NCBI GenBank assembly: GCA_963514005.1
Contig: OY740797.1
Span: forward strand, 19,964,001 to 20,028,000
Reading direction: 5' to 3'
From: Raja brachyura
Taxonomy: Eukaryota
DNA length: 64,000 nucleotides
In this document: positions 1 to 64,000 of the stretch, one piece after another
Numbering within the stretch: position 1 is the first letter of the stretch
How the letters are laid out: each line of letters starts with the position of its first letter
Notes under the pieces: model-generated
What the model was told of the DNA's origin: nothing
Database searches by the model: none
What the model saw: only the letters and a program-made list of their open reading frames with translations
Made by a program: the position numbers and the translations under genes

Positions 1-93
1 GCCGACATATTACAAGAATAAATAGTAAGATTAAATGAGAACTTACCAGTTTGAAGTTTGATCTTTATTTTATGAGGAGTTACGATGAGGGAT

Positions 94-128
94 TACGTGA
101 AGACCCCGCCAGCACGCATGCGCGACAT
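94..128. repeat. DIRS inverted terminal repeat (partner at 4768-4802)
   Basis: tacgtgaagaccccgccagcacgcatgcgcgacat is the exact reverse complement of 4768-4802. Confidence 0.93.
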
Positions 129-240
129 TCTTCAAAGCAGTGGTGTGAAATCACAGACAGCAACGTAGACTAATATAGTAAGATAAGAGAGAACTTTCAT
201 ACCAGTTGATCTTTATAATAGAGGGTTTGGGAGCGGAGGG

Positions 241-353
241 CACGTAATCCCTCATCGTAACTCCTCATAAAATAAAGATCAAACTTCAAACTGGTAAGTT
301 CTCATTTAATCTTACTATTTTACTTCGGAGTCACGTGAGTGACTACGTGAAGA
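241..353. repeat. DIRS internal complementary region (ICR)
   Basis: 241-320 is the reverse complement of 20-99. 317-353 (attttacttcggagtcacgtgagtgactacgtgaaga) is the reverse complement of 4793-4829. The two halves overlap at ATTT (317-320). Confidence 0.95.
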
Positions 354-511
354 TTTCAAAGCTCTGTGATTTCATGCCCTGGAACACCCCATGCTCACAC
401 ACTGCTATGCTGGGATAAGAGGATGAACGTATTTCAGACATGACACTGGCTGAAAAACAAAATAGGTATTTATTCATACCAAAAACAAAATATATATCCC
501 ATATAGGGTAA

Positions 512-1494
512 TTATTTAGCAGAACTCAAAATGCTTCCTGCAAAAGAGTCAGGAGAGGCCACGGGTTTGTTATAAAAGCGTTGAAACGTCTTCTCTTTGC
601 TCCAACCCGCTGTGGCCAGGATGTGGTCCATGGGTACTTCCATCATCCTAGCTGCCGAAGTGGATGCTGCCCTGGTGGAGTGGGATTTAAAAATATTAGT
701 GTCCACCCCCGCCGCATCCAGTACCACCCTTAACCATCTAGATATGGTTTGCACCGTGACTTTGTGGTGGGGCTTTTTGTGGCTTATAAGCAAAGCTTTC
801 TCTGTGCCCCTGAGAGACTTGGTGACTGAAATGTAACGTGATATCAAAGTGACGATGCAGAGTCGAGTATCTGCTGGATAGGCTAGAACTCTAATGTATG
901 TCCAGACGATCCGGGTCGATCTTGTTTTAACAGCCCCTGCATATGAAAAGTGATTTTGCCATTGGAGATAGTCATGGCATCCAGATTTAACTTGTGCAGG
1001 GACTGGACCCGTTGTGCCGTGACAAGTGCCATAATCATTACCATTTTGTAGGTGAGTTTGTCCAAGGTGAGCCCCGAGTTTGGTGTCCATCCTCGCAACA
1101 TAGTCAATACTATGCTGATATCCCACGTGTGGTTGTATCTGGGCCTGGGGGGATTGGAATTAAATATTCCTCTCATTAGCTTAGACACTAATGGATGTGA
1201 TCCAATGCCCAGTTGATCACTCCCCTTGCCCAGATAGGTTGATAGGGCACTCCTGGCACAATTAATGGCACTGTAGCTTAATCCTTCATCGTAGTGAAGG
1301 GTAGCCAGGAATTCCAGAACTTCCGTGATGGTAGCCGATTCGTAGGTTGTGTTTGTTGTAGAGCAGAACACTTCCCACTTCCTGATGTAGGTCAGGTACT
1401 GTTTCCTAGTGGACTCCCTGCATGACGCTGAGATGGTATCTATTGTTCTGTTGGTGAGTCCGTATCCCAGAAGTGGCCGTTTCAGAATCTGCAA
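512..1494 (-). CDS. DIRS tyrosine recombinase, split by one frameshift near 885
   Basis: ORF 883-1494 has the SAM-like N-terminus (YLTYIRKW...LSYSAINCARSAL) and catalytic R (AQRVQSL). ORF 512-1126 supplies HSTR, GW and RFY. One extra C (TTC CTA) would join them. True start may lie further upstream, overlapping the RT ORF. Confidence 0.9.
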
Positions 1495-3494
1495 ATCAAC
1501 AGGTCCATGCGGTCATGACATGGATGGTGTTCCCCTGTGACGGGATGTATTAATAGGCTAGGTCGTTTGTTGACCCGAATACAAGGTTCTGTGACCATCT
1601 TCTGTACCGCTGGGAACCATGGTTGGGTAGGCCAGTCGGGCACAACCAAAATACCCGATGCGGAGTCTTGTCTGATTTTTTGCAAGACCCGACTGATGAG
1701 GCAGAAGGGGGGAAAGGCATAACAGAACAAATCCCCCCAATGTAGCGTGAAAACGTCCATTGCTACTGCCCCTGGGTCTGGCTCCCAAGCAACATATGTG
1801 GGCTGTTGGTGATTTAATCTGGATGCAAAAAGGTCGATATCTGGTGTCCCATAACGTTCTACAATATCTGTGAACACTTTCCGATCCAACATCCATTCTA
1901 TGTTGTTGTTGAATTTGCGTGACCTGGTGTCTGCCACTGTGTTTAGCTTACCTGGAAGGTAAGTGGCTGAAATCCAAATTTCCCTTTGCAGACACCAGTG
2001 CCAGATATTATTAGCCAATTCATCACATGATATCGACTTTATTCCACCCATATGATTAATATAAGCCACCACTGTGGTGTTGTCAATTTGTAATCTAACA
2101 TGTACTTGGTGCATGTCTGAGCAGTATGCCCTAAGGCCATGAAATGCTCCCAGCATTTCTGAATAATTAATCCCCAATGTTTCAAATAGGTTTAGCTCTT
2201 GTGCACTCCATCTGCCTCCACAACTAGTGGTGGTATTAGTTGCTCCCCAACCTTTGGCACTGGCATCAGTTTGTAAGATGACCGAGGGATTTATGATAGT
2301 GATGGGTTTGGAACAGGATTGAGCATTTTCCATCCACCAATTTAATTCAATTCTTGCCTTTTCTGGTAACTTTATAGGCCTGTCGAAATGGCCTGCATGA
2401 CTTTTGAGAGCTATAATTTTAGCTCTTTGTAGGTTTTGATAATGTAGTGGTCGGAATTGTGCTGCGGGAAAGGCAGCCACTATCTTCCCAATTACCCTGG
2501 CCACCTGCCGTATGGATGGATCCCTGATGCCAGTAAGGCTCCTGCAAGCTTCTATCAAGTCCACCACCTTGTTCGGTGGTAAGGTGATAGACATTTGCAC
2601 CGAGTCAATGGTGAACCCCAAGTAATCCATGGTAGTAGAGGGTTCCAACTTTGATTTATCTGGATGTATGATGAACCCCAGCTTTTGAAAGAGATGTTTT
2701 GTGGCTAGAACTGCCAATGTAGCCGTTTCCAAATTCTCCCCGACAATGAGGATATCATCAAGGTAGGCCATAACAGTATGGTTTTGTTTCCTTAAATAGG
2801 CCAAAGCTGGTTTCAATATTTTGGTGAACAGCCTGGGTGCTGATGATAACCCATTGGGTAAGGCTTTATATTGCCATAATTGTCCCATCCAGATAAATTT
2901 AAGGTATTTCCTATGATCCTTGTGTATTGGCACTGAATAGTATGCATCTTTAAGATCAATGCATGCCATGTAGTACCCATTAGCTATTAGCTGTCTAGCT
3001 GTGTCAAAAGTGTCCATTTTGAAATGAACATACTGAACAGAAGTATTCAGTTCGGTCAGATCTATGATTATGCGGCACCCGCCATCTTTTTTATTTTTGG
3101 TAAATATATTAGATACGAACTCCTGAGATTCTCTGGTGGTTCTCTCAATTACCACTTTACTAATTAGTCTTAATAGTTCAGCATGGCCTGCCGTTCTTTC
3201 TTTTTGTGAAAGTATAAACTTTCGGCTAGGCGAATGCTGGACCGGGGTAGGGAGTTCGTACATGAATTCAATTTTATAGCCCTGAATACTTCCGAGTATG
3301 TAAGGATCAGAGGTAAAAGTGCGCCATACTTCATAAAACAAGTGCAACCGGCCTCCCACATAAGATGAATTTAGACAAGCAATGTTCCTGGGGGAGCCAG
3401 ACCCACCTACCTCCAAGGTTATTGCCGGTGTTGCGGTCTTTGCCCTTGTTTCTTCTGTTGAGTTGCTGCATTGTAGGGGTAGTGCATTTTGCAA
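1482..3494 (-). CDS. DIRS reverse transcriptase / RNase H / DNA adenine methyltransferase-like polyprotein
   Basis: Intact 670-aa ORF. RT motifs IDLKDAY, LPNGLSSAPRLF, YLDD. RNase H motifs TDASAKGWG, IDNTTVVAYIN, ADTRSR. C-terminal DLFAS...YAFPPF...VPDWPTQPWFP methylase-like domain. Confidence 0.95.
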   Translation of the reverse strand: MQNALPLQCSNSTEETRAKTATPAITLEVGGSGSPRNIACLNSSYVGGRLHLFYEVWRTFTSDPYILGSIQGYKIEFMYELPTPVQHSPSRKFILSQKERTAGHAELLRLISKVVIERTTRESQEFVSNIFTKNKKDGGCRIIIDLTELNTSVQYVHFKMDTFDTARQLIANGYYMACIDLKDAYYSVPIHKDHRKYLKFIWMGQLWQYKALPNGLSSAPRLFTKILKPALAYLRKQNHTVMAYLDDILIVGENLETATLAVLATKHLFQKLGFIIHPDKSKLEPSTTMDYLGFTIDSVQMSITLPPNKVVDLIEACRSLTGIRDPSIRQVARVIGKIVAAFPAAQFRPLHYQNLQRAKIIALKSHAGHFDRPIKLPEKARIELNWWMENAQSCSKPITIINPSVILQTDASAKGWGATNTTTSCGGRWSAQELNLFETLGINYSEMLGAFHGLRAYCSDMHQVHVRLQIDNTTVVAYINHMGGIKSISCDELANNIWHWCLQREIWISATYLPGKLNTVADTRSRKFNNNIEWMLDRKVFTDIVERYGTPDIDLFASRLNHQQPTYVAWEPDPGAVAMDVFTLHWGDLFCYAFPPFCLISRVLQKIRQDSASGILVVPDWPTQPWFPAVQKMVTEPCIRVNKRPSLLIHPVTGEHHPCHDRMDLLICRF

Positions 3495-4628
3495 GAAGGC
3501 CGGGCTGGGCCATGGCCTAAAAAAGACCGTTGTGCAGGTGGGCCGGCCTTCGAGCTTTCACCACCGGACGGTCTGTTGTGATATCGCTGTCCGGTGGGTG
3601 TGTAGGGGTGCTGCCGCTGTTGGTAGTGAGGTTTGGAAGTACTGGGTACCTTAATCAGGCCTATGGCCTTGGCCTCCTCATCCAGGTCTTTCACCTGTTT
3701 GGGGAGGTTATCCCCGAACAGCAGATTTGGTGGTTGAGCGTTACCTGGTCTGCATAACCCCGCAAACTTGGGGTTAAGTGCCGGTTTGATAATGCTCTTC
3801 CTGTAGTTATTTATCTCGTACTGTGTATTACACAGCAAGGCCAGAGCATCCTGTAGTTCTTCCGGTAACTCTATTCCCACCGCAGTTCTGGCCACTGCCG
3901 TAATCCCGGTGGTCAAAAGTTTCAGGATCCTCTGAAGTTTGACTTCTTGCCCTCTAATCGTAGGGCTCATCTTCCCCCATATAGGGTTATTCACCGCAGG
4001 AACAGTCAGTGAGTTACAATTTTCAGGAGCAAGATACTTATCAGCTGTTGCATTGATGGCTTGCTCCTGAAGCTGGTTTGTAGTCATAATTGATACTAGC
4101 TGCCAGCTTTGGGTGGATAGGTAGGCCTTTTTGAGAAGGAACTGCATGCTTGTTTACCATATCCAGTAACTCTTCTTGCACCCCTGACACTGTTGGTTGT
4201 TCAGCCAACTCCCCCTCTTCAGGGTCAGCCCAGTTCTGACCCCCAATGCTCCCCTGCGAAGAGGGCGAGACATTAGGCAGTCCATGATAGGATCCTGCCG
4301 TGGGCCTGCGAAGAGGCCCACCGTGACTCTGCCCCTGCAAAAGCAGGTCACGCTGGAGCAATTGCTCCACCATCCGCTCCATGCGGGCAAGACGACCCCC
4401 GTCGCTATCAGCGAACGGGGTGTCCTCGGGACTGGACCCAGCTGGGTCGGCGGCCCCGTCCGACTTTCGGGTGGATTTACCGCCCGACCGCGGCGTATCT
4501 GCGGCCCTCATAGGCGAAACGTCGGGAGCTGCGGGTAACACCTGCAGCTCAGGAGAAGCGGCACGCTGCTGGCTGCTCTCCATGGCAGCAGCTCTTGCCG
4601 CTGCTCTTTTCAATTTCCGCGACTCCAT
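3419..4628 (-). CDS. DIRS gag-like ORF1, one frameshift near 4088
   Basis: ATG at 4628 (MESRKLK...) in ORF 4041-4835 continues into ORF 3419-4147 (PENC...LTVPAVN...LLFGDNL). Position upstream of and overlapping RT fits DIRS ORF1. Confidence 0.8.
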
Positions 4629-5039
4629 GTAGAATTCCTGAAAAACAAGTATACACTGAGTCGCCACGCTCACCACTCCGGTGAGACTTACCTTTCGTAA
4701 GTTTTTTAAACTTACGCTGGAGGAGCCCCGCTCCTCCCGACTGTCGCTTCCGCATGCGTACGACGATATGTCGCGCATGCGTGCTGGCGGGGTCTTCACG
4801 TAGTCACTCACGTGACTCCGAAGTAAAATTACCAACTTGTTGTTAGACTTGTTTACTCAAAACTCACTCTGCGGAAAAGGAATTCATGAGTAAATATATG
4901 AAACACGTGACCGTGACGGGGATGGACTCAAATAGAGATAGCTAGGAGACGGTGTCTGAGGCATGAGGCAGAGAAGGGAAGCACTCAGACCCAACATGTA
5001 TGGGGGGAAGAAGAAAAAAATAATAAACAGAGAATAAGA

Positions 5040-7985
5040 GGTGGTGGGTGTCTTAAAGGTGTGAGCAGAGAGAAAGAGGGGTATAAAATGACAATAGAAG
5101 CAAGTGGTAGCAAGGTGAAAATTAATAGTGGCTGGCAGACAAATCCAGGAAAGAAATCAAAAGGGGCCACTTGTCAACATAATTGTATAAAGGGTAAAAG
5201 TGTTGTAAAAACAAGCCTGAAGGCTTTGTGTCTCAATGAGAGGAGCATTTGTAATAAGGTAGATGAGTTGAAGGTGCAGATAGCTATTAATTACTATGTT
5301 ATAGTTGGGATCATGGAGATATGGCTCCAGGGTGACCAAGGCTAGGAGCCGAACATCCAGGGATATACAATATTCAGGAGGGATAGATGGAAAGGAAAAG
5401 GAGTTGGGGTAGCGTTGCTGGTGAGAGAGGAGATTAATGCAATAGAAAGGAAGGACATTAGCATGGAGGATGTGGAATCGATATGGGTAGAGCTCCGAAC
5501 CTCTAAGGGGCAGAAAACGCTAGTGGGAGTTGTGTACAGGCCACCTAACAGTAGTATTGGAGTTGGGGATGGCATCAAACAGGAAATTAGAAGTGCGTGC
5601 AACAAGGGTAACACAGTTATAATGGGTGACTTCAATCTGCATTTAGATTGGGTGAATCAAATTGGCAGGGGTGCCGAGGAAGACGATTTCTTGGAATGTA
5701 TGTGGGGTAGTTTTCTAAACCAGCATGTGGAGGAACCAACAAGAGAGCAGGCTATTCTAGACTGGGTATTGAGTAATGAGGAAGGGTTAGTTAGCAGTCT
5801 TGTTGTGCGTGGCCCCTTGGGCAAGAGTGACTATAATATGATTAAGTTCTTCATTAGGATGGAGAGTGACATAATTAAGTCAGAAACAAGGGTTCTGAAC
5901 CTAAACAAAGGTAACTTTGAAGGTTTGAGCCGTGAATTGGCCAAGATAGACTGGCAGGTGAGTCTTAAAGTGTTGACAGTGGATGTGCATTGGAAGGCAT
6001 TTAAAGACTGCATGGATGAAGTACAAAAATTGTTCATACCAGTTTGCAAAATAATAAATCAGGGAAGGTGGTGCATCCATGGATAACGAGGGAAATCAGG
6101 GATAGTATAAAAACTAAAGATGAGGCATACAAATTGGCCAAAAAAAGCAGCCTACAAGAGGACTAGGAGAAATTCAGAATCCAGTAGAGGAGGACAAAGG
6201 GCTTAATTAGGAAAGGGAAAATAGATTACGAAAGGAAACTGGCAGGGAACATAAAAACTGACTGCAAAAGTTTTTATAGATATGTGAAGAGAAAGAGACT
6301 AGTTAGAACAAATGTTGGTCCCTTGCAGTCAGAAGCAGGTGAATTGATCATGGGGAACAAGGACATGGCAGACCAATTGAATAACTACTTTGGTTCTGTC
6401 TTCACTAAGGAAGACATAAATAATCTGCCGGAAATAGCAGTGGACCAGAGGTCAAATAAGATGGCGGAACTGAATGAAATCCAGATTAGCCGGGAAGTAG
6501 TGTTGGGTAAATTGAACGGATTAAAGGCCGATAAAACCCCAGGGCCAGATGGTCTGCATCCCAGAGTGCTCAAGGAGGTAGCCACGGAAATAGTGATAAT
6601 TTTTCAACGCTCCTTAGATTCTGGAGTAGTTCCTGAGGATTGGAGGATAGCTAATGTAACCCCACTTTTTAAAAAAGGAGGGAGAGAGAATGTTGGGAAT
6701 TACAGACCAGTTAGTCTAACATCGGTAGTGGGGAAACTGCTAGAGTCAGTTATTAAAGATGGGATAGCAGCGCATTTGGAAAGTCATTAAATCATTGGAC
6801 AAAGTCAGCATGGATTTACAAAAGGTAAATCTGACGAATCTTATAGAATTTTTCGAGGATGTAACTAGTAGAGTGGATAAGGGAGAACCAGTGGATGCGT
6901 TATATCTACACTTTCAGAAGGCTTTCGACAAAGTCCCACATAAGAGATTAGTATATAAACTTAAAGCACACGGTATTGCAGGTTCAATATTGATGTGGAT
7001 AGAGAACTGGCTGGCAGACAGGAAGCAAAGGGAAGGAGTAAACTGGTCCTATTCAGAATGGCAGGCAGTGAGTAGTGGAGTACCGCAAGGCTCAGTGCTG
7101 GGACTTCAGCTACTTACAATATACATTAATGATTTGGATGAGGGAATTGAATGCAACATCTCCAAATTTGCAGATGACACCAAGCTGCGGGGTATAGTTA
7201 GGTGTGAGGAGGATGCTGGGAGGCTGCAGGGTCATTTGGATAGGCTGAGTGAATGGGCAGATGCATGGCAGATGCAGTATAATGTGGATAAATGTGAGTT
7301 TATCCACTTTGGTGGCAAAAACAGGAGGGTAGACTATTATCTGAATGGTGGCCGATTAGGAAAAGGGATGATGCAACGACACCTGGGTGTCATGGTACAC
7401 CAGTCATTGAAAGTAGGCATGCAGGTGCAGCAGGCAGTGAAGAAAGCAAATGGTAAGTTAGCATTCATAGCGAAAGGATTTGAGTATCGGAGCAGGGAGG
7501 TTCTAATGCAGTTGTACAGGGTTGAGACCACATCTGGAATATTGCGTACAGTTTTGGTCTCCAAATGTGAGGAAAGACATTCTTGCCAAGGAGGTGATTC
7601 AGAGAAGGTTCACCAGATTGATTCCTGGGATGTCGGGACTTTCATATGAAGAAAGACTGGATAGACTCGGCTTGTACTCACTGGAATTTAGAAGATTGAG
7701 GTGGGATCTTATAGATACTTACAAAATTCTTAAGGGGTTGGACAAGCTAGATGCAGGAAGATTGTTCCCGATGTTGGGGGAGTCCAGAACAAGGGGTCAC
7801 AGTCTAAGGATAAGGGGGAATTCCTTTAGGACCGAGATGAGGAAAACATTCTTTACACCGAGGGTGGTGAGTCTCTAGAATTCTCTGCCACAGAAGGTCG
7901 TTGAGGCCAGTTTATTGGCTATATTCAAGAGGGAGTTGGATGTGGCTCTTGTGGCTAAAGGGTTCAGGGTGGTATGGAGAGGTGA
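5040..7985 (+). mobile_element. CR1 LINE, 5'-truncated, ORF2 (APE endonuclease + RT) with stops and frameshifts
   Basis: VYRPP, MGDFN, GKSD(H), [52 protein letters not shown] across ORFs 5061-7878. Confidence 0.95.
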
Positions 7986-8299
7986 ATTACAAGCAGGAGT
8001 CTAAAATATAGCTGATTCGGAGGGCATAACCCTTAGTCCCAATGGAACAAATAAGAGGCATCTAAACAAGAGGAGAGCAAGGACGGCGTATGCGCATACA
8101 CATAATTTATTTTAAATATGCAGATTTATAATTCGAAGATGAAGTAGTGAGAATTATAGCGAGAAGTGGCGAGAACATACAACAGTTAAACACTGCAATG
8201 GGTCTCTCGGCCTGGTATATCTACGTGGAACATGAGGCGACGATAAACTAATCTCCTCTATCTGCATATGATCCACAACCCACCTTGCCTGCAATGTTT

Positions 8300-8425
8300 C
8301 TGAAGAAGGGTCTCGACGCGAAACGTCACCCATTCCATCTCTCCAGAGATGCTGCCTGTCCCGCTGAGTTATTTAGATTTTTGTGTCTATCTTCAGTTTA
8401 AACCAGCATCTGCAGTTCCTTTGCA
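8300..8425 (+). mobile_element. Penelope-derived short repeat with hammerhead ribozyme core (stem II mismatch)
   Basis: CTGAAGA-AGGGTCTCGACGC-GAAACGTC-ACCCATT, then the family body (gatgctgcc...cccgctgagtt...gcatctgcagttcc). Confidence 0.8.
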
Positions 8426-8787
8426 CATATTTATGGGCCTATCGAAGAGACTCTCCAAAAACTGCTGCCGTATCTTCGTCCACCACCCCTGGTAATGCGT
8501 TCCAGGCACTTTCTGCGTCAAAAACTGGCCCAGCATAACTCTACACCTCTGACGTTAAAGCAATACCTTCCTATCTTTCATAGGTTTTGACGAACAACAC
8601 TATCCGTGCCTCTCGTTATTTTTTAATCTTCAGCCAGGTGACCAGCCTCAGAAGAAAACACGTGAAGAGCGTTTTATTGTCATATGTCCAAGATAGAACA
8701 ACGAAATTCTTATTTGCAGCAGCACAACAGAATATGTAAACTTAGTACACTGTAAGCAATACAATAAACGGGAAAAGGTCCAGTGTG

Positions 8788-8946
8788 NNNNNNNNNNNNN
8801 NNNNNNNNNNNNNNNNNNNNNNNNNNNNNNNNNNNNNNNNNNNNNNNNNNNNNNNNNNNNNNNNNNNNNNNNNNNNNNNNNNNNNNNNNNNNNNNNNNNN
8901 NNNNNNNNNNNNNNNNNNNNNNNNNNNNNNNNNNNNNNNNNNNNNN
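8788..8946. other. Assembly gap (159 N)
   Basis: Run of n. Confidence 0.99.
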
Positions 8947-10130
8947 CTTGACCACTTCCTGTTGTTCTGTATATTGATTTTAGAAAACACGCTGCCACTT
9001 ACGGTTGTGATTTTTACCATCTTACTCAGAGTCCCCTCCGCTGCGCAGGACGAGGATTTTTCCCATCGATGAAAAATAAAAGAGCTATTAGTGTTTTTAA
9101 AATGGTGAGCTTCTCTCTCCTGTAGGCCACGCCCCTTCCAGAGGGACTATAAAACCCGGAAATGTTGCCCTCAGTCAGTCTCTGCAAGATGGGGGAGTGA
9201 GAGGGTCATGTCTCTCAATCTGAGCTGTGAATAACACTGAACACATGCCTGCTAAACTGCGAGTGGTTTTACTGACATGTCAGTGTCCTTAATATGGTTT
9301 GAAAATATAGCTTGGAAATGCTAAAGCTGTGTTGCCTTTGGTTTGGAAATTCTAAAGCTGTGTTGCCTTTGGTGTGGAAATGCTAAAGCTGTGTTGCCTT
9401 TGGTTTGGAAATGCTAAAGCTGCATTGCCTAATTAAAGTTGCTGTGCCAAATTAAAGTTACCTTGCCTAATTAAAGTTGCCTTGCCTAATTAAAGTTGCC
9501 TTGCCTAATTAAAGTTGCCTTGCCTTCTATATAATAAAAGTCTAATCTTGACCACTTCCTGTTTATGCTTTATATTGATTTTAGAAACAACGCTACCATG
9601 TACGGGTGTGATTTTTGGCCACATTACTCAGAGTCCCTCTCCGCTCATCAGGTGCGGAGGATGTTTCCCTTCGATGAAAAATAAAAGAGTTATTATTAGT
9701 GTTTAAAAAATGTTGAGATTCTCTCAATCACGCCATGAAGGCCACGCCCTTTCTGGTGGGAGGGGGGAGGGACTATAAAACCCAGAAGTGTGGGCATGGC
9801 TCAGTCTCTGCAAGATGGAGGAGGGAGAGGTCACAACTCGTTGCCTTTAGTGGCCTTGCACCCTGCTTGAAATGGTATGAAACTGCACTTGAATTTGGTG
9901 GCCTTGCACCCTGCTTGAAATGGAATTTCACGGAATAGCCGTGAGTCAACTGCCAGCCCACCAGCCGTGAGTGAATGATTGAGCTGCCAGCACAACAGAC
10001 TTGAGTGACTGAACCACCAGCCCAATAATCCATTCGGCCCACAATGTCCATACTAGCCCTCTGGATACCAGTCCCTTCAGCCCACAACACCCATACTAGC
10101 ACTCCAGAAAGCGCCCCACTGGCCACCAAT
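8947..10130 (+). mobile_element. Two tandem ~590-bp units, putative non-autonomous Helitron, with internal minisatellites
   Basis: cttgaccacttcctg...atattgattttagaaa...cgatgaaaaataaaagag...gggactataaaaccc occurs at 8947 and again at ~9547. The second unit starts TCTATATAATAAAAG (~9526). ~31-bp (ggaaatgctaaagctgtgttgcctttggttt) and 19-bp (aattaaagttgccttgcct) arrays at 9310-9525. Helitron assignment is inference. Confidence 0.55.
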
Positions 10131-10134
10131 ATGT

Positions 10135-10355
10135 CTATGTAATTTAGAGCTTATTTGGAGGTTGTGGTGTTTAATAGCCTATTGGTTGTAGGGAAGAAGC
10201 TATTCCTGAAACTGGATATCACAGTGTTAAGGCTCCTGTACCCACCTCCCGATGGCAGGGGTGAAATTAGTGTGTGGCTAGGGTGATGTAAGTCCCTGAT
10301 GATGTTGACTGCATTTTTAAGGCAGCGACTCCGGTAAATCCCCTCGATGATGGGA
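10135..10355 (-). mobile_element. Rex1/Babar-like LINE 3' fragment; its 3' UTR continues at ~8660-8787
   Basis: Minus strand reads PLPSGGGYRSLNTVISSFRNSFFPTTNRLLN, the typical C-terminus of this clade. AATAAA-bearing tail near 8670-8680. Confidence 0.7.
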
Positions 10356-10776
10356 GGTCAGAACCTCCACGCACCATAGATTCCTCCACTTAAATCTTCT
10401 CTATTCTACACTTTCCCAATTCATCCTCTGTCCCTGCTTAACCTGACCCACTGCCATTATACATCTCGCTGCTTCCTTCTGACGATGTACCTGCTCTAGC
10501 AACCAATTTCCTCCTCTCTGATGGACCTGCTTTACTCCACTTTCAAGAGTGTCCCGGTGCTAAGCTAATGGCATCCTTTCCCTTGCTGCACACTGCCAAC
10601 AATGTCTGTATGGCTCATAGCTGTTTGTGCTTCTTGTACTGCCTGTTTCTCCCTGTTCATCCCTTTAGTTGGCACCAGATTACTAAGGCAAAAGGAATAA
10701 GTCTATAGAAAACGATGAATTTCACATTATTACATAATTTCCTTCAAAAAGACTCCTATGAACATTGCGCGAATTG

Positions 10777-11260
10777 TGTATTGGAAGGAACTGCAGATGT
10801 TGGCTTTCACAGAAGATAGACACAAAATGCTGTAGTAACTCAGCGGAACATGCGGCATCTCTAGATAGAAGGAATGGGTGACGTTTCCGGTCGAGACTTC
10901 TTCAGACTGAGGATCAGGAGAGAGGGCGACACAAAGGTATGGAAGTGTAAGGTGTGAGGCTTCAAAGGGAATGAAGCTCAAGGAAAATGTAGAATAGATC
11001 ATTGTTAGCTAGAAGAAGGTGGCAACGACGCATACAGTGGTAAAATTTCATCAGGAGAACATTCAGACTGGTCGGAGAACTAAGAATGGAGCGGGATGGA
11101 GAGAGAGGGAAAGCAAGGATTACTTGAATTTAAAGATCAATATTCATACCGCTGTGGGGTAAGCTTCCCCAGCGAAATATGCGGTGCTGTTCCTCCAATT
11201 TGCATCGAGCCCCACTCTGACAGTGGAGGAGGTCCAGGACAGAAAGGCAGTATGGGAATG
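10777..11260 (-). mobile_element. Penelope-like element 3' fragment: end of GIY-YIG endonuclease ORF, 3' UTR and hammerhead motif
   Basis: ORF end LSVLDLLHCQSGARCKLEEQHRIFRWGSLPHSGMNIDL* (stop 11130) resembles the PLE endonuclease C-terminus. Same-strand CTGAAGAAGTCTCGACCGGAAACGTCACCCATT at ~10874-10905. Confidence 0.8.
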
Positions 11261-11574
11261 GGGGGGGGGGGGGGGGGGTAACGTGTTTAGTAATGGGAGA
11301 TCTGGTAGGTTTATGAGGTTTATGAGGTTTATGCTTCGCTACTAAACTGCGGAAAATCGATTTCCTGTGGTCATTAGGAATAGTACTTAGCGAAGAGAAT
11401 TTGCAGATAATTGTCCTGGTCAATCTTGTGGATAGTTTATTTTGAAATAAATTATCCAGATTTTCAGGTATGCGGCATGCTGCTTGAGTCGGTGGCATGG
11501 AGTTCATGGAAATTCAGGTGTCAGGGTTATGGGGTGAAGGCAGGAGAATGGAGTTAGGAGGGAGAGATAGATCA

Positions 11575-14500
11575 ATAGACAATAGCCAATAGGCAATAGA
11601 CAATAGACAATAGGTGCAGGAGTAGGCCATTTGGCCCTTCGAGCCAGCACCGTCATTCAATGTGTTCATGGCTGATCATCCCCAATCACTACCCTGTTCC
11701 AGCCTTCTCCCCATATCCTCTGACTCCGCTATATCTCGCCATATCCCCTGATCCGCTATCTTTAAGAGCCCTGTCTAGCTCTCTCTTGAAAGCATCCAGA
11801 GAACCTGCCCCCACCGCCCTCTGAGGCAGAGAATTCCACAGACTCACCAATCTCTGTGAGAAAAAGTGTTTCCTCGTCTCCGTCCTAAATGGCTTACTCC
11901 TTATTCTTAAACTGTGGCTCCTGGATCTGGACTCCCCCAACATCGGGAACATGTTTCATGCCTCTAGCGTATCCAAGCCCTTAACAATCATATATGTTTC
12001 AATGAGATTCCCTGTCATCCTTCTAAACTCCAGAGTGTACAAGCCCAGCTGCTCCATTCTCTCAGCATATGACAGTCCCACCATCCCTTGTAAACGTACG
12101 CTGCACCCCCCCCCCCCAATAGCAAAGGGACCAAAACAGCACACAACACCCCAGATGTGGTCTCACTAGGGTTCTGTACGACTGCAGAAGGACCCCTTTG
12201 CTCCTATATTCGATTCCTCTTGTTATAAAGGCCAACATGCCATTTGCTTTCTTCACTGCCTGCTGTACCTGCATGCGTACTTTCATAGACTGATGTACAA
12301 GGACCTCCAGATCCTGTTGTACTTCCCCTTTCCCAACTTGACGCCATTTATATAGTAATCTGCCTTCCTGTTTTTGCTACCAAAGTGGAAAAGTGGATAA
12401 CCTCACATTTATCCACATTACACTTCATCTGCCACGCATCTGCCCACTCCCCAATCTGTCCAGGTCACCCTGCATTCTCATAGCATCCTCCTCACAATTC
12501 ACTCTGCCACCCAGCTTTGTGTCATCTGCAAATTTGCTAATGTTACTTTGAATCCCTTCATCCAAATCATTGATGTATATTGTAAATAGCTGCGGTCCCA
12601 GCACCGAGCCTTGCGGTACCCCACTAGTCACTGCTTGCCATTCTGAAAGGGACCTGTTAATCCTTACTCTTTGTTTCCTGTCTGCCAACCACTTCTCTAT
12701 CCATGGCAGCACTCTACCCCCAAAATCATGTGCCCTAATTTTGCCCACCAATCTCATATGTGGGGCCTTATCAAATGCTTCCTGAAAGTCCAGGTATGCT
12801 GGCTCTCCCTTGTCCATTTTCCTAGTTACATCTTCAAAAAATTAGTCAAGCATGATTCCCCCTTCGTAAATCCATGCTGACTCGGTCCGATCCTGTAACT
12901 GCTAACCAAATAAGCGGCTATCTCATCTTCTATAATTGACTCCAGCATCTTTCCCACCACCGATGTCAGGCTAACTGGTCTATAATTCCCCGTTTTCCTT
13001 CTCTCGCCTTTCTTAAAAAGTGGGATAACATTAGCTACCCTCCAACCCACAGGAACTGATCATGAGTCTATAGAACATTGGAAAATGATCAACAATGCAT
13101 CCACGATTTCCTTAAGTACCCTGGGATGCAGACCATCATACCCTGGGGATTTATCAGCCTTCAGTCCCATCAGTCTATCCAACACCATTTCCTGCCTAAT
13201 GTGGATTTCCTTCAGTTCCTCTGTGACCTCAGACCCTCTGGCCACTACTATATCAAGAAGATTGTTTGTGTCATCCTTAGTGAAGACAGATCCAAAGTAC
13301 CTGTTCAACTCATATGCCATTTCCTTGTTCCCCATAATAAATTCACATTTTTCGGTCTTCAAGGGTCCAAATTTGGTCTTAACTATTTTTTTCCTCTTCA
13401 CATACCTAATGAAGCTTTTACTGTCCTGCTTTATATTCTTGGCTAGCTTATCTTCGTAACTCATCTTTTCTCCCCGTATTGTCTTTTTGGTTATCTTCTG
13501 TTGTTCTTTAAACATTACCCAATCCTCTTGCTTCCCGTTCATCTTTGCTACGTTGTACTTCTTCGCTTTAATTTTTATTCTGTTCCTGACATGCCTTGTC
13601 AGCCATGGTCGTCCCTTTCTCCCCATGGAATCTTTCTTCCTCCTAGGAATGAACTGATCCTGCACCTTCTGTCTTATTCCTAGATACAACTTCCATTTTT
13701 GTTCCACTGTCATCCCCGCTAGTGTATCTTTCCAGTCAACTTTGGCCAGCTCCTCCCTCATGGCCCCATAGTCCCCTTTATTCAACTGCAACACTGACAT
13801 CTCCGATCTACTCTTCTGCCTCTCCAATTGTAGATTAAACCTGACCATGTTATGGTCACTGCCTCCTCATGGCTCATTAACCTCGAGGTCCTTTATCAAA
13901 TGCGGTTCATTACATAACACTAAATCCAGAATTGCCTTCTCCCTGGGAGGCTCCAATACAAGCTGTTCAAATAATCTATCACGAAGGCACTCTACAGTCC
14001 CTTTCTTGGGGTCCATTATCAACCTGATTTTATCAGTCTACCTGCATGTTGAAATCTCCCATAACAACCACAGCATTACGTTTACTACATGCCAATTTTA
14101 ACTCCTTATTCAACTTGCGCCCTATGTCCAGGCTACTGTTTGGGGGCCTGTAGATTAGTCCCATTAGGGTATTTTTCCCCTTACAATTCCTTAGTTCTAT
14201 CCATACTGACTCCACATCTCCTGTTTCAATGTCACCCCTTGTAAGGGACTGAATTTCATTCCTCACCAACAAGGCAACCCCACCCCCTTTGCCCACCTGC
14301 CTGTCTTTTCGATAGGAGGTATACCCTTGAATATTCAGTACCCAGCCCTGGCCATCTTGCAGCCATGTCTCAGTAATTCCCACAACATCATACTTGCCAG
14401 TTTCTAACTGAGCCTCAAGCTCGTCCACTTTATTTCTTATACTACGCACATTCTTATACAGTACTTTGACCTCCGTATTCACTCCCCCCCCCCCCTTCGC

Positions 14501-14638
14501 AATTGGCCCTGACCTTACTCTGTTGTCCATTCTCAAGCTTTAATTCCAATTAATTCTAGAATCTATTGTGTTTTTTCCTGTAGCCACTTTCCCTTTAACT
14601 CAATCTTTATACTCCCAATTTGTCAATTATTCTCCCCC

Positions 14639-14669
<31 letters not shown>

Positions 14670-14792
14670 ACACACACTATTTAGTTTAAACCCACATGTG
14701 CAGCCCTAGCAAACCTGCCTGCCAGAATATCGGTCCCCCTCCAGTTAAGGTGTAACCCGTCCCTTTTGTAGAGGTCACCCCTACCCCAGAAG
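11575..14792 (-). mobile_element. CR1 LINE with whole degenerate ORF2 and the end of the ORF1 esterase; nested in an older CR1 3' end
   Basis: (TATTGTC)n tail at ~11575-11612. EN motifs NVRSIRNK, GITETWL, YRPP, GDFN and RT FADD. 14682-14792 reads FWGRGDLYKRDGLHLNWRGTDILAGRF (SGNH esterase DGLH). Flanks 11505-11574 and 14793-14855 are two halves of a plus-strand CR1 3' UTR. Confidence 0.93.
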
Positions 14793-15847
14793 ACTGAATG
14801 GCGGAGTAGACTTGATGGGCCGAATAGCCTAATTCCATTCCTATCACTTATGACAAGTTAAACTCATTCACAAGAGCAGTAGATTATAATTCCAGATAAG
14901 AGAAAATCGCGCTATTGAGAATAGAGAGGGGATAGGCAAACACGAATAAATTGCCACATTATTTCAAGAGCAAGAGCATACACGTGCTATGTGGCACACT
15001 CTGGCATTCACATTATTTCACTATGTCATAGGTGCATCAGTGGAAAGAATCATAAACAGTTTGCAATTTGTGCACAGTCTTGATAGTTATTAAGTTGCAT
15101 CACCATCCAGTGTGGACGATTTAATACATAGCTTTATTTGAATACAGTACAATAGATTTAATGTAAAAAAAATCTGCATATGTAAGTGACCAAGTGCTAT
15201 ACATTTCTGAAGGCCAGTCTGAAGACGGGATCCAATTCAAAAGGTCGTCTCCCCATTTGCCTCCACAGATTTTGCCTGGCTGCTGATTTCTTGCAGTTCA
15301 AGATTCCAGCACCTCCAGTCTCTTGTGACACCATATATTTTTTACGTAAATAATTCTCAGGATCTTCTGAAAATCATAATTCATCCAAGACGAATCAATC
15401 ATATTTGATTACATGACATTAGTTTTTCATCTATTTTTCTGAATAATTTCATAATGGGACGTACAGGATGAATAAAGTGACAAGTGGGCGCACTGTTTTC
15501 AGCATCCAGAACACAGTCCGCAGGAAGCTGCATAGACGGTTACTGCACATTAAGATATTTGAGACTGCCGTTGCTGGGATCATGAGAAAAACAGCAAAGC
15601 GGTGGAGGAACTCAGCAGGCGAGGCAGCATCTGTGGAGGGAATGGACAGACGACGTTTCAGATTATAACCTGATGGAATAGTGTGGATTAAGCTGGAAGA
15701 TAGCTGGGGTGGGACAAAACCTATCCAGTGATAGGTGGATGCAGATGATGGGCGAAATTGTCATGTTGAGAAGGCGGCAGCTGTACATGTAGTACGGGGA
15801 TCACCCGACCTCCGCGCGGCCCCCTCTGCTGGTTTGGTCGGGCTCAC

Positions 15848-16230
15848 CGCATGGAATCGCATGCTGGTGTGACAGACCCTTAAGAAGGGAAGGGTGTGTG
15901 TGTGTCGCGCGGGGGGAGGGGGTGGGGGTGGATCTCCGAACACGAGCGCTCAGTCCGCCAATGTTTTCTGGTGCTTCCAGTCACTACATGCTGATGCACG
16001 TACTGATTTGCTTTAGTTTTTACGTGGAGCATATGAAGTTACCAACAGTAATGTCTGGGCAAATGGAACAATCAGTGCAGAACTTCAGTGCAGAACTTAT
16101 ATCTTCTGTTCCATTGTAGGTGGCTATGCCACTGACGTCACTGAGGCGTTTTGCTCCGCCAGGCTATCATCACATGACTGGCCAATTCAATGTCATTACA
16201 AGTGTATTCAATAGCGGTGCACTTGATTGG
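15848..16230 (-). promoter_or_regulatory. Candidate promoter and first exon of an unidentified minus-strand gene
   Basis: CRE TGACGTCA 16133-16140, GC-box-like CCGCC 16156, TCACATGAC 16170-16178, CCAAT 16182 and ATTGG 16226. Locally CpG-rich. accagcATG CGA TTC CAT GCG|GTGAGC at 15862-15848. Confidence 0.4.
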
Positions 16231-17425
16231 TTGATGGGTGTCTTCGGATTTCCTTCTCTAGTTTGTGTTAACGTTAATGTATTTCGAAACAAATAATAGA
16301 AGCAAAGGCTCAGATGCATTGAAAAAGCATGGAATTTAATGAAGAGAAAATATATTGGTTGAACAACTGAATAATCGGCGTTTTTTAATCAGTCATTAAG
16401 TGACATGTTATCACGAACGGACGTGGTCATAGTTTCTTCACAATGCACCAGCAAAATTATTCACATTTGAGAACAGAAGTAAAATAAACGAACACGATGT
16501 TTAAAATTTACTACAAATGTAAACTGGCACTTTCATCCCTGCTTTCAGAAATGGAAGCGTTGGATGCTTGTTAGATGATGGCCACTTACAGCAAAACATT
16601 GCCTCGATGCAGATGAAAACGACCTGCATCCCAAGATTGTTACTATGGGAGTACGTAGTTACCTCATTAGCTTGGCTGAAAAGATCAGAAAGTAACAATA
16701 TTTCGGCCTGCACTTATTCACAGTCTACAGCTTCGATTCCCAGCTTCGCTCCTTCTTTAAAACATTATCATCTGCATAAGGTACATGTTGCTCTTTCTGG
16801 TTAATTGTTACTGCTGATTGGAGTTGAGTAACTGCAAACCGACATAATGCAACGTAGAATTTATCATCTTTAGTCTGTGAAAGTAATTTATATTGGTCAT
16901 TAGTCAATTACTCTCTGGTGGCTCAAAGAATCCGATTTTGAAACAAAATACTACCAGTCTCATAGAGAATGTATATACATATCAGGATTCATACTAATCC
17001 ATGAGACTGCACCTACGTGCAAACAAATATGGAATTGCTATCAGTAATCTGTAATGATACACGTGCACGGGAATAAAAGTGCTTTACTGCAAGTTGGGGA
17101 ACTGCTTCTAATGAGTTGAGAAAACAGTAGTTTATTCGAAAACCTTATTGCGCGCTACTGCTGGGGTGGCTTATTCTGTCTTTTAGTTTAGTTTAGTTTT
17201 AGTTTAGTTAGAGATCTGCTGATAATGCAAAGTAGAATTTTAAGATTCGCTGATGGGCCGTTTAACCTATATTCTTCATGTGGTAAATTTTACGTTGAAC
17301 CTGCCTGGACAATTGTCAGGAAATCAACGGTCGCTAGGAAATAGTTGATCATATTGTACTTTGGCTGAAATCATCCAACATTGCAGACTCTTCTTATCGA
17401 ATCCACACACAAGATTGGAAGTTGT

Positions 17426-17777
17426 TCAACCAGAGCTGAACACGTTTTTCGGCATCTGCATACAATGGTGTCTGTCTTGTGCTTCTTGTGCGTGGCGGTG
17501 GAAAGATTGATGAAAACAGGGCCGCGACCTGAACGCTCTTACCTTGACCCCATTGCATACTTGGTAGATTGAAAGTGTTATCACTGCACCCTGCTTGATA
17601 TCCCTCTGCTTCGGCACCACTACCGAATTTCGGTGAATTACCGAACGCTTGTGCTTCCGGGTCATTATCAGCTTTCGCATTTTTGTGGTGTTGTTTATTG
17701 ATGCTGGGTAGGATGATATCTTCCCGGTTCCTTCGTGTATGTACCTTTTAATTTGCCAATTGTATTTGGTTGTATCA
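17426..17777 (-). CDS. IgSF gene A, putative terminal cytoplasmic exon
   Basis: Acceptor catcttttatag| is phase-2 compatible with the 43-nt exon. Frame is open for ~116 codons (SDTTKYNWQIKRYIHEG...LSIYQVC...SSG*). An internal donor at ~17745 is also possible. Confidence 0.4.
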
Positions 17778-18330
17778 CTATAAAAGATGGACCCGGAACA
17801 TTTAATGTGATTTTTGGAAAGTGCTAAACAGGTTAAAATGAGTACGCAATCTATTGTTAATTCTGGCAATGTGGATTGGCAATCGTCGCAATTAATGAAA
17901 TGCCCCAAAATGTCAGACGATTTACACTTTTAAGGTTATGAGATTAAATGTTTCTGAGGTGCATGTGTAATTAACTTTAATTATCACAATGTGGAGTCCT
18001 TACATATATATTCACGTCAATCAACGGATAACTGCAAAAGTTCCCACATTTATATCCACCCGCTACCTTCTCTCGTGTTTACAACACTGATGCACTCATT
18101 AATGGATGCTGAAAGTAGATTCACCGGGATCTTTAAGATAGGTATTGTAGGTATTATGGAAATAAAGAGTTAACGCGAGTAGAATAGTTTATTTATCTCC
18201 TAAGACATTCTAAGATTCTAGGGATGAACACATGCCCTTTGCTGACATGTAATCCTTCTTTTAGGCACTCTAAAGTCTAAGCTCTAAAAGTCTAAAGTAA
18301 AATACTCTCTTGTTTGAAAAAAAAAAAAAT

Positions 18331-18458
18331 CTGAAGAAGGGTCTCGACCCGAAACGTCGCCTATCTCCTTCGCTCCCTAGATACTGCTGCACCCGCTGAG
18401 TTTCTCCAGCTTTTTGTGTACCCTCGATTCTCCAGCATCTGCAGTTCCTTCTTTAACA
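18331..18458 (+). mobile_element. Penelope-derived repeat with intact hammerhead core, in a gene A intron
   Basis: CTGAAGA-A-GGGTCTCGACCC-GAAACGTC-GCCTAT, then the family body. No stem I partner upstream (A-run). Confidence 0.85.
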
Positions 18459-18764
18459 CGTTATTCACCCTGTCGTATTTGCTTGTATGGCTTGCTGCCC
18501 ATGAAGGTTGTACTTTGATGCCAATCGATATTGTCGCCCAAAGTAAGAACTCGCCCGGGCACCATATGGATATTTTATGCATAACCCATTGTTATAAGGT
18601 TATGTTTTATACATTGCCTTCTCGTCCTCTTAAAGGTGTGAAACACAATGGAATGTATCATTGATTGCAACGAAACGTTATAGGCCGCAGCTGTCATGTT
18701 ATACCTTAAAATCACAATGGAAATCAAACTGGGGATGGCTATCAGAGTAGTAGTGACCTAAAAC

Positions 18765-18807
18765 CTATTTTGCGCCAAAACAATCAAGATCTGCACACAA
18801 TTGTTTC
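18765..18807 (-). CDS. IgSF gene A cytoplasmic exon 1 (43 nt, phase 1 to 2)
   Basis: tctttacag|GAAAC...AATAG|gtttta encodes GNNCVQILIVLAQN. Same length and phases as the gene B exon at 37881-37923. Donor is weak. Confidence 0.55.
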
Positions 18808-19076
18808 CTGTAAAGATTTGGAACTGTGATGATGGTAACAAGTTGCAAATCATGAACAATAACCGATGGATACAACAAAAATATACAATGATTGAAATAT
18901 TGACATGGGAAGATGTAAGATTTATATCTTGAGATTTAATTTTGTCATTGTTAATGGTCAGCTTTATTCTCAATTGTTTTATTGTTTTTCAATCGAATAC
19001 GATGAACTGCCCTTGGTTTTTTTAAGCATAATTATGATTAAGACAGAGAATACTGTAAAATGTGTATAATTCTCAC

Positions 19077-19175
19077 CATTTTGTGCCTTTACTTGGAGTC
19101 TTATCAAGATAATGGCCAAAACTAAAATTGCCAAGCCACCCACTGCGCATCCGATAATTAGGTTTTTATCTGCGT
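19077..19175 (-). CDS. IgSF gene A transmembrane exon
   Basis: ag|...|gtgaga, 99 nt, DADKNLIIGCAVGGLAILVLAIILIRLQVKAQN. Homologous to the gene B TM exon. Confidence 0.88.
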
Positions 19176-19456
19176 CTTATGGATCAAGAGAAACCGGGAA
19201 AAAGTGAAAGATATAACATACAGAAATATATACACATTTAGGAATTTAGCGATAACACAGAACACGTCAATGGTTTAATAGCCTTTGAGCTTCTTGCTCC
19301 ATGATTGATTTGCGATTTTGAAACACTGATCTCTCATTACGAATAAACACGGGTCGTATCTAGCCATTGTTCCCGTGTTTGAGCAGCTGTATATTTAAAT
19401 TCTAACCAGGTTGGACATATACACCCGCTCTTGGCTGCAAGTACTGACAATCTTAC

Positions 19457-19752
19457 CTGTTTTGACGATGTAGCTGAGAGCTGTTGGCACCTCAAGGGAA
19501 ACATGAGATACCAAGCAGGTGTAAACGGCGTCGCCCCAAACAAGTTTAATTTCTTCCAAAAAATGGAAACCTCATACAATCCGTCTGAGCTTCTATTTTT
19601 TAGCGTTTCTATTCCGGTCAGAATTTCTTCGTTATTTCTCCGCCAGGAGATTTCTATTTTTTCCGGATAAAATCTCGCCGTTTTACATACAAGTTTCCGA
19701 GACTGCGATGAAGTTCCTTTAACCGGAATGATTTTCAACGGAGTTGGGGGAG
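19457..19752 (-). CDS. IgSF gene A C1-set exon with a 1-nt frameshift at ~19558-19563
   Basis: APPTPLKIIP...KLVCKTARFYPEKIEISW...DGLYEVS, then in a shifted frame FLEEIKLVWGDAVYTCLVSHVSLEVPTALSYIVKT. 296 nt where 297 is expected. Canonical ag/gtaaga. Confidence 0.9.
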
Positions 19753-21000
19753 CTTCAACAGAGAGACAAATATATTATGTATTTTGTTTCCTTGGAATGG
19801 ACGTTTACTCGTTTGTCTCACTTGAGAATTGTATCACAATGTTATTATGACGAGTTAAAGCGCTATTGTTTCAACCGTTTTAAGTTATCCTATTGTTGTA
19901 AACTGCTTTCCCGTCGACAGGAAAGTGACGGGGTAAATTAAAAGCACGAAGAATGCGAGTCTACGAACTAGTGACCTAGAGTGGCGCCGCTGCTCTAAAT
20001 AGGAATATAAGACTTAACGCAAGCGAAATTGGTATCAGACATTTGTGTTTCCCTCAAAATGAGGTGGTTTGTCGAGCTGTTTTAATTTCAGAGATTGCCA
20101 CGGGAACAAAATGAAAATTTCACAGCTGTCTATAATCTAGTTGTGATGTGCGGATGAACGCTGGGTCCTTGCGAGTGTTTGGGCAATACAGTATTTTAAT
20201 GCGCGGTATGGAGGTTGACGAGGGTACAAATGTCATCAGGATAAATGTTTCCCGAACGCGAAGGGAATACTGGAATGTTTCTCAATGTGGGGAAGTGTCA
20301 TACTGGAAGTTGAGCGTCGCTAAATAAATCATCACACGCACTAAAGTGGGGGAACTGAACATGCTCCTTCCTCCATGTTGGAAGAACTCAGCAAATTGGC
20401 CAGCATCTGTGGAGGCATTGGGCGGGTGACATTTCCGGTCGGAACCTTTCTTTGGAAAAAGTTGTTCCAGTACTTTTTTTTAGCACCAGGATAAAAACAA
20501 CTTTCGTTTCTTGCTTGAAAACTACCACACACATCTGCCCAGTATGGACATTTGCGAAAATATTCCATTCGCAATTTGAGGCCGCGTATCCAAAAATATG
20601 CAAATGCAATTCTAACAACATTTCAAAATCAGCACTTGGGATTTAAAGCAGATTCGAATATTATCGCGATAATTCTAGACAGTAACACAGAATTGTGTAA
20701 TGTGAGTCGACAGGGCTACGTCAACTTTGATGCAAAAATGACCAGGAGAAAAACGAAGAGGCAAGCAGGACAAACTACTTTCCACGCGACGGATTCAATC
20801 TGACCTGTTGAATATTCCCAGTATCTACTGGTTTACCTGAGTCTTGCACCCTCTGTATCAATTTATTTCCGAGGTACAAATTGAATTCGGCGTCGCATGG
20901 CTCTTATTGAGTACTATTATTTTCATTTTCTCGCGATCACTGAGTTTTATCTCCATGGTATGGGGATGATAACATGGACTTCCACTGTAAGGATACTTAC

Positions 21001-21306
21001 CGAATACAGATAGCAGCGTGCCACTTCCATTTCCGATAGTTTGTTGCTGCTGTTTGATATAACAATAATACTTCCCGGAGTCTGCGACACTCAAATTCAG
21101 CAGAGTAAACGAACCGCTGGCCTTGTTTACATGAAATTGCTTTCTGCTGTCTGGCCCGATGAATGCATTCTCGCTCTCTCTCCACCAGTAGACGTCAGGA
21201 ATAACTTGTAATATGTGATATTTGCAGAACATGGAAACATTTCCACCTACGGCTTCATGCAAAACAATCGGGAATTGTTCCACCTTGCTTGACGATACTA
21301 TGGCGT
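21001..21306 (-). CDS. IgSF gene A V-set exon (germline-joined VJ type)
   Basis: 306 nt, phase 1-1, cag|...|gtaagt. VEQFP...NVSMFC...VYWW...SFTLLNLSVADSGKYYC...GNGSGTLLSVF. Confidence 0.93.
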
Positions 21307-21508
21307 CTGCCAAAAAAAAGGAAGATCAGGGGAAGTTGTTGTTTAAGGTGATAAAATGCAAAAATAAAACACAAGAGACATAAAATACAGAAGTAAAATT
21401 AAGATCCAACATAAATCGAGTTCGACAGAGATTACAATCAAATGTGTAGTGCCTGATCAAGGTGACATTTTCCAAAGTAAGATTTTGTATTCAAGAAAAT
21501 AAGCGTAC

Positions 21509-21563
21509 CTTGCCAAAGTATACTCAGGAAAGCCATGTAGCTAACTGCAACCTCCGCAGACAT
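21509..21563 (-). CDS. IgSF gene A leader exon
   Basis: 55 nt, MSAEVAVSYMAFLSILWQ+G|gtacgc. Same size and phase as the gene B leader. Confidence 0.85.
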
Positions 21564-24500
21564 ACTAGAGAGAGAATTTACCACAGCAAAAGAAAATGGT
21601 GTCCTCAAAGAGTGTTCAATAATTAAGATTTCATTACTGTATGTATAAAAAGCATGCGGTGCCCACAACGGACATCACATGACAGTACATTTCTGCTTGG
21701 TCGAAATAAGATGTCAGGGTTAGGTCTCCTCCCACCGACAATCAAGGGATGCCACTTAACACTTGGTCATTAAAAGATGGCTGCAGACCTTCTCGACGAA
21801 GCTGCCATGCAATCTAGGGAGAGGAACAAAAATAAGAACAATCTGTGCAGAAAACACTTTCTTGTTATGGGATGCTGGCTCGAAGGACCGAATGGCTTAC
21901 TCATGCACCTATTTTTCTATGTTTCTATGCTGATCACAATGAAGAGAGATTTTAGGGATCAGGCCGCAAATTATTTTTTGAAAAGCATAATGAAGACGCT
22001 AACACAAAGGTGTGAGAATCAATGCAGGTTAATCGATGCCTTATGATTCGGCGGAGTGTTGCCTCAGTGGCAGCGTTTCTGTTAACCAAAGGGTTATGAT
22101 GTCTTGCCCCATTCCAAGGACTGCAATAGGGCGATATTGTATTCAACAATGGAAGACTTGCTGTGCTTCCAAAAGTTAGTCAAAATCGTCTGTATTGCGG
22201 CTCAATAATAGCAAATATTTATATTCCAGCCAACATCGAGATGAATTGATGACTTACACGGTGATATTCGACAGCTAAGCACGAAGTCTTCCCATTGCGT
22301 TAATGACGAGATTGAGTACATTCATGAACAATCTAATTGTCAATAAACACGCCAAGGAACTCGGGGTATGGAATGGTTGACATTAAGACTTTCAAGCATT
22401 AAACCTGGATTTTTCTTTGCGCAATTATATATTGGAAAATGTTTAACTTATGTTTTTAAAAGTTTATAACTGATTAATCTACAGTTCAAATATGTTGATA
22501 TATTTTTTAAAGTGCATTAAAAATAATTGTTTTGCCAGTTTGACCAAACCTGTGAATTGGCTGTCAGATTACTTTTGCATATATAAATTGGGTATTTTGG
22601 CCAGGTTTCTAGATCTCCGTTTACCATATCTAGCTGTTACAGTGTGTAATGACTGATTAGCGGCGAATTTCCCAAATGATCTCCGCAGTCTCGCATCAGG
22701 AGAACTGGTAGAGTTCGTTTTGCTGTGCTCCTGTTAACAAGGTCACTAGCGAGCCCTGTTCTATTGCTGCTAGCCTGAAAATGAACACCGGTGTTTGCTA
22801 TAGAAATGCTGAAGATATTAGAAACAATCTGCATAATTGGCTGCATCCTCTGAGTTCGGGAGATAAACGGGTCAAGAAGCATTCATGACTTCAATATGGA
22901 GAAACATTAAATCCGATGCACCCTGACGTGCTGATAACTTCCAGCATTCTTTTTTTTTTAATGTTTCATCGTTAGCATCTACAGTATTTTTCTTCCATCC
23001 ACCCCCCCCCCCCCCCCCGAGATACACACGCACACACACACCCCACTTCGTGTCCATCCATATATAATTTATCAATGTAGCGAAACATTATGAAAATGTC
23101 GTTCAAGCGTAAAGTCCAGGAGAATGCCAGTTATCACATCTTGGCAATCTGAGTAAATGTCCCTTCTCACGACTCTTCAGGCTCTAACTGATTCCGCATT
23201 CAACCAACAGTTACCAGAAATTCCTATTTTTGTCTACTGACTCCCATTTGAAACCCCTTCTGTGCTCATTTTGTTTTAGCATAGAGTGCAACATATTCTT
23301 CAGTTCTCCAAACGAAATATTACAAAACTCATATACTCAAGATCTCTGTGAATCTGTGAGTATAAATATGAAACCCGTCAAATTACGTCCAATTGAGTAT
23401 CGACTGACTTAGTAGCTGAGAATTCCACGTAAGCACAATGCAAACATTATCCGCACTTTTCGGATATTTTATGAAGTCTGTTTTTAATTTGTTACTTGAA
23501 GTATATAACATGAACATTAAATAACATCACCAAAATTCCAAAGGTAACATCAATATCTGTTTCAGTTGAAAATTATCGGCGAATTTGGGAAGCAATCCAT
23601 CCAATGACGTGACCGATCACATTCGGCTGGTAGAACAAAAGAGAACATTTTGTCCGGCATCTATTTTTGTACTGCCCGGTACAACAACAACTTATCGTCT
23701 GGTGTTCTAAGCGAGAGGTTCGCACCTGAGAAACTGGCATTCAACTGATTTCGCGATAAGTGGTTCGCATTTTTTCAAAATAACATGCCCTGGATGGAGG
23801 AAACAGAGACATTTTCAGAAATTTTTTACCAAGTAAATTAGTTACATAAAATTGCTTACCCTTGAATTGAGCGTTAAAAAACGATAAGGTGAGAAACTGC
23901 AATGTACTTGTTTGAGGCCTCAGAACCCTATAACCGCAGAGTTTCCATGACGTCTCAAGCAGATTCGCGGATGCAGTTGTTTGCTCTTGGCGTGCGTTCA
24001 CTTCTTGTAGCTCGATCTGCAAATACTTGTGGCCTGGAGTCATTACCTTGAAGTCATGAGCTTTGTTCAGAGTTATGTTTTCATATTAAAGTTGAAAATG
24101 ATTGTAATTAAGCATTGGTTGGCACAAATCACACATAGAAAGCTAAAATAAATGCGTCTCCCCAGATTACATACCTTCATCAGAATGGAACAATGTACAG
24201 CACAGCTAAATATGCACGCAATATCGCACAATAGTTTCCACACAAGTTTCATTTCACTCTGATATCATTATCGCGCCTCAGTGGTGCTTTACAATCAACT
24301 TCACAATCGGGTTTTGATTCTGAGGCGCTTAAGTTAAGTTGGGCCTCGTGAGTGAACCGCTGAATACAACACGTAGGTTTTCAGACGTACCTGAAATAAG
24401 AAAAGAAGCAAGAAGTGTTGTCAAAGCAATTTTAGGGATAGTTTAAGTCATGGCCCACCGTGGAAAAGAAATGAAAGTTGGAGACTAGCAGATTAGTTGA

Positions 24501-24652
24501 TGTACATGGTTCAGGTGTTATCCTTCCAGAGGTCTAACATTTAGCTAAATCCTGGTCCAAGACTCTCCCACTAGTGGAAACATCCTCTCCACCGTCACTC
24601 TATCCAGGTGTTTCACTATTCGGTAAGTTTCAATGGGGTTCCCTGTCATCCT

Positions 24653-27610
24653 GGTGAAAAGTAAAAGTGGCAGGCAGAAAAACCCAGGGCAAAAATCAAA
24701 AAGGGCCACTTATCAAAAAAATTGTATAAGGGGTAAGAGTGTTGTAAAAACAAGCCTGAAGGCTTTATGTCTCAGTGCAAGACGCATTTGTAATAAGGTG
24801 GATGAGGTGAATGTGCAGATAGTTATTAATGAATATGATATAGTTGGGATCACGGATACATGGCTTCAGGGTGACCACGGCTGGGAGCTGAACATCCAGG
24901 GATATTCAATATTCAGGAGGGATAGGCAGAAAGGAAAAGGAGGTGGAGTAGCATTGCTGGTTAGAGAGGAGATTAACGCAATATAAAGGAAAGACATTAG
25001 CTTGGAGGATGTGGAATCGATATGGGTAGAGCTGCGAACAAGGGGCATAAAACGCTAGTGGGAGTTGTGTACAGGCCACCTAACAGTAGTAGTGGAGTTA
25101 GGGATGGCATCAAATATGAAATTATAAATGCGTGCAACAAAGGTAAAACAGTTATAACGGGTGATTTCAATCTACATATAGGTAGAATTTGGGTGAATCA
25201 AATTGGCAGGGGTGCTGAGGAAGAGGATTTCTTGGAATGTATGCGGGATAGTTTTCTAAACCAACATGTAGAGGAACCAAGGAGAGAGCAGGCTATTCGA
25301 TACTGGGTAAGGAGTAATGAGGAAGGGTTAGTTAGCAGTCTTGCTGTGCATGGCCCCTTGGCAAGAGTGACCATAATATAGTTTTCTTCATTAGGATGGA
25401 GAGTGACATTGTTAATTCAGAAACTAAGGTTCTGAACTTAAAGAAAGGTAACTTTGAGGCGTGAGACGTGAATTGGCCAAGATAGTCTGGCAAGTGAATC
25501 TTAAAGGGTTGACAGTGGATATGCAATGGAAGGCATTTGAAGACTGCGTGGATGAACTACAACAATTGTTCATCCCAGTTTGGCAAAATAATAAATCAGG
25601 GAAGATAACAAGGGAAATCAGGGATAGTATCAAAACTAAAGATGAAGCATAAAAATTAGACAGAAAAAGCAGCCTACCAGAGGACTGGGAGAAATTCAGA
25701 GTCCAGCAGAGGAGGACAAAGTGCTTAATTAGGAAAGGGAAAATAGATTATGAAATAAAACTGGCAGGGAACATAAAAACGGACTGCAAAGGTTTTTATA
25801 GATATGTGAAGAGAAAAAGGTTAGTTAAAACAAATGTAGGTCGCTTGCAGTCAGAAACTGGTGAATTGAACATGGGGAACAAGGACATGGCAGACCAATT
25901 GAATAACTACTTTGGTTCTGTCTTCACTAAGGAAGACATAAATAATATGCCGGAAATAGCAGGGAACCAGGGGTCAAATGAGATGGAGGAACTGAGTGAA
26001 ATCCAGGTTAGCCAGGAAGTGGTGTTAGCTAAATTGAATGGATTAAAGGCGGATAAATCCCCAGGGCCAGATAGGCTGCATCCCAGAGTACTTAAGGAAG
26101 TAGCCCCAGAAATAGTGGATGCATTACTGATAATTTTTTCAAAACTCTTTAGATCCTGGGGTAGTTCCTGAGGATTGGAGGGTAGCTAATGTAACCCCAC
26201 TTTTTAAAAAGGGAGGAAGAGAGAAAACGGGGAATTACAGACCAGATAGTCTAACAACGGTAGTGGGGGGAATACTAGAGTCAGTTATTAAAGATGGGAT
26301 AGCAGCACATTTGGAAAGTGGTGAAATCATTGGACAAAGACAGCATGGATTTATGAAAGGTAAACCATGTCGGACGAATCTTATTGAATTTTCGAGGATG
26401 TAACTAGTAGAGTGGATAAGGGAGGACCTTTGGATGTGTTGTATCTGGACTTTCAGAAGGCTTTCGACAAGGTCCCACATAAGAGATTAGCATTCAAACT
26501 TAAAGCACACGGTATTGGGGGTTCATTGTTGATGTGGATAGAGAACTGGCTGTCAGACAGGAAGCAAAGGGTAGGAGTTAACGGGTCATTTTCAGAATGG
26601 CAGGCAGTGACTAGTGGGGTACCCCAGCAATTTACACGATATATTAATAATCTGGATGAGGGAATTGAATGCAACATCTCCAAGTTTGCGGATGACACGA
26701 AGCTGGGGGCCAGTGCTAACTTGAGGAGGATGCTAGGAGGCTGCAAGGTGACTTGGATAGGTTGGGGGAGTGGGCAAATGCATGGCAGATGCAGTCTAAT
26801 GTGGATAAATGTGAGGTTATCCACTTTGGCTGCAAAAACAGGAGGGTAGACTATTATCTGAACGGTGGCCATTTAGGAAAGGCGGAGATGCAACGAGACC
26901 TGGGTGTCATGGTGCACCAGTTATTGAAAGTAGGCATGCAGGTGCAGCAGGCTGTGAGGAAAGCGAATGGTATGTTGGCATTCATAGCAAAATAATTTGA
27001 GTACAAGAGCATGGAGGTTCTACTGCAGTACATGGTCTTGGTGAGGCCACACCTGGAGTATTGCGTGCAGTTTTGGTCTCCTAATCTGAGGAAAGACATT
27101 CTTGCCATAGAGGGAGTACAGAGAAGGTTCACCAGACTGATTCCTGGGATGGCAGGACTTCCATGTGAAGAAAGACTGGATAGACTCGGCTTGTACTCGC
27201 TGGCATTTAGGAGATTGAGAGGGGATCTTATAGAGACTTAAAAAATTCTTAAGGGGTTGGACAGGCTAGATGCAGGAAGATTGTTCCCGATGTTAGGGAA
27301 CTCCAGAACAAGGGGTCACAGTTTAAGGATAAGGGGGAAGTCTTTTAGGGCCGAGATGAGAAGATCATTTTCACACAGAGAGTGGTGAGTCTGTGGAATT
27401 CTCTGCCACAGAAGGTAGTTGAGGCTAGTTCATTGGCTATATTTAAAAGGTAGTTAGATGAGGCCCTTGTGGTTAAAGGGATCCGGGGGTATGGAGAGAA
27501 GGCAGGTACAGGATACTGATTTGGATGATCAGCCATGATCATATTAAATGGCGGTGCAGGCTCGAAGGGCCGAATGGCCTACTCCTGCACCTATTTTCTA
27601 TGATTCTATG
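24653..27610 (+). mobile_element. CR1 LINE (same subfamily as 5040-7985) inserted into an older antisense CR1
   Basis: Full EN+RT motif series and a (TTCTATG)-type tail. ATCCT is duplicated at 24648-24652 and 27611-27615. Confidence 0.93.
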
Positions 27611-28475
27611 ATCCTTCTAAACTCCAGTGAGTACAGGCCCAATGGCGTCAAACGCTCATCATATGTTAACCCAATCATTCCGGGAATGATTTTCGTAAAC
27701 CTCCTCTGGACGCTCTCCGACGCCAACACATCCTTCCTCAGCTATGGGACGCAAAACTGCTCACAATACTCCATATGTGGTCTGACCAGAGACTTATAAG
27801 TTTCAGCATTACATTTTTTTTGTGTTCTAGCCCTCTCGAAATAAATGCTAGCATTGCATTCGACTACCGATTCGACTTGCAAATTAACTTTTGTTGGGAA
27901 TTCCGCACCAGCACGCCCCACTCCATTTACATCTCCGATTTCTGAATTGATTTAGAAAATATTCTATGCCTTTATTCCTACTACCATGCATGTTTCTACA
28001 CTTTGCCACCCTGTCTACCATCTGCCACTTCTCAGCCCACTCTTCCAACCTGTCCATGTCCGTCTGCAGCGTCCCTGCTTTCTCAACACTACCCGCTCCT
28101 CCACCTATCTTCATAGCATCAGCAAATTCAGTACAAAGCCTTCAATTCCCTCAGCCAAATTATTGATATACATTGCTAAGTGTCGTGGCCCCAGCACCAA
28201 AGGAACACCGCCTATCACGGGTAGCCAACCAGAAACAAATACTGTATTGCCACTCTTTGCCTTCTGCCATCCAGCCATCCTGCTACCCGTGCTAGTATCT
28301 TTCATCTGATACCATGGAGTCTCATCTTCTTTAGCAGCCTCGCGTGCTGCACTTTATCAAAGCCCTTCTGAAAATCGAGGTAAACCACATCCACTGACTC
28401 TCCTTGTTTATCCTGCTGTTTATTTCCTCAAAGAATCAGAACAGACCCGCCAGGCAAGATCCCCCTTTCACAAGC
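27611..28475 (-). mobile_element. Older CR1 RT fragment; continues at ~24550-24652
   Basis: SGWLPVIGGVPLVLGP...YINNLAEGIEG; LEEWAEKWQM. Sequence is collinear across the younger insertion. Confidence 0.85.
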
Positions 28476-28479
28476 GGGT

Positions 28480-29015
28480 AGTGCCGAACAATGGCGTCTT
28501 TTTCTTCTTTGTTGTTTTTAGTCTGCAGTTAAATTCTCTTTCCTCCACGGAGATGCGACTTTTTTTTCTTATTGTATTTCCGGCCGCACTGCCGCCTAAC
28601 ATCGCGACACAGGTGTCTCTTTGCCAGGGATCGACCTCGGGAGCTCCAACCGCGGGAGCCTGCGGACTTAACATTATGGAGCTCGCGGTCCCTGATTGGT
28701 GTCCGACTTCGTGGGCGTCGGCCGCCCCATCGCGGGAAGTTCTATCGCAATGACGAGGGAGCTTCGATCGCTGGCTGCGGGAGCTTGATCGCCCCAACTG
28801 CGGATGGTTCGACTGCCCGGACCGTGGAGGATAATGATAAGACTTTTTTGCCTTCCATCACAGTGGAGAATGTGGTGGAGCCGCGGTGGTGGATGTTTAT
28901 GTTAATTTTTATGTAGTTGTGTGTCTTGTTGCTTTTTTTGTATGACTGTATGGCAAAATCAAATTACTTGTATGTTGGAAAGCATACTTGGCTAATAAAT
29001 CAATTACGAGTACAA
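28480..29015 (+). repeat. Unclassified interspersed repeat, CpG-rich body with AATAAA-bearing 3' tail
   Basis: Abrupt GC/CpG-rich block with internal gggagct/cgggag repeats, ending aaagcatacttggctaataaa. Confidence 0.4.
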
Positions 29016-29279
29016 TTAAAATTATGCCGACGTCGGCCTATTTTAGAGTGTGGCCAGCGTGTTGCGGAAGTGGTGTGACGATTTTAGCCACCTTCTTGGG
29101 GAAGATCTACATGTGGATCTATTCGATTTTTGGGGAAGTCAATATGCTCGACGAAATAGTTAATGTCCTACAGTTTCTGCAGACTCGTTCATTCTTGGAT
29201 GATGCAGCTAGTAAGTGTGGTTTGCAGCTTACAACTGCAGAAGTTCAGAGACATGCAGAATATTTTGGAAAGCAGTGGC

Positions 29280-30545
29280 AGGATCGGACAAGGTCAGCAT
29301 TGATTTATGAAGGGGAAATCAAGCTTTACAAATCTTCTCGATTTTTTTGGAATATGTAACAAGTAGAATGGATAAGGGAGAGCAGTGGGTGTGGTGTATC
29401 TTTTCTTTCAAAAAGCCTTCGACAAGGTCCCCCACAGGAGACTAGTGTGTAAAATTAGAATATGGTACGGGGGGTAGGGTAGGATAGAGAACTGGTTGGC
29501 AGTCAGAAACCAAAGAGTAGGATTTCACAGGTCCGTTTCAGAATGACAGGCAGTGACTAGTGGGGTGCCGTAAGGCTTGGTGCTGGGACCCCAGTTATTT
29601 ACGATATATATTAATGATTTGGATGAAGGGATTCAAAGTAACATTAGCACATTTTCAGATGACACAACGCTGGGTGGCAATGTGAACTGTGTGGAGGATG
29701 CTAGGAGAATGCAGGGTGACTTGGACAAGTTGATGTGAGGTTATCCACTTTGGTAACAAAAACAGGAAGGCAGATTATTATCTAAATTGCGTCAAGTTGG
29801 GAAAAGGGGAAATACAACGGGATCTGGGGGTCCTTGTTCATCAGTCTATGAAAGTAAGCATGCATGTACAGCAGGCAGGGAAGAAAGCAAATGGCATGTT
29901 GGCCTTTATAACAAGAGGAGTCGAGTATAGGAGCAAAGAGGGCCTTCTGCAGTTGTACAGAGCCCTAGTGAGACCACACGTGGATTGTTGTGTGCAGTTT
30001 AAGTCCCCTAATTTGAGGAAGGACATTCTTCCTATTGAGGGAGTGCAGCGTAGGTTTACAAGGTTAATTCCCGGGACTGTCATATGCTGAGAGAATGGAG
30101 CGGCTGGGCTTGTACACTCTGGAGTTGAGAAGGATGAGAGGGTATCTTATTGAAACATATAAGATTGTTAAGGATTTGGACATGCTAGAGGCAGGAAACA
30201 TGTTCCCGATGTTGAGGGAGTCCAGAACCAGAGGCCACAGTTTAAGAATAAGAAGTAAACCGTTTAGAACGGAGACGGGGAAACACTTTTTCTCATAGAG
30301 CGTTGTGAGTGTGGAATTCTCTGCCTCAGAGGGTGGTGGAGGCAGGTTATCTGGATGCTTTCAAGAGAGAGCTAGACAGGGCTCTTAAAGATAGCGGATC
30401 AGGGGATATGGGGAGAAGGCAGGAACGGCATACTGATTGGGGATGATCAGCCATGATCACACTGAATGGTGGTGCTGGCTCAAAGGGCCGAATGGCCTAC
30501 TCCTGCACCTATTGTCTATTGTCTATTGTCGATTGGCTATTGTCT
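29280..30545 (+). mobile_element. CR1 LINE, 5'-truncated RT and 3' UTR
   Basis: [41 protein letters not shown]; (TATTGTC)n tail. Confidence 0.9.
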
Positions 30546-30549
30546 CTTC

Positions 30550-30672
30550 CCTATCTCTATCTCTATCTTCTCTATCTCTACACTCTCTATCTTCTTCTCT
30601 ATCTCTATCTACATCTCTATCTCTATCTTCTCTTCTCGATCTCTATCTCAGTCTCTTCTTCTTCTCTATCTC
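30550..30672 (+). repeat. (CTCTAT)n microsatellite
   Basis: Imperfect hexamer array. Confidence 0.9.
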
Positions 30673-31189
30673 TAGACATAGCTAAAACACTGATCTTGAG
30701 CTCTTCTGGACTGCGTGGCTTTTCTAATTGCTCAAAAACTGAACCGGATAGCGCTACGGTTTTCGCCACCTATCTCGCCATTTTCCTGTGCTGAAGTGCA
30801 ACAGGTTTTGTACTGATCAATGGCATATTCTAAAAGTTATCAAGGTTTAAAAATCTTTAAAACCGCGCATGCATAGATTGGTCTCCTATCCTGTCGGAGA
30901 TTGGTCTCCTCTCCTGTCAGTCACCCGTGGCGGCGACGTCCAGACCGGCACGGCAACGTCACTTCCGGCGCACCATCGCCGCACTATTCGGCCATCTCCT
31001 CTGTCACAATAAAGCTGAAGGAGCGGAGCGAGCAGAGTTCGTGCATCACAAAGAGTGCAGAGTGGCCACAGTGCAGAGCGGCCTGAGTGCAGAGCGGCCC
31101 GGAGCCTGGCTGAGTGCGAGGCCCACTGTGAGGCCCACTGCAGCAACCACTAGATCCTGGGGAGAGTGGAGGATTGAGGGAGACGGGCA

Positions 31190-31360
31190 CTGGTGAGGTC
31201 AGGGCTGGGCGCTGGTGGGGCCGGGCGCTGGTGGGGCCGGGACCGGGCACTAGCGGGGCCTGGGTCGGGTGCTAGTGGGGCCGGGCACTGGTGCAGCTGG
31301 GCACTGATGGGACTGGGCGCTGGTGGGGATGGGCGCTGGTGGGGCTGGGCGCTGGGGGGG
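31190..31360 (+). repeat. GC-rich ~16-bp minisatellite (GGGC[CT]GGGC[GA]CTGGTG)n
   Basis: About 8 imperfect tandem copies. Confidence 0.8.
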
Positions 31361-31889
31361 CCATTCCTCCCTCTATCCCAACAACCCCTCCCCAGCCCAC
31401 ACACCCCCACCCACCCCATCCTTTTGCACACCCCCCAGTGGTAGGCCACGGCAGCGGCAGTCCATGGCAGCGGCAGCAGAGGTACGCCATGGCAGCAGTA
31501 TGCCACGGCAACGCTCCCCCCGCACCGGCCCCCACCTGAAGCCGCCCCACTCCACGGGCTACAGAACGCTCCTGCCGACCCCCGCCTGAAGCCGTTACCA
31601 TCCCCACCTGCAGGACACTTTGCCCCCTAGTCCACCACCCCCCATCTGAAGCCGTCCTCTGCTGTAGTATACTCCACACCGGTTCCCACCTGAATCCAGC
31701 AGCAGCAGCAGTAGGCAGTGGCAGTCCACAGCAGTGGCAGGCCACGGCAGCACTGCCCCCCCCCCCTCCCCACTGGCCCCCAGACAGCCCCCGCCTGAAG
31801 CAGCCCCCCTCCCCCGGCTGCAGGACAACTGCGCCCCCCCCCCCCCCCCCGACAGCACCCGCCTCAAGCCATCCCCCTCCCCCGGCTGC

Positions 31890-32890
31890 AGCAGTTTGGT
31901 TTGGGGTGAATGCCCAATGATTAGGAGGGAGAGCTTCGAAGTGGTGGACCAAACTCTTCAACATGTAAACACCAACACTAAGCCTTTTGGCGGCATTCTT
32001 ACGATTGCGGTGATTTTCGACAATTCCTTCCTGTAGTGAATAGGGGAAATGATGCTGATGTTGAAAATTCCTGCATCAAGAAATCCTACTTGTGGAGACT
32101 TTTTACCAAGTTTCAATTGCCGACGAATATGTGATTGAGAGAGGGAGAAGGCAACTATTCTCAATTTTTGTTGAAAGTTGGAGAATACGAGATTTTAAAG
32201 AATGAAGACGATGAAATTTAAATGCCAGAAGACATGGTTCTATCAGCAAAAACACTGGAGGATTGCATTGATTTCATCTATCCTGCATTTGACATCCTGC
32301 AGAATTATTCTCCAACAATTGTATCTTGGTTCCGCACACCGATACGATGAGAAGCATCAATTCTAAATGTATCAGATGCTTCCCTGAAATCATTAAGAAG
32401 TATTTTTATTTCAATGCTGTCACTGAGGGAACTAAAGCTACTCACTTCCCAACAGAATTCCTCGATTCACTCGAGTTCTCTGGATTACCACCACACAAAT
32501 TGTAGTTGAAAAAAGGATCTACGATCATGTTAATGAGAAATGTGGAAACCTCAAAGCTATGTAATTGAATGAGGATGATTGTGGAAGAGCTACACAATAA
32601 TTTGATTGTTGCAAGAATCAACATGGGAGCCTTCAAAGATGACATTTTTCTCATTCCTAGGATAATGCTCAATTTGACAGAAGGTGAAGACATTCCCCTT
32701 CCCGATTCAGTCAAGTTTTGTTATGACGATCCATAAAGAGCAAGGACAAACCATGGAGAAAGTGTTGATATACCTTGAGAAACTGATATTTCAGCATGGA
32801 CTACTATATGTGTCTCTTAGCCGAGGAAAGGTGTAGGAAAATGTCAAAGTATTCCTGAAGGATGGAACATCGACCAAGAACGTTCATTAA
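31890..32890 (+). pseudogene. Pif1-family (Helitron RepHel) helicase C-terminal half, heavily decayed
   Basis: LVWGECPMIRRESFEVVDQTL...KPFGG; EFLDSLEFSGLPPHKL*LKKGSTIMLMRN...LCN; FLIPRI; MTIHK.QGQTMEKV.IYL..IFQHG.LYV.LSR. Several stops and frameshifts. Confidence 0.9.
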
Positions 32891-35266
32891 ACACGTGCTT
32901 GGTTGTGCGATGACTTCTGAGTTAATTCTCAGATTTTCTTCATGTTAAGGTTTGACCACTCAATAATGTCTCTGTATTAAAATTGTGTGTCTTTTTTCAT
33001 CAGCAGCAAAGCGACATTGAGACGCAGTGAGCAGCAAAACGCAACAAGACGCCAGCAAGAAAAAACTGAACTCAATAAATCTCATCTTTAACTTTTAAAT
33101 TGTTGTTATATTTTAAGTTATTCACATTTTAAGCTTTAATAAATCCCTTTTCCACTTGCCGTGCCCGTCAGCTGCGCCTGCGCAGTAATAACTGCGTGTT
33201 CTACGTCAATGTGAACCCTATGGGCGGGAATGGCTGCACCGTCGGAGAGCTACTAAGAGTGGATGGGGGGATTGAGGGGGGATGGACTGAGTGCGCGGAG
33301 GGCGGGTGAAGGGCAGGGGGCGGAGAGGGGGGGCGGGGGGTGAGGGGGTGAGGGGAGGGGGATCAGGGGCATCACAACGGGAACCCGTCAGCCGCGCCCG
33401 CGCAGTTGAGGGCTATGGGTGAGTGGTGGAATATTGCGTTGGGGGACCAGGCCCCCCGTGCGACAATGGAAACCAATGCGCTCCATGGCTGGCAGCATTT
33501 TATACAAATGTTAAGCCAACTTCAATACCAAAACCTGTTCTTCCAGAACACAATTACACTTGATTAGCTGCGCCTGAAACTCCAATCGTTGTGGCGATTG
33601 GATAAAGACACGTGACTCCAATTTAAATCTAATCTTCCCAATCCATACATGTACTCCCACGTTTTCCAGAACATAATTACACTGACATCAAATTAAGTTT
33701 TATATTAATGGGAATCGATGCACCCTCTGTTTATCCTCCTTCGTTCCAGTGCAGTTGTGAAATTATGCATTATTTTCGGTGCCGCGAATTTATTTGTCCG
33801 GTTGGAGCCAATGTGTATTTCATAACAAGCATTTCATAACACATCGAGTCATTGATGGCTTTGAAAGGACAAATAGTTTAGGTAAGTGAAAATATATTCG
33901 TTATTAAAATTTGCGTAATTATCGTTTTCTTACAAGGCATCATTTAGCGGCAACATATCAAGATCGGTCTTTGCGAAGTTTTGATCAAAACACATCGACA
34001 AGATTGTGCTTTCTTAAAAGTTGTAAAGAGCGAGAGCAGAATTTAAGTTGCAGTCTCTGAAAAAACTGGACAATTTATGCCAAATAATATCCTGAGATGA
34101 AAATTATCATTTCACTTCCCAGGATCGTAGGTGCAATAGAGACCATCAATTCTTAAAAAGGCTGCAATAAACGATTATGAACCATACTACAAAACCTAAT
34201 TCATTACTAAACTTCAGCAACGACATGCATTTAGATTCTCGGCCTCTCACATTTATTGAGCTGTTTTCATCTGCATTCACTGCGCCGATGTTTGCTTTGT
34301 TTTGGGAAGCTGCAGAGCGGCATATATCACATCGTAAATTCCACTAGTTATTGTCTGGAAAGTAATTAAATTCCACTCGTTAATTCATTAACACGCATGA
34401 CGAAAATCAAAATTGTCATGAATTTATCAATTACCACCTTCAGTTTTTTTTAAAGGCAAATGCTCATTTTGGAGTCTGCGTATCACCAACTATGCCAGTA
34501 TTTACCGTCATCCACAATAGCCGTTTCAGAATTTAGACTTGGTCCGTATATGTGCAACCTAGTGGGTGAAAGGGAAGTACAGTATTGCAGTTCACCCATG
34601 CACCGACTACACTTTGTTATTGTGCTGCTTTAAAGTGTAGGTTTCGAGAGGGGGGGGGGGGGGGGGGGGGTTATATTTTAAATAGCTTAGGAGAGTAACT
34701 CTATTGTATTCGTCGATAGGATTCTCTGCACCCACTGCATCTGGTGGTGGAAGAGCTGAATGTTTAGGATTTGGCAGGGCCATTTTAATTGGATGGTGAT
34801 TCACTTCTTGGGAGATGAGGATAGTGCCCTCATCCAGGCAAGTGGAAAGTACCCAAACGCACGCCAAATTCCTTAGTTTAGATGTTGGAAGGGTCTTAAT
34901 ATGAGGAGTTGTTTTTAATTTGCCAAAGGAATATAACCATTAGCTCGTTTTTGTAGCCATGGTATCTACTGGACCATTTCGGTTGAATATCTGGTAACCC
35001 CCAGAATATTAATCGTCAGAGCCTCGATCTGCTATGCTATTGAAATACCAAATCTTTCTTGTTGGAAATAATCATTGTCTGGCATTGTTATGATTTGGAT
35101 GAGGTCGGCACATTCAGATTGTATACCTCTGTTATTTCCTCCGTTTTCCTTTTTGATTTACAGTCAACTTTAACGATAAAAGCGACACTTGACTAACAAT
35201 AGTTCCTTATTTAAATGCAAAACAAATTTCGCGTGAATGTTGATGTATACATTATTGGTGTCTCTT

Positions 35267-35428
35267 TTATTTGAAGACATTTATTGCAATGTAATCACTT
35301 TGAATATTTGTAGCCGATAATTGACTGTTAGTTTGATCTGCTGAATACGTGACAGAATTTCTAAGGCTGTATTTCTTTACCCACGTGCAATTTATAGTCA
35401 GCAAATGGACTGCGGAAATTTGCTGACG
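35267..35428 (-). CDS. Possible terminal cytoplasmic exon of IgSF gene B with ITIM-like motif
   Basis: Strong acceptor gtttctatctgtcattttctacag|; phase-0 frame RQQISAV...SVTYSAD...QSDYIAINVFK*. Needs an unidentified phase 2 to 0 bridging exon. Confidence 0.25.
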   Translation of the reverse strand, partial: RQQISAVHLLTINCTWVKKYSLRNSVTYSADQTNSQLSATNIQSDYIAINVFK

Positions 35429-36062
35429 CTGTAGAAAATGACAGATAGAAACACGGTTCATTGTTTTCTCAGGTTCAGTCTGGTATTCTGTTGTATACTC
35501 TGATTTGGCACCTCGTTTTAGTCAGCTCTCTGTCTACTGCCTAGCTTTCGCACTTGTGTACACACATTTATGAACACTGGATGGAAATGTTTTCTGTTGC
35601 TTAACTGCTTAAGGTTGGAACTTACCTCAAGTAATCAAACTGGTGGTCAGGCACAAATACCTTACATGCAAAATTACTGTTCCAAGCACCCTTTACATTA
35701 AGGCAGCATTTGACTAACTGTGGAAATAGGAAGCCCCAGAAAAATGGAATTCACTGGGCATCAAAGTGAACAATCGATAGTTAGAGTTTACCTCTTACAG
35801 GAGAAAATGTGGTTATGATTGTTGGAGTTCCCAGCCTGGGACATCTCCTTCGATGTTCTCCAATGCAATATCCTATGGCCAGCCATCTTCAGCTCCTTTA
35901 TCAAAACATTTCACTGCCATGCTAAGATCATAACTGGGGATGTTAGATGATGATTGCACAAAGCTTTGTTCCATTTGGAATGTTTCAGCAAACACAGCTC
36001 GACGTACCCACGCCTCAGACTATCTTTGTCTGGTTTGCGGATCTGGTGAGCAGATTTGCTGG

Positions 36063-36220
36063 CTTTACCTTGCACTAAACGTTATTCCCTTATCATGTAT
36101 CTATGCACTGCAAATGGATCGATTGTAATCATGTATTGTCTTTCTGCGGACTGGTGAGCATGCAACAAAAGATTTTCACGTACCTCAGTACACGTGACAA
36201 TAAACTAAACTAAACTAAAC
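36063..36220 (+). mobile_element. LINE/SINE 3' tail fragment
   Basis: Ends acgtgacAATAAA(CTAAA)n, a retroposon-type simple-repeat tail. Confidence 0.55.
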
Positions 36221-37880
36221 TTGAACAGCATTTCGATCTCGGCTGATAAGTGACTTTCATATTCAGCCTTTCAAGAAGGCACTCCATTTTCTTTGCAATT
36301 ATGGCGGGATATTACGCGGTGGCCCTACCATTAAGGCCTTCATCCAGAAAACGTGTCATAGAAAAGTACTTGAAAATGATGCTGCTTATCGACCTAGTTG
36401 GATAAATGCACATAATATTCCTAAGGGCGGATCTGATACGGTTAGCTGCAAGTTGTTAACTGCAATTATGAATTGGATTGAGCTTGAAGCAGACCCCTAC
36501 ATGCCTTGTCAAGGACGCAACTTCCACTATTATTCTTAAACATGCCTGGCAAACAGAGTAACTAATAGCGTTGCAGAGATTATCACTTGTTCTCATGCCC
36601 CTTCGAGGTATTCGTGTTCACTCCTAGCTCGCAATCAGAACCTGTGGCCCATGGTCACTCCTTTCTGCTCACTTCCCGACGCAGCAGCCATTGAGAGACC
36701 TAAAGTACTATTCCAACTTGATTTAGCTCAGGAACTAGATATAGGGACATAATGTCCTGCTAATCTGCTTGATTTGACAGGGAACAATCCAGATAAGGAT
36801 TGAAACAGGAAGTACAACCGATTTGTCTTGTCATAAGTAAAGGCGCAGCGTGCAGAAACAAGGAATTAATGCCAATGTTTATGTTACTAATTGGGGTCTT
36901 AGTTGATGTACTCAGCTCAAATTAGGGTAGAATAACAGCAACTTTACGAAATTCCGTATGTTCAAGGGCAGTGTACAACAGTTGTTCTTCTTGTAGCAAA
37001 TAAAAAAACAATTCACAATTGAACGTTAATTTATTTGGGGTTGTTCTGATTGAGTGAATACGGAGAATCAATTTCTACCTGAAGATATCAACTATCTAAA
37101 TGATATCATTCAAGAACGTTGCTTGAATAAGAGGGGATAGATTGGAATATTTTAAATTATTTTAAAGTATAACCTGGGATAATAGGACGAAATGTTGCCT
37201 TCCATGGTTCTGGGAAATATTCTTTCTTCAAACATCAGGGGCCATTGTCCGCGAGCTATCACGGGTGTTGAAAGTGCGACGTGTTTGTTCAATTGCATGC
37301 GGATCCGAAACAATTGAAGACCAGGTTTTGCTGCAGACTTGTTTTCGGTACAAGCATTAAATTGCACACGACTCGAAAAAAGGTTTTAATCAAAGTCGTA
37401 CAAAATTTCACCAAGTACTATAAGTTTCTATAATTTAATCATTTGTCAATAACTTCCAGGACTCCATTGGCAACCTATTGCCTATGTTCTTTCTCTAGCA
37501 TTCTGGATCATTCTACACACTTATATTTATTAGTTTCTCGCTACCTAATTACTTTTTGATTCTTCTCGCCAAAGTAAATAACCATATATGTCTCCACGCT
37601 ATACTCTATATGACGCATTTTTTAACGCATGCGCTTAACGTTTCTGATATGGAGTATATGACTGAAAGTACTATGCAAAAGTTTGAAAGGGAAATTTGAA
37701 TTGGCCAGATGATACATACTTCAACAGAGGCGTTGCCACAGACAGAGTATTTTTCTTCTACATAATGTTCTACGATATTTAGAAGATAGATTACATATGT
37801 TTTAATTGCTGAAACTAATACTTCGGCTCCGACTCCATTCCTTTATTCAAACATGAATGTAAATGGAATTTTGTGCTTAC

Positions 37881-37923
37881 CCGTTTTTCACTCGATTTGC
37901 GTCCAAGTAATTTCTAATAACGC
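37881..37923 (-). CDS. IgSF gene B cytoplasmic exon 1 (43 nt, phase 1 to 2)
   Basis: tttcttttctgtttccaag|GCGTT...AACGG|gtaagc encodes GVIRNYLDANRVKN. Strong splice sites; same size as the gene A exon. Confidence 0.7.
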
Positions 37924-40281
37924 CTTGGAAACAGAAAAGAAAATCACATCGAATAAAAATAATCAATTCAAATTAACTTACTCCTTTGATAGTAATTACA
38001 TTTATTTTGTACTAAAGTATGCCATACATAAGGCATATGTCTGTCTGGAGATGTTTAGAAGTCATCTAGTGCATTACACTCTCCTGTTCCTACCCTCAAT
38101 TTAATGGATCTTGACGCGACCGAAATTGCGTGAGGATGATAGCGTATCAATAGCCGGGTTATCTCTCACAATTCCAATTTAAATCAAGATCAAACGGACG
38201 ATACCAGATGGTCAATAAATTAACAACTGTTACCAATCAATAGAGAAACTCAAGCTCTAAATTATTATTTTATGTTGTTTGATCTGTTGGTGAAATTTGT
38301 CTCCAATCAGATTATGGAGTTTGACCTGGATTGTCAGTGGGAGTGAGGGGTTTGGTGATAACAGGGAATTGTAGAATGTTTAACTGCAGAAACTCTCCTG
38401 TAATCTCTTCAGACCAAATGGAGTTAAAAAGACTATCTTAAACTCATTGTGTAATGTGTTTCTCAGAACAGTGCACAATGTAACATTTTTTTCTAATTGT
38501 ACAATCATAACAGTGCGGCTGATTTGTTGTTTTTACTGTGGCAAACAGCTACACAAATTATTTAAAAGGGGAAGTACAATTGGATTAACTTTGTTGGTGT
38601 TTAGTTGGGACATTTTTGCTCCTGCTTTCTCTTCTTTCTTATTAAATATATACAAACTTATTATTGTGCTGCCACACAGCCAGCCAGTGCAACCCGCTAA
38701 GTATCCATCCTTCACTGTGAACCCGAGTCAAGTGTCAACAAAGTGATTATTGGAAGCATTGAGGGCGTTCCAGCTCCTGACATCTTCTGTTCCACAGGAG
38801 CCCTCTCTACCAGAGGCTGCTGCTTAGCAATTCAGAAATAGGCTGACCAGCTCTGCACCTGATTCCAACTCACAACTGTTTTTGGAGATAGGAGGTCAAG
38901 ATAGAATGTGTTTGTTATACAATTAGTTAAACAAACCATCTGCAGTCTGGAATTCCAATTTTCAGCATACTGTTGGAGCTGTCAGCCAGAACTATCAGGT
39001 GCTGACACGTTTCTGCATGCTAATATGAACAGATTGGGAATAATTAGTTTGTTTCTCGAATGAACGACAAAGAATATGATTTCCCAACTATGGAGAAAAC
39101 GTATGACAAATTTATATATTTAAATCGACACAGGGTGGCGTCCCGGGTTTTATCAAATCACGTGGGATGTGGACGTTTTGAAGTCTCGGACGTGTAGCTT
39201 TACTGTGGTATCATTAATCAGATGAACATTCAGAATATGCATAACGAGTCTCTGGAACAATGATTCATCTTTGATCCCATCTGTGAGAAAATGCATCAGA
39301 CATTCTCTAATCTGTCATGTTACCACAATTAAAATGATGCTTCTGAAAAAACAGCAATTGTCAGGCACAGTACAGGAAATGCAGCATTTTTGAGAGTTAA
39401 TTTAAAGCATAAATTGTTACTCTACCTCTTAAACGTCATTGCAATCATCCAATGTTGAACTAACACATGATTGTTTCTGGCCTAAAGTCCCATTTGCACT
39501 CTGAACATAATTTGTCTTTGCTACACCAGGGCAACAATAACCCTTAACTTAATCAATAGTTTGTATCGGTATTGTTATCATCGTGGTGCATATGTGTCTT
39601 TTTAGTGCTGACCTGCTAATGCCTCATTTATAACAAGAAATGAAAGTCAGATTCAGCTAAGACTTGATTTGTTGTGTGATGACTCGACAGATTACAGGAG
39701 GTGATGTCCAATGAGCTGTGCCCGGAGCCAGTAACTTGCTTTGGAGCTGTCTTTCTGTGACAGAACAGTATTTGATGCACAGATATCTAAAATATGGTAG
39801 AACCTTGTAAGACTGTGAAACCACCAAAGGGCTCTAGTCTTTCCATTGTCATAACACAAGGACCAAATGCATTTGAGGGCCATGCTGTGAGAGGAGTGGA
39901 ATAGGTTGCATTTGTTTAAGGAAAGCCTTTAATTTTATGAGATTCTGCAAACCTTAAAGAAAATGTAATTGCATGGCTTTCATCAACTTTCACGTGACTT
40001 TTCATTTGATGACATGTTGGCCATCGTGAAAAAGTGAAACCGTTGAGAATTGTTCGCTGATTCAATAATTTTATCCAATATGTATGGCCCAACACATCAG
40101 AATGCACAAATTGGAAATAAACTAGATATATCCACCTGTTGTTCATTAATGTTTGTTCATATCAATTATTATTGGGGATTCTGTGCAATACCACATTTAT
40201 CTCAGACCTACCGCATCAAAGAACCACACTTTGGGGTAGGAAAGATTATCATATCTTAGTGTCCCAGATGCCCCCAATGCA

Positions 40282-40965
40282 GTGGTGGCACAGTGGTGCA
40301 GCTGGTAGAGCTCCTGCCTCATAGCGCCAGAGACCTGGGTTTAATCTTGACTTTGGTTAGACAATAGACAATTGGTGCAGATGCCAGCATTGTGATCATG
40401 GCTGATCATCCACAATCCGTACCCTGTTCCTGGCTTCTCCCTATATCCCCTGACTCCGCTATCTTTAAGAGATCTATCTAACTCTCTCTTGAAAGCATCC
40501 AGAGAACTGACGTCCACCGCCTTCTGAGGCAGAGAATTCCACAGACCCCCAACACTCTGTGTGAAAAAGTTTTTCCTCATCTCCGTTCTAAATGATTTAC
40601 CCCTTATACTTAAACTGTGGCCCTTGGTTCTGGACTCCCACAACATCGGGAACATGTTTCGTGTCCCTAGCGTGCCCAAATCCTAAATAATCTTATATGT
40701 TTCAATAAGATCCCCTCTCATCCTTCTAAATTCCAGAGTATACATCTGTGTGTGTGGAATATGCACATTCTCCCTGTAACTGGGTGGGTTTCCTCTTGGT
40801 GCTCCAGTTTCCACATCCGAAAGACATGAGGGTTTGTAGATGCGCCATAATTGGCATCTATAAATTGTCCCCAGAGTGTAGGAAGTGAAATAGTGTGAAC
40901 AGGTGATCAATGGGCAGCATGGACTTGGAAGCTATAGGATCTGTTTCCATGCTGTATCCCTAAAT
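40282..40965 (+). mobile_element. tRNA-derived SINE (V-SINE/HE1-like) interrupted by an antisense CR1 3' end (~40356-40745)
   Basis: A-box/B-box-like head ggtggcacagtggtgcagctggtagagc...ctgggtttaatc. Core tgtgtggaatatgcacattctccctg...gggtttcc resumes after a CR1 segment (MFPML..SRTKGHSL.IRG..FRTEMRKNFFTQ). Confidence 0.75.
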
Positions 40966-41381
40966 TATAGAATCCCCAGTGGTGGCCTAGTGGCATTCAT
41001 ATGGGAAGGAGTAGATTTTGGAAGTAGAAAGTAACTTCCTATTGAAATGCCTACCATCAGAATAAACAGTCTTCAACTATTGGATTGAAGGGTCTTTCAG
41101 AAATGCTTTTGGAGACCAGTAATGGAAATGATGACCAGATAAATTTACAAAGTGTAAAAGATGATTAATTGCAGGTAAAATTGCTATCTAGATGTGCAAT
41201 AGATTGGTGAATAATTCGAATGGCGAGGCGAAATGTTTTTCACTACAAGTTATCGTTTAAAGTTCATAATGAATTATCAATCAGATAGACCTTTGAAAAT
41301 CTCGTATCTTTCTTAATGATCACTATGTTAACATTCGAATTTACAAATGTAAACACTTGTTGAAATAGGCAGCGCTCTTAC

Positions 41382-41483
41382 CATTCAATGGTTTGTACAT
41401 TAGTTCTGCAAAAATTATTAACAGAGCTAAGATTGCCAATCCGCCCTGTGCACACATGAGAATCAAGATAATGGAACTGGGAT
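41382..41483 (-). CDS. IgSF gene B transmembrane exon
   Basis: tag|...|gtaaga, 102 nt, DPSSIILILMCAQGGLAILALLIIFAELMYKPLN. Confidence 0.88.
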
Positions 41484-42449
41484 CTACAAGAACAAAATAT
41501 GAAAATGTTACAAAATATGCATATGTGAGTACGTTCATAAATAGTGCATGAGGTAGAGCATTTCAAAGATGTCTTTAAATCTTCACAGCGCATAAAATAT
41601 CCAAACAATACCAATTGCAAGTTCATGATGGGATTTCAAAATGGCTGCTTCCACGAAGGTCAGGTATTTCGATGAAAACCGTTTGCTTTTCTATTACAAT
41701 GCCACACCAGATAATGGAAATCAACCTCAACAAAACGCATCAGCCTTCTATATTTCTGGTTGAACACTGAATATGTGCCTTAACACGTTTTGCAGTGAGC
41801 GGTTAGCACAAGAAGATAACCCAAGACAGGTTATAAGACCATTATACATTTAACATATAAAATTGACACCAATCAACGTATTATGACATATTAGAGGGCC
41901 TGACCTAACAATAATCGATAAGAATGAATATCTCTCCCATATCAAGGCATCTATAGGTATCTCTCTTGGAATCTTATCTGGATCAGCAAGATTATGACTA
42001 TTTTATCTGACTATATGACTTTAGACTCAATCCACTCAATAATTTCTGGGGAAATAGGCCATTCACCTGGAAAACTATCAGCTAATTCATTGTTGGATAA
42101 CTTGCACGTGAACCGATTCATTCAGGGCACCACTGCATATTCCACTGGAGCGTCCAACAAATCCGCTATGGAATTGCCATATAATGCTCTTGCTATTGCA
42201 CTCGCTCTCGTAGCATTTACCTTCGTAGCAATACCCGCATGTACATTTTCCGGTTTTGTATAAGCACGTCGTAATTCCTTCTTACATAATCTATCATCTC
42301 AATTTTGAATGAAATACTTATTTTATATTCTCTCTTCTTTTCTATGGTTCTACCAAAAACAGGCACTGACTTTTAACAATTTCTTTGTCTGTATGGCATC
42401 GACACACCACTCCGAGCATATCATCCCATCCTTCAGCACCAAATATGCC

Positions 42450-42745
42450 TTTAGTTTAGTTTAGTTTAGAGATACGGTGCGGAAAAAAGGCCCACTGAGT
42501 CCGCACCGACCAGTGATCGCGCACATTAACACTATCCTACACACATTAGGGACCATTTACACTTATGCCAAGCCAATTAACCGACAAACTTGCACGTCTT
42601 TGTAATGTGGGAGGAAACCGAAGATCTCAGACAAAAATCCACGCGGTCACGGGGAGAACGTACAAACTCCGTACAGACGGCACCCGTAATAAGGGTTGAA
42701 CCCGGGTCTCCGGCGCTGCAAGCGCTGTGAAGCTGCAACTCTACG
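42450..42745 (-). mobile_element. tRNA-derived SINE (V-SINE/HE1-like)
   Basis: Minus-strand B box (gacccgggttcaaccc), core ggagtttgtacgttctccccgtgaccgcgtgg, (CTAAA)n tail. Confidence 0.8.
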
Positions 42746-43199
42746 TCTGCGTATATGTACGTCTACGTCTACGTCTATCGAAGTATGAGGAGCAGATATT
42801 TCTCCAATTACAGTTCCTGAGATTCAACGCAATTATTTATCTTCTTTGCCATAAATTCAGTTCTGGTTACACTTATGGACCACACGTGAATGCCTTTAAT
42901 AACATTTACATTTGGACTGCTTATCCCCCACTTTATTTACTTGCAAGTTCTTAATTCTGCCATTTGCCACCTAGAGACCTTGCCATTCCTGATCAGATTC
43001 TCTTAATCTACGCATCATAAGAGCGAGGTCTCGCAAAACACACCACATGCCCGAGGACAAATCCCATCACCTATCAAATCATTGTTTTTTTTGTCATGTT
43101 TATTCCATATTAATTTGATTTTCAAATTTGTAATTTGTTCTCATATCACTGCCTGACTTTCTTGCTCCTAATGTCTACAAACTCGTTCGTCCGTGCGAC

Positions 43200-43505
43200 T
43201 TCTATGAAAGGGTCTCGACCCGAGGCAGAGTTTCTTCCCACAGCCCATCAGGACTGTAAACTCTGATCTCACCGGGGAGTAATTATTGTTGTGTCTTTTA
43301 AAAATATATAAATACTGGTTCTGTTCTGTTCTGTTCTGTTGTTCTGTTGTTTTGCACAATCCCGCAGGTATTATCACTTTCATGTCACTGTACATCTTGT
43401 ATGTGTATGTGACAAATAATGTGGACTTGACTTGACCCATTCCTTATTTCGATGGATGCTGCCTCGCCCGCTAAGTTGCTCCAGCATTTTGTGTCTACCT
43501 TCGAC
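43200..43505 (+). mobile_element. Penelope/hammerhead repeat split by a Rex/Babar-like 3' fragment (~43223-43435)
   Basis: agggtctcgacccga | gagtttcttcccacagcccatcaggactgtaaac...(CTTGA)n | cccattcc...gatgctgcc...ccagcattttgtgtctacc. Confidence 0.65.
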
Positions 43506-43822
43506 TTTTATGAAATGTTTTTTGTCCCTTTATCGTTTTCCAGTCGATTTCCTCCCAATGCAATTATCTCCCAAGCATTAAAGTGCGGCATTCTATTATT
43601 CTACTTCACGTTGCTTCTTTTAAAATTGTCTTAAGGTAGTCATTGTGCAAGCCTTTAATCGTCTGCCCATTGGGATGCTTAATGCTGGTACATTGAAGCG
43701 TTGGTGTAAAAATGATTCACCTTAACCTTTCTCCCAATATTACTGCTGTAGATCTAATTTTTTATTCCGCTATTCTGATCAGCTACTAACTCATTCTCAA
43801 CTGCAAATATTCCCAGTCTTAC

Positions 43823-44116
43823 CTGGCTCGACGATGTATGTGAAGCTGGCCGGTACCTTAAGGGAGATATGCGATACTAAACAGGTGTATACATCTTGAG
43901 CCTGGGCAGGCTGCGCTATTTCCAAAAAGCTAGAAACTTCATACAATCGGTCCGCATTCCTGTATTTCACGGTTTCAATGCCGGTTAGAATTTCCACATT
44001 ATTTTTTCTCCAGAAGATTTCTAATGTCTCTGGATAAAACGCATCTGTTTTACAAACGAGTTTTGGAGCAGCCAAACTTTCTTCAAGTGAAACAATTTTC
44101 AAAGGCGTTGGGGAAT
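43823..44116 (-). CDS. IgSF gene B C1-set exon (intact)
   Basis: 294 nt, phase 1-1. DSPTPLKIV...KLVCKTDAFYPETLEIFW...DRLYEVSSFL...VYTCLVSHISL...YIVEP. C1 hallmarks CxxxxFYP and YTCxVxH. Confidence 0.93.
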
Positions 44117-44197
44117 CTTAAGCAGAAGAAAAAAGTTATATTGCATGTTTCCATTACACTTCAGTGAGCTATATTATAATTATATATTACGTTTGTT

Positions 44198-44835
44198 AAG
44201 AAAGCGAATGGTATGTTAGCATTCATAGCAAAAGGATTTGAGTATAGGAGCAGGGAGGTTCTACTGCAGTTGTACAGGGTCTTGGAGTATTGCGTACAGT
44301 TTTGGTACACCTAATCTGAAGAAATACATTCTTGCCATAGAGGGAGTACAGAGAAGGTTCACTGGGATGTCAGGACTTTCATATGAAGAAAGACTGGATA
44401 GACTCGGCTTGTACTCGCTAGAATTTAGAAGATTGAGGGGGGATCTTATAGAAACTTACAAAATTCTTAAGGGGTTGGACAGGCTAGATGCGGGAAGATT
44501 GTTCCCGATGTTGGGGAAGTCCAGAACAAGGGGTCACAGTTTAAGGATAAGGGGAAAGTCTTTTAGGACCGCGATGAGAAAAACATTTTTCACACAGAGT
44601 GGTGAATCTGTGAAATTCTCTGCCACAGAAGGTAGTTGAGGCCAGTTCATTGGCTATATTTAAGAGAGAGTTAGATGTGGCCCTTGTGGCTAAAGGGATC
44701 GGGGGTATGGAGAGAAGGCAGGTACAGGATACTGAGTTGGATGATCAGCCATGATCATATTGAATGGCTGTGCAGGCTCGAAGGCCGAATGGCCTACCAC
44801 TGCACCTATTTTCTATGTTTCTAGGTTTCTATGTT
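44198..44835 (+). mobile_element. CR1 3' fragment in the V-C1 intron of gene B
   Basis: ORF 44238-44639 is the CR1 C-terminus. (TTTCTATG) tail. TGTTAA at both 44194-44199 and 44832-44837. Confidence 0.9.
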
Positions 44836-45601
44836 AACCATGGATTTTTTTTGAACACTGGATATAAAAACTGAGCGATTTTAGACATTATACCAGGAGG
44901 GTTAATATTTGAGTAATATGGGAGAAAGGCGCCAATGTTCTGAATGGAAATGACTGGCTTTCTATGTTAACTTTGGCGTTTGGGACATTATCGGCATTTC
45001 TTTTATTGAAATGAATGGTATTGAAGTAGAGATGTCACAGATTTCTCGAGTCGGGGGTAGGGTGTAGTTACGTGCATTTATTACATTTCGGTGCTCAATT
45101 CGTTGGTCAATTGATTGTTCAGATCTTGGGATGGAGATTTTCAATGGTGCATATTTCACTATGGGAATGTTCAGAGTTCAATGCTACTGCTGTAACACGT
45201 TCATGCGTCGAGTCAAATATAAGATTTGGATATCGAAGCATCAGAAAGATACCTGGGCAATGAATGAACACGGGAAGCAGTTGTACGCTGAAGTGGAATA
45301 TCAGTGATGTTGCTGATACGTAATATCCTAACTTTAATGTTGCATTAAACTAACTTTACCTAATCTAGGGAAAAGTTGCTAAAATTGTTCTCCATTTCTT
45401 TCCTCGGTGAAAGGGAAATGGACTTTCTACCACAGCTATTCATTACAGTTCAAGACGCAGTTCAAGTCGACCATTCCAGTATCTTTCTTGGGATTTATTA
45501 GCACCTGGATTTTTCCAAGTTGGAACATTTTATAAACAACGCATTTATATGTAAATGACAGAGAACTGAAAATCTCTTAATTTTCGAACATGTACACTCA
45601 C

Positions 45602-45907
45602 CGAACACAGTGAGCTGACAGCCACTTCCATTCCCGATGTGTTGATTCTGGTGCTTTGCTTGACAGTAATATATTCCCGAGTCTGCAACAATGACATTAT
45701 GGAGAACAAATGTTCCCCTTCCGCTACCTACATGAAATTGTTTTCTCGTATCTGGTTCCAATAATGTTCTCATGCCTTCTCTCCACCAAAAAACAGAAAT
45801 AGTATCTTGCGATATGGGAAATTTGCAGAACATGGTAAAGTTTGCACCGATGGGGACATCTGCATCATTAGGAAATTGATACACTGAGTTCGAAGATACG
45901 TCCACAA
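45602..45907 (-). CDS. IgSF gene B V-set exon (germline-joined VJ type)
   Basis: 306 nt, phase 1-1, cag|...|gtgagt. VYQFP...NFTMFC...VFWW...VADSGIYYC...GNGSGCQLTVF. Confidence 0.93.
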
Positions 45908-46096
45908 CTGCCGAAAATTAAGGAAGAAATTAGTTGCGTATACTGGATAAGGTAAATAATAGCAAATTAATACAAAACAATCGTGGAAGAAAGGCACCCG
46001 AATTGGCGCATTTTTGCTATATCTGCCGGATGTAAACAGGAACAAAATGTAAAATATAAATTGCAATTCAGCAACAACACAAATACCTAAACTCAC

Positions 46097-46151
46097 CATG
46101 CCAAATTATACCACATAGCGCCATGTACCGTACAGGAAATGTCGCCAACAT
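46097..46151 (-). CDS. IgSF gene B leader exon
   Basis: 55 nt, MLATFPVRYMALCGIIWH+G|gtgagt. Confidence 0.87.
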
Positions 46152-47899
46152 ATTTGGAAAGGTGGCTTGTCCACTCGTTGTAATTGAATGTGGTTTCTTT
46201 GCAAGTTTGTCAAGTAAATAGGATCTCTTGAGTACTTGTACGGAACATGTGATCCTGACGTCCAGTATCACATGATTAACGGAGCTTTTTGTAGGTTAGT
46301 GTTTATCTGAGATGCAATGCACCCCCCGCCACTCCCGGGGTGATTGTTTTTAAGTGATCTACATCCTTACATCCTTTATCAAACAACGTCCACATTTCCT
46401 GATTCTGAATTCACCATTTTGATCATTGGCGTGAACCTTTTCCCACCCTTCACACAAGAGATAATTGTTGTTCAGTGAGCGCTGCCAAATATTAGTCACG
46501 GACCCTTGTGACTTAGAGCACTTCCAATTTTCCCCAACTTCCATTAAAAAAAGGCTTGAAGCCGCTGGAGAAAGACATTTTATTATTCTCCAGCTCAGAT
46601 CTGCTGAGTCCAATTTTAATGTTATTGCTCGGTGGATTCTAAAGACCTATTTCGAATGGCAACAATACTGCGAAGTAAAACTGTCCAGAATGACCAACGC
46701 TACAGCACAATAACACAAAGTGTTTGAAGTGCAAGACCCATTCAAAATTCAGTGTATTGCCCGTTTTTTGCCCGGCCAAGGCCAAGGCCAAGTTATGTCA
46801 TTTGCAACATGAGGTGAAAATCAATCAGGAGCATTTTCCTTATGTAATTCTTTGGTAATAGCATGTCTGACCGTTACACCAGAAAGGGTGTCACCCATCT
46901 ATCCTTATTATTCATAACTGAAATACTTTTCCTTATTATTTTTGTGTTTAAGGAGAAAAACACTTGACTATTTTCTTCACTTACCAGAATTATTTCACCA
47001 CCTTCTTTTACGTTCGGTCTCCACACTCTCTCACTTTTCTAACTTGCAACTGTCAGGTTGGAAAGCAACATTCCGGCAGAGGCCTAACCAGGAAAGGCTT
47101 AACATAATTTAGTTCACTATAAATAAAGGATCGGGTGTGACTTTGAGAGCAATCTCGTATGCTCTATCAACTTAAAACATTTGTGAAGTAACAATGACAG
47201 TTCTGCCTGTAATTCCGCCCCCTTTCATATTTTGTAAAGTTCGTTTGCACTGAAATGTTCCTTCCCTCTACGATCAGTGAAATGTGGCCATTTGGGTTAA
47301 TATATCCTTTTTGTTCCATCTTCAATTACATAGACATGAGAGCAGATCTACTTATTTCGAATTGCATTCCCGAGAATCTGTAATAAAAGTTTGATTGCTT
47401 CAGTGGCGGCTGAGTTATTTTTATAACCTTCCTTTATGATTGAAGTTCTGAAATTAGCCAGACTTTTGCTCTTTTAGTTGAGTCCGCTGCTTCCGATGAC
47501 ACTTTAATGTCAGCGCTGAATGATCCCTGAGCTTAGTAATGGTTGCAATGCTTCTGCTACTGAAATAAACCTGAACTGAAATGTTGAGCGGAATATAACG
47601 GAGTTACATTTGTGGTTACTGAATTTACAATAGGCTACTGAATATAACCCAAACATTGGATCAATACAATGCTGAGAACAAAAGAAAAACTGAAATTATT
47701 AAATTAATAAACCTGGAAAATTAAACTAAATAAAAAATATTGTGTGCATCACGACTCAAGAGAACTTTTGAGAATCGGACTGCCAAAGCAATAATTGTAC
47801 ATCATTGTAAATTATATAACTGACGGTCTTCGCATGAAGGCTAACCATGAAGGAACAGCATCATGCGTAGTACATTGAGTTCCTGGAGACTACTGCAAT

Positions 47900-49768
47900 A
47901 AGATTTAAAGACCGCATGGATGAACTCCAGAAATTGTTCATCCCTGTCTGGCGAAAAAATAAAACAGGGAAGGCGGTTCAACCGTGGCTGGCGAGGGAAG
48001 TCAAGGATAGCGTTAAAGTCAAGGAAGAGACATCAAAATTGGCCAGACGAAGCGGCAAACCAGTAGACTGAGCTAAATTTAGAACTCAAAAGAGGAGGAC
48101 AAAAGGTTTAATTAAGGGGGGGGGGGGGGGGGGGGGCATGAAAGAAAGCTTGCGGGGCATATAAAAAATGACGAAAAGCTTTTTAGGTATGTAAAAAGGA
48201 AAAGATTATTGAAGACGAATGTAGGTCCCTAACAGTCAGAGATAGATGAATTTATAATGGGAAACAAGGAAATGGCAGAACCGTTAAACGAGTACTTTGG
48301 TTATCTTCACTAAGGCAGACACAAACAATCTCCCAGAAATAATAGGGGACCGAGGATCTAATCGGAGGGAGGAACTGAAGGGAATATACATGGGTCTGAA
48401 GAAGGGTTTCGGCCCGAAACGTTGCCTATCTCCTTCGCTCCATAGATGCTGCTGCACCCGCTGAGTTTCTCCAGCATTTTGTGTACCAGGGAATATACAT
48501 CAGTCAGAAAATCGTGTTAGGTATTCTGTTGGGACTGAAGGCAGATACATCCCGAGATGGCCAGATGGTCTGCATCCCAGAGTACTCAAGGAGGTGGCCC
48601 TCGAAATCGTGGATGCGTTGGTGATAATTGTCCAACGTGCTCTCGACTCTGGATCAGTACCTGTGGACTGGAGTGTAGCCAATGTAACTCCACTTTTTAA
48701 GAAAGGGGGGAGAGAGAAAACGGGGAATTATAGACCAGTTCGCCTTACATCGGTGGTGGAGAAGATGCTGGAGTCGATTATTAAAGATGTTATAGCAGCG
48801 CATTTGGAAAGCAGTGACGGCATCTGTCAAAGCTAGCATGGGTATATGAAGGGGAAAACATATATGAGTAAACATTTTGAGGATTTAACAAGTAGACTGG
48901 ATAAGGGAGAACCAGTGGATGTGGTATATCTGGACTTTCGACTTCCGTCCAACATCAGGCTTCCAGAGATTGGTGTGCAAAATTAGAGCAACTGGTATTG
49001 GGGGTAGAGTTTTGACATGGATAGAGAACTGGTTGGCAGACAGGAAGGAGAAGAGTGGGAATTAACGGGTCCTTTTCAGAATGTCAGGCAGTGATTAGTG
49101 GGGTGCTGCAAGGCTTGGTGCTGGAACCCCAGTTTTTTTACAATATATATTAACGATTTAAGCCGGGGAATTAAATGTAACATCACTAAATTGGCGGATG
49201 ACACAAGGCTGGGGGGCAGTGTGAGCTGCGAGGGGGTGCTGTGAGGCTGCAGGGTGACTTTCATAGGTTGGATGAGTGGGCAAAAGGCAGTCACGATAAC
49301 ATGTGGACAAACGTGAGGTTATCCACTTTGGTGGCAAGAACAGGAAGGCAGATATTTATCTGAATGGTGTCAGAATAGGAGAAGGGGAAGTACAATGAGA
49401 GCTGGGTGTGCTTGTTCATCAGTCACTGAAAGTAAGCATGCAGGTACAGCAGTCAGTGAAGAAAGCCAATGGCATTTTGGCCTTCATTGCGAGAAGATTT
49501 GCGTTTAGGAGCAAGTAGGTATTACTGCAGTTGGACAGGGTCCTGGTGAAACTGCACTTGGAGTATTGTGTGCAATTTTTATCTGTTAATTTGAGGAAGA
49601 ACATTATTGCTATTGAGGGAGTGCAGCATAGGTTCACCAGGTTAATTCCCGGGATGGCGGGACTGACATGTGATTAAAGAATGGGTCGAGAGTGGATCTT
49701 ATAGAAACATATAACATTCTTAGAGAATTGGACAGGGTAGATGCAGGAAATGTTTTCCCGATGTTTCC
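47900..49768 (+). mobile_element. CR1 LINE, decayed linker and RT
   Basis: LHPRVLKEVALEIVDAL, NYRPVRLTS, ADDT; many stops. Confidence 0.88.
48392..48487 (+). mobile_element. 96-bp hammerhead-containing Penelope-derived insertion with 13-bp TSD
   Basis: AGGGAATATACAT at 48379-48391 and 48488-48500 flanks GGGT-CTGAAGA-A-GGGTTTCGGCCC-GAAACGTT-GCCTAT...TTTGTGTACC. Confidence 0.92.
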
Positions 49769-52278
49769 CGGTATAAGAAGTAAAGTAGATGAGCTTGAGG
49801 CTCAGTTAGAGGTTGGTAGATATGACATTGTGGGGATTACTGAGATGTGGCTGCAGGAGGATCAGTCCTGGGAATTTAATATTCAGGGTTATACATCCTA
49901 TAGAAAGGACAGGCAGGTGGGCAGGGGGGGTGGGGGGGGGGGGGGGTAGCTCTGCTGGTGAGGGATGGAATTCAGTCCCTTGCGAGCGAAGACATAGGGA
50001 CTGACGATGTAGAGTCACTTGAGTTGAGGAATTGTAAAGGCAAGAAGACACTAATTGGTGTTATCTACAGACCCCCAAATAGTAGCCCGGATGTAGGGTG
50101 TAAGTTGCAGCAGGAGTTTAAACTGGCATGTAACAAAGGTAATGCCACTGTGGTGATGGGGGATTTCAATATGCAGGTAGACTGAGAAAATCAGGTTGGT
50201 TCAGGACCCCAAGAAAGAGCGTTTGTAGAATGCCTCCAAGATGGATTCTTAGAGCAGCTTGTAATGGTGCCGACCAGAGAAATTACAATTCTGGATTTAG
50301 TGTTGTCCAATGAACCAGATATGGTAAGAGAACTCGAGGTAAATGAACCGCTTGGAGGTAGTGAGCATAATATGATTCGTTTTAATCTGCAATTTGAGAA
50401 GGAGAACGTTAAATCGGAAGTGTCAGTGATGCAGTTGAACAAAGGGGACTATGAAGGCATGAGAGGGGAGCTGGCCAAGGTAGACCGGAAAGGGTTCCTA
50501 GCAGGAATGATGGTGGAACAGCAATGGCAGGAATTTCAGGGCATAATCCGGAAGATGCAGGATCATTTCATTCCAAAAAGGAAGAAAGATTCTAAAGGGA
50601 GTAGGAGGCAACCGTGGCTGACAAGAGAAGTTAGAGATAGAATAAAACTAAAAGAAAAGACTATAACACAGCAAAGAGTAGCCAGAATCCAGAGGATTGG
50701 GAAACGTTCATAGGACAACAGAAGGAAACAAAAAGGGCAATACGGGCTGAAAAGATGAAGTACGAAGGAAAGCTGGCCAGGAATATAAAGAAGGACAGTA
50801 AAAGCTTCTTTAGATATGTTATGGGAAAAAGTCAAATGTGGGTCCCTTGAAGGCAGACACGGGTGTAATTATTATGGGCAACAAGGAAATGGCAGAAGAG
50901 TTGAATAGGTACTTCTGATCTGTCTTCACTAAGAAATACACAAATAATCTCCCAGATGTACTGGAGAACAGAGGATCTAAGGGGGTAGAGGATCTGAAAG
51001 AATATTCATTAGGCGAGAAATAGTATTGGGTAGGCTAATGGGACTGAAGGATGATAAATCTCCTGGGCCTGGTGGTCTGCATCCCAGGGCCCTCAGGGAG
51101 GTGGCTCTAGAAATAGTGGATGCATTGATGATCATTTTCCAATGTTCAATAGATTCAGAATCAGTTCCTGTGGATTGGAGGATAGCTAATGTTATCCCAC
51201 TTTTCAAGAAAGGAGCGAGAGAGAAAACGGGGAATTACAAGCCAGTTAGCCTGACTTCGGTGGTGGGAAAGATGCTGGTCAATTATTAAAGAGGTAATAA
51301 TGGGGCATTTGGATAGCAGTAAAAGGATTAGACCAAGTCAGCATGGATTTATGAAAGGGAAATCATGCTTGACTAATCTTCTGGAATTTTTTGAGGATGT
51401 GACAAGTAAAATGGATGAAGGGGTGCCAGTGGATGTAGTGCATCTAGACTTTCAGAAAGCCTTTGATAAGGTCCCGCACGGGAGACTGGTGACTAAAATT
51501 AGAGCACATGGTATTGGGGGTAGGGTGTTGACATGGATGGAAAATTGGTTGGCAGACCGGAAACAAAGAGTAGGAGTGAACGCGTCCTTTTCACAATGGC
51601 AGGCAGTGGCGAGTGGAGTGCTGCAAGGCTCGGTGTTGGGGCCGCAACTGTTTACCATATATATTAATGATTTGGAAGAGGGAATTAGGAGCGACACTAG
51701 CAAGATTGCGGATGACACAAAGCTGGGTGGCAGTGTGAACTGTGAAGAGGATGTTAGGAGGTTGCAGGGTGACCTGGACAGGTTGAGTAAGTGGGCAGAT
51801 GCGTGGCAGATGCAGTATAATATAGATAAATGTGAGGTTAAGAGAGAGTTAGATAGAGCTCTAGGGGCTAGTGGAGTCAAGGGATATGGGGAGAAGGCAG
51901 GCACGGTCGAAGGGCCGAATGGCCTCCTCCTGCACCTATTTTCTATGTTTCTATGTTGGGAGAGTCCAGAACCAGGGGGTCACAGTTTAAGAATAAGGAG
52001 TAGGCCATTTCGGACTGAGATGAGGAAACACTTTTTCACCCAGCGAGTTGTGAACCTGCGGAATTCTCTGCCACAGAAGGCAGTGAAGGCCAATTCACTG
52101 GACGTTTTCAAGAGATCGTTAGATTTAGCACTTAACGCTAGGGGAATCAAGGGATACGGGGAAAAAGCCGGGACGGGGTACTTATTTTGGATGATCAGCC
52201 ATGATCAAATTGAATAACGGTGCTGAGTCTATGGGCCGATTGGTCTACTCTTGCACCTATTCTCTATGTTTCTATGAT
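49769..52278 (+). mobile_element. CR1 LINE (EN+RT) plus stacked CR1 3' ends
   Basis: IRSKVDELEAQL...GITEMWL, YRPP, GDFN, FQKAFDKVPH, ADDTKL. Internal deletion at ~51838 joins to a 3' UTR; a second 3' end spans ~51955-52278. Confidence 0.9.
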
Positions 52279-52634
52279 CAATCAGCTATCTTCTTAAACG
52301 TTGCTTGATATTCGTTCGATCTTTACAAGTATTCATTTCAATTTCTAAATATCATTACTTTTGGAATCATCTGCCTGACTTTATTCCGATTAATTAGTTG
52401 AGGAAAGGGACTCAAGACAATGTCACCGCCCTTGAAGGGTAGCGCAACAGGAATAAGGCTGCCAGAGCGTTCTAGCTTTTCAAATTTCCCTTCCAACGAA
52501 ACTAACATGTTTACTCTAGCAATCAGGGTCACAGTCATAGACAGGTACAGCATGGAAATATACCCACATTGACAATAAAGCACAAAGTGCTGGAGGAACT
52601 CAGCGGGCCAAGCAGCCATTTCTGGCCAACGCTA

Positions 52635-54597
52635 GGCCCTGTTTCACAGTGCGAGTCCACCCAAGAGTGACCCCAAGTGAAAGAAAAAAAACGGACTCGT
52701 GGTTATGCACGAGATTCAAAGTTTATGGTCAAGTGTGTAACCGAGTTCCCACGGGCATGTTCAATGCGATGTTCCAAGGTGCTCTCCCGAGTTACCAAGT
52801 TCCTCTCCCGTTACACTTGAGCCAACCGTGAATGAAGGTATGTTTTAATAAAGCAACAATGTTAAAGAAGACATCTCCATCCTGTGGCTTTGAGTTAAAG
52901 ATAGAAATCAGCGCGGCTGCATCTATTAATATGACCTACAGAGGGAAAATGCGCATCAGATTGTTGGGAGACGGAGCTCAGGGTTCGCCTCCTGAGCTGC
53001 TTTGGTGCCCAGGCGTGAGGGAGGTTGGGGAGGGGGGGGGGGGGGGCGTCATTAATCTGTCTGGGGTGACAAGGCCCTTGGGTTAGGAGTGGTGTGCAAG
53101 GGAGACTTAATTCTCTCCGATCTCGCTGAAGCCCCGGACCAGAACAAAGGAAACCCATCTTGCCAGCGCGTACAAGCCCGTTGTATATAAGGGTCTCGAC
53201 CCGAAACGTCACCTGTCTCCTTCACTCCTTCGCTCCTTAGATGCTGCTGCACCCGCTGAGTTTCTCCAGCTTTTTGTGTACCCCCGTTGTATATAACTTT
53301 GCTGCTGACGCGCACACCCACTCTCTCTCCCTCCCTCTCTCTCTCTCTGCTCTCTATCACTGCAGCTCAGAGCCCAAGCTCGCCATCCTATAGTGGTAAC
53401 ATTCACATCGGGTCCCCTCCACACCCACACCCCCTCTCTCCGACACACACCCCCCACAAGGCAACAGGCAGCGTGAGAGACAGAGAGTTTGTAGGGTGTT
53501 AGTTTTGTATAAGGATTTATTTTTAAATTATTAGCCAAGGTCGGATTTACTTATTTTAAACGATGTTTGGAGCGCTTGACAATACTTTTTACTCTTTGCG
53601 CTCGTTTTCAGAAAGGGTTCAGACCCCGCTTGGCTCGTTGCCCCCTTTGAACCAAGCCCTGCGAGAGGGATGGAGGGAGGGAGGGAAGGTGTGAGTGAAC
53701 AAGAGCGCCGAGGAGGAGAGGGAAATAGGGGGGGTGGGGGAGTGCGTGGAGGAGAAATTGGGAAGAAGTTAGTTGTTCAGATCAGAAACCTGTAGGCTGG
53801 GAGCCATAATGGTGAAGAGCACACCCAGTTCTTCTGAGGAGTGCATAAGAGACTTAGATCGGAAGCAATGTTCCTCTAGAACTGTAACTGAAACCGTGTC
53901 CACATCACCTCCTCTTGGCCGGACCGCAACACCAAATCTACGCGTCAGGAAAATCCAATGTTCATTGATTCATCTCCATGGTTTTTATAGCTAATTTTCC
54001 AATAAATAACTGCAGTAATCACCCCCCGAAAGGGTAGGATAGGGCTGAAGCCCAGTGTTTAGACATTGGAATGTTTTTTTTTAATCATTCTAATAGAATG
54101 ATTTTCCAACTCCTGTGGTAATTAAACTTTTTTTTCACTCCTAGTTTTTTTTAACATATTTTTAGGATATACATTATATATAAAATTGTACACATGGGAA
54201 AATAAGACGAAAATGACCAAAAAACAAAGAATATTTAGTCTACGGGTGAATTAAATTTTGTGATTAAGACTCAAATGTGAATGGCACTGAAATATTTTAA
54301 AGAGTTCCCACGGTAGACTCACGAATCACTACGTTAAACGCACGGGCCCTACGTTCTTACAACGAGTCTAAATGTTTCAATTTTAAACTTGAACACTAAA
54401 TTTGACTCGTGAAAAAAGTCAAACATGTTTGACTTTTTTCACGAGTTCACAAGTTTCGCGGGTACCTGCCGTTAGCGCCACGAGTGGACAAGTTGATCGC
54501 GCGAGGTCCCACGTTCCCGCTACGTTGGCTGTACGTGATCACCAAGAGTGAAAACTCGGGGTCACTCGTGGGCCAACTCGCACCGTGAGACAGGGGT
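52635..54597. mobile_element. Non-autonomous TIR DNA transposon, PIF/Harbinger-like
   Basis: ~40-bp imperfect TIRs: ggccctgtttcacagtgcgagtccacccaagagtgaccccaagt vs actcggggtcactcgtgggccaactcgcaccgtgagacaggggt. Flanks CTA and TTA. No transposase ORF. Confidence 0.75.
53191..53282 (+). mobile_element. 92-bp 5'-truncated hammerhead-family insertion with 14-bp TSD
   Basis: CCCGTTGTATATAA at 53177-53190 and 53283-53296 flanks GGGTCTCGACCCGAAACGTCACC...TTTGTGTACC. Confidence 0.9.
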
Positions 54598-54724
54598 TTA
54601 AAAACGCATTTTATGCTCTCTCATTCCCATCAATGGCGTGCACAATCTCCCATTGTGTCACCTGCCGTGAACTGTATTGAATGTTCCCTTTATCCATTTA
54701 GCAATCACATGCTCAGTTAGAGAT

Positions 54725-54945
54725 TGGTTTAGTTTAGTGATACAGCGCGCAAACTGGTCTTTCAGCCCATAGAGTCCGCGCCGAGCAGCGATCATTCCGT
54801 ACACCCCGCACTGTCCCTCTCACTAGGGACAGTTTACAATCTTTACTGAAGCCAATTAATCTACAAGCCTGTACGTCTTGTGGGAGTGTGCGAATGTGGA
54901 GATAAGCCGGAGCACCCGGGGAAACCCACGGAGTCACAGGGAGAA
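54725..54945 (-). mobile_element. SINE 3' two-thirds (same family as 42450-42745)
   Basis: tttagtttag tail; gccaattaatctacaagcctgtacgtctt; ccggagcacccggggaaacccacg. Confidence 0.75.
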
Positions 54946-56094
54946 CAATACAGAGATAAACCAGATTGCAGATTGCAGCAAAAAACAAACAAACTGCTGC
55001 CGGATCTCAATGGACCAAGCAGCAAAACTGGCCAGGAATAGACAGCCGACTGTTCAATCCATTCGATAGATGCTCCCTGATGCGCTGAGTTCCTCCATTT
55101 ATTTTTTCGTAAATTACTCCTCTTGCGTTTCAATTCAACCTCTGGCAGCCAGCGACCTTGAGCCACGGAAACATTCCACGACGTCATCAGCAGGCTGGCG
55201 GCTGAAATATTGCTTCTCACGCTGTCTCTTACTAGTGAATCGAAATCCAAATATGTTTGCGGTCTGTCTGTATGTTAAAAAGAAAAATAACATTGGTTCA
55301 ATCTTTTTCGAGACATGTTGCAAAAGTGATACTTAGCCAATGGTAATACTATTAGAGCGAAATCTAAACTCGTTCTCTCTTTCAAGACGACGTGACCGAC
55401 CCTCCATCACAATGGAACAAAATATAAAAATACCTTTGACAAGGAACCGAGTAAACCTTAAATCGAGGCATAAAAGCAAGCATGCTGCATGTATTTGTGG
55501 GAAGCGTAGAGCAATAAATATGTCTATATTTAAATATGCGCAGGTCTATGTTTCGGTTCAAGACCCTTCATTAGGACTGAAAACATAGCTGGTTGAAGGG
55601 TCCCGATCCGACGCCTCGACTCACCATTTCCCTCCAGAGATGCTGCCTGATCTGTAGCGAGCCTCCCGCAGATCTTTTATTTTATTTGCGCCAGATTCCA
55701 GTACCTGCAGGAATGGACGTTGATGCATTTAAATATAGTCATAAAACTGCTTTATGTTTCCGCAAAATACATACGACATCAACTTTCATTTATTTAGAGC
55801 TTTTTGCGTTCTCTAATCCCCTCGGTGGTGTTTCACAGGAATATGATGAACAATTTTTAATCCCATTAATATTAAGTAACGTGACTGATTGTCCGAACAA
55901 AAATTGGATTCCAATTAGTTTTTGGACGAGATAATTTGAGAACAAATTTCAGAGTTAAGGTGTGGCATTTTCACCTCGTGGCAGCGATATGAAAATAGGG
56001 GAAATTCAGGATGCGATGAGAGCAATGAGTCTGTGGATATGAAGTTCGAGGTAGAGATAAGGTGTGAGGCCATAGAGAGATTTAGAAAATAAAA

Positions 56095-56880
56095 CGGTAC
56101 AGCAAAGACACATGCCCTTCAACCCACAATATCAGTGGCGAAAATGACTGCAAATCAAACTAATCTCCTCTGCCTATACATGATCCACATCCCTCTATTC
56201 CCTGTCTATACATGATCCATATTCCTCTGTTCCCTGCATATCTATTCTGAAAACCTCTTAAACTTCTTGTCCCTGAGTAACAAATCTTGCCCAACACATC
56301 CCCTTTAAACCTAGTTCCTCTCGCCTCTCTTGTGGCCTCCAGGCTTTGGCATATCCACCATGGGAAAAAGGTTCAGACTGTCTATCTTATATATGATCCT
56401 CAACTTGTGACATTCCAAAGAAAATAATCCAAGTTTGCCCAATCTCATCTTCAGCTAATACCCTCTAATCAAGGCAGTATTCTGGTACACCCTATATGGA
56501 CCCTATCCAAAGCCTTCATGTCTTTCAATCAAATTGCACACAATACTCCAAGTATAGCCCAACTAAAGACTTATAAAACTACAAGATAACCTCTTGACTT
56601 TTATATTCAATGTCCTGCCAGAATGGTAAAAAACGCAGGGCCTTCTTCACCACTGCATCTACTTGTGTTGTCACTTTCATGGAGCTGTGGGCTTGTTCCC
56701 CATAAATGCTGTTAAGGGTCATGCCATTAACTTTATATTTTCCCCTTACCTCCCAAAGCACAATATCTCACAGATTAAATTCCATCTGCTCTTTCTCCAC
56801 TCATTTCAATTACTAATCCATAATTAAGTCAATGCTTTGACAGCCTTTAATTTTGGTGTTCTCTGCAAAATTACTAACCT
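56095..56880 (-). mobile_element. Old CR1-like fragment
   Basis: Y.VNG.TLNS, QVDAVVKKA, IEYKSQEVIL. Confidence 0.7.
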
Positions 56881-58271
56881 GTAAATATGGGGCAATTATT
56901 TGAATATTAGTATTGTAATGAAGATCATGCTGGCTCAGACACAGAAGTAATGATCAAGCACACAGGCACTGGATGAACAGAGTGTGTTCTGTGTTGTGCA
57001 CACATCATTGACACAGATCAGGTGACCTAGAGGTGCACACGAATGCGCAGAAAAAACACCTAAATGCCTATTATATGCATACATGAAGGCCTACACGTAA
57101 ATACACTGACACGACTTTGTGTTACTATTTCTCTCAGCCATCCATCTATTTCCCCTTTACCTATTCCTGTGACATTTTCTGAAAATGTAAAAGAAAAAGT
57201 AAAAATTACTATTCAAATGTATTAATTGACATCAGTAATGCTGATCGGTATACAAGTTGAATCTTCAGACATATGGTGTTGGGGGTAATGGACTTGTATG
57301 GATTAACAAACATTCGGGGATGTTTGTCACAGTACTTGCATAATGAAAATGTCCTGTTGCTGGGGTGTCTAAGATGAGGAGCCATGTTCTCAAAAGATAA
57401 GGTCAGTTATTGAAGACAGAGATGAGAAAATATTTATTTTCCTGAAAGCAGTGAACCTTTAATGTTTTGTACTAAAGAGGGCTGTAAATGTTCAGTAATA
57501 AAAATACATGCTAGTTTGTTGCTAATCTATATTCATGAATTTAATTTATTTTATTTTATTTTTCAGAATGTGTGTTTTGTTGTCATGTCTAACTGTCCCT
57601 TGGAGGTTGACATCTGGCCATCTTCTTGCACTTGGGCATTCATACAGCAAATGTACTTCAACATGCTGTTCGGTATTAAGTCTTCGAAGAACAATCTTCT
57701 TAGCCAACTTGGTAACATCACTTTTTTCACGATTTAACAGATGTAAATAAAATTGATTTTATTTGGACACACTGGATGTTGGTAATATAACGAGTGGGCA
57801 GCCACTTGACAGTAATGCAAAGCATAGTTGCACAAAATGAGGACTGGTGTGTGTATAATTGTGGCTCCCACCCTCTAAATTATTAGATAGATGGAGTGTT
57901 GTGTATAATTACATTTTAGCTTAATTTTAGAACTAAATTGTGAACTATGCATTATTCCCTGAAATAAAAGCAGAAAAGCCTGTAAACACTCAGCAGTCAG
58001 CAAATAGTTGCTCAAAGAGGAATAGAGGATATGTTTTGGGTTGTAACGTCTGTGAAATTGGGAACGTGAGTAAACAAGTTAGTTCAAGAGAAGGAGGGAG
58101 AAAGGAGCTGAGGACAGTGTAGATATCTCTGAAGTGTGAGGCAGCTTTGTCCAGGCGATTCCACGTTTATGAACCTATCCGGTTGATGCTATCCGGATGG
58201 TTGGAGAGAAAGAAACTAAAAGGACGATATAAGCAGTAAAATGCATATTAATGATGCAATATGAATGAAGC

Positions 58272-58422
58272 ATAGAAACATAGAGAATAGGCGCAGAAAA
58301 TAGTAGGCCATTCGAGCCAGCACCGCCATTCAAAATGGCTGATCATCCAAAATCAGTACCCCATTCCTGCTTTCTCCCCATTACTCTTGATTCCGTTAGC
58401 CATATGAGCTATATCTAACTCT
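58272..58422 (-). mobile_element. CR1 3' UTR fragment
   Basis: catagaaacatag tail; ggccattcgagccagcaccgccattc. Confidence 0.75.
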
Positions 58423-59851
58423 TAGTTATGAATTAGTTAGAAGGTGAAGGAGAATTAAAGTGGTCGCCAAAGAAAAGCCAACATTTGTCCTTCTGGACTG
58501 AATACAGATGCTCCACAAAGCAATCACGCAAACTGCATTTTGTTTCCATAATGTCGAGGAGGCATGAAATACAGTACATTAGTTTGTTAAAAGTTTGTGA
58601 ATTTCTGCTTCATCAGAAAGGGGTGCTTTGTTCCCCCTTGTTTCGGGGAGAGAGGAGGTAACTGGAGAGATATTGCATCACCTGTGATTAAATGGAAAAT
58701 TGCACTGAGAGGAGAGGTTGATGGAGACAGCAGAATGGATCAGGGAGACATGACGGGAATTATTATTTTGTAATAGCGAGAAGGGAATGCAAAATGTGTA
58801 AGGTGAACCTTGTTGAATGAGGTGGCAATTGTGAAGAATGATTTGCTGAATCCGGAAAGTGGTCGGGTGGAAAATAAGAACCTAGAGCAAAAAGCATGAG
58901 ATATCTGAGACCTTTTAGGATTCTAAATACAACCCTTGGGTTGTATTAGAATCAAGAGTTGGGTTTTCTTGCAAGGGAGCTCGTTTCGAAGATTTTATAA
59001 TCTTTAAGTAGGAACTGGTCATTCAGAAGGAAACACAAGAAATAGTCCTTGGAAGATGGTAGAAATCTGGAATTCTTTCCAGAAAAGCAGTCGATATTAA
59101 TTTGATTGACAGTTTAAAATCTGATATTTATGGAGTGGCATTAGAGGATTAGAGCATAGTTCAGCTAGATCTCTCTAGTGGATTAGATTAACTGAGCAGT
59201 CTTCATTATCAGTTGAAGTGACAACACTATTTGCAGTATTTTCTGTTTTGATGCAGATTTCAAGCATTTACAATATTTTGTCATGAATCTAAATTCCGTT
59301 TTTATATAACGTTTTCTTGCTGCCATTGTTCTTTTGTTCGCAGAATGCTCACGATTCTTATCAGAGTTGTACTGCCACTGGAAGGGGATTGTATCGATCC
59401 AATTGCTCGGAGATCTGCGGCGTAGTTGCCATTGGCCACATGTGGGCAAAACCAGCACAGAAGGTGCATTCTGAGTGGTTGCAACCTATAATCTTTGGTT
59501 GCAACAGCATCTGACCTTTCAGCGGCGCTGTTTCGGGAATCATCGGACTTTGCGGCACGGCAGGTTCTGCCGGGTAGTGTAGTTTCCATTGACGAATAAC
59601 ACCCTGCAGTTATTAAGATTGAAAAAGGTGCAGCTGAACTGGGATGAGCTCGAAGAGGCTTAGAACTGAGTCGGAAAATGGTCTCGGAAGGAAAAGACAG
59701 CTGAAGAGGGAGATTGCGGCACTCAACCCACTGTTGCTGGAAGCGAAGGAGCGAGTGAGCGAGGCCTGGAGCAGAGGGTCAGAGTACTCGCATGGTGAGG
59801 AGAAGTGTATCGGGCCCGGTTTACAGCACTGGAGAGAGCCGGGCGGGGGTC

Positions 59852-60265
59852 GTGTGTAGGAAGGAACTGCGGATGCTGGTTAACACCGTAGACAGACACG
59901 GAATGCTGGAGTAACTCAGCGGGACAGGCAGCATCTCCGGAGAGAAGGAATGGGTGACGTTTCGGGTCGAGACCCTTATTCAGACTGAGAGTCAGGGGAG
60001 AGGGAAAGCAAAGGGAAACTAGAGATAGGGAAGGATCAAAGAGGGGGAGCCGCGGAGAGGGCGTTGCAGAACTCTCGTCGTAGAGAGGAGAACTTCTTCA
60101 AAGTCGACATACCTTGAGGAGATTTCGCAATGGAGCAGACTGGAGAATGTGTAGGAAGGAACTGCAGATAGTGGTTTACACCGAGGATAGACACAAAATG
60201 ATACCCAGCGGGACTGTTGCCTGCCCTGCTGAGTTACTCCAGCATTCTGTGTTTAACTTCAGTGG
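59852..60265 (-). mobile_element. Penelope-derived repeats, tandem and inverted, with a mutated hammerhead core
   Basis: Minus strand CTGAATAAGGGTCTCGACCCGAAACGTCACCCATT at ~59949-59983. A second tail copy at ~60148 is followed by an inverted piece. Confidence 0.75.
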
Positions 60266-60983
60266 GGATCTTACCGGGTTCGGCAAGGATGTTGCGATTG
60301 GAGACACAATTCAAGTGTCAATGTCACTCACTCTTGCATCAGTCGAATTCCATTAAAATATTTGAGCACTAAATGTGGCCTGACATCAGTGCGGTGGAAA
60401 ATAAAATAATATAAGAAATAGAAGCAACAGTAGACAAGACTTGTGACAGCTTCACTGAATCGTATGGGCATTGCTGATATATTCTCTGGAGATACAAGGA
60501 ACTGCAGATGTTGGAGTCTTCAGCAAAAGACAACGTGCTGGAGGAATTCAATGGTGGGAAATTTCAGATTGATTGGAGACTAGTAGGGGAGGAAAACTGG
60601 AAGGGAGAGGTGGGGTGTGGAACAACGCTTGGCACGTGACAGGTGGATATATAGTCTCTGATCGCCTTGGTGTCTAAAATTAATCTCAAATGTTCATATG
60701 CTCGAAGACTGGACATCCCTGTTTCTCAGGGGTAGAGAATTCCAAAAGATTTATAACAGACTTAATCATGGAATAGACATAGAAAAGTACAGAACAGGGA
60801 AGCCCATTCAGTGCACAATATCTGTGACAACCATAATCTGTCATCACTCAGTCCTTAACAGACAGTTCCTTATTTTGCTTGCTCCTCTACTAACTCTGGA
60901 TTTTCAAATAAGAGAAAAGCTTCTTAGTGCAAATCTATCAAAGAATCTTGAGCAAAACACTCCTGGAGTAACTCTGTGGAGTT

Positions 60984-61338
60984 AGAAACATAGAAAATAG
61001 GTGCAGGAGGAGGCCATTCGACCCTTCGAGCCAGCACCGCCATTCATTGTGATCATGGCTGATCCTCCGCTATCAATAACCCGTGCCTGCCTTCTCCCCA
61101 TATCCCTTGACTCCACTAGCCCCTAGAGCTCTATCCAACTCTCTCTTAAATCCATCCAGTGATTTGGCCTCCACGGCCCTCTGTGGCAGGGAATTCCATA
61201 AATTCACAACTCACTGGGTAAAAAGTGTTTTCTCAGCTCAGTCTTAAATGACCTCCCCTTTATTCTAAGTGTGCCCCCTGGTTCTGGACTCACCCAACAT
61301 TGGGAACATTTTTCCTGCATCTAGCTTGTCCAGTCCTC
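60984..61338 (-). mobile_element. CR1 3' end
   Basis: tagaaacatagaaaataggtgcaggag tail and conserved 3' UTR / ORF2 end. Confidence 0.88.
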
Positions 61339-61349
61339 TTAAAAGGTCC

Positions 61350-62915
61350 TATAGTTGCGGATAGTGAGGAAGGCTATTAGAAGATACAGCAAGAAATTGA
61401 CTAGCGAGAAATGGCAAATGGAATTTAACCTGAGTAAATATGAGATGTTGCACTTTGGGAGGTTGAATATAAGGGATCAGTATAAAGTTAATGGCAAGAC
61501 TCTTAACAGCTTTGATTTGCAGAGGGATCTTGGAGTCCAAGTTCAGAATTCACTGAACGTGGCAGCACAAGTAGATAGGGTGATAAAGAAGGCATATATC
61601 ATGCTTGCCCCCATTGCTAGGGGGATTGAATATTAGAGTTAGAAGTCATGGAGCAGCTCTATATGATTTTGGTTATGCTACATTTGGAATAATGCATACA
61701 GTTCTGGTCGCCCCGTTACAGGAAATATGCGGAGGCCTTGGAGAGGGTGCAGAGGAGGTTTACGAGAATGCTTCCTAGTTTCAGCTACAAGGAGTGATTG
61801 ATTTGTTTTCTTTGGAATGTTGGAAGTTGAGAGAAAACTTGATAAAAGTATATACAATTAGGAGAGGCAAAGATGGGGAAGACAGAACCTTTTTCCAAGG
61901 GTGGAAATATCGAACACGAGAGGGCATAACTGTAATGTGGGAGGGAGAAAGTTTAATGGAGATGTGTGGGGCAAGTTTTTTACACTGAGAGTAGTGGGAG
62001 CTTGCAGTGTGCTGCCAGGGGTGGTGGTGGAGGCAAATAACAGTGGTGTTTAAGAAGCTTTTCGATAGGCACAAGGAAGTGCAGGGAATAGAGGGATATG
62101 GATAATGTACAGGCGAATCATCCACTTTGGTAGAAAAGATAGAAAGGCGGAATATTTTGTGGACTGAGAAATGGAAGTGTTTGGTATTTCGAGGGACTTG
62201 GTTGGCTGGATACATTATTGCAAATAGGCCAGTGCAATGTTGGCCTTCATTGCAAAATAATTTGAGGGAATGAGTAGGGATGCCTTGCTATATTTATGCA
62301 GGGTCATTTTGAGGCCACAGCAGTAATGTGTATATTTCTCATCTCTTTGCTTAAGAAAGGTTATACTTATGACAAAAGGTTTGCAGTAAAGGTTCACTAA
62401 ATTGAAACCAGCAGGTTTGTCAGATGAGGAGTGAATATATGGTCTGCAATTATGCTGTCTTTGTTTTGGATCTATGAGGTGTGATGTCATTGAAATATGT
62501 GCAATTCTTAATTTTTGATGGCAGTGTAGGCTGTATACATGAGGTGGATGTATACAGGCTTAAGGGTGAGTATATTATGGGGTAACTAGAGAGATGATGG
62601 GGCCACTCAGAAGCCAGAGTGTTCATCAATGTGTGGAAGTGCATGAGATGGGGAAAGGTTCTCCATGAATATTTCTCTTCTGTTTTTCACGACAGAGAAA
62701 GACATAAAGACCGGGGAACTTGGGGGAAGTTGATGGAGATATCTTGAGGATAGTCTGAGAATGTCAGAGTTGAGCAAGTACTGAAAGTCCATAGATGTAC
62801 AAAGGTAGATGAATCTACCGTCTCATCTAATAAATCCAAGAACACTGGGAAGCTGAAGTCTTGTTATCGTTAGACACAGGTGAGGTGCTAGACAACTGGA
62901 GGGTGACTAATGTTA
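61350..62915 (+). mobile_element. Cluster of old CR1-like fragments
   Basis: EKWQMEFN..K.EMLHFGR, QRDLGVQV, QVDRVIKKAY; further decayed pieces at ~62115-62580 and ~62590-62915. Confidence 0.75.
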
Positions 62916-64000
62916 TGAATGAATACGTTTATTGGCCAAGTATTCACATACAAGGAATTTGCCTTGGTGCTCCACCCACAAGTGACAATGAGATCTGCAA
63001 TGTAAGTTGAACCAATACTGCAGTAATTAATAGTTTTGGCAGTCTACAAATATTTTTCCTTTTTTCTATTCAGAGATTATAATCATCAGAATTCCTCTTT
63101 ATTTTTGTAAAGAAACTGTAAGAGAAACATGTCTACTTTATTGCAGCATAAATGCTTCTTGACAAGTTTACCTGTGCCTTTCTGCCTTCCTTTACAGAAC
63201 TGGGTCTTCAGGTCAGCACTCAGCCATTCACACACTGTGTGATACCAGACTTTATACAGAGTCAGTCATTCTTGGCAGGACTTCAAAATGACCTTCTGCA
63301 ACTAAACTTTCATGAAAAATCCAATGATCTTTATAAATTTAAGCAGGTGAGAAGCAGTTTTGCAGATAACAAATGAAAGGGTTGGTTGGAGGGAGAAAAA
63401 AATGAAATTCATAACACCAAAAGGACAGGGCCTTTTGCTACAGTATATGCATGCTAATGAAACCATGCTGTAGTGATACTAATTTCCTTGCTTTGAATGA
63501 GCCCAGCATGCATATCATGAACAGCTTCTTCAGAAGGGTATAGACATTGGGGTTCTATCACTAGCAATGTGCGCACAATGTGAACAGAAGAATAGGCAAA
63601 GGGATAGAATGAGAGAAAGAAGGAGTTAAGTAATTTTCATATACAAAATTATTTTTGCATCATTTTAGTTATTTTCAAAACCCTGCAGCCAATTTACCAT
63701 GTTAATACTTTAGCCTTTGTTGTAATTTCAGAAAATATGCAGAATTCTTGGAATGGCAAAGTTGAGGTGATGATTGTATAATAGAAACTCTGAAATGTGG
63801 GGTGAGGTGCATAATGTAAAGTTTGCAGTGACTTGACAAAGTCACTGCAAACTTTGACAATCACATTAAGTTCCAGTTACAATGTTTGCTGACATTTTAG
63901 TTTCTTAATAGAGACAAGATGTTACAGACATTTTTAAAATATAATTTGAAAGATTGTATTAAATTATTGAAGGTAAATTGGAGAGTGTAAACCACAGCTG

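Follow-up and report, generated by a model that had tools for sequence, protein, structure and literature searches.

The window, a 64,000-nucleotide stretch of the Raja brachyura genome (contig OY740797.1), carries two antigen receptor-like genes on the minus strand with leaders 24.6 kb apart (Table 1). A sequence-only reading had proposed two paralogs on one strand about 25 kb apart, with leader, V, C1-set, and transmembrane (TM) exons of the sizes given in Table 1, and all of these were found. The 43-nt exon that it placed in each gene was not confirmed; three AG/GT-bounded open candidates lie below the TM exon of copy 1 and seven below that of copy 2, none resembling another or an exon of the relatives described below. 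The range it assigned was also too short, the terminal coding exon of copy 1 (16874-16725) lying beyond it. The window contains no further copy of a V, C1, or TM exon of this kind. Beside the two genes the window holds only retroelements and no MHC marker, so the proposed MHC linkage finds no support there.

Table 1. Exons of the two receptor-like genes and their boundaries
Feature	Position	Strand	Description
Copy 2 leader exon	46097..46151	-	55 nt, MLATFPVRYMALCGIIWH + 1 nt, phase 1; ATG at 46151, GTGAGT donor
Copy 2 V exon with built-in J-like G strand	45602..45907	-	306 nt; CGGCAG acceptor, GTGAGT donor
Copy 2 C1-set exon	43823..44116	-	294 nt; TTAAG acceptor, GTAAGA donor
Copy 2 transmembrane exon	41382..41483	-	102 nt; hydrophobic scan and AG/GT bounds
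Copy 2 candidate cytoplasmic exon (weak)	36948..36989	-	42 nt, (E)EQLLYTALEHTEF, ITIM-like LLYTAL
Copy 2 terminal coding exon	34277..34354	-	TITSGIYDVIYAALQLPKTKQTSAQ, stop; ITIM VIYAAL
Copy 1 leader exon	21509..21563	-	55 nt, MSAEVAVSYMAFLSILWQ + 1 nt
Copy 1 V exon with J-like strand	21001..21306	-	306 nt; TGGCAG acceptor, GTAAGT donor
Copy 1 C1-set exon	19457..19752	-	296 nt, frame-shifted at T6 run 19563-19558
Copy 1 transmembrane exon	19077..19175	-	99 nt; hydrophobic scan and AG/GT bounds
Copy 1 terminal coding exon	16725..16874	-	TKDDKFYVALCRF...VPYADDNVLKKERSWESKL, stop; tyrosine motifs degenerate; outside earlier range

The two copies share 52.5% amino acid identity over 99 residues of the V domain, 61.5% over 65 and 52.9% over 34 residues of C1, and 57% over 28 residues of the TM exon. 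Each V exon includes a J-like strand (IGNGSGCQLTVF and IGNGSGTLLSVF), as the sequence-only reading had noticed, and in agreement with it no recombination signal sequence (RSS) was found near either V exon. The sole heptamer-like string there (CACTGTG at 45612) is part of the codons for L-T-V, and no nonamer follows it at a spacing of 12 or 23 nt. The next domain is a true C1-set domain in both genes, again as proposed (Pfam C1-set: copy 2, E 4.5e-12; in-frame part of copy 1, E 1.6e-7).

Both loci belong to a multigene family of cartilaginous fish. At E<=0.001, 602 library proteins match, with V-C1-TM relatives among the best 150. Chondrichthyan names are carried by 33 of 34 hits in one search and by 46 of 47 in another (46 shark, ray, or chimaera names and one unnamed), and no hits fall between E 6.6e-40 and 0.001. 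The RefSeq labels of these proteins are inconsistent (SIRP-alpha-like, B7H6-like, Ig-lambda-like, tapasin-like), and no author-given name for the family was found in the literature searched, which bears out the suggestion of a diversified, largely uncharacterised group of chondrichthyan receptors. The family has many members in 18 named species, which gives no support to a reading of the pair as a unique pre-RAG relic. The family invariants are W-W, D-G-Y-C, G, P, C, F-P, W, G, C, and H, and the glycines of G-x-G vary little or not at all across 27 members. In trees built from family members only, the V exons of both copies fall inside a 28-row batoid clade (SH-aLRT 97); copy 2 and the database ORF P0001 are sister to 17 myliobatiform sequences (SH-aLRT 95), and copy 1 with ORF P0034 adjoins Pristis P0178 and Hemitrygon P0179. 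The C1 tree has the same pattern, weakly (71-93). Tails of the relatives carry two to four motifs of the type xAYASLN, LTYAALQL, and xxYAEV.

The V exon of copy 2 matches Pfam V-set (E 2.8e-7) and is 92% identical to P0001 (E 6.1e-59). Its TM exon is similar to TM segments of the family, and its leader peptide weakly resembles the start of P0178 (E 0.43). The terminal exon, which moves the lower end of the gene to 34277, was detected by tblastn with the tails of relatives (E 0.007-0.01 when the whole window was searched, E 3.5e-5 when the search was confined to the 8.4 kb below the TM exon); the tail has one ITIM and stops before the last tyrosine motif of the relatives. The candidate cytoplasmic exon has a good acceptor, a GTAAAG donor, and phase 1 entry; it matches relatives' tails only weakly (E 1.3 and 2.6), and its phase does not allow a direct join to the terminal exon. 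The frame from the TM exon into the ITIM exon is putative, as are any intermediate cytoplasmic exons in the 7 kb of repeat-rich DNA between them.

Copy 1 has the same architecture but is frame-shifted as assembled, and to that extent the proposed pair of genes is not supported. Its V exon is 84% identical to P0034 and 66% to P0178, and matches Pfam V-set at E 2.7e-7 with a query that lacked the first 14 codons and included 44 nt of intron. The leader weakly resembles those of several family proteins, of the MSEKFTVSYMALLAITW type (E 0.09-0.7 each), the in-frame part of C1 is 76% identical to P0178, and the TM exon is 85% identical to the TM of the same protein. The terminal exon, found by tblastn with relatives' tails (E 0.03-0.06), is open, and its acceptor (AAATTACTTTCACAG) is like that of copy 2 (TTAATTACTTTCCAG); its tail motifs are KFYVAL and VPYADD. 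Alignment of the two C1 exons reveals one 3-nt gain and one 1-nt loss in copy 1, the loss lying at the T6 run; that 296 is not a multiple of three had gone unmentioned in the sequence-only reading. All family invariants are found in copy 1, spread across two frames; the frame as entered misses YTCLVSH and the second C1 cysteine, and the assembled sequence meets a stop five codons into the TM exon. Judged from its predicted translation, copy 1 as assembled can yield neither a folded C1 domain nor a membrane anchor. The frameshift reflects either a pseudogene or a homopolymer error; provided that the T6 run was sequenced correctly, a pseudogene of recent origin is the likeliest reading of copy 1.

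A single low-depth contig suggests that copy 2 may be spliced. This contig of run X1 (234 letters, depth 2.9) aligns with C1 from 43904 onward and ends its match exactly at 44116, and its other 35 letters account for a depth of 0.51, from X1 only, in the bin with the last bases of the V exon; the V-C1 link is a matter of arithmetic, since the joint is absent from the 15 listed of 114 joint rows. The contig's kind is guessed and it may be DNA, such as a retrocopy; it has a 17-nt deletion in the C1 exon, and its organism label differs from that of the best DNA matches. Matches of runs labelled 'RNA?' are almost wholly to interspersed repeats, and the leader, TM, and tail exons have no RNA support in these runs and the X1 data searched. 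It could be that both loci are decaying remnants in a retroelement-rich stretch and that neither makes a receptor: copy 1 is frame-shifted with degenerate tail motifs, copy 2 has introns of 2.3 kb and 7 kb filled with repeats and its tail stops short, the 17-nt deletion is present in the one contig that looks spliced, and no skate RefSeq protein of this subfamily was found. We consider this unlikely, however, since copy 2 keeps all family invariants, four open main exons, and consensus splice sites, both V exons are kept open in contigs of a related species (92% for copy 2 in P0001, 84% for copy 1 in P0034), and the defect of copy 1 is one base in a homopolymer.

Among solved structures, sequence profiles indicate that the V domain is nearest to IgNAR and TCR V domains and the V-C1 unit to Ig chains, UrIg2, and SIRP-alpha. 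With a V-only profile, the best single-domain PDB matches come from IgNAR V (2.3e-14) and from TCR V-delta (4.5e-9) and V-alpha, and the family profile ...YYCqvkhqqqkiGnGsGtlLtv aligns to rearranged IgNAR V ...YICRAMGTNIWTGDGAGTVLTV. The G strand is thus almost the J-encoded strand of IgNAR; unlike IgNAR and TCR V genes, the window genes have no V/J split and no RSS, and no somatic diversification by rearrangement. An AF2 model of the copy 2 V domain (pLDDT 73.7) is placed by Foldseek closest to IgNAR V (TM about 0.7), PD-1, CD79b, and TCR V-alpha, and the predicted C1 domain (pLDDT 80.2) closest to MHC class II membrane-proximal domains (TM about 0.8).

The commonest RefSeq label of the relatives, 'tyrosine-protein phosphatase non-receptor type substrate 1-like', raises the possibility that these are true SIRP genes, orthologues or co-orthologues of mammalian SIRP-alpha/beta/gamma. 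SIRPs likewise encode the N-terminal V domain and its J-like G strand in a single exon and continue with C1-set domain(s), TM, and, in the inhibitory form, a tail with several ITIMs; some relatives (P0177, P0196, and P0183) are V-C1-C1, the tails of relatives hold multiple ITIMs as in SIRP-alpha, and long- and short-tailed forms occur within both families. The whole-family profile matches the ectodomain of SIRP-alpha (1.7e-30) and SIRP-gamma (8e-26) over V and C1. SIRP-alpha nevertheless ranks behind Ig heavy chains and UrIg2 in the whole-family, C1, and V-C1-C1-member searches and does not feature in the top 60 PDB matches to the V-only profile; in these profile comparisons the two domains do not both nest inside SIRP or tapasin. 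The window genes have a single C1 domain, the TM segment of short-tailed relatives ends in D/E-H where SIRP-beta has a lysine, all named hits are chondrichthyan, and no protein identified as non-chondrichthyan appeared among the 47. SIRP orthology or co-orthology is considered unlikely.

The G strand GNG(S/T)G presumably resembles that of NKp30, another non-rearranging VJ-type V domain; mammalian NKp30 is not known to have a C domain. PRARP genes, reportedly described by Fu et al. in 2019, are said to occur in chicken and other bony vertebrates. One short isoform of a relative, Pristis P0116, is auto-named NCR3-like, the nurse shark has eight NCR3 genes according to the UrIg2 paper (PMC12227049), and PRARP is cited as a family of VJ genes in an MHC paper; the window genes might accordingly belong to one of these published families. 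The V-only profile, however, finds no NKp30 structure within its top 60 PDB matches, and the family hits include no author-given NCR3 name, nurse shark protein, or bony-vertebrate protein. Section 7 of the UrIg2 paper, moreover, uses NCR3 as a VJ-domain gene only and not in its C-domain trees (PMC12227049). These points are not decisive, and membership in the NCR3 or PRARP families appears distinctly unlikely.

UrIg2 is the best-matching solved chain of V-C1 layout (1.6e-37 over V and C1 with the whole-family profile, 7.6e-25 vs 1.4e-16 for SIRP-alpha with the C1 profile, and 6.1e-11 with a single C1 exon). UrIg and UrIg2 likewise have a split leader, a single-exon VJ without RSS, and true C1 domains (PMC12227049), a configuration that could make the window genes a third branch of this non-rearranging antigen-receptor lineage rather than SIRP-like regulators. 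According to the same source, however, UrIg is a secreted product of the liver with three C domains, and UrIg2 has nine to eleven C domains (PMC12227049), whereas the window genes combine a single C1 with a TM exon and a tail of ITIM type and belong to a multicopy, fast-diverging family. The V domain of UrIg2 does not reach the top 60 matches of the V-only profile, and UrIg2 leads SIRP-alpha by a small margin when the query is a V-C1-C1 member (61.5 vs 56.1 bits). We regard a third UrIg branch as very unlikely.

Our preferred explanation, to which we give a probability of about 0.7, is that both loci are members of a discrete, unnamed chondrichthyan family, that they are old paralogues, that copy 2 encodes an inhibitory receptor, and that copy 1 is a likely pseudogene. 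Members of the family would be membrane receptors of type I in which a split leader is followed by a V domain of VJ type, joined in the germline, then by a single C1-set domain (some relatives have two), a TM segment, and a tail in the cytoplasm. Copies 1 and 2 probably separated before the living batoid orders split, copy 1 grouping with short-tailed sawfish and stingray genes, and copy 2 appearing to represent, in the skate, a lineage with ITIM-rich tails that has expanded among stingrays and mantas. Copy 2 looks intact and, by analogy, inhibitory: it would be made as a surface receptor whose V domain may bind a putative ligand via CDR-like loops, with C1 serving as a stalk and possible pairing surface. 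As in SIRP-alpha, phosphorylation of the tail ITIM VIYAAL may recruit SHP-type phosphatases and so damp leukocyte activation.

The two receptor gene loci, referred to here as copy 1 and copy 2, lie on the minus strand with their leaders 24.6 kb apart. Gene models were built from six-frame ORFs and direct reading of the sequence, with exon ends set by script, and give the same order on a single strand in both copies: leader, V, C1, TM and a tail with tyrosine motifs (see table). The sizes of the leader, V, C1 and TM exons proposed in the sequence-only reading were recovered exactly; all four kinds of exon have AG/GT borders in both copies, the 55-nt leaders exit in phase 1, and the V, C1 and TM exons are entered in phase 1. 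Pfam V-set matches have E values of 2.8e-7 for the copy 2 V exon and 2.7e-7 for that of copy 1, the second obtained with a query missing 14 codons and extending 44 nt into the intron. The C1-set matches have E values of 4.5e-12 (copy 2) and, over the part of copy 1 that is in frame, 1.6e-7. The main exons of both copies are real, and a window-wide search returned no V, C1 or TM exon beyond them. The copies are old paralogues (V domains 52.5% identical in protein and 72% in DNA; C1 domains about 58% and 68%).

Features of the two receptor genes and of the retroelements around them (window positions)
Feature	Positions	Strand	Remarks
Copy 2 leader exon	46151-46097	minus	55 nt
Copy 2 V exon	45907-45602	minus	306 nt
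Copy 2 C1 exon	44116-43823	minus	294 nt
Copy 2 TM exon	41483-41382	minus	102 nt
Copy 2 candidate exon	36989-36948	minus	42 nt; LLYTAL; weak
Copy 2 terminal exon	34354-34277	minus	TITSGIYDVIYAALQLPKTKQTSAQ, then stop; ITIM VIYAAL; matched by relatives' cytoplasmic tails
Copy 1 leader exon	21563-21509	minus	55 nt
Copy 1 V exon	21306-21001	minus	306 nt
Copy 1 C1 exon	19752-19457	minus	296 nt
Copy 1 TM exon	19175-19077	minus	99 nt
Copy 1 terminal exon	16874-16725	minus	TKDDKFYVALCRF...VPYADDNVLKKERSWESKL, then stop; matched by relatives' tails, E 0.03-0.06
Retroelement, DIRS-like layout	512-4835	minus	RVT_1 ORF, E 8.7e-22, then integrase SAM-like (tyrosine-recombinase type) ORF, E 1.8e-7
LINE fragment	5061-7878	plus	endonuclease and/or reverse-transcriptase ORFs
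LINE fragment	12425-14536	minus	endonuclease and/or reverse-transcriptase ORFs
LINE fragment	24633-27241	plus	endonuclease and/or reverse-transcriptase ORFs
LINE fragment	49692-52217	plus	endonuclease and/or reverse-transcriptase ORFs

The V exon is unbroken in both copies, running from strand A through YYC-x8-IGNGSG(C/T)xL(T/S)VF and ending at a consensus donor. Near the two V exons there is a single heptamer-like string, CACTGTG at 45612; it falls within the L-T-V codons, with no nonamer 12 or 23 nt away, and no heptamer-nonamer pair occurs in or near either V exon. The proposal of a J-like strand joined in the germline without an RSS thus stands, with V through the J-like strand in one 306-nt exon. 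A profile made from V domains alone aligns the J-like strand (iGnGsGtlLtv) with TGDGAGTVLTV, the strand that J encodes in a rearranged IgNAR V from a shark, so that the term germline-joined VJ is supported by a computed result. The copies resemble rearranging Ig and TCR genes in placing a VJ-type V domain directly before a C1-set domain, but differ from them in holding V and J in one exon rather than in separate segments with RSS. Copy 2 carries a cysteine directly after the GxG of the J strand (GNGSGCQLTV; 45618-45620, minus strand), where relatives have T or S; P0001, an ORF of a related species, retains it (GNGSGCLL). An unpaired cysteine at this place could form an interchain bond.

The pair of genes put forward in the sequence-only reading holds as far as its exon sets go, but copy 1 is broken as assembled. 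Aligned to that of copy 2, its C1 exon has gained one codon and lost one base at a T6 run (19563-19558). With a length of 296 nt the exon is unable to hold phase 1, and because of the base loss strands F and G drop out of the entering frame, YTCLVSH being legible in the next frame only. The entering frame leaves C1 in the wrong phase and meets a stop five codons into the TM exon, and as assembled copy 1 cannot yield a folded C1 domain or be anchored in the membrane. Either copy 1 is a pseudogene of recent origin, or the missing base is a sequencing error in the homopolymer.

The 43-nt cytoplasmic exons of the sequence-only reading could not be confirmed. Three open AG/GT candidates (copy 1) and seven (copy 2) lie below the TM exons, none of them alike or matching relatives' tails; copy-to-copy comparison of the stretches downstream of TM by blastn and tblastx yielded no cytoplasmic-exon match, and enumeration of 40-46-nt AG/GT exons gave many candidates with no criterion for picking one. 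Small cytoplasmic exons between TM and last exon were looked for in both copies and not found. Terminal exons, by comparison with relatives' cytoplasmic tails, were located in both copies: that of copy 2 is matched at E 0.007-0.01 when the whole window is searched and 3.5e-5 for the stretch below the TM exon, and the acceptor contexts of the two are nearly identical (TTAATTACTTTCCAG and AAATTACTTTCACAG). With these exons located, the genes extend over about 11.9 kb (copy 2) and about 4.8 kb (copy 1), and the range first proposed (17426-46151) proves too short, since the last exon of copy 1 falls outside it.

A regular-expression search for ITIM-like motifs returned VIYAAL, LLYTAL, two implausible matches and nothing else. 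Copy 2 has a single ITIM, VIYAAL; the terminal exon that holds it would be joined to the TM exon by a predicted splice. The corresponding tyrosine motifs of the copy 1 tail are decayed (KFYVAL and VPYADD). A mid-membrane lysine is absent from the TM exons of both copies.

To find relatives, the copy 2 V exon was searched against 1.84 billion cluster representatives, giving 602 proteins at E<=0.001; besides long multi-Ig proteins, the specific matches were of 135-420 aa. From the best 150 of the 602 matches, 27 were retrieved, each having one or two matched stretches and a length of up to about 420 aa; the other 123, nearly all long multi-Ig proteins, were excluded. Most of the 27 share the layout leader-V-C1-TM-tail, and some family members have two C1 domains. 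Chondrichthyan (shark, ray or chimaera) names are attached to 33 of 34 and 46 of 47 matches, the remaining one in each case being an unnamed Logan ORF; at least 18 shark, ray and chimaera species are named, Amblyraja and Leucoraja among them. Relaxing the threshold to 0.001 brought back those 47 proteins and no others, leaving the E range from 6.6e-40 to 0.001 empty; within the reach of a word-limited search the family is discrete.

Automatic names for these proteins conflict: SIRP-alpha-like is the commonest, alongside NCR3 ligand 1-like, Ig lambda-like, TCR beta-like, class II DP-alpha-like, PD-L1-like, CD276 homolog, tapasin-related-like and NCR3-like. The ESM Atlas, queried with the V exon, gave generic V-set clusters only, the top automatic name being "putative Antigen receptor (Fragment)". 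A literature search of limited coverage found no paper on the family, which may already carry a name in print, possibly in work on shark NCR3 or PRARP, on the primordial immune complex or on B7H6/NKp30.

In the 27-member alignment the invariant features are W-W after strand C, D-x-G-x-Y-x-C, the GxG glycine, the P of PPTPL and, in C1, C, F-Y-P, W, G and C-x-x-x-H. Copy 2 keeps every one of them, as does copy 1, with its last C and H in the shifted frame only. In some relatives the tail holds between two and four tyrosine motifs (xAYASLN, TVYAQTK, LTYAALQL and xxYAEV); others are short-tailed and close their TM segment with D/E-H. This conserved acidic-histidine pair reads IIVDHV, IIVEHL, IIFDHV or IIMDHF in the short-tailed members P0050, P0097, P0108, P0181 and P0081; in classical activating partners that TM position is taken by a basic residue. 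The division into long and short tails recalls paired inhibitory and activating receptors, an analogy of layout.

Trees of the V domain (61 rows, 100 columns) and of C1 (about 100 columns), both unrooted and from quick searches, place the two copies. In the V tree both fall inside a batoid-only clade (SH-aLRT 97). Copy 2 and P0001, a Logan ORF 93% identical to it over 95 tree columns, are sister to 17 stingray and manta (myliobatiform) genes with support of 95, several of which bear long ITIM tails. Copy 1 and a second Logan ORF (P0034; 85% identity over tree columns) adjoin a sawfish protein (P0178) and a stingray protein (P0179), both short-tailed. The C1 tree shows the same arrangement at weak support (71-93). 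By this placement both copies nest within the family; the two named skate proteins among those retrieved, P0196 and P0203, belong to another, distant subfamily.

Kinship to known proteins was gauged by profile searches of all PDB sequences, in place of reference trees. The whole-family profile matched an IgA1 heavy chain (1.6e-40), UrIg2 V-C1-C2-C3 (1.6e-37, the alignment spanning V and C1), the SIRP-alpha ectodomain (1.7e-30), SIRP-gamma (8e-26) and light chains (about 1e-24). The C1 profile ranked IgA1, UrIg2 (7.6e-25), a light chain and SIRP-alpha (1.4e-16) in that order, and the single C1 exon matched IgA1 (6.3e-12) and UrIg2 (6.1e-11), followed by MHC class II beta-2 and CD276. For the V-only profile the top single-domain match was IgNAR V (2.3e-14), followed by pIgR domains, TCR V-delta, V-alpha, CD79b and amphioxus VJ-C2; NKp30, SIRP and UrIg2 are absent from the best 60 of its 669 PDB matches. 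AlphaFold models of the copy 2 domains gave similar neighbours: for V (pLDDT 73.7) the best Foldseek matches are IgNAR V, PD-1, CD79b and TCR V-alpha at a TM score of about 0.7, and for C1 (pLDDT 80.2) they are MHC class II membrane-proximal domains at about 0.8.

Membership in a described family was weighed for SIRP, UrIg and NCR3. The predicted ITIM tail (VIYAAL) and the layout of copy 2 are SIRP-like, but SIRP has a V and two C1-set domains, against one C1 exon in each copy. SIRP-alpha ranks below Ig CH and UrIg2 in three PDB profile or sequence searches, a ranking of UrIg2 and SIRP-alpha that is not firm because the V-C1-C1 member P0177 scores 61.5 bits against UrIg2 and 56.1 bits against SIRP-alpha. 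Mammalian NKp30 consists of one VJ-type V domain and is not known to have a C domain, and both copies differ from NKp30/NCR3 in having a C1 exon after the V exon. With UrIg and UrIg2, as defined in PMC12227049, the copies share a split leader and a single-exon VJ. That paper describes UrIg as secreted, with three C domains, and gives UrIg2 nine to eleven C domains; the copies differ from both in having one C1 exon each. UrIg lies in the MHC class III region and UrIg2 beside IgH/TCR-alpha-delta. MHC linkage had been raised as a possibility for the two genes; the 64-kb window contains no MHC or other marker gene. For neither copy is membership in SIRP, UrIg or NCR3 demonstrated; both are built like one antigen-receptor chain and are SIRP-like in layout and predicted tail.

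Transcription was approached by aligning four contig sets of presumed RNA kind to 40201-46200. Almost all matches fall on interspersed repeats (40.4-40.8, 42.4-42.8, 43.4-43.6 and 44.2-45.0 kb); short LINE 3' tails repeated in the copy 2 introns (40341-40910 and 44238-44639) took nearly all aligned contigs. A single contig touches an exon in this region (run X1, 234 letters, depth 2.9). It matches copy 2 C1 from 43904 to 44116, exactly the predicted acceptor, with three mismatches and a 17-nt deletion (43933-43949). Its 35 leftover letters account for a depth of 0.51 (2.9 x 35 / 200 = 0.51), seen in X1 only, in bin 45601-45800, which holds the end of the copy 2 V exon (45602). As weak evidence, the contig resembles what V-to-C1 splicing in a near-identical gene would give, the joint being read from depth arithmetic. 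Alternatively, the X1 run may be DNA rather than RNA, and the contig then possibly a retrocopy; the organism label of the run is unlike that of the best DNA matches. The 17-nt deletion would break the reading frame, and since the deleted piece is without GT..AG ends, it seems to be genomic in that organism's copy rather than a product of splicing.

Retroelements fill the window outside the two genes. A 93-nt repeat occurs in the copy 1 TM-to-tail intron (18330-18422) and again at 48395-48487 (93.5% identical). Between the two genes lies a G+C-rich block (30400-32000; GC 0.567, compared with about 0.40 in its surroundings) that contains serine/leucine simple repeats and, on both strands, overlapping ORFs rich in Pro/Gly. 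Positions 8788-8946 are 159 N, an assembly gap or mask.

Copy 2 most likely encodes a surface receptor. Its V domain would bind a ligand, and its ITIM (VIYAAL, perhaps with LLYTAL) would draw in phosphatases of the SHP type, in the manner of SIRP-alpha and other receptors with ITIMs. According to PMC12227049 and PMC10751288, the relatives sought for the antigen-receptor precursor are genes that do not rearrange and that combine a VJ-type V with a C1 domain. The TCR/light-chain layout, a V domain nearest IgNAR and TCR V, a G strand near the NAR J and a C1 nearest Ig and UrIg2 are the grounds for asking whether this membrane-bound family with one VJ and one C1, rather than the multi-C UrIg and UrIg2, is the closest living relative of the gene split by the RAG transposon; we consider this improbable, at somewhat less than one chance in ten. 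If it were true, the family would be the innate, ITIM-signalling stock that gave rise to antigen-receptor chains.

The interpretation of the loci as VJ-C1-TM receptor genes was largely right, although they are two members of a large family and not a unique relic. By themselves the two copies are an annotation gain, not a discovery; the window contributes two well-delimited skate members, and it is the whole family that merits phylogenetic and expression study. The dynamics of the family are on view in this stretch, with ancient paralogues adjacent to each other, one seemingly intact with an ITIM and one newly broken; the two copies fit the birth-and-death pattern that is typical of immune receptor clusters.

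Follow-up and report, generated by a model that had tools for sequence, protein, structure and literature searches.

An insert with a hammerhead core interrupts a LINE

The window analysed here is a 64,000-nucleotide stretch of the Raja brachyura genome (assembly GCA_963514005.1, contig OY740797.1, positions 19,964,001 to 20,028,000), and all features described at the focal locus lie on its forward (+) strand. A decayed LINE fragment at 47903..49765, recognised by self-BLAST to five window paralogs, is interrupted by a 96-bp insert flanked by a 13-bp direct repeat (48379..48391 and 48488..48500). The host is an APE-endonuclease/RT LINE, with Pfam matches to RVT_1 and Exo_endo_phos on the window paralog at 49904-52214, and from its motifs we take it to be CR1-like. 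Fragments of several LINE subfamilies are abundant in the window (5114-7981, 11563-14442, 24653-27608, 29264-30558, and 49771-52289), and one is nested beside the host copy. In the sequence examined, fourteen LINE copies span the site; the 13-mer is single in all 13 paralogs and the focal copy alone is longer, by 109 bp, so the insert is a true insertion with a target-site duplication (TSD), as had been proposed from the sequence alone.

We number from C3 of the hammerhead core as +1 (window position 48396), with -1 being the base before C3. The insert begins with two non-native G residues (48392..48393), the native upstream sequence being CAGT, followed by positions -2..+92 of a pseudo-LTR (pLTR; 48394..48487). 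Its 3' end (48484..48487) lies at a site that we call A, at about +92, where we infer that reverse transcription began; an optional 37-nt tail, which leads to a second site, B, is missing here. At least nine related pieces are present within the window.

The parent is an autonomous Penelope-like element

Longer copies extend upstream into an ORF encoding YIDD, a C-x4-C-x2-C linker, and LIYCIRCxxC..YIGET. Pfam recognises RVT_1 and then GIY-YIG in one 550-aa open frame, at E values of 0.004 and 0.0005, both matches falling short of the curated cut-offs, and a PDB search with the RT-EN frame returned no matches. Three loci (L236, L242, and L243) contain seamless units of 3,930, 3,959, and 3,980 bp that begin and end in the same pLTR, the ORF starting at about +163, after the tail. 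The same hammerhead core lies downstream of 29 of the 30 best endonuclease matches, and several of 30 core-anchored loci run upstream into common sequence. The element has an RT-GIY-YIG ORF, pLTR tandems, an optional 30-40-bp tail, and inverted 5' copies, all features of EN+ Penelope-like elements (PLEs). By comparison with these parent copies, the focal insert is nucleotides -2..+92 of the pLTR of a 3.9-4.0-kb autonomous RT/CxxC/GIY-YIG PLE. The sequence-only reading had attributed the insertion to a PLE RT and GIY-YIG endonuclease, and rightly so; the parent encodes both. The element occurs as two subfamilies, S and L, distinguished by loop II and by the length of the 3' UTR, and the focal copy is S-type. 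One locus (L236; G000:C1:38831000-38840999) has more than two seamless full-length units arranged head to tail.

The linker reads CNRKRCYTC and the endonuclease motif IRCSRC in two copies (L024 and L043), such that both the CX2-5CxxC linker and the cysteines inside GIY-YIG that characterise the Neptune clade are present. This linker type is common to Neptune and Nematis (PMC8557442), and the vertebrate PLE clades reported in bioRxiv 2026.07.22.740005 are Neptune and Poseidon only; because of the linker motif and this vertebrate range, the parent most likely belongs to Neptune. It resembles the Neptune-clade EN+ PLEs of PMC8557442 and PMC3846280 in its RT, its CX2-5CxxC linker, and a GIY-YIG with internal cysteines, and also in its partial tandems, inverted arms, one-end tail (already known from PMC8557442), and variable TSDs.

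Older subfamilies of the same pLTR are found in the window at 8299-8421, 10784-10910, 59860-59988, 43435-43508, 15595-15659, 52581-52616, and 60160-60252, and near the last of these an inverted arm includes the ORF start.

The hammerhead is of the PLE kind and predicted to be inactive at the focal locus

Viewed as RNA, the insert has all of the parts that the sequence-only reading described: the CUGAAGA core with an extra A between positions 9 and 10.1 (48396..48403), a 4-bp stem II, GGGU/GCCC, with a UUCG loop (48404..48415; its U-G pair is U-A, with a CUCG loop, in the L subfamily), and GAAAC-GU-U with the palindromic stem III remnant AACGUU and the GUU triplet (48416..48423), the predicted cut being after 48423. 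The 3' strand of stem I follows (48424..48429), of which the first 2 nt alone pair in the parent element. Its classification as a minimal type I hammerhead of the PLE kind also holds, with a core fitting CUGANGA, the extra base, GAAA, UH, a G10.1-C11.1 pair in stem II, and the palindromic stem III remnant. Descriptor hits are uniform in these respects, with CTGAAGA in 144 of 151 and the extra A in 145 of 151. The minimal PLE hammerheads of PMC4209133 are likewise type I, with an extra base between 9 and 10.1, G10.1-C11.1, and a palindromic 15.2-16.2; they are described as mostly single dispersed motifs ascribed to truncated PLEs, as here, and as inactive in monomeric form.

Stem I needs revision. 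Three G-U pairs had been counted in it, and we find two; two of its bases had been assigned to the target, and the AT is indeed target DNA, but the GG is foreign to the element as well, so four of the six 5' bases are non-native. The native upstream sequence is ..CATCAGT or ..GACCAGT, giving the parent a 2-bp stem I (U-G or U-A, plus G-C), as in D. virilis Penelope, whereas that of Schistosoma has 4-5 bp (PMC4209133). By-eye counts among 100 listed copies of the class ending at -2 gave GG before GT in 28, often as AAGGGT, a hexamer that the element itself contains, and the same six junction bases as the focal copy in two. The focal GG probably arose by slippage before joining, as a short copy of GGGT at +9..+12 of the element. 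Because such junctions recur in this class, a 6-bp stem I is a by-product expected in some hundreds of copies, and that of the focal insert is an accident of its local junction and no family trait.

The excised focal 40-mer has a minimum-free-energy structure with the 6-bp stem I and stem II (-10.5 kcal/mol), and the same pairs have a probability of about 0 in a 161-nt context; the whole insert is no more stable than shuffled sequences (z +0.87 and +1.06). There is no second hammerhead at the focal locus, the nearest other copies being kilobases away. The hammerhead is thus predicted to be inactive and passively carried here, because it is a single copy with no stem III partner and a fold that is disfavoured in context. 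For the parent RNA (L152, 1053-1260) the best fold has the core of the hammerhead paired to the tail beside site B, an alternative that would hold the ribozyme off, though the signal is weak (z -0.64).

Two lines of support anticipated by the sequence-only reading did not materialise. A hammerhead match was sought with Rfam models, and a scan of 46000-51000 at E up to 10 gave nine weak matches, none of them to a hammerhead. Covariation in stem II had also been expected, and among 51 copies of low divergence, which give little power, none of the seven hammerhead pairs has a two-sided change, with only U-A/U-G switches being seen; the covariation score was not above shuffles (410 of 500), and RNAalifold gave three pairs with zero covariation. 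As the copies diverge so little, the missing covariation weakens the case for hammerhead function without excluding it.

Solo copies do not separate from long ones

Copies were counted genome-wide by sequence patterns. The intact minimal-core pattern occurs 80,438 times in the 2.7-Gb genome, an exact core 34-mer 3,497 times, and an exact 33-mer of the 3' part 5,644 times, with zero matches to the reversed controls. In one region of 264 kb, taken without selection, 12 close copies were found, a density that would amount to roughly 120,000 genome-wide. The corresponding core numbers in PMC4209133, obtained by differing methods, are about 4,000 for coelacanth and 9,000 for Xenopus.

The sequence-only reading regarded the insert as a non-autonomous ribozyme retroposon, in which solo copies of about 95 nt would be transcribed, self-cleave as dimers, and re-insert in trans. 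The size class that it predicted does exist, with copy ends at -6..+2 and at site A; its TSDs and its tens of thousands of copies would suit independent spread, and animal retrozymes are reported to derive from pLTRs (bioRxiv 2026.07.22.740005). However, 36 solo and 27 long copies are not separated into lineages (permutation p 0.93), and the solo:long ratio is similar in the two subfamilies (28:26 and 15:11). Over +1..+85 the focal insert itself matches a long copy (L049) without a difference, and it is one edit away from an endonuclease-bearing copy (L035). Copy ends also ignore the ribozyme cut site: ends within +27..+31 number zero among 56 simple copies and two among 116 arms. The focal insert has a single hammerhead, and neither tandem units with at least two hammerheads nor a lineage apart from the autonomous element, the marks of non-LTR retrozymes, were found for it. 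In addition, solos lack the sequence past site B, presumably the counterpart of that needed by the anole protein (PMC11167929). We therefore consider independent mobility very unlikely. Judged from sequence comparison, the discrete class is one of parent-element pieces, and the focal insert is probably a by-product and the end of its line, not a mini-ribozyme that spreads in its own right.

3' ends fall at two sites and 5' ends pile up at one

The sample of ends was anchored on the 3' part, which leaves 5' ends free, and covers parts of two contigs (C1 and C17). It drew on the window, 20 neighbouring stretches, and 68 anchored loci and gave 135 arms, or 129 once six flank duplicates had been dropped; two of those dropped (L119 versus L069 and L071) may represent separate insertions into a single LINE site. 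Five structurally different copies (L062, L069, L071, L119, and L239) occupy apparently one LINE position, which hints at a preferred target site. Separately, copies at 53189-53282 in the window and at L059 (G000:C1:4053038) lie in the same site of another repeat, with a 14-bp TSD; they start at about +7..+9 without the CUGA core, and could reflect an old insertion later duplicated or a hot target.

Among 59 simple copies, 3' ends fall at site A (+84..+100) in 34, at site B (+120..+134) in 20, and elsewhere in five, the two sites (about +92 and about +129) being ~37 nt apart. A two-site pattern has been shown for the Poseidon element PAc of Anolis carolinensis (PMC11167929), where in vitro reverse transcription starts internally at two AC-rich sites bounding the tail, both target strands are extended, and unprocessed, uncleaved RNA is the main substrate. 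PAc differs in belonging to another clade and in the position of its ORF start, which lies inside stem II rather than after the tail. Of 100 events, 38 have a TSD of at least 9 bp; these range from 9 to 18 bp, with most at 12-15, and are 63% A+T. Only 14 of 26 solos have an exact TSD of at least 7 bp.

The 5' ends show a pile-up that is new here: 26 of 46 copies reaching +2 end at -6..+2, with 0.9 expected from a background of 14 ends per 5,695 nt, and the other 20 (about 40%) pass the site. Exact-core copies were also tallied across the genome, excluding those with C at -11 and so most long copies of both S and L type: native sequence is lost at -2 in 12,146 and at -3 in 8,101, and CAGT is kept in 13,127. 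The stop is 8 nt wide, and native sequence reaches -6/-7 at 6 of 11 tandem junctions of L type; the RNA end would accordingly span more than a single base. At three 5' junctions (L130, L131, and L138) the first few bases of the element are re-copied repeatedly, as if the cDNA end had re-annealed several times.

The sequence around the stop, YCAGTCT, is kept across subfamilies with differing upstream UTRs; we take it to fit the initiator consensus, with A at -3. A DPE-like match near +25..+29 is partial and carries no weight here. Long copies have a pyrimidine tract and CAG ahead of the core, and the end could thus be read as a 3' splice site (CAG|T) or a back-splice junction. Of 55 short copies, however, 47 retain G at -2 and 39 retain A at -3, and upstream of the end there is no constant exon, which makes splicing scarcely credible as the cause.

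Stops are correlated within inserts

Forty-one inserts have an inverted arm, with 3' ends at A+B in 31, A+A in three, B+B in none, and one other end in seven. A+B therefore accounts for 31 of 34 two-site inverted inserts, where independent choice predicts 50% (p 3e-7), and we suggest priming by a dimer, with site A used on one target strand and site B on the other.

Seventy-eight loci (L206-L283; for example, L210 at G000:C1:10466664-10469695, L228, L240, and L241) include pLTR tandems that carry internal deletions and two or three hammerheads, in units of about 190-330 bp joined at many distinct junctions; these are retrozyme-like and have apparently arisen de novo many times. Among the 78 loci, 37 two-segment inserts could be classified, by eye from BLAST segments and with the 3' segment taken as first-made. 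Where the 3' segment stops at -8..+8, the upstream segment stops too in 18 of 19, compared with 4 of 18 where the 3' segment passes the stop (Fisher p 7e-6; p 0.003 when repeated and full units are set aside). Where rejoined tandems run past the stop, their upstream segment never exceeds the 5' end of the first segment.

These inserts bear on whether the solos are ordinary 5' truncations of long cDNAs, with RT pausing at a structure just upstream of the core. PLEs are typically truncated at the 5' end (PMC8557442), ends are found throughout the length of this element, and stop rates are similar in tail-ending and ORF-bearing pLTRs. A pause, however, should act independently at each passage, whereas stops are correlated within an insert, and the S and L subfamilies differ in their upstream UTRs yet stop alike; we accordingly give pausing little credence. 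The correlation points to a template end rather than a random pause, and indicates that the 5' stop is the 5' end of a template, probably a transcription start.

Sequence just past site B has 685 exact occurrences, and about 25 of 30 such loci are short rejoined tandems. Their rejoin points cluster at +185..+265; the 5' edge of the rejoined segments is sharp and the 3' edge fuzzy. In L210, L228, L240, and L241 the junctions are repeated two or three times, as expected for repeated end-to-end jumps or a small circle. Contigs of four DNA-like sequencing runs did not bridge the focal locus, and in those of four runs guessed to be RNA no usable splice or circle joint was seen; neither outcome bears on expression.

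The edges would also be explained if protein protected about -3..+200-260 of RNA from the same parent PLE and a nuclease-trimmed core served as template, with no transcription start involved. The anole protein's requirement for sequence beyond the tail (PMC11167929) fits such protection. Conservation of YCAGTCT despite differing upstream UTRs does not, nor does the internal Inr/DPE-type promoter of the Penelope pLTR (PMC2377424). A G just before AGT, in 45 of 100 listed copies counted by eye, could have been added through a cap; part of this G is slip copying, and the cap signal is therefore confounded. On balance we judge trimming to be unlikely.

A model for the origin of solo pLTR pieces

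We favour, with reasonable confidence, the reading that the focal insert is a solo pLTR piece (-2..+92) of an autonomous, likely Neptune PLE, made by A-primed run-off on uncleaved RNA. The element's own GIY-YIG/RT protein would nick the target, and reverse transcription would begin at internal site A, priming at A and B being proposed by analogy with the anole PLE in vitro. The RT would then run off the 5' end of an uncleaved RNA starting likely 2-4 nt upstream of the core, and GG would be slipped in before joining. That RNA end would be the transcription start, as suggested by the Inr-like YCAGTCT and the internal promoter of Penelope. This position is shared as a start by tens of thousands of copies, probably because the RNA that the enzyme copies is short and is read from a fixed internal site through to its first base. 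Since trimming of an RNA shielded by protein would leave an identical pattern in the DNA, we hold the start-site step, given the rest of this reading, to be only somewhat better than an even prospect. A second type of template (multimer, circle, or upstream start) is also needed, as about 40% of copies pass the site and some, such as L236, exceed one unit; the hammerhead may act on multimeric or circular templates, as proposed in PMC4209133.

More tentatively, and at less than even confidence, we suggest that the main templates are short pLTR RNAs that start 2-4 nt before the core and end at +185..+265, on which a dimer would prime at A and B, run off, and jump end to end, yielding both the 95- and 130-bp solos and de novo retrozyme-like tandems.

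Relation to known elements and implications

Solo pLTRs have been noted in Adineta, several of them without TSDs and ascribed to recombination or deletion (PMC3846280); here, solos with a sharp 5' end and a TSD are a dominant class. Pairing of A and B arms and a genomic run-off class are likewise seen here, and we found neither described for PAc in the text of PMC11167929 that we consulted. In searches of the open literature, we found no description of a sharp 5' run-off class or of A+B pairing. Non-LTR retrozymes (PMC7229834; bioRxiv 2026.07.22.740005) are similar to the focal insert in being non-coding and pLTR-related with a type I hammerhead, but they are reported as 150-450-bp tandem repeats with at least two hammerheads and a circRNA, whereas the focal insert is a single 96-bp copy. 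The mini-tandems of this genome (191-328-bp units) resemble them more closely than the focal insert does.

The single insert is ordinary, one of about 100,000 dead copies, and a solo pLTR piece is a known kind of element; the part worth following is the population-level pattern of ends. For the regeneration of tandems, the one-end tail, and the role of the hammerhead in PLEs, questions raised in PMC2377424 and PMC11167929, fixed coordinates are now available from this genome, namely the two RT starts, the single template 5' end, and a near-strict pairing of A and B arms. The jump junctions, which generate repeats with two hammerheads, provide further fixed and testable coordinates. Hammerhead screens will score such solos as retrozyme monomers. 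If the joint reading of short templates is true, non-LTR retrozymes would have a direct route of origin in PLEs, the hammerhead sequence would double as a core promoter, and the 95- and 130-bp solos would be strong-stop-like products.
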